A stretch of 15,399 nt of DNA from an uncultured Deinococcales bacterium (lineage in GTDB: Bacteria > Deinococcota > Deinococci > Deinococcales > JAAFIG01). The stretch is from positions 1-15,399 of the forward strand of contig CAXTTL010000116.1 of the NCBI GenBank assembly GCA_964247135.1, written 5' to 3'. Below the pieces are notes generated by a model that searched no databases, was not told the DNA's origin, and saw only the letters and a list, made by a program, of their open reading frames with translations. Shown here piece by piece: positions 1 to 15,399 of this stretch. The position numbers and the translations under genes were made by a program. Positions within the stretch are counted from its first letter, which is position 1. Each line of letters starts with the position of its first letter.

Positions 1-2
1 GG

Positions 3-449
3 ATTGCCAGCAAACACAAAGGCGTGGTGTTAAACATTGCCACGACCTACGCCCAGTCTGGGTCGGGATACGTTGTGCCAAGCGCCGTTTCCAAAGCGGG
101 CGTGGTCGCCATGACCAAATCTTTAGCCGCAGAATGGGGCAAGTACGGCATTCGCCTGAACGCCATCGCGCCAGGACCGTTCCCAACCGAAGGCGCAATG
201 TCACGATTGATGCCGACACCAGAAATTGAAAAACTCTTCACAGATCGCATTCCCCTGCGACGGACCGGCGAGCACCTCGAGCTTTCCAACCTTGCCTCGT
301 ACCTCTTAAGCGATTTTGCGGGTTACATCACAGGCGATGTAATCACGATTGACGGCGGCGAAACCGCCTGGGGCGGCGGCGAGTTTAACGTGCTGGATGC
401 CGTGACAACCGAACAATGGGACATGCTCGAGGCAATGCGCAAAAAGTAA
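3..449 (+). CDS. SDR family oxidoreductase, 2,4-dienoyl-CoA reductase-like (5' end outside the window)
   Basis: The frame is open from the window edge (IASKHKGVVLNI...). SDR C-terminal motifs are present: SAVSKAGV, KSLAAEWGKYGIRLNAIAPGP, YITGDVITIDGG. The SxxxK without the usual Tyr is typical of DECR-like SDRs. Confidence 0.85.
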   Translation: MASKHKGVVLNIATTYAQSGSGYVVPSAVSKAGVVAMTKSLAAEWGKYGIRLNAIAPGPFPTEGAMSRLMPTPEIEKLFTDRIPLRRTGEHLELSNLASYLLSDFAGYITGDVITIDGGETAWGGGEFNVLDAVTTEQWDMLEAMRKK

Positions 450-458
450 AACTCGAGA

Positions 459-487
459 TTGATGCTCAGACATAAGTAGAGTAAATT
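459..487 (+). promoter_or_regulatory. Putative sigma-70 promoter, probably leaderless, for the 493-768/lysZ unit
   Basis: TTGATG (459-464), 17-bp spacer, TAAATT (482-487), then 5 nt to ATG 493. No Shine-Dalgarno sequence. Confidence 0.55.
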
Positions 488-492
488 GAATC

Positions 493-768
493 ATGACCAT
501 GATGATTCCAGCTTCAGATCAAGCAATGAAAATTTTAGACTCTTATCGGCGTTCACGACGTGTTTCTCGAGAACAAGCACTCGAGGAATTGTTAACTCGC
601 GCTGAAGAAACCATGTCTTTTGAAGCACAGGTTGAGAAAGTAAAAAGTCGGAATAAGGGTTTTAGCGGCTCAGAAATTCTCAAAGCAACTCAAAACGCCG
701 TTCAAGAAGTCAGAATTCCAAAAAGAGATTTGATTCTCGAGCATAAATTGTTAGAATCCAAAACGTGA
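493..768 (+). CDS. Small hypothetical protein, ribbon-helix-helix/CopG antitoxin-like
   Basis: AT-rich 91-aa ORF. An N-terminal strand plus two helices (SREQALEELL) and a C-terminal EILKATQNAVQEVR resemble RHH antitoxins. The stop overlaps the lysZ start (GTGA). Confidence 0.5.
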   Translation: MTMMIPASDQAMKILDSYRRSRRVSREQALEELLTRAEETMSFEAQVEKVKSRNKGFSGSEILKATQNAVQEVRIPKRDLILEHKLLESKT

Positions 769-1568
769 TTATTGTTAAAGTTGGCGGTTCGGACGGAATC
801 AATTACGACGCGGTTTGCAACGACATTGCAGACTTGTGGCTTTCGGGGCAGAAACTCATTTTGGTACATGGTGGCTCGAGCGAAACCAACCGCATTGCGG
901 AACTTTTGGGGCATCCGCCAAAGTTTGTCACCTCGCCTTCGGGGTACACGAGCCGTTTTACCGACCGTCAGACGCTCGAGATTTTTGAGATGGTCTACTG
1001 CGGCAAAATGAACAAAGGGCTGGTCGAACGCCTGCAAAAACGTGGTGTCAATGCCGTGGGTTTGTCGGGTTTGGATGGCAGGATTTTCGAGGGCAAGCAC
1101 AAGGATTCGGTGCGTGCGGTTGAAGATGGCAAGACCAAAATATTGCGTGGCGATCACACGGGAACAGTCGAAAAAGTCAACACGCATCTTTTAAACTTGT
1201 TGCTCGAAAACAATTATTTGCCTGTGCTCACCCCTCCTGGCTCGAGCTTTGAGGGCGTGGCGGTCAATGTGGACGGCGACCGGGCTTCGGCGGCGGTGGC
1301 GGTGGCAATGAAAGCCGAAGCGTTGTTGCTGCTTTCAAACGTGCCAGGGCTGCTGCGCAATTTCCCAGACGAATCGAGTTTAATTACGCAAATTCCGGCG
1401 CTCGATGTCGAGTCGTACCTCGAGTTTGCCCAAGACCGCATGAAGAAAAAAGTTCTTGGCGCAGCCGAAGCGGTGCAAGGTGGTTGTGGTCGTGTGATTT
1501 TTGGTGATGCGAGGCTCGAGAAACCAGTTACGGAAGCATTGGCAGGCAAAGGCACAGTCGTTTCCTAA
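765..1568 (+). CDS. lysZ: [LysW]-aminoadipate kinase (amino acid kinase family, ArgB-like)
   Basis: IIVKVGGS, LVHGGSSETN, HPPKFVTSPSGYTSRFTD, NVDGDRA and MKKKVLGA match Thermus/Deinococcus LysZ. Confidence 0.92.
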   Translation: MIIVKVGGSDGINYDAVCNDIADLWLSGQKLILVHGGSSETNRIAELLGHPPKFVTSPSGYTSRFTDRQTLEIFEMVYCGKMNKGLVERLQKRGVNAVGLSGLDGRIFEGKHKDSVRAVEDGKTKILRGDHTGTVEKVNTHLLNLLLENNYLPVLTPPGSSFEGVAVNVDGDRASAAVAVAMKAEALLLLSNVPGLLRNFPDESSLITQIPALDVESYLEFAQDRMKKKVLGAAEAVQGGCGRVIFGDARLEKPVTEALAGKGTVVS

Positions 1569-1616
1569 GCCGTTACGCAGATGCCCAAGTAACGCGAAAC
1601 GCATTAAGCTCGGGGC

Positions 1617-2507
1617 ATGAATTTTACAAGTCGAGATTTTGTCGGGATTGAAGACCTGCCGATCATCACCGCGTTTTTGGATGAGGCTCGAGAAATTGTT
1701 GGGCATGACCAGGGGATTTTTTTGCACGCTGGCGATGTCTGGTGGCGTTACGGGCAGAACGAACCTGAACTCCATTCTTTTCGCTTGTGGTTTCAAAACG
1801 AGAAGCTGATCGCTTTGGGTTGGGTCATGTTTAAATCTGACCTCGAGATTCAATTGCATCCCAATCTCGAGGAAGCCGTTTACGATACGGTGGCGCTCGA
1901 GATTGTGGATTGGGCGAAAACGGTTTGCACAGGCGTAATCTCTTCGGATAACGCCACCGAAAACACCAAACTGATTCATTTTTTCGAGTCATTTGGTTTT
2001 GAGACAGAGGGTGACAAAGGCTTCATGTTTGCCAAGGACCTGAGCGAATCCATTCCCGATCTCGAGCTTGCCTCAGGATTTCAGGCAAGGCATGTGCTCG
2101 ACTCAGAATTTGAGGAGCGGATCAATGTTCACCGTGATGCTTTTGATCCGTCTAAATTTACGTTGGTGCGTTACGCTCGGGTTCGTTCGATGCCAGGGTA
2201 CAACCCAGAGCTTGACTTGGTGGTTTCAACGCCAGAAAACGAATTTGCCTCCTTTTGCCTGATTTGGCTATCAGGCGGTGTGGGCTATTTTGAGCCTGTG
2301 GGAACTCGAGCGGCTTTCCGCAGGCAGGGGTTGGGTCGCGCGGTGATCCTCGAGGGTTTCAGACGATTACAGGCGCTAGGAGCGTACACGGCAATGGTGT
2401 ATTCGGGAACGAACAACCGCGAATTTTACGAATCGTGTGGTTTTGGGGTGGTGAACCGATTTGTGGGTTATTCCCTGAAACTCGAACGCACCATACTCGA
2501 GCCTTAA
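1617..2507 (+). CDS. GNAT family N-acetyltransferase (two-domain)
   Basis: C-terminal acetyl-CoA motif FEPVGTRAAFRRQGLGRA and FYESCGF. TAAGCT-N6-ATG upstream. Confidence 0.85.
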   Translation: MNFTSRDFVGIEDLPIITAFLDEAREIVGHDQGIFLHAGDVWWRYGQNEPELHSFRLWFQNEKLIALGWVMFKSDLEIQLHPNLEEAVYDTVALEIVDWAKTVCTGVISSDNATENTKLIHFFESFGFETEGDKGFMFAKDLSESIPDLELASGFQARHVLDSEFEERINVHRDAFDPSKFTLVRYARVRSMPGYNPELDLVVSTPENEFASFCLIWLSGGVGYFEPVGTRAAFRRQGLGRAVILEGFRRLQALGAYTAMVYSGTNNREFYESCGFGVVNRFVGYSLKLERTILEP

Positions 2508-2587
2508 AGTTAAACCAATTCAACTGCACAGCATCGTTCCAAAGCCCCTGGGTTCGTGATAATCTCGAGCATCCCAGGAGGTCATTC

Positions 2588-3430
2588 ATGTCTATTGCTG
2601 TGCTCACCGATTCAACTGCTGATATGACACCCGCCATGCAAGAGGCGCTCGGTGTCACCGTTGTGCCCTTGTACGTCAACTTTCAAAACCGTGTTTTAAA
2701 GGACAACCTCGAGATCAAAACCGACGAGGTTTTTGCGGGCATCAAAGCGGGTGCGGCAATGCCCAGCACCAGCCAGCCCACGCCCGCAGATTTTATGTCT
2801 GCTTACGAGAAACTCCTTCAAACACACGAAAAAGTGCTGAGCATTCACATCTCGAGCAAACTTTCTGGAACGGTCGCCAGCGCATCGCTTGCCGCCAAGG
2901 ATTTTGCAGGGCGGGTGGTGACCTTTGATTCTGAAGTCTCGAGCGGCAGCCAAAGCATGATGTGCGAACGGGCGGTCAGGCTCTTGAAGGCTGGCTCGAG
3001 TATCGAAGAGGTAGTGACCGTGCTCGAGCGGGTACGAAAAGTCACGAATTTGCGCTTTAGTGTCGGTTCGCTCGATTTTTTGAAGAAAAACGGTCGGATT
3101 GGCGGCGCTCAGGCTTTGATTGGTGGGTTGTTGAACATCAAACCTATTCTGCATTTGGTGGGCGGTAAAGTTGAGGCTGCCGGTCGGGTTCGTGGCTCCA
3201 AAGCGGCGCTCGAGGATGTGGTCAGCAATTTACGCGCCCTCCAAGCCAAACATGGTCGCGTCAGAACAGCCTACATTTACACCGACAAACAAGACGATGT
3301 CGAACCGCTCCGTGCCGCAGGAAAAGAAATGGGCGTCGAAGAGTTCAGCGTCACGCAAACGGGAACGGTCATTGCCAGCCACGTCGGACCTGGAACGTAT
3401 GGTGCACTCAGTGAACCCGTGGATGTCTGA
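2588..3430 (+). CDS. DegV family fatty-acid-binding protein (FakB-like)
   Basis: IAVLTDSTAD, STSQPTP, SIHISSKLSGT, LKKNGRIG, IKPIL and SHVGPG motifs. Start set at ATG 2588 after the AGGAGG SD rather than the ORF-track start at 2435. Confidence 0.92.
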   Translation: MSIAVLTDSTADMTPAMQEALGVTVVPLYVNFQNRVLKDNLEIKTDEVFAGIKAGAAMPSTSQPTPADFMSAYEKLLQTHEKVLSIHISSKLSGTVASASLAAKDFAGRVVTFDSEVSSGSQSMMCERAVRLLKAGSSIEEVVTVLERVRKVTNLRFSVGSLDFLKKNGRIGGAQALIGGLLNIKPILHLVGGKVEAAGRVRGSKAALEDVVSNLRALQAKHGRVRTAYIYTDKQDDVEPLRAAGKEMGVEEFSVTQTGTVIASHVGPGTYGALSEPVDV

Positions 3431-3773
3431 TCTCGAGGCATTGGTTTTTGAAGCCAATTTTGACCCTTGGGAATCGGTTTCAAGTATTCTCGAGCATTCC
3501 GGTGAACGTGCCGAACGCTTGAGGGCGCATATTCTCGAGACAAAATTGAAGTATTGGAATTTGATTTGCGGCACTTTAAACCTCGAGCCACCACCGGCGA
3601 CCTTGCTCGAGTTGATGCACTTTGAATGCAGGGTGACGGGTTTATTGAGCCTCGAGCAACGGATGGTAAAGCTCGAGTATTCTGGGCGGGAGTTAAGTGT
3701 TGCAGCTTTGATTCGGCTCTCGGCACGTCACAGCGTCTGGCACGCGGGTCAAATTGCACTGAGCAGATTTTAG
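3423..3773 (+). CDS. Short DinB/YfiT-like four-helix protein
   Basis: ATG 3423 overlaps the DegV end. N-terminal DPWES, HILETK..YW and C-terminal RHSVWHAGQI (HxxxHxGQI metal motif). 116 aa. Confidence 0.7.
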   Translation: MSDLEALVFEANFDPWESVSSILEHSGERAERLRAHILETKLKYWNLICGTLNLEPPPATLLELMHFECRVTGLLSLEQRMVKLEYSGRELSVAALIRLSARHSVWHAGQIALSRF

Positions 3774-3809
3774 GACACACGCCCTCTAAAAGCGTCGTAA
3801 AGTGCTGCT

Positions 3810-4349
3810 GTGATCGCTCGAGTCTTACTGACCCTTTTGTTTTTGCTTGCGCCGCTTTCTGTCGCGCAAGAAACCAATATTCCCGCCAAAATAACGCGTC
3901 AAGCCATCGTCAATTTTGATTATGACCCCGACGGTGGCAACATCGTCTTGCAGGTGCTTGATGCCAAAGGAACAGGAAAGTTTGCGGTCGATAAACTTGA
4001 AACCCGAGCCATCGGTGACGAGGGCGAAAACGGACGCACCATTCCTGCCAACCTCGCTCGCGTCAGTCCCTCGAGCTTCAAGGGCGAAATGGCGCTGAAT
4101 GAAGGGCAGTGGAACGTTCAGGTCAAACTCGAGGTTGGCAACCAGAAACTCGAGGGCAGTTACTTTTTGAACGTTGGCAAGTCTTCAAGCTCTGGCGTGA
4201 TTCCAATGGTTCCGCCCAACCCTGAAGTCGGCAGGATGGGACAGCTTGTCGGTTTGATGATCGGCGTTCCGATGGTTTTGGCATTGCTGGCGTTTTTTGT
4301 TGGAATCATTGCCAAGAATCGGGCGCAAGCTCGAGCCGAAGCGCTTTAA
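3810..4349 (+). CDS. Exported hypothetical protein with beta-rich domain and C-terminal TM anchor
   Basis: Signal peptide (LLTLLFLLAPLSVA-Q), beta-rich core with GQWNVQVKL (YtkA/FixH-like impression only), and a hydrophobic C-terminal helix followed by KNR. TAAAGT-N6-GTG upstream. Confidence 0.7.
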   Translation: MIARVLLTLLFLLAPLSVAQETNIPAKITRQAIVNFDYDPDGGNIVLQVLDAKGTGKFAVDKLETRAIGDEGENGRTIPANLARVSPSSFKGEMALNEGQWNVQVKLEVGNQKLEGSYFLNVGKSSSSGVIPMVPPNPEVGRMGQLVGLMIGVPMVLALLAFFVGIIAKNRAQARAEAL

Positions 4350-5677
4350 GGTGTAAAACAGACGGGTTGGCAGGCTGTGGATATCGCTCGGGACTCGAGG
4401 TCAAAACCAATCTCGAAAGACCGCAGCCACGGAAAGTAGGCGTCAACCAGGTTAAACCGAGTTGCCCCGAGCCGAAACGATTGCAATTGCGTTTGCAAAC
4501 CAGCCAGCAACTTTTGGCGCAAAAAGTCATTCGCAAAATTTTCCTCAAGTTGCCCCTGACGCAATTTTGGGCGCAGCAAACTCGAGTACAAATAATCGTT
4601 GACATAACCTCGAGCGAGCATGACTTTGGAGGCATCGGACGCGCCGTAAACCGCAAACATCGTTGCCTGAGCCAACGCGCTGCCGATGTTGTTGCCTGGC
4701 GTTCCCCAGGCGGCAAATCCTGCCAGATCGGCAAAACCGCCGGACGCCAGCAGGTCTTGAATCAATTTGGGGTTGGCTTGATTGACCGCGCCCACATCGG
4801 CGAGCGCCACCAGACCGCGACGTTGATCGGCATTGATCTCGAGTGCCGCACGACGCGGGTCGCCACCGTTAAAAACGTACAACTCAAGATTTGCTGCATC
4901 ACTCAACTCAAATCCGATGGCTTGGGCTTGATCGTGAACGCTTTGCACCAAAGTTTGACCTTCGTAGGCAGCAAACTGATTTTCGGCAGAGGCTGGATCG
5001 CTAAACTTGACCCGAAGTTTGGGGCGCAATTTCTGACGCTCGAGCATCAAACTGGCGGTTAAAGCACTGGCAACCTCATCTGCGCCAGGATGGACAAAAA
5101 CATTCTTCAACCCTCGAGCCTCGACCTCGTTGCGAATTGTTGCGCCCTCGAGTGGGGCGGGCGAACCTGGCAGCGCGTCGTCCCAGGTGACAAACAAACG
5201 CTGCAAGGTACCGTCCGCCGCCCAATCGAGCGAGCGTCGAATCACCTCGAGGTTGCGCTCACGATCCACGGCATCTGGCGCTCGAGGAATGACCACAAAG
5301 CCGTACACTGGACTCGACAGATGCCAAAACCACGCCGACCAGAGGTTGTCCCAGGCGACATCGGCGCCGATTTGACTGCTGCGAGATTGCACCAAACCGC
5401 CGTAAGCCAGAGCGTCCAAGGACACGATCACCGCCGAAGGTTGAAGCTCGTCAATCCAGGTGCGAATGGCTTGCGCATCGGCTGGCTTGGATGACGTACC
5501 GAGCATCTCGAGTGGCGGTGTGCGCATCTCGAGCTTGCCCATTGCGGCGATACCGACGGGAAGACTCGAGTTTGCGGGGCGCGAATCGAGCGGGATCAAG
5601 GCTATCGGATTCGAGAATGCAGTTTGAGCGAAGGCAACACACGAGAGAATAAAGAACAAGACGAAAATAATGCGCAC
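4346..5677 (-). CDS. DUF4127 family protein with signal peptide
   Basis: IPLDSRPAN, SLDALAYGGLVQSR, PGADEV and AAWGTPGNNIGSALAQ motifs, plus an N-terminal signal peptide. The stop shares TTAA (4346-4349) with the convergent gene. Confidence 0.8.
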   Translation of the reverse strand: MRIIFVLFFILSCVAFAQTAFSNPIALIPLDSRPANSSLPVGIAAMGKLEMRTPPLEMLGTSSKPADAQAIRTWIDELQPSAVIVSLDALAYGGLVQSRSSQIGADVAWDNLWSAWFWHLSSPVYGFVVIPRAPDAVDRERNLEVIRRSLDWAADGTLQRLFVTWDDALPGSPAPLEGATIRNEVEARGLKNVFVHPGADEVASALTASLMLERQKLRPKLRVKFSDPASAENQFAAYEGQTLVQSVHDQAQAIGFELSDAANLELYVFNGGDPRRAALEINADQRRGLVALADVGAVNQANPKLIQDLLASGGFADLAGFAAWGTPGNNIGSALAQATMFAVYGASDASKVMLARGYVNDYLYSSLLRPKLRQGQLEENFANDFLRQKLLAGLQTQLQSFRLGATRFNLVDAYFPWLRSFEIGFDLESRAISTACQPVCFTP

Positions 5678-5713
5678 ACCTTATTTTTGACAATGCAACA
5701 TGAGAATCCAAGT

Positions 5714-5760
5714 TTGACTTATCACTTGAGTATCAATTAGTATTCAGACCGAACGGTTTG
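5714..5760 (+). promoter_or_regulatory. Promoter and TetR operator of the tetR operon
   Basis: TTGACT (5714-5719), 18-bp spacer, TAGTAT (5738-5743), followed by the dyad CAGACCG-AA-CGGTTTG (5745-5760) across the predicted transcription start. Confidence 0.65.
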
Positions 5761-5763
5761 AAA

Positions 5764-6366
5764 ATGAAAAAAGGCGAACGCACCCGCGACCATATTCTGG
5801 CACAATCGGCAGCCGTGTTTAACCAACACGGTTACGCCGCCACCAGCATGTCGGACTTGATGCTGGCGACCAAACTCGAGAAGGGCGGGATTTACAACCA
5901 TTTTGCCAGCAAAGAACAACTTTCGCTGGAGGCATTCGATTATGCGGTGGCGCTGATCGAGCACCGTTACGAGGCGGCGCTCGAGAAACGCAATACCACC
6001 ATAGATCGACTGAGCGCCGTGATGGAGGTGTTCCTCGAGTTTATTCACGATCCTGTTTTGCCTGGGGGTTGTCCGGTCTTGAACGCGGCAATCGAAAGCG
6101 ACGACTCGAATGAGAACCTGCGCCAGCGAACAAAACTGGTCTTGACTGGTTGGAGAACCCGCATTCAAGGCATCATCGAAATGGGCATTGCAAGGGGCGA
6201 ATTGCAGGCTGGGACGGATGCCTCCAAACTGGCGACGGTCATGCTGGCGACGCTCGAGGGTGCGGTCATGATGTCAAAAGTTTGTCGTGACGCGACGCAC
6301 ATGCGCATGGCGGCAAGTTTTCTCGAGGATCATTTAAGGACACTGCTCGTCAGGGAGGTCGTCTAA
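5764..6366 (+). CDS. TetR/AcrR family transcriptional regulator (LmrA/YxaF/NemR-like)
   Basis: HTH region GYAATSMSDLM...KGGIYNHFASKEQL and C-terminal GGCPVLN and LEGAVMM motifs. Confidence 0.93.
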   Translation: MKKGERTRDHILAQSAAVFNQHGYAATSMSDLMLATKLEKGGIYNHFASKEQLSLEAFDYAVALIEHRYEAALEKRNTTIDRLSAVMEVFLEFIHDPVLPGGCPVLNAAIESDDSNENLRQRTKLVLTGWRTRIQGIIEMGIARGELQAGTDASKLATVMLATLEGAVMMSKVCRDATHMRMAASFLEDHLRTLLVREVV

Positions 6367-6367
6367 T

Positions 6368-6840
6368 ATGTACGCAAACATCGTGGCGGGCAATGTCAGG
6401 TCGTCGTGGCGGCAATTGAATCAGCGCAATCACTCGGGTTTGATCGCCCAATTTTCGCCCAATTTTAGGTACGAGTTCTTTGGGATTCATGCGCTCGGCG
6501 GCGTTCGCAGGAGCAAAAAAGCGATGGAGGAGTTTTTTACTCGGGTTTTCAACATTTTCCCAAATGCGCAGTTTGAAGTCAGTAACATTCTGGTCAAAGG
6601 AATGCCCTGGGACACAACGGTTGTGGCTTTGGTTAAGATCAATGCAATGCTCGAGAATGGGCAACCCTATCAAAATCAAATCAGCATCAAAATCAAATCA
6701 GCCAAACCATTCGCATTCGTTGGGGGCAAATCGTCGAGATTTTAACGCTCGAGGACACGCAAAAATTGGTGCAAGCATTGCAAATTCAACTTGAGGCTGG
6801 GATTCTTGAAGCTGGTGCGGCGCCAATTGCGGACGAATAA
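6368..6840 (+). pseudogene. SnoaL/NTF2-like protein frameshifted by a 17-bp tandem duplication
   Basis: The N-terminus reads FFGIHALGGVR...VKGMPWDT. ATCAAAATCAAATCAGC is duplicated at 6669-6702. Removing one copy gives a 151-aa ORF ending ...ISQTIRIRWGQIVEILTLEDTQKLVQALQIQLEAGILEAGAAPIADE* at TAA 6838-6840. Confidence 0.85.
6669..6702 (+). repeat. Perfect 17-bp tandem duplication
   Basis: ATCAAAATCAAATCAGC at 6669-6685 and again at 6686-6702. Confidence 0.95.
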
Positions 6841-6854
6841 AACCGAATGGTCTG
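6839..6854. promoter_or_regulatory. Second TetR-type operator-like dyad
   Basis: AAAACCG-AA-TGGTCTG resembles the 5745-5760 box and lies just upstream of the paaI-like RBS. Confidence 0.5.
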
Positions 6855-6866
6855 AAAAAGGAAACC

Positions 6867-7373
6867 ATGAGCGAAGACACAACGACACGAACTTACACTT
6901 ATGACGCAAGGCGCATGAACCTGCGTGACATGGCAACGCATTCTGGACTCGAGTACCTAAAAAAAGTCTTTTCAGGCGAAATCGCAGGATCGCCCATCGC
7001 CAGCACGCTGGATTTTTATCCGGTCGAACTCGAGTCTGGGCGCGTGGTCTTTGAGGGTGAACCCAAGCAGTTTGTCTTTAACCCGATTGGCAGCGTTCAC
7101 GGCGGTTATGCGGCAGCCTTATTGGACACCGTTTTGGGTTGCAGCATTCAAACCATGCTCGAGGCTGGGCAGGGCTATACCACCGTCGAATTGAAAGTCA
7201 ATTATGTTCGTGCCATGACCGATAAAACGGGTTTTGTTCGCGCCGAGGGCAAGATTATACATGTGGGTAAAAGCCTGGCAACCGCCGAGGCGAAACTGTA
7301 CGGGCGCGACGACGGCAAACTCTACGCACACGGCTCGACCACCTGTTTTGTCTTTCCTTTGGGCAAAGCATGA
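6867..7373 (+). CDS. PaaI family thioesterase (hotdog fold)
   Basis: NPIGSVHGGYAAALLDTVLGC, TTVELKVNYVR and LYAHGSTTC motifs. AAGGA upstream. Confidence 0.92.
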   Translation: MSEDTTTRTYTYDARRMNLRDMATHSGLEYLKKVFSGEIAGSPIASTLDFYPVELESGRVVFEGEPKQFVFNPIGSVHGGYAAALLDTVLGCSIQTMLEAGQGYTTVELKVNYVRAMTDKTGFVRAEGKIIHVGKSLATAEAKLYGRDDGKLYAHGSTTCFVFPLGKA

Positions 7374-8068
7374 ACCTCGAGTTGCTGGACAACCCGATTT
7401 GGTTTGCACTCTCGACCAATCAACAACAATTTGCCTTTCACAATTCGCACGCCAAGCTGATCGACCCCGATTTTGGTCCTTTTGGCGCGATTCAAACACC
7501 GTCTGCCGAAAGTTTTGAAGCGCTCAGGCAACTTCTGATCTCGAACCAGGCAACGACCGCTTGGTTTACGCCGCTTCAACTCGAGATTCCCGCAGGGCTT
7601 GAATGCCTGACCAGGCTCTCGGTGAGGCAAATGATTTGTCAACAGCTCGAGCCGACAAAAGACCTCGAGATCGACGAATTGAGCGCCACAGATGTGCCCG
7701 CCATGCTCGAGTTGGTGCAATTGACCAAACCAGGTCCGTTTGGGAAACGCAGCATTGAACTCGGACAATTTTGGGGCATTCGCGTCAAGCAAAAATTGGT
7801 CGCCATGACCGGCGAGCGGATGCACCTGCCAGGCTTCAGGGAGGTCAGCGCGGTCTGTACCCACCCAGATTTTCGCGGTCAGGGTTTCGCTCGGGCTTTG
7901 ATCGCCAAAGTTTGCCAGAACATTGTGGCTCGGGGGGAAATACCGTTCTTGCATGTCATGAAAGAAAACGCCAAAGCGGCACAGGTTTACGAACAATTGG
8001 GCTTTGTGGAGCGTCAACAATTTCACGGCTACGTGCTGCGAGCCAGATCGTCGGAGGTCAAAACATGA
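7370..8068 (+). CDS. GNAT family N-acetyltransferase (FR47-like)
   Basis: LDNPIW, TKPGPF, VAMTGER, EVSAVCTHPDFRGQGFA and YEQLGF motifs. ATGA overlap with the upstream gene. Confidence 0.9.
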   Translation: MNLELLDNPIWFALSTNQQQFAFHNSHAKLIDPDFGPFGAIQTPSAESFEALRQLLISNQATTAWFTPLQLEIPAGLECLTRLSVRQMICQQLEPTKDLEIDELSATDVPAMLELVQLTKPGPFGKRSIELGQFWGIRVKQKLVAMTGERMHLPGFREVSAVCTHPDFRGQGFARALIAKVCQNIVARGEIPFLHVMKENAKAAQVYEQLGFVERQQFHGYVLRARSSEVKT

Positions 8069-8463
8069 TGCAAATGATGACGGAAAACGAAACCCTGATC
8101 AAAACACTCGAGATCGAGGTGCTCGAGGCGAGTTCTGAAAAAGTCGTGGCGACCATGCCCGTACAACCCAAAGTCCATCAACCTTTTGGTTTGCTGCACG
8201 GCGGCGCAAGTGTTGCCCTGGCTGAAACCGTTGCCAGCGTCGGCGCATTTCTGAGTGTCGCCGATCAAGGCATGTTGGCGGTTGGACTTGAAATCAATGC
8301 CAACCATTTGCGCGGCGTGCGCGACGGCATCGTGACCGCCACCGCGACACCGATTCACAAGGGACGCACCACCCAGGTTTGGCAAGTCGAGATCAAAGAC
8401 GCGAACGGCAAGATGGTCTGCGTCTCGAGGTGCACGCTGGCGATTGTTCCAGGGTCAAAATGA
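8065..8463 (+). CDS. Hotdog-fold thioesterase, MenI/YdiI (1,4-dihydroxy-2-naphthoyl-CoA hydrolase)-like
   Basis: HQPFGLLHGGASVALAET, GLEINANH and HKGRTTQVW motifs. GGAGG at 8053-8057 and an ATGA overlap support the start at 8065. Confidence 0.9.
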   Translation: MMQMMTENETLIKTLEIEVLEASSEKVVATMPVQPKVHQPFGLLHGGASVALAETVASVGAFLSVADQGMLAVGLEINANHLRGVRDGIVTATATPIHKGRTTQVWQVEIKDANGKMVCVSRCTLAIVPGSK

Positions 8464-9134
8464 ACACGAAGATCATTCCCATTCCAACGAATACCGCCAA
8501 CTCGTATTTTTTGGTCGACGAACGGTTGGTCTTGGTGGATTCTGGCAGTCCTGGCAACGAAAAACGCATTCTGGAAACCCTAGAGCGGCATCAACTTCAA
8601 CTCAAAGACTTGAGTTTGATTCTGCTCACCCACGGACATTGGGATCATCTGGGCAGCGCCGAAGCCATTCGCGCCGTCAGTAAAGCACCAATAGCGCTAC
8701 ACCATGCCGACCTCGAGCTTGCCAAAGCGGGTCGTGCCAAACTCAAACCTTACGGCTTTGGTACAGCTTTACTCGAGCCTTACTTTAGTTCCAAACGATT
8801 CAATCCTTTGACACCAAACGTGATTTTACGCGGCAGCGAAACGCTCGAGGCTTACGGTGTGAACGCCAGATTGCTCGAGACGCCAGGGCACACCAACGGT
8901 TCGGTTTCGGTCTTGCTCGAGTCTGGCGATGCGATCATCGGCGATGTGTTGCGCGGCGATTTTGTCTTGGAAAACAGTCCAAACTGGCATTTTTTTTATG
9001 ATGATCTGAAAATGGTGCGCTCGAGTATCAAGAAATTGCTGAACTCAAAACCCGAGCGATTGTTCGTGGGTCACGGCAAGCCGTTCTCGTTTCAAAGTTT
9101 GCAAAACCGTTTTTCTGGCAAGGTCAACGCATGA
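8460..9134 (+). CDS. Metallo-beta-lactamase fold hydrolase
   Basis: LVDSG, THGHWDHLG, TPGHTNGS, GD and GHG motifs. ATGA overlap at 8460-8463. Confidence 0.92.
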   Translation: MNTKIIPIPTNTANSYFLVDERLVLVDSGSPGNEKRILETLERHQLQLKDLSLILLTHGHWDHLGSAEAIRAVSKAPIALHHADLELAKAGRAKLKPYGFGTALLEPYFSSKRFNPLTPNVILRGSETLEAYGVNARLLETPGHTNGSVSVLLESGDAIIGDVLRGDFVLENSPNWHFFYDDLKMVRSSIKKLLNSKPERLFVGHGKPFSFQSLQNRFSGKVNA

Positions 9135-9808
9135 AAGTTCCCGCACCACGCATTATTGTTGCCAGCGACCTGGAAGGCACGCTGACCACGGGCGAAACCT
9201 GGAAGGGCATTGCCAGATACCTCGAGCGCAACGGAAAATCTCGAGCCTACCGAAATTTTTTCAACGCCAGGTTCCCTGCTGCTTTGCTGGCAAGGGCTGG
9301 ATTGAATCGGCGAGAATTTCAAAACCGTTGGATCACCGATTTGCTGGGCTTGTTTGGTGGCACGTATTACGGCGAATTTCTGGCGGCGGCAGAGTGGGTG
9401 GTCGAGCACGAACTCTGGGACAACCGCCGCAAAAACGTGCTGGCGGTACTCGAGACCTGCAAATCTGAGGGCGCTAGGGTAATTCTGGCATCGGGAACGT
9501 ATCAGCCGGTGCTTGAGGTTTTTGCCAAACGGTGCAGCCCAAACTTGGGCGGTTTTGAGGTAATCGGCACCAAACTCGAGATGATTACGGGCAAACTGAC
9601 GGGCAAGATTTCTGGCGAGGTCAACGTCGGCAAGGTCAAAGCCGCGAGCTTGAAAGCCGCCATTTTATCAGAACCGCTCGAGGCAGCCTTTGGTGACACC
9701 ATGCCAGACCTTCCGATGCTCGAGATGGCACGAAACCCAGTGGTGATTCCGACCGAACCCAAACTCGAGCGACTGGCACTCAAACGCGGTTGGCAGATTA
9801 TTCGATAA
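9131..9808 (+). CDS. HAD-IB family hydrolase (phosphoserine phosphatase-like)
   Basis: Motif I SDLEGTLT, motif II ILASG, a conserved Lys, and motif IV AFGDTMPDLPML. Confidence 0.88.
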   Translation: MKVPAPRIIVASDLEGTLTTGETWKGIARYLERNGKSRAYRNFFNARFPAALLARAGLNRREFQNRWITDLLGLFGGTYYGEFLAAAEWVVEHELWDNRRKNVLAVLETCKSEGARVILASGTYQPVLEVFAKRCSPNLGGFEVIGTKLEMITGKLTGKISGEVNVGKVKAASLKAAILSEPLEAAFGDTMPDLPMLEMARNPVVIPTEPKLERLALKRGWQIIR

Positions 9809-9870
9809 GCCTTCACAAAAGCGTGACCTGACTGGGAATTGCAAGCTCGAGTCTCGCGTATACTGATGGC

Positions 9871-10512
9871 ATGAAAACGATTCTTGCCTTTTTCGTTGCT
9901 TTGATGTTTGTCGCGTGCAGCAGCGTAGACACTGAGAACTTGAAGAAAGAAAATAGCGATCTCAAGACCCAACTCGAGACGGTCACCAAAGAACGTGACG
10001 CCTTAAAAGTTCAGCTAGACGGCATCAAAGCCGTGCTCGAGAATGCGACAGGTGGCACGGGCACCACAACCCCCAACCCGAGCGCCACAACGCCAGCCGC
10101 GCCAGATTCGAGCATGGATTCAGGCAACTCGAGCGCTGGTTCAAGCACTCCTTCAACCACTCCTTCAACCACTACTGCACCCAGCAGTACCCCCTCGAGC
10201 GACGGCTCAAACGCAACGACACCAGATTCAAGTCCAGCGCCAACCACTCCAGATTCAAGCTCGAGTGCCAGCACCAAACCCAGTTCAGCCGTCGAAATGT
10301 ACGCCAAAGCGGTGCTCGAGACGGCGCAAAAGTACAATTCCGAAACCCAACAAACCCCGCCGACTGACTGCTCGAGCGGTTACACCGCTGGAACCCACGC
10401 CGTTCCCTCGAGCGACGCGGTGCAATCGTGCCGGGTGGATCGGCTGGACAATGGTTTCAAAATCACTTTAAAAGATGCCAACGGCGCCGTGACGACTTAC
10501 CCAACCCCATGA
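9871..10512 (+). CDS. Lipoprotein with coiled coil, Ser/Thr/Pro-rich stalk and C-terminal two-Cys domain
   Basis: Lipobox FVA-C (Cys16), heptad coiled coil, long S/T/P low-complexity linker and C-terminal globular domain. TATACT-N6-ATG upstream. Confidence 0.8.
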   Translation: MKTILAFFVALMFVACSSVDTENLKKENSDLKTQLETVTKERDALKVQLDGIKAVLENATGGTGTTTPNPSATTPAAPDSSMDSGNSSAGSSTPSTTPSTTTAPSSTPSSDGSNATTPDSSPAPTTPDSSSSASTKPSSAVEMYAKAVLETAQKYNSETQQTPPTDCSSGYTAGTHAVPSSDAVQSCRVDRLDNGFKITLKDANGAVTTYPTP

Positions 10513-11213
10513 ACCGCCAAATCATTGCGTTGGGTGGCGGTGGATTTTCGATGGAACCTGAAAATCCGTTTCTCGATCAGTACATTTTAAACGCCAGCAG
10601 CCTCGAGAGACCAAAAGTTTGTTTTGTACCGACCGCCAGCGGCGACAGCGCGGGTTATGTTGAGCGTTTTTACAGCGCCTTCAACAAACTCGAATGCGAA
10701 CCGAGCCATTTGACGCTGTTCAACCCTCACACTTGGACAGAAGCCCTCGAGCTTTTTTTAGAAAAACAGCACGTGCTGTATTTTGGGGGCGGCAACACCA
10801 AAAACGCCCTGGCATTGTGGCGCGAATGGAATCTCGAGCCTCTGCTGCGAAACGCCTACGAGCGTGGCGCGGTGCTGGCTGGACTTTCGGCGGGTGCAAT
10901 TTGCTGGTTTGAACAGGGCAGTACCGACAGCATCGGGCGCGAACTTGGGGTGCTCGAGTGCCTGGGCTGGTTGAAGGGTTCGATGACCCCACATTACGAC
11001 GGTGAGGCAAACCGTCGCCCAAAATTACATCAATTTTTACTCGAGCGAAAAATTCAAAATGGTTTTGCCGCCGATGACGGCGCGGCGCTTCACTTTGTGG
11101 ACGAAAAGCTCGAGCATGTCGTCGGTTCCAGACCGAACGCTCGAGCCTACAGCGTCAAACTCGAGGCTGGAAATGTGGTCGAAACACCGCTCGAGACACG
11201 GTATTTGGGTTGA
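10509..11213 (+). CDS. Peptidase E (family S51, class I GATase-like)
   Basis: IIALGGGGFS, FVPTASGD, GGGNT, GLSAGAICW and PHY motifs. ATGA overlap at 10509. Confidence 0.92.
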   Translation: MNRQIIALGGGGFSMEPENPFLDQYILNASSLERPKVCFVPTASGDSAGYVERFYSAFNKLECEPSHLTLFNPHTWTEALELFLEKQHVLYFGGGNTKNALALWREWNLEPLLRNAYERGAVLAGLSAGAICWFEQGSTDSIGRELGVLECLGWLKGSMTPHYDGEANRRPKLHQFLLERKIQNGFAADDGAALHFVDEKLEHVVGSRPNARAYSVKLEAGNVVETPLETRYLG

Positions 11214-11332
11214 AGATACGGGTCAGGCTCGAGTTCGCGTCTCAAAGTGGTCAAGCAAAAAACCTCAAGCAGCGTTCAGGGCTGTGGACAAAGCCTACCC
11301 ACCTTCCTGCTGGATTGATTTTACCCGACGAA

Positions 11333-11902
11333 TCACCAACGCTCGAGGAAGCCTACGGTTCTTTCCAGAATCAAGGCTGTCGCAGCGGCATCGTATTCAC
11401 TGAGGCTGGAGTCGGCAATCAAGTGACCGGTCCCAGGGTAGAGGTACAGCTCGCCGCCCGGAACGGTATCTGCCAAATCCTGCGTGACTTCGATATCCTC
11501 TTCGCTCCACGGGTCATTTTGCGTGAAGTGCATTTGCAACGCGACATTGGATGACCATGAGGGTGAAAATTCGGAAACTGGCACAACCCCATGATACAGG
11601 ATGGCTCCAAGCGCCCCAGATCGCGTCTGGGCGAGTTTTTGTGCCGGAACCGCCCCGAGCGAAAAGCCCGCGTAGACGATGTTTGATGGCAGGTTAGCCG
11701 CTGCCGCTTCGCCTCGAGCCGTGATCTCGCCGAAACCGATGGATTTGGCATGAGCGACACCTGCTTCAATGGATGTAAACGTGGCTCCCTCAAAAAGGTC
11801 GGGGACGGTCACGCGATGTCCGGCGCGGCGAATTTCGTCGGCAAAGGCAAGAACACCGTCGGTCAACCCTTGGGCGTGGTGAAACAGGATCAGTTCGGTC
11901 AT
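11333..11902 (-). CDS. Dienelactone hydrolase family alpha/beta hydrolase (Ser nucleophile)
   Basis: LFHHAQGLT, PDLFEG, GFSLG, DPW and YPGTGHLIAD motifs. GGAG upstream on the minus strand. Confidence 0.88.
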   Translation of the reverse strand: MTELILFHHAQGLTDGVLAFADEIRRAGHRVTVPDLFEGATFTSIEAGVAHAKSIGFGEITARGEAAAANLPSNIVYAGFSLGAVPAQKLAQTRSGALGAILYHGVVPVSEFSPSWSSNVALQMHFTQNDPWSEEDIEVTQDLADTVPGGELYLYPGTGHLIADSSLSEYDAAATALILERTVGFLERW

Positions 11903-12142
11903 GGTCAGTTCTCCATTGCTGAGTGGGTAGGCAGCCGCACCCTAGGGTTGGTTCAATCGACAGTTTAAATCTGTTCCTGCAAGAATTCAACAGTTCATTT
12001 TAGGTTAAAACCCATCAACCAAATTCAATCCTCGTCTCGAGCCGTCACCTTCTCTCGAGCACGTTCACGATCTTCCATCACCTGGTTCGCCTCCGACATC
12101 GGCGGCTCGAGTTCGGGAGAATCAAAAGGTCTGAATTCTGGC

Positions 12143-12511
12143 TCAATCGATATGGTGCGCCAACACTTTTTCGTAATAATCAATCTTGTACTCAACGTGC
12201 TCGAGGTTGTGTTGTAAAGACTTTAAGTGCTCGATCACCTCGAGACGGTGGGCTTTGAGAATTTCGATGCGCTTGGGAATGTTGCTCGAGTCTTGTTGCA
12301 CCAACCTGGCAAATTCGCGCATGGTTCGGATTGGCATCCCCGTTTCTCGCAGGCAGGTTAAAATGCCAATCCATTCCAGGTCGCCCTCCGAGTAGCGCCG
12401 ATGCCCATTTTGGCTGCGTTCAACCTGCAACAAGCCCTCGCGTTCGTAGTAATGCAGGGTGTGAATACTGATTCCGGCTTGGCTGGCGGCGTCGCTGATC
12501 GAGTGGGTCAT
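12143..12511 (-). CDS. MerR family transcriptional regulator (AdhR-like)
   Basis: TLHYYEREGLL, NGHRRYSE, CLRETGMPI and KIDYY motifs. Confidence 0.93.
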   Translation of the reverse strand: MTHSISDAASQAGISIHTLHYYEREGLLQVERSQNGHRRYSEGDLEWIGILTCLRETGMPIRTMREFARLVQQDSSNIPKRIEILKAHRLEVIEHLKSLQHNLEHVEYKIDYYEKVLAHHID

Positions 12512-12517
12512 GTACCC

Positions 12518-12583
12518 AGTTTAAAACCTCGAGTGTGCTTTAGGTCTAGCGCTTGACCTCGAGTGCGCTAAAGGTATTAGGCT
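12518..12583. promoter_or_regulatory. Back-to-back MerR-type promoters with 19-bp spacers and two operator dyads
   Basis: Plus strand: TTGACC (12553-12558), N19, TAGGCT (12578-12583), N7, ATG. Minus strand: TAGACC (12548-12543), N19, TAAACT (12523-12518), N6, ATG. Dyads are ACCTCGAGTGTGCTTTAGGT (12526-12545) and ACCTCGAGTGCGCTAAAGGT (12556-12575). Confidence 0.8.
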
Positions 12584-12590
12584 CCGGTTC

Positions 12591-13568
12591 ATGAAAAGGA
12601 ATCTTGGTCGGAGCAACATCGGCATCAGCGCCATCGGGATGGGCTGCTGGGCTATCGGCGGCGAGTGGAATTTTGATACCCAAGCCGCCGGTTGGGGACC
12701 GGTCAACGACCTCGAGTCCATCGCCGCGATTCATGCGGCAGTTGAATTGGGAGTCACCTTTTTCGATACCGCCGCAAACTACGGCGCTGGACACAGCGAA
12801 GTCATTCTGGGAAAAGCACTTGAGGCAAACCGCGCCAAGGTTGTCATCGCCACAAAATTTGGTTACGGCGTCGATGAAGCCAAAAAAGTCGTTAGCGGTG
12901 TCTATTGCAGCCCTAAGGATATTCGATCATCGTGTACCGCCAGCCTGAGGCGTTTGCAAACCGATTACATTGATCTGTTTCAGTTGCATGTTGGCAATTA
13001 CCCCATCACCGATGCGCATGAAGTCCGCGACACCCTCGAGCGACTGGTTCAAGAAGGTTTGATCCGATCTTACGGTTGGAGTACCGACGACACCGCCCGA
13101 GCCGAAGTGTTTGCCAGCGGCACAAACTGTGTGGCGATTCAGCATCAAGAAAATATTTTTGAAGACAACGGCGCCATGCTCGAATTGATGGAACGCCATC
13201 AGCTCTCGAGCATCAACCGAGGTCCGCTCGGCATGGGCATTTTGACGGGTAAATTTTCGCAGGGCGCGAGCTTTGAGGACAGCGATGTGCGTCATGTTTC
13301 GCCCGAATGGATGGCGTACTTCAAAAATGGTCAACCCAACGCCGACTGGCTCGCCAAACTCGAGGGTATCCGCGAAATTCTGTGTGCCGGTGGACGCACC
13401 CTGGCGCAGGGGGCTTTGGCGTGGTTGCTGGCTCGGAGCGATCAAACCATTCCAATTCCAGGTTTTAGAACCGTCAAACAGGTTCAAGAAAATGCGGCTG
13501 TGCTCGAGCAGGGTGCGTTAAACCAGTCGCAAATGCAAGAAATTGCGGTGTTGTTACAAGACAAATAG
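12591..13568 (+). CDS. Aldo/keto reductase
   Basis: IGMGCWAIGG, FFDTAANYGAGHSE, IATKFG, SLRRLQTDYIDLFQLH and IPIPGF motifs. Confidence 0.95.
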   Translation: MKRNLGRSNIGISAIGMGCWAIGGEWNFDTQAAGWGPVNDLESIAAIHAAVELGVTFFDTAANYGAGHSEVILGKALEANRAKVVIATKFGYGVDEAKKVVSGVYCSPKDIRSSCTASLRRLQTDYIDLFQLHVGNYPITDAHEVRDTLERLVQEGLIRSYGWSTDDTARAEVFASGTNCVAIQHQENIFEDNGAMLELMERHQLSSINRGPLGMGILTGKFSQGASFEDSDVRHVSPEWMAYFKNGQPNADWLAKLEGIREILCAGGRTLAQGALAWLLARSDQTIPIPGFRTVKQVQENAAVLEQGALNQSQMQEIAVLLQDK

Positions 13569-13669
13569 CCGATCACAAATTTCAGGGTGCGAGTGATCTC
13601 GAGAGTAAGCCTTGATCGAGAAGGTCAAACTCCGACCCTCGGGATTCGCTCGCCCGTTATACTCTGCTG

Positions 13670-15148
13670 ATGCTCGCCAAAGGATTTGCCGCCACCATCA
13701 TCGGAGTCAACGCCACCATCGTCGAGGTCGAGGTGGACGTGTCGGCAGGAATGCCCATGTTCATGGTCGTCGGATTGGCAGACACCGCCGTTCAGGAAGC
13801 CAGGGAACGCATTCGCGCCGCCATCAAAAATTCTGGTTTGCCGTTTCCTTCAGGCTCGAGGATCACCGCCAACCTCGCACCCGCCGACGTGCGCAAGGAA
13901 GGCTCGAGTTTTGATTTGCCGATGGCGCTCGGGATTCTGGCAACCCAGGGTGAAGTGCCGCTCGAGGTTTTAGACAAAATGCTCTGCGCCGGAGAACTGG
14001 CGCTGGACGGCACGATTCGTCCGATCAATGGCGCGATCAACATTGCCCTCGCCGCCGCGCAAAACGGTTACAAAGCCGTGATGCTGCCGATTGACAATGC
14101 CACCGAAGCCGCCGTGATCGAAGGCATCGAAGTTTTCTGCCCGAGCAACCTCAAACAAGCCGTGCGCCATTTGAACGGACAAGAGAAACTCGAGCCAAGC
14201 AAACCTGTGGTGCTCGAGCCTGACCCCGATACGCTGCTCGATTTGGCGGACATCAAAGGGCAGATGCAGGGCAAACGGGCGCTCGAGATCAGCATTGCGG
14301 GGCATCATAATTTGCTTTTGATTGGACCGCCTGGGTCGGGCAAAACCATGCTCGCGCGGCGTGCCGTGGGACTTTTACCGTTGCTGTCTGACCGTGAGGC
14401 ATTGGACGTGACCCGCATTCACTCGAGCGCCGGAAGACAACCCAAAGGACTGGTTCGAGTCGCGCCATTTCGTGCCCCTCACGCCACAATCTCGGATGCT
14501 GGACTGATTGGCGGGGGATCAATTCCCAAACCTGGCGAGGTCAGTTTGGCGCATCACGGAATTTTATTTCTGGATGAATTTCCAGAATTCTCGAGGGACG
14601 CGCTCGAGGCTTTGCGCCAGCCACTCGAAGACCGCGAAGTAACCATTTCTCGCGCTCGAGCCAGCGTGACCTTTCCCGCAGGTTTTCAACTGATCGCCGC
14701 CATGAATCCAAGCCCCAGCGGCGAATGGATGGACGCCTCGAACCCCGCGCAACGGCGCTACCTGGCAAAACTTTCAGGACCCCTGCTTGACCGCATCGAC
14801 CTGGTGGTGAACGTGCAAAAGCTTTCGCCCGACGAACTGACCCGAGCGCCCGAAGGTGAAAGCACCCAAGAAGTACGAACCCGTGTTTTAAAGGCTCGAG
14901 CCACCATGCAAGCCCGTCAAGGCACCGCCAACGCGCATTTGATCGGCAAGGCTTTAAGGCAACACGCCAAACTCGAGCTTGGACCTGAAAACTTCATGCG
15001 AGCCGCCGCCAAACAACTCAACCTTTCAGGACGGGGTTTTGACCGTGTGCTTCGCGTGGCAAGAACCATCGCAGACTTGGCTGGTGTTGAACAAATCCTC
15101 GAGACGCACATTGCCGAAGCCGTCAGTTACCGTCAACGCGATTGGTGA
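13670..15148 (+). CDS. comM: YifB/ComM family Mg-chelatase-like AAA+ ATPase
   Basis: [38 protein letters not shown], Walker [27 protein letters not shown] and ARTIADL motifs. TATACT-N6-ATG upstream. Confidence 0.93.
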
Positions 15149-15252
15149 TGTGTTCAACCTCGAGTTTAATGGGCAAACAGATACAGCTTTCAACCAAAAT
15201 AAAACTGTGCCTCGAGCCAAGCACAATGCTCGAGACACCCTGGTTTGAGGTG

Positions 15253-15281
15253 TTGCACTTTCAATATTTTCGTGTTACATT
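15253..15281 (+). promoter_or_regulatory. Putative tRNA promoter
   Basis: TTGCAC (15253-15258), 17-bp spacer, TACATT (15276-15281), with an extended TG at 15273-15274. Confidence 0.6.
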
Positions 15282-15308
15282 TCTCGAGCAGATTCGTGCG
15301 TACCGTAT

Positions 15309-15383
15309 TCGGAAGTAGCTCAGCGGTAGAGCGTTCGACTGTTAATCGAATGGTCGTAGGTTCGATCCCCACCTTCCGAGCCA
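15309..15383 (+). tRNA. tRNA-Asn (GTT)
   Basis: Acceptor stem TCGGAAG/CTTCCGA, D-arm GCTC-AGCGGTA-GAGC, anticodon arm TTCGA-CTGTTAA-TCGAA, T-loop TTCGATC, discriminator G and encoded CCA. Confidence 0.97.
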
Positions 15384-15399
15384 AACAACAACCCCGTGA

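Follow-up and report, generated by a model that had tools for sequence, protein, structure and literature searches.

How a six-base palindrome, CTCGAG, comes to be present in 133 exact copies is the question raised by the 15,399-nt stretch of DNA analysed here (the window), which belongs to an uncultured Deinococcales bacterium. In 200 dinucleotide-preserving shuffles of the window the word occurred 3.52 times on average and at most 10 times, with 0/200 reaching 133, an excess of 38-fold relative to the shuffles and of 35-fold relative to the simple expectation of 15399/4096. A first-pass annotation had counted about 133 copies by hand, which exact matching returns as exactly 133 at the same positions, and had suggested a HIP1-like genome-marking system linked to DNA methyltransferases. 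We are highly confident in reading CTCGAG as a highly iterated palindrome belonging to one uncultured Deinococcales family, and not as a mobile repeat, a by-product of codon usage or an artefact. A literature search found no published report of this CTCGAG hyper-abundance.

Results

By the gene calls, 74 of the window copies read CTC-GAG, 12 read xCT-CGA-G and 20 read xxC-TCG-AGx, and 27 lie outside called genes. The phases first annotated for the copies at 276, 975, 3817, 4330, 875, 10128, 10194 and 10260 agree with these calls; the one at 566 sits in a 92-codon ORF left out of the present gene calls. The 14 copies first described as intergenic are all (14/14) outside gene calls, and the 13 further copies there are in stretches with uncertain small ORFs.

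Table 1. Features of the window that bear on the distribution of CTCGAG.
Feature	Position	Strand	Basis or remark
Dispersed CTCGAG palindromes (133)	276..15288	.	One per 116 bases; exact matching
CTC-GAG (Leu-Glu), the most frequent phase, example	276..281	+	Phase from gene calls
xxC-TCG-AGx (Ser-Ser or Ser-Arg), example	875..880	+	Phase from gene calls
xCT-CGA-G (Arg by CGA), example	3817..3822	+	Phase from gene calls
Left 12-base direct repeat GGCTCGAGTTCG of 878-base gene cassette	11226..11237	+	Same-genus comparison
Self-complementary pair, two intergenic CTCGAG 18 bases apart	12036..12059	.	Exact matching
Right 12-base direct repeat GGCTCGAGTTCG of 878-base gene cassette	12104..12115	+	Same-genus comparison
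Two CTCGAG within the divergent control region of a putative MerR-like regulator gene	12528..12563	.	MerR from sequence reading
ComM-type gene with 13 CTCGAG	13670..15148	+	7/13 copies where the protein departs from named Deinococcus/Meiothermus orthologues
Four intergenic CTCGAG, ComM-type gene on one side, tRNA gene on the other	15159..15288	.	Exact matching

The genome from which the window comes is a metagenome bin, fragmented into 386 contigs and 84% complete, and CTCGAG is its top-ranked hexamer, with 33,925 copies in 5.09 Mb (6.7 per kb), 24.7-fold above the base-composition expectation. Every one of the 297 contigs longer than 5 kb carries it, at 2.6-10.5 per kb, and 4-kb windows hold 26.6 copies on average (sd 6.9), with at least 5 in each of 3,721 windows. 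The first-pass view that the flanks vary and that the unit is the 6-mer is essentially right: there is a mild preference for G at -1 and C at +1 (39% each), composition is otherwise near background, no extended consensus is found genome-wide, and the commonest 10-mer context accounts for 478 of the 33,925 copies. A dispersed repeat of the REP or MITE type was rejected on the same grounds, the flanks being near background with no extended unit past the core.

Genome-wide, the word is in excess in all frames and most strongly between genes. In coding DNA the excess is 7.1-fold after a synonymous-codon shuffle and 16.6-fold after a codon-order shuffle; intergenic DNA, at about 45% GC, has 9.4 copies per kb, which is above the coding density, 43- to 48-fold over expectation and 71- to 81-fold over models trained with CTCGAG masked. 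Intergenic copies set 18-20 bases apart, as in the self-complementary pair of the window, number 64 genome-wide, against 42.7 expected. Of the coding copies 64% are in the Leu-Glu frame, and the other two frames are 11- and 17-fold enriched over the synonymous shuffle. Throughout the genome 12,683 of 16,058 Leu-Glu pairs (79%) are encoded by CTCGAG, against 824 (5%) expected from the usage of CTC and GAG outside Leu-Glu contexts, and Ser-Ser is written TCGAGC 2,924 times against 446 expected. The rarity of CGA remarked on in the first pass holds, in that this codon makes up 82% of Arg codons in xCT-Arg-Gxx and 10-12% where the preceding codon does not end in CT. A DNA-level process, as first suspected, is therefore required, since codon or dipeptide usage is insufficient.

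The suspicion that the motif may also shape protein sequence is borne out both by the over-use of Leu-Glu, which is the most over-used dipeptide (amino-acid-level observed/expected 2.35, compared with 1.02 for Glu-Leu), and by replacements in the ComM-type gene. In an alignment with seven full-length orthologues, 6/7 share the Leu-Glu pair at 14282 and 7/7 the one at 14603. In place of the Leu-Glu pairs at 13961, 14189, 14213, 14972 and 15098, and of the Ser-Ser pairs at 13903 and 14422, the two orthologues from named Deinococcus have other residues; the Meiothermus orthologue shares Leu-Glu at 13961.

In a comparison of five same-genus genomes the conserved share is 65-76% for CTCGAG sites and 30-37% for background hexamers, so that the former are kept about twice as well, and third codon positions are 84.0% identical inside the word and 65.5% outside it. 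Sites are often gained and often lost: across a trio of genomes, all three share 53, two share 54, and 28 occur in one only. The 878-base gene cassette is missing from the same-genus genomes G004 and G005, where the empty site has one CTCGAG. Direct repeats of CTCGAG bound four to five of 16 indels between same-genus genomes, a suggestive but small excess relative to the approximately 11% expected of all 6-base direct repeats by a rough density estimate.

All 19 genomes of the family (19/19, GC 46-62%) have 4.3-6.8 CTCGAG per kb, and the remaining 132 genomes of the order have at most 3.4 per kb. A single-contig 5.1-Mb genome is among the 18 other family assemblies with the same density, and a named Deinococcales bin from an independent deposit (L122) has 6.96 per kb. 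Meiothermus and several further genera have a weaker form, which lies mainly in the Leu-Glu frame; in eight genomes of this kind (G128, G116, G030, G070, G025, G126, G059 and G147) CTCGAG encodes 41-81% of Leu-Glu pairs, against 4-33% expected, and the excess is almost confined to that frame. A Deinococcus-like genus avoids the word. Conjugative coupling-protein loci of the family genomes contain, when pooled, 194 copies where 239 are expected, or 0.81 of the genomic density. The family also shows heavy avoidance of palindromes that differs between species, which is a mark of intense restriction-modification traffic.

Discussion

CTCGAG is a HIP-type word outside the cyanobacteria, in Deinococcales. 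The nearest known system is that of cyanobacteria, with HIP1 (GCGATCGC) and alternate HIPs (Elhai 2015, PMC4390886; Xu et al. 2018, PMC5861425), and we group the Deinococcales word with these because it is palindromic, hyper-abundant, present in all frames, conserved and lineage-wide. If over-representation of a palindrome by at least about 15-fold genome-wide is taken to define a HIP, CTCGAG exceeds this; as with HIPs, it is a GC-rich palindrome that is hyper-abundant across genome and lineage, it is found in coding and non-coding DNA and is conserved above background, and its host genome avoids many other palindromes. However, it is a 6-mer in Deinococcales rather than an 8-mer in cyanobacteria as HIP1 is, and it reaches about 6.7 per kb where HIPs are put at roughly 1 per kb in PMC4390886. 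It also departs from HIPs in encoding 79% of one dipeptide and in showing no long-range periodicity beyond the codon period of 3, and a search of five Pfam families in five family genomes found no conserved candidate for a cognate methyltransferase. The HIP1-like half of the first-pass proposal thus stands (the word is palindromic, 25-fold in excess, in all frames, conserved and lineage-wide), but marking by a methyltransferase is not supported. Neither outcome that the first pass had named as refuting its proposal was observed.

The uptake sequences USS of Pasteurellaceae and DUS of Neisseriaceae are non-palindromic words of 9-12 bases, at about 1 per kb, with a demonstrated uptake bias, and are thought to accumulate through drive tied to DNA exchange. 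CTCGAG resembles them as a short word spread over the genes and spacers of an entire clade, altering peptides and often paired downstream of genes, although it is a palindromic 6-mer, at 6.7 per kb, with no extended consensus.

Most probably the word is both created and maintained by a fixation bias that acts directionally on the DNA word as such, whether through selection for CTCGAG or through biased conversion; selection and biased conversion are indistinguishable with present data. Such a bias would lift CTCGAG 43- to 80-fold in unconstrained DNA, which we infer to be a scaled advantage of roughly 4 (ln 3.8-4.4), would drive synonymous choice near saturation, and would pull variable protein positions to Leu-Glu and Ser-Ser. 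It would cover all lineage-resident DNA, conjugative genes included, and a weaker bias would operate in other Deinococcales genera such as Meiothermus. By analogy, we suggest tentatively, as the leading candidate for its source, a CTCGAG-reading step by which self DNA is recognised during DNA exchange, in either uptake or recombination. Kin DNA with CTCGAG would be favoured at this step, and allele replacement would then propagate the word as a molecular drive; neither a very-short-patch repair couple nor a conserved methyltransferase would be needed. Natural transformability is established in Thermus and Deinococcus, and this, the restriction-modification traffic and the indels at CTCGAG repeats provide indirect support for DNA exchange. 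The copies in conjugative genes may be explained at least as easily by an intracellular process, or by defence that spares word-rich DNA. A role for HIP1 in uptake, similar to the exchange proposed here, has been put forward in a recent paper, and an effect of HIP1 in transformation is reported in the abstract of bioRxiv 10.1101/2024.09.10.611283.

An origin linked to methylation, on the lines of the HIP1 model of Elhai, we consider rather unlikely. A CTCGAG-specific methyltransferase would mark the word, and methylation-dependent repair, or selection for strand discrimination or a self mark, would then convert near-matches or protect it. A cognate methyltransferase accompanies each cyanobacterial HIP (PMC4390886), and each family genome examined encodes several DNA methyltransferases whose specificity is unreadable from sequence, with ten candidates in the genome of the window; one specificity could be common to different enzymes, and a D12 methyltransferase is present at 60-71% identity in 8/18 genomes of the family and in one outgroup genome that is partly enriched. 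However, among five family genomes that are 91-94% complete there is no common methyltransferase orthologue in PF01555, PF00145, PF02384, PF07669 or PF02086: the single-contig genome G011 is without a PF01555 match and G008 without one to PF00145, and the matches to PF02384 and PF07669 are non-orthologous type I-like or fused enzymes. The two D12-class groups occur in just 8/18 and 6/18 family genomes, and of the methyltransferases in the genome of the window, five have a sporadic distribution in relatives. Neither the XhoI nuclease family (PF04555) nor Vsr (PF03852) is found in the family (0/19 each). Variants with one mismatch show no depletion, observed/expected being 1.30 for the T-variant CTTGAG and 1.65 for TTCGAG, and C-to-T changes at the CpG cytosine are not in excess. 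The methyltransferase and repair link drawn in the first pass is therefore unsupported, and judged from gene content and variant counts a link between CTCGAG and methylation appears weakened. We also note that methylation and DNA exchange may not be alternatives, because the reported effect of HIP1 in transformation depends on methylation.

Two related systems were rejected. In E. coli a modest excess of CCWGG arises via Dcm/Vsr very-short-patch repair, and a repair bias enriching a methylase target would likewise work in all frames, but the CTCGAG enrichment is far greater, Vsr was found in none of the 19 family genomes and the T-variants are undepleted. XhoI restriction-modification recognises the same word, but avoidance is what marks a restriction target, and the Deinococcus-like genus shows it for CTCGAG, whereas the family is enriched for the word and the nuclease was found in none of its 19 genomes. 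In G021, a relative that is not a member of the family, a gene for an XhoI-family nuclease lies about 80 bases away from a PF01555 methylase match.

It is improbable, in our estimation, that the copies are selected sites of an abundant, lineage-conserved nucleoid-associated or repair protein serving chromosome organisation or break repair. Binding sites of this sort would need no methyltransferase, and they are consistent with the uniform density over 4-kb windows and with spacing that is slightly evener than random (5th-percentile gap 21, against 7.7), with pairs fewer than 12 bases apart depleted even in intergenic DNA. However, period 3 is the only periodicity, with neither a helical 10-11 base nor a long-range period, and no binding protein emerged as a candidate. 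The short-range depletion could also be explained otherwise, either by hairpins from close pairs or because tandem CTCGAGCTCGAG creates GAGCTC, of which the genome has 0 copies. Chi-like end protection is unlikely, and a Chi-like recombination hotspot was rejected, since RecC (PF04257) is found in 0/151 genomes and the palindrome has no orientation.

That CTCGAG merely follows from favoured CTC and GAG codons and a common Leu-Glu pair, with no DNA-level process, fits the predominance of the Leu-Glu frame and the high-GC relatives (g15 and the Thermus-like g9), where CTCGAG and the reversed GAGCTC have similar counts as codon usage alone would give, but is refuted for this family by the intergenic density, the choice of codons for Leu-Glu, the enrichment of the other frames over synonymous shuffles and the favouring of CGA where it completes the word. 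An assembly, binning or library artefact, such as linker sequence, has equally negligible standing, for although the bin is fragmented and k-mer binning could pick word-rich contigs, copies lie in frame within conserved genes at orthologous positions in five other genomes, and the density recurs in 18 other assemblies, the single-contig genome included, and in the independent bin.

Returning to a fixation bias on the word itself, a more specific and doubtful reading is that CTCGAG would be a self tag of the whole family that is encoded in sequence rather than in methylation, the bare hexamer being read by a conserved DNA-processing machine; candidate readers would be uptake, recombination, or a defence that leaves word-rich DNA alone. 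If this is true, drive would have rewritten about 4% of the bases of the genome (33,925 x 6 of 5.09 Mb), together with most of the codon pairs for Leu-Glu and many positions in proteins. This force would also be at work, more weakly, in cultured Meiothermus, and the decades-old HIP problem would become testable in a second phylum.

Results

Exactly 133 copies of CTCGAG are present in the window, in agreement with the hand count of the first-pass annotation, whereas 200 dinucleotide-preserving shuffles average 3.52 copies and reach 10 at most. As had been claimed, the copies use all three codon phases (74 CTC-GAG, 12 xCT-CGA-G and 20 xxC-TCG-AGx by our own gene calls), and all 14 positions described as intergenic fall beyond called genes, as do 27 window copies in all. 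The genome from which the window derives (G000; 5.09 Mb in 386 contigs, 84% complete, the window being contig C116) contains 33,925 copies, or 6.66 per kb, which places CTCGAG above all other hexamers and 24.7-fold over base composition. Its density is 2.6–10.5 per kb on every contig longer than 5 kb (n = 297), with at least five copies in each of 3,721 4-kb windows. The flanking bases show little preference beyond 39% G at -1 and 39% C at +1, which identifies the 6-mer as the unit, as proposed, and not a longer repeat. TCGA lying outside CTCGAG occurs 20,685 times against about 19,800 expected from our own composition estimate, and thus is itself neither enriched nor avoided. A maximal-order Markov model is uninformative here, as the sub-words of CTCGAG are themselves dominated by it. 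The copies are spaced slightly more evenly than random (the 5th percentile of gaps is 21, versus 7.7 under a geometric distribution), with period 3 as the only periodicity; intergenic pairs are depleted at distances below 12 only, and are enriched 1.5-fold at 18–20.

Codon usage does not account for the excess. High-confidence coding DNA (3.0 Mb, called with our own crude ORF caller and with the first fifth of every ORF removed) contains 19,862 copies, whereas a synonymous-codon shuffle that keeps the protein and per-gene codon counts predicts 2,803 (observed/expected, O/E, 7.1) and a codon-order shuffle predicts 1,198 (O/E 16.6). These two shuffles replaced the dicodon-preserving shuffle proposed at first pass, which is unsuitable because it retains CTC-GAG pairs by construction. 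Spacers of 20–300 bases (219 kb, about 45% GC) have 2,056 copies, and at 9.4 per kb are denser than genes; the intergenic excess over models of order 0 and order 1 is 43- to 48-fold, rising to 71- to 81-fold when the word is masked in model training. Density is highest in convergent spacers (10.5 per kb), followed by tandem (9.0) and divergent (8.0) ones, and is flat along the length of genes.

The consequences for proteins are substantial. CTCGAG encodes 12,683 of 16,058 Leu-Glu pairs (79%), compared to 824 predicted from codon usage outside the context, and no dipeptide is more over-used than Leu-Glu (O/E 2.35, with Ser-Ser at 1.63 and Glu-Leu at 1.02). CGA makes up 82% of Arg codons between xCT and Gxx, but 10–12% where the preceding codon does not end in CT. 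For the 13 copies in the ComM-type gene of the window, the comparison set was eight other sequences, of which seven span the full length. Two of the CTCGAG Leu-Glu pairs are kept in six and seven of the seven full-length orthologues and therefore have only been recoded; seven other copies (five Leu-Glu and two Ser-Ser) lie where named Deinococcus orthologues have different residues, so that CTCGAG alters proteins at variable positions. At one of these seven, window position 13961, the Meiothermus orthologue likewise has Leu-Glu.

We counted CTCGAG in 151 genomes of the order Deinococcales. All 19 genomes of the uncultured family containing the window (five genera; 46–62% GC in samples) have 4.3–6.8 copies per kb, and every other genome has 3.4 or fewer. 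Genus g13 is intermediate (1.4–3.0 per kb), as are genera g22, g24, g11, g31, g21 and g36; one g13 member has a gene identical to that of a Meiothermus sp. record. In samples of intermediate genomes CTCGAG encodes 41–81% of Leu-Glu pairs, versus 4–33% expected, and nearly all copies are in the Leu-Glu frame (e.g. 63/5/10 and 59/1/3 by phase), whereas the family uses all frames. A Thermus-like genome has no excess (19% of Leu-Glu pairs versus 32% expected), and the 35 genomes of the Deinococcus-like genus g7 (0.01–0.27 per kb) and two Deinococcus sp. records show avoidance. A database record named 'MAG: Deinococcales bacterium' has 6.96 copies per kb. The trait thus varies by degrees within the order and reaches its extreme in a single uncultured family. 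We also note that in the first 20-kb sample of G022, from the Thermus-like genus g9 (L034), all 20 TCGA sites lie within CTCGAG, and TCGA seems to be avoided there save inside this word.

Other palindromes behave quite differently. About half of the palindromic hexamers of G000 (34 of 64) are strongly avoided, with O/E below 0.2, and GAGCTC (0 copies), GGGCCC (1), CGGCCG (3) and CGTACG (5) are particularly scarce. The absence of GAGCTC belongs to a general avoidance of GRGCYC, since GGGCTC (4 copies) and GAGCCC (6) are also near-absent, and for the same reason the tandem CTCGAGCTCGAG never occurs. This avoidance fits a restriction target rather than a mirror effect of CTCGAG, and points to a restriction specificity in the lineage's past, presumably of the BanII type. 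Four family genera yielded enough sequence for testing when samples were pooled; all four share the avoidance, with between 17 of 32 and 34 of 64 testable palindromes below 0.2, compared to between 1 and 10 of 56 in other families. Whole-genome counts within the family range from 3 to 578 for CGTACG (about 200-fold) and from 9 to 629 for GCATGC (about 70-fold), and palindrome avoidance thus varies between species, as expected of changing restriction systems, whereas the CTCGAG excess is constant.

In five genomes of the same genus, with 80–82% identity to the window, 65–76% of window copies are intact, against 30–37% of background hexamers. With the five pooled, third codon positions are 84.0% identical within CTCGAG and 65.5% outside it, and unassigned DNA is 88.1% and 76.6% identical respectively. 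Among G000 and its congeners G004 and G005, 53 sites are present in all three, 54 in two and 28 in one, with G000 having apparently lost 15 and gained 12, so that turnover is brisk and close to balance. One-mismatch variants show a mild excess, greatest for transitions (O/E 1.3–1.7), and none is depleted, which is how decay products of a large CTCGAG pool would look. Gains of several bases at once, which could indicate templated writing, were set aside, the well-polarised cases being too few.

Same-genus alignments (about 108 kb) contain 16 distinct indels. In four or five of these, CTCGAG flanks the additional segment as a direct repeat and the shorter allele retains one CTCGAG; the 878-base cassette of the window is an example, with G004 and G005 lacking it and retaining one CTCGAG. 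By our own rough estimate about 11% of indels would be so flanked if any 6-base repeat serves, and the excess is suggestive only. Foreign DNA free of CTCGAG was considered and rejected, as the lowest 4-kb windows retain 5–8 copies. CTCGAG is sparsest (about 1.9 per kb) in a region of contig C75 that encodes conjugative transfer functions, and another low-density region, on contig C78, encodes a sugar-use operon. At homologous coupling-protein loci of six other family genomes, density is 0.48–1.45 of that of the same genome (0.81 pooled), which is near genomic; the force therefore acts on resident mobile DNA too, and the comparison fails to separate the mechanisms. At least 120 stretches of viral contigs contain three close copies; among the matches listed most are on contigs of 58–70% GC, where codon usage may explain them, and those with a family-like look are short pieces only. 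Among public sequencing runs only two matched, each a contig set with a small share of the words searched for.

Coordinates of features in the window and in related sequences.
Feature	Location	Strand	Description
Lipoprotein-like ORF	window 9871-10512		Linker rich in Ser/Thr/Pro; CTCGAG at 10128, 10194 and 10260 comes from repeated Asp-Ser-Ser (GAC TCG AGC)
878-base cassette	window 11226-12115	minus (gene)	189-codon gene; 12-base direct repeat GGCTCGAGTTCG on both sides
MerR-like regulator gene (label from reading the sequence), then divergent control region	window 12143-12590		Control region has two similar 20-base boxes that start ACCTCGAGTG and end AGGT
CTCGAG-bounded indels (three or four)	G000:C84, C14, C160 and C126 vs L016, L115, L017 and L118 (same genus)		115, 140, 599 and perhaps 440 bases
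Least dense region	G000:C75:10390-17938		Coupling protein, TraG-like ATPase
Low-density regions, about 4 kb each	G000:C238:2000-6000; C237:1-4000		42–44% GC; no caller-passing ORF and no Rfam match
D12-class adenine methyltransferase copy	G000:C320:2119-2988		81% identity to that of G011; in-frame TGA; may be a pseudogene
XhoI-family nuclease match	G021:C1:73699-77256 (L108)		Outgroup; PF01555 methylase match about 80 bases away

The link to a DNA methyltransferase raised at first pass is not supported, as no orthologue is common to five family genomes (G005, G011, G009, G008 and G007, 91–94% complete) across five Pfam families. In the single-contig genome G011 PF01555 is without a match, as is PF00145 in G008; PF02384 and PF07669 recover only enzymes that are not orthologous, either type I-like or large and fused; and two promising orthologous groups of PF02086 (the D12 class) were rejected, being present in just 8 and 6 of 18 family genomes. 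G000 itself encodes ten candidates; five were traced in relatives and discarded as sporadic, none being conserved in the family, and the tracing leaves aside a 391-aa C5 enzyme, a 798-aa HsdM-like protein, two MmeI-like proteins and a 1,499-aa SNF2 fusion. Neither the XhoI nuclease family nor Vsr has a match in the 19 family genomes, and RecC has none in the 151 genomes of the order. The sole XhoI-family match is in the outgroup G021, which despite this gene has 1.7 CTCGAG per kb.

Discussion

We have described here a lineage-wide, DNA-level directional force that favours the bare hexamer CTCGAG, and whose size we infer to be about e^4 in unconstrained DNA. As to its source, we tentatively put first a drive arising from self-recognition in DNA exchange, by analogy with DNA uptake sequences (USS/DUS). 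Such a drive would agree with recent proposals that the cyanobacterial palindrome HIP1 has a part in DNA uptake (PMC13756078, in which HIP1 was profiled phylogenetically against gene families, and bioRxiv 10.1101/2024.09.10.611283).

A methylation-linked process ranks second and is somewhat less probable. Methyltransferases of other families, or different enzymes sharing a specificity, are possible causes, but the negative enzyme census does not support a conserved cognate methyltransferase, a very-short-patch system or a RecBCD-type Chi reader. Selected protein-binding sites come third and seem unlikely. What probability remains we assign to a source not yet conceived.

In cyanobacteria, highly iterated palindromes (HIPs) have resisted explanation for some thirty years. 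The CTCGAG case is independent, occurs in another phylum and is about six-fold denser, and it differs from the cyanobacterial HIPs in that no conserved cognate methyltransferase was found in the five-genome census and in having graded weaker forms in cultured relatives. We found no published report of CTCGAG over-representation in Deinococcota in a search that covered literature other than subscription journals and supplements, and the main text of Elhai 2015 (PMC4390886) mentions neither CTCGAG nor Deinococcus. A second, independent case offers a comparative handle on the cyanobacterial problem, and any account of both must do without features restricted to cyanobacteria.

At the bench, XhoI would cut this DNA about every 150 bases. 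More broadly, the case illustrates the reach of a DNA-level force over coding, with one codon pair providing so large a share of a dipeptide. The proteome is measurably shifted by CTCGAG, and this bears on codon models, gene finding and metagenome binning, as well as on the inference of horizontal transfer in the clade.
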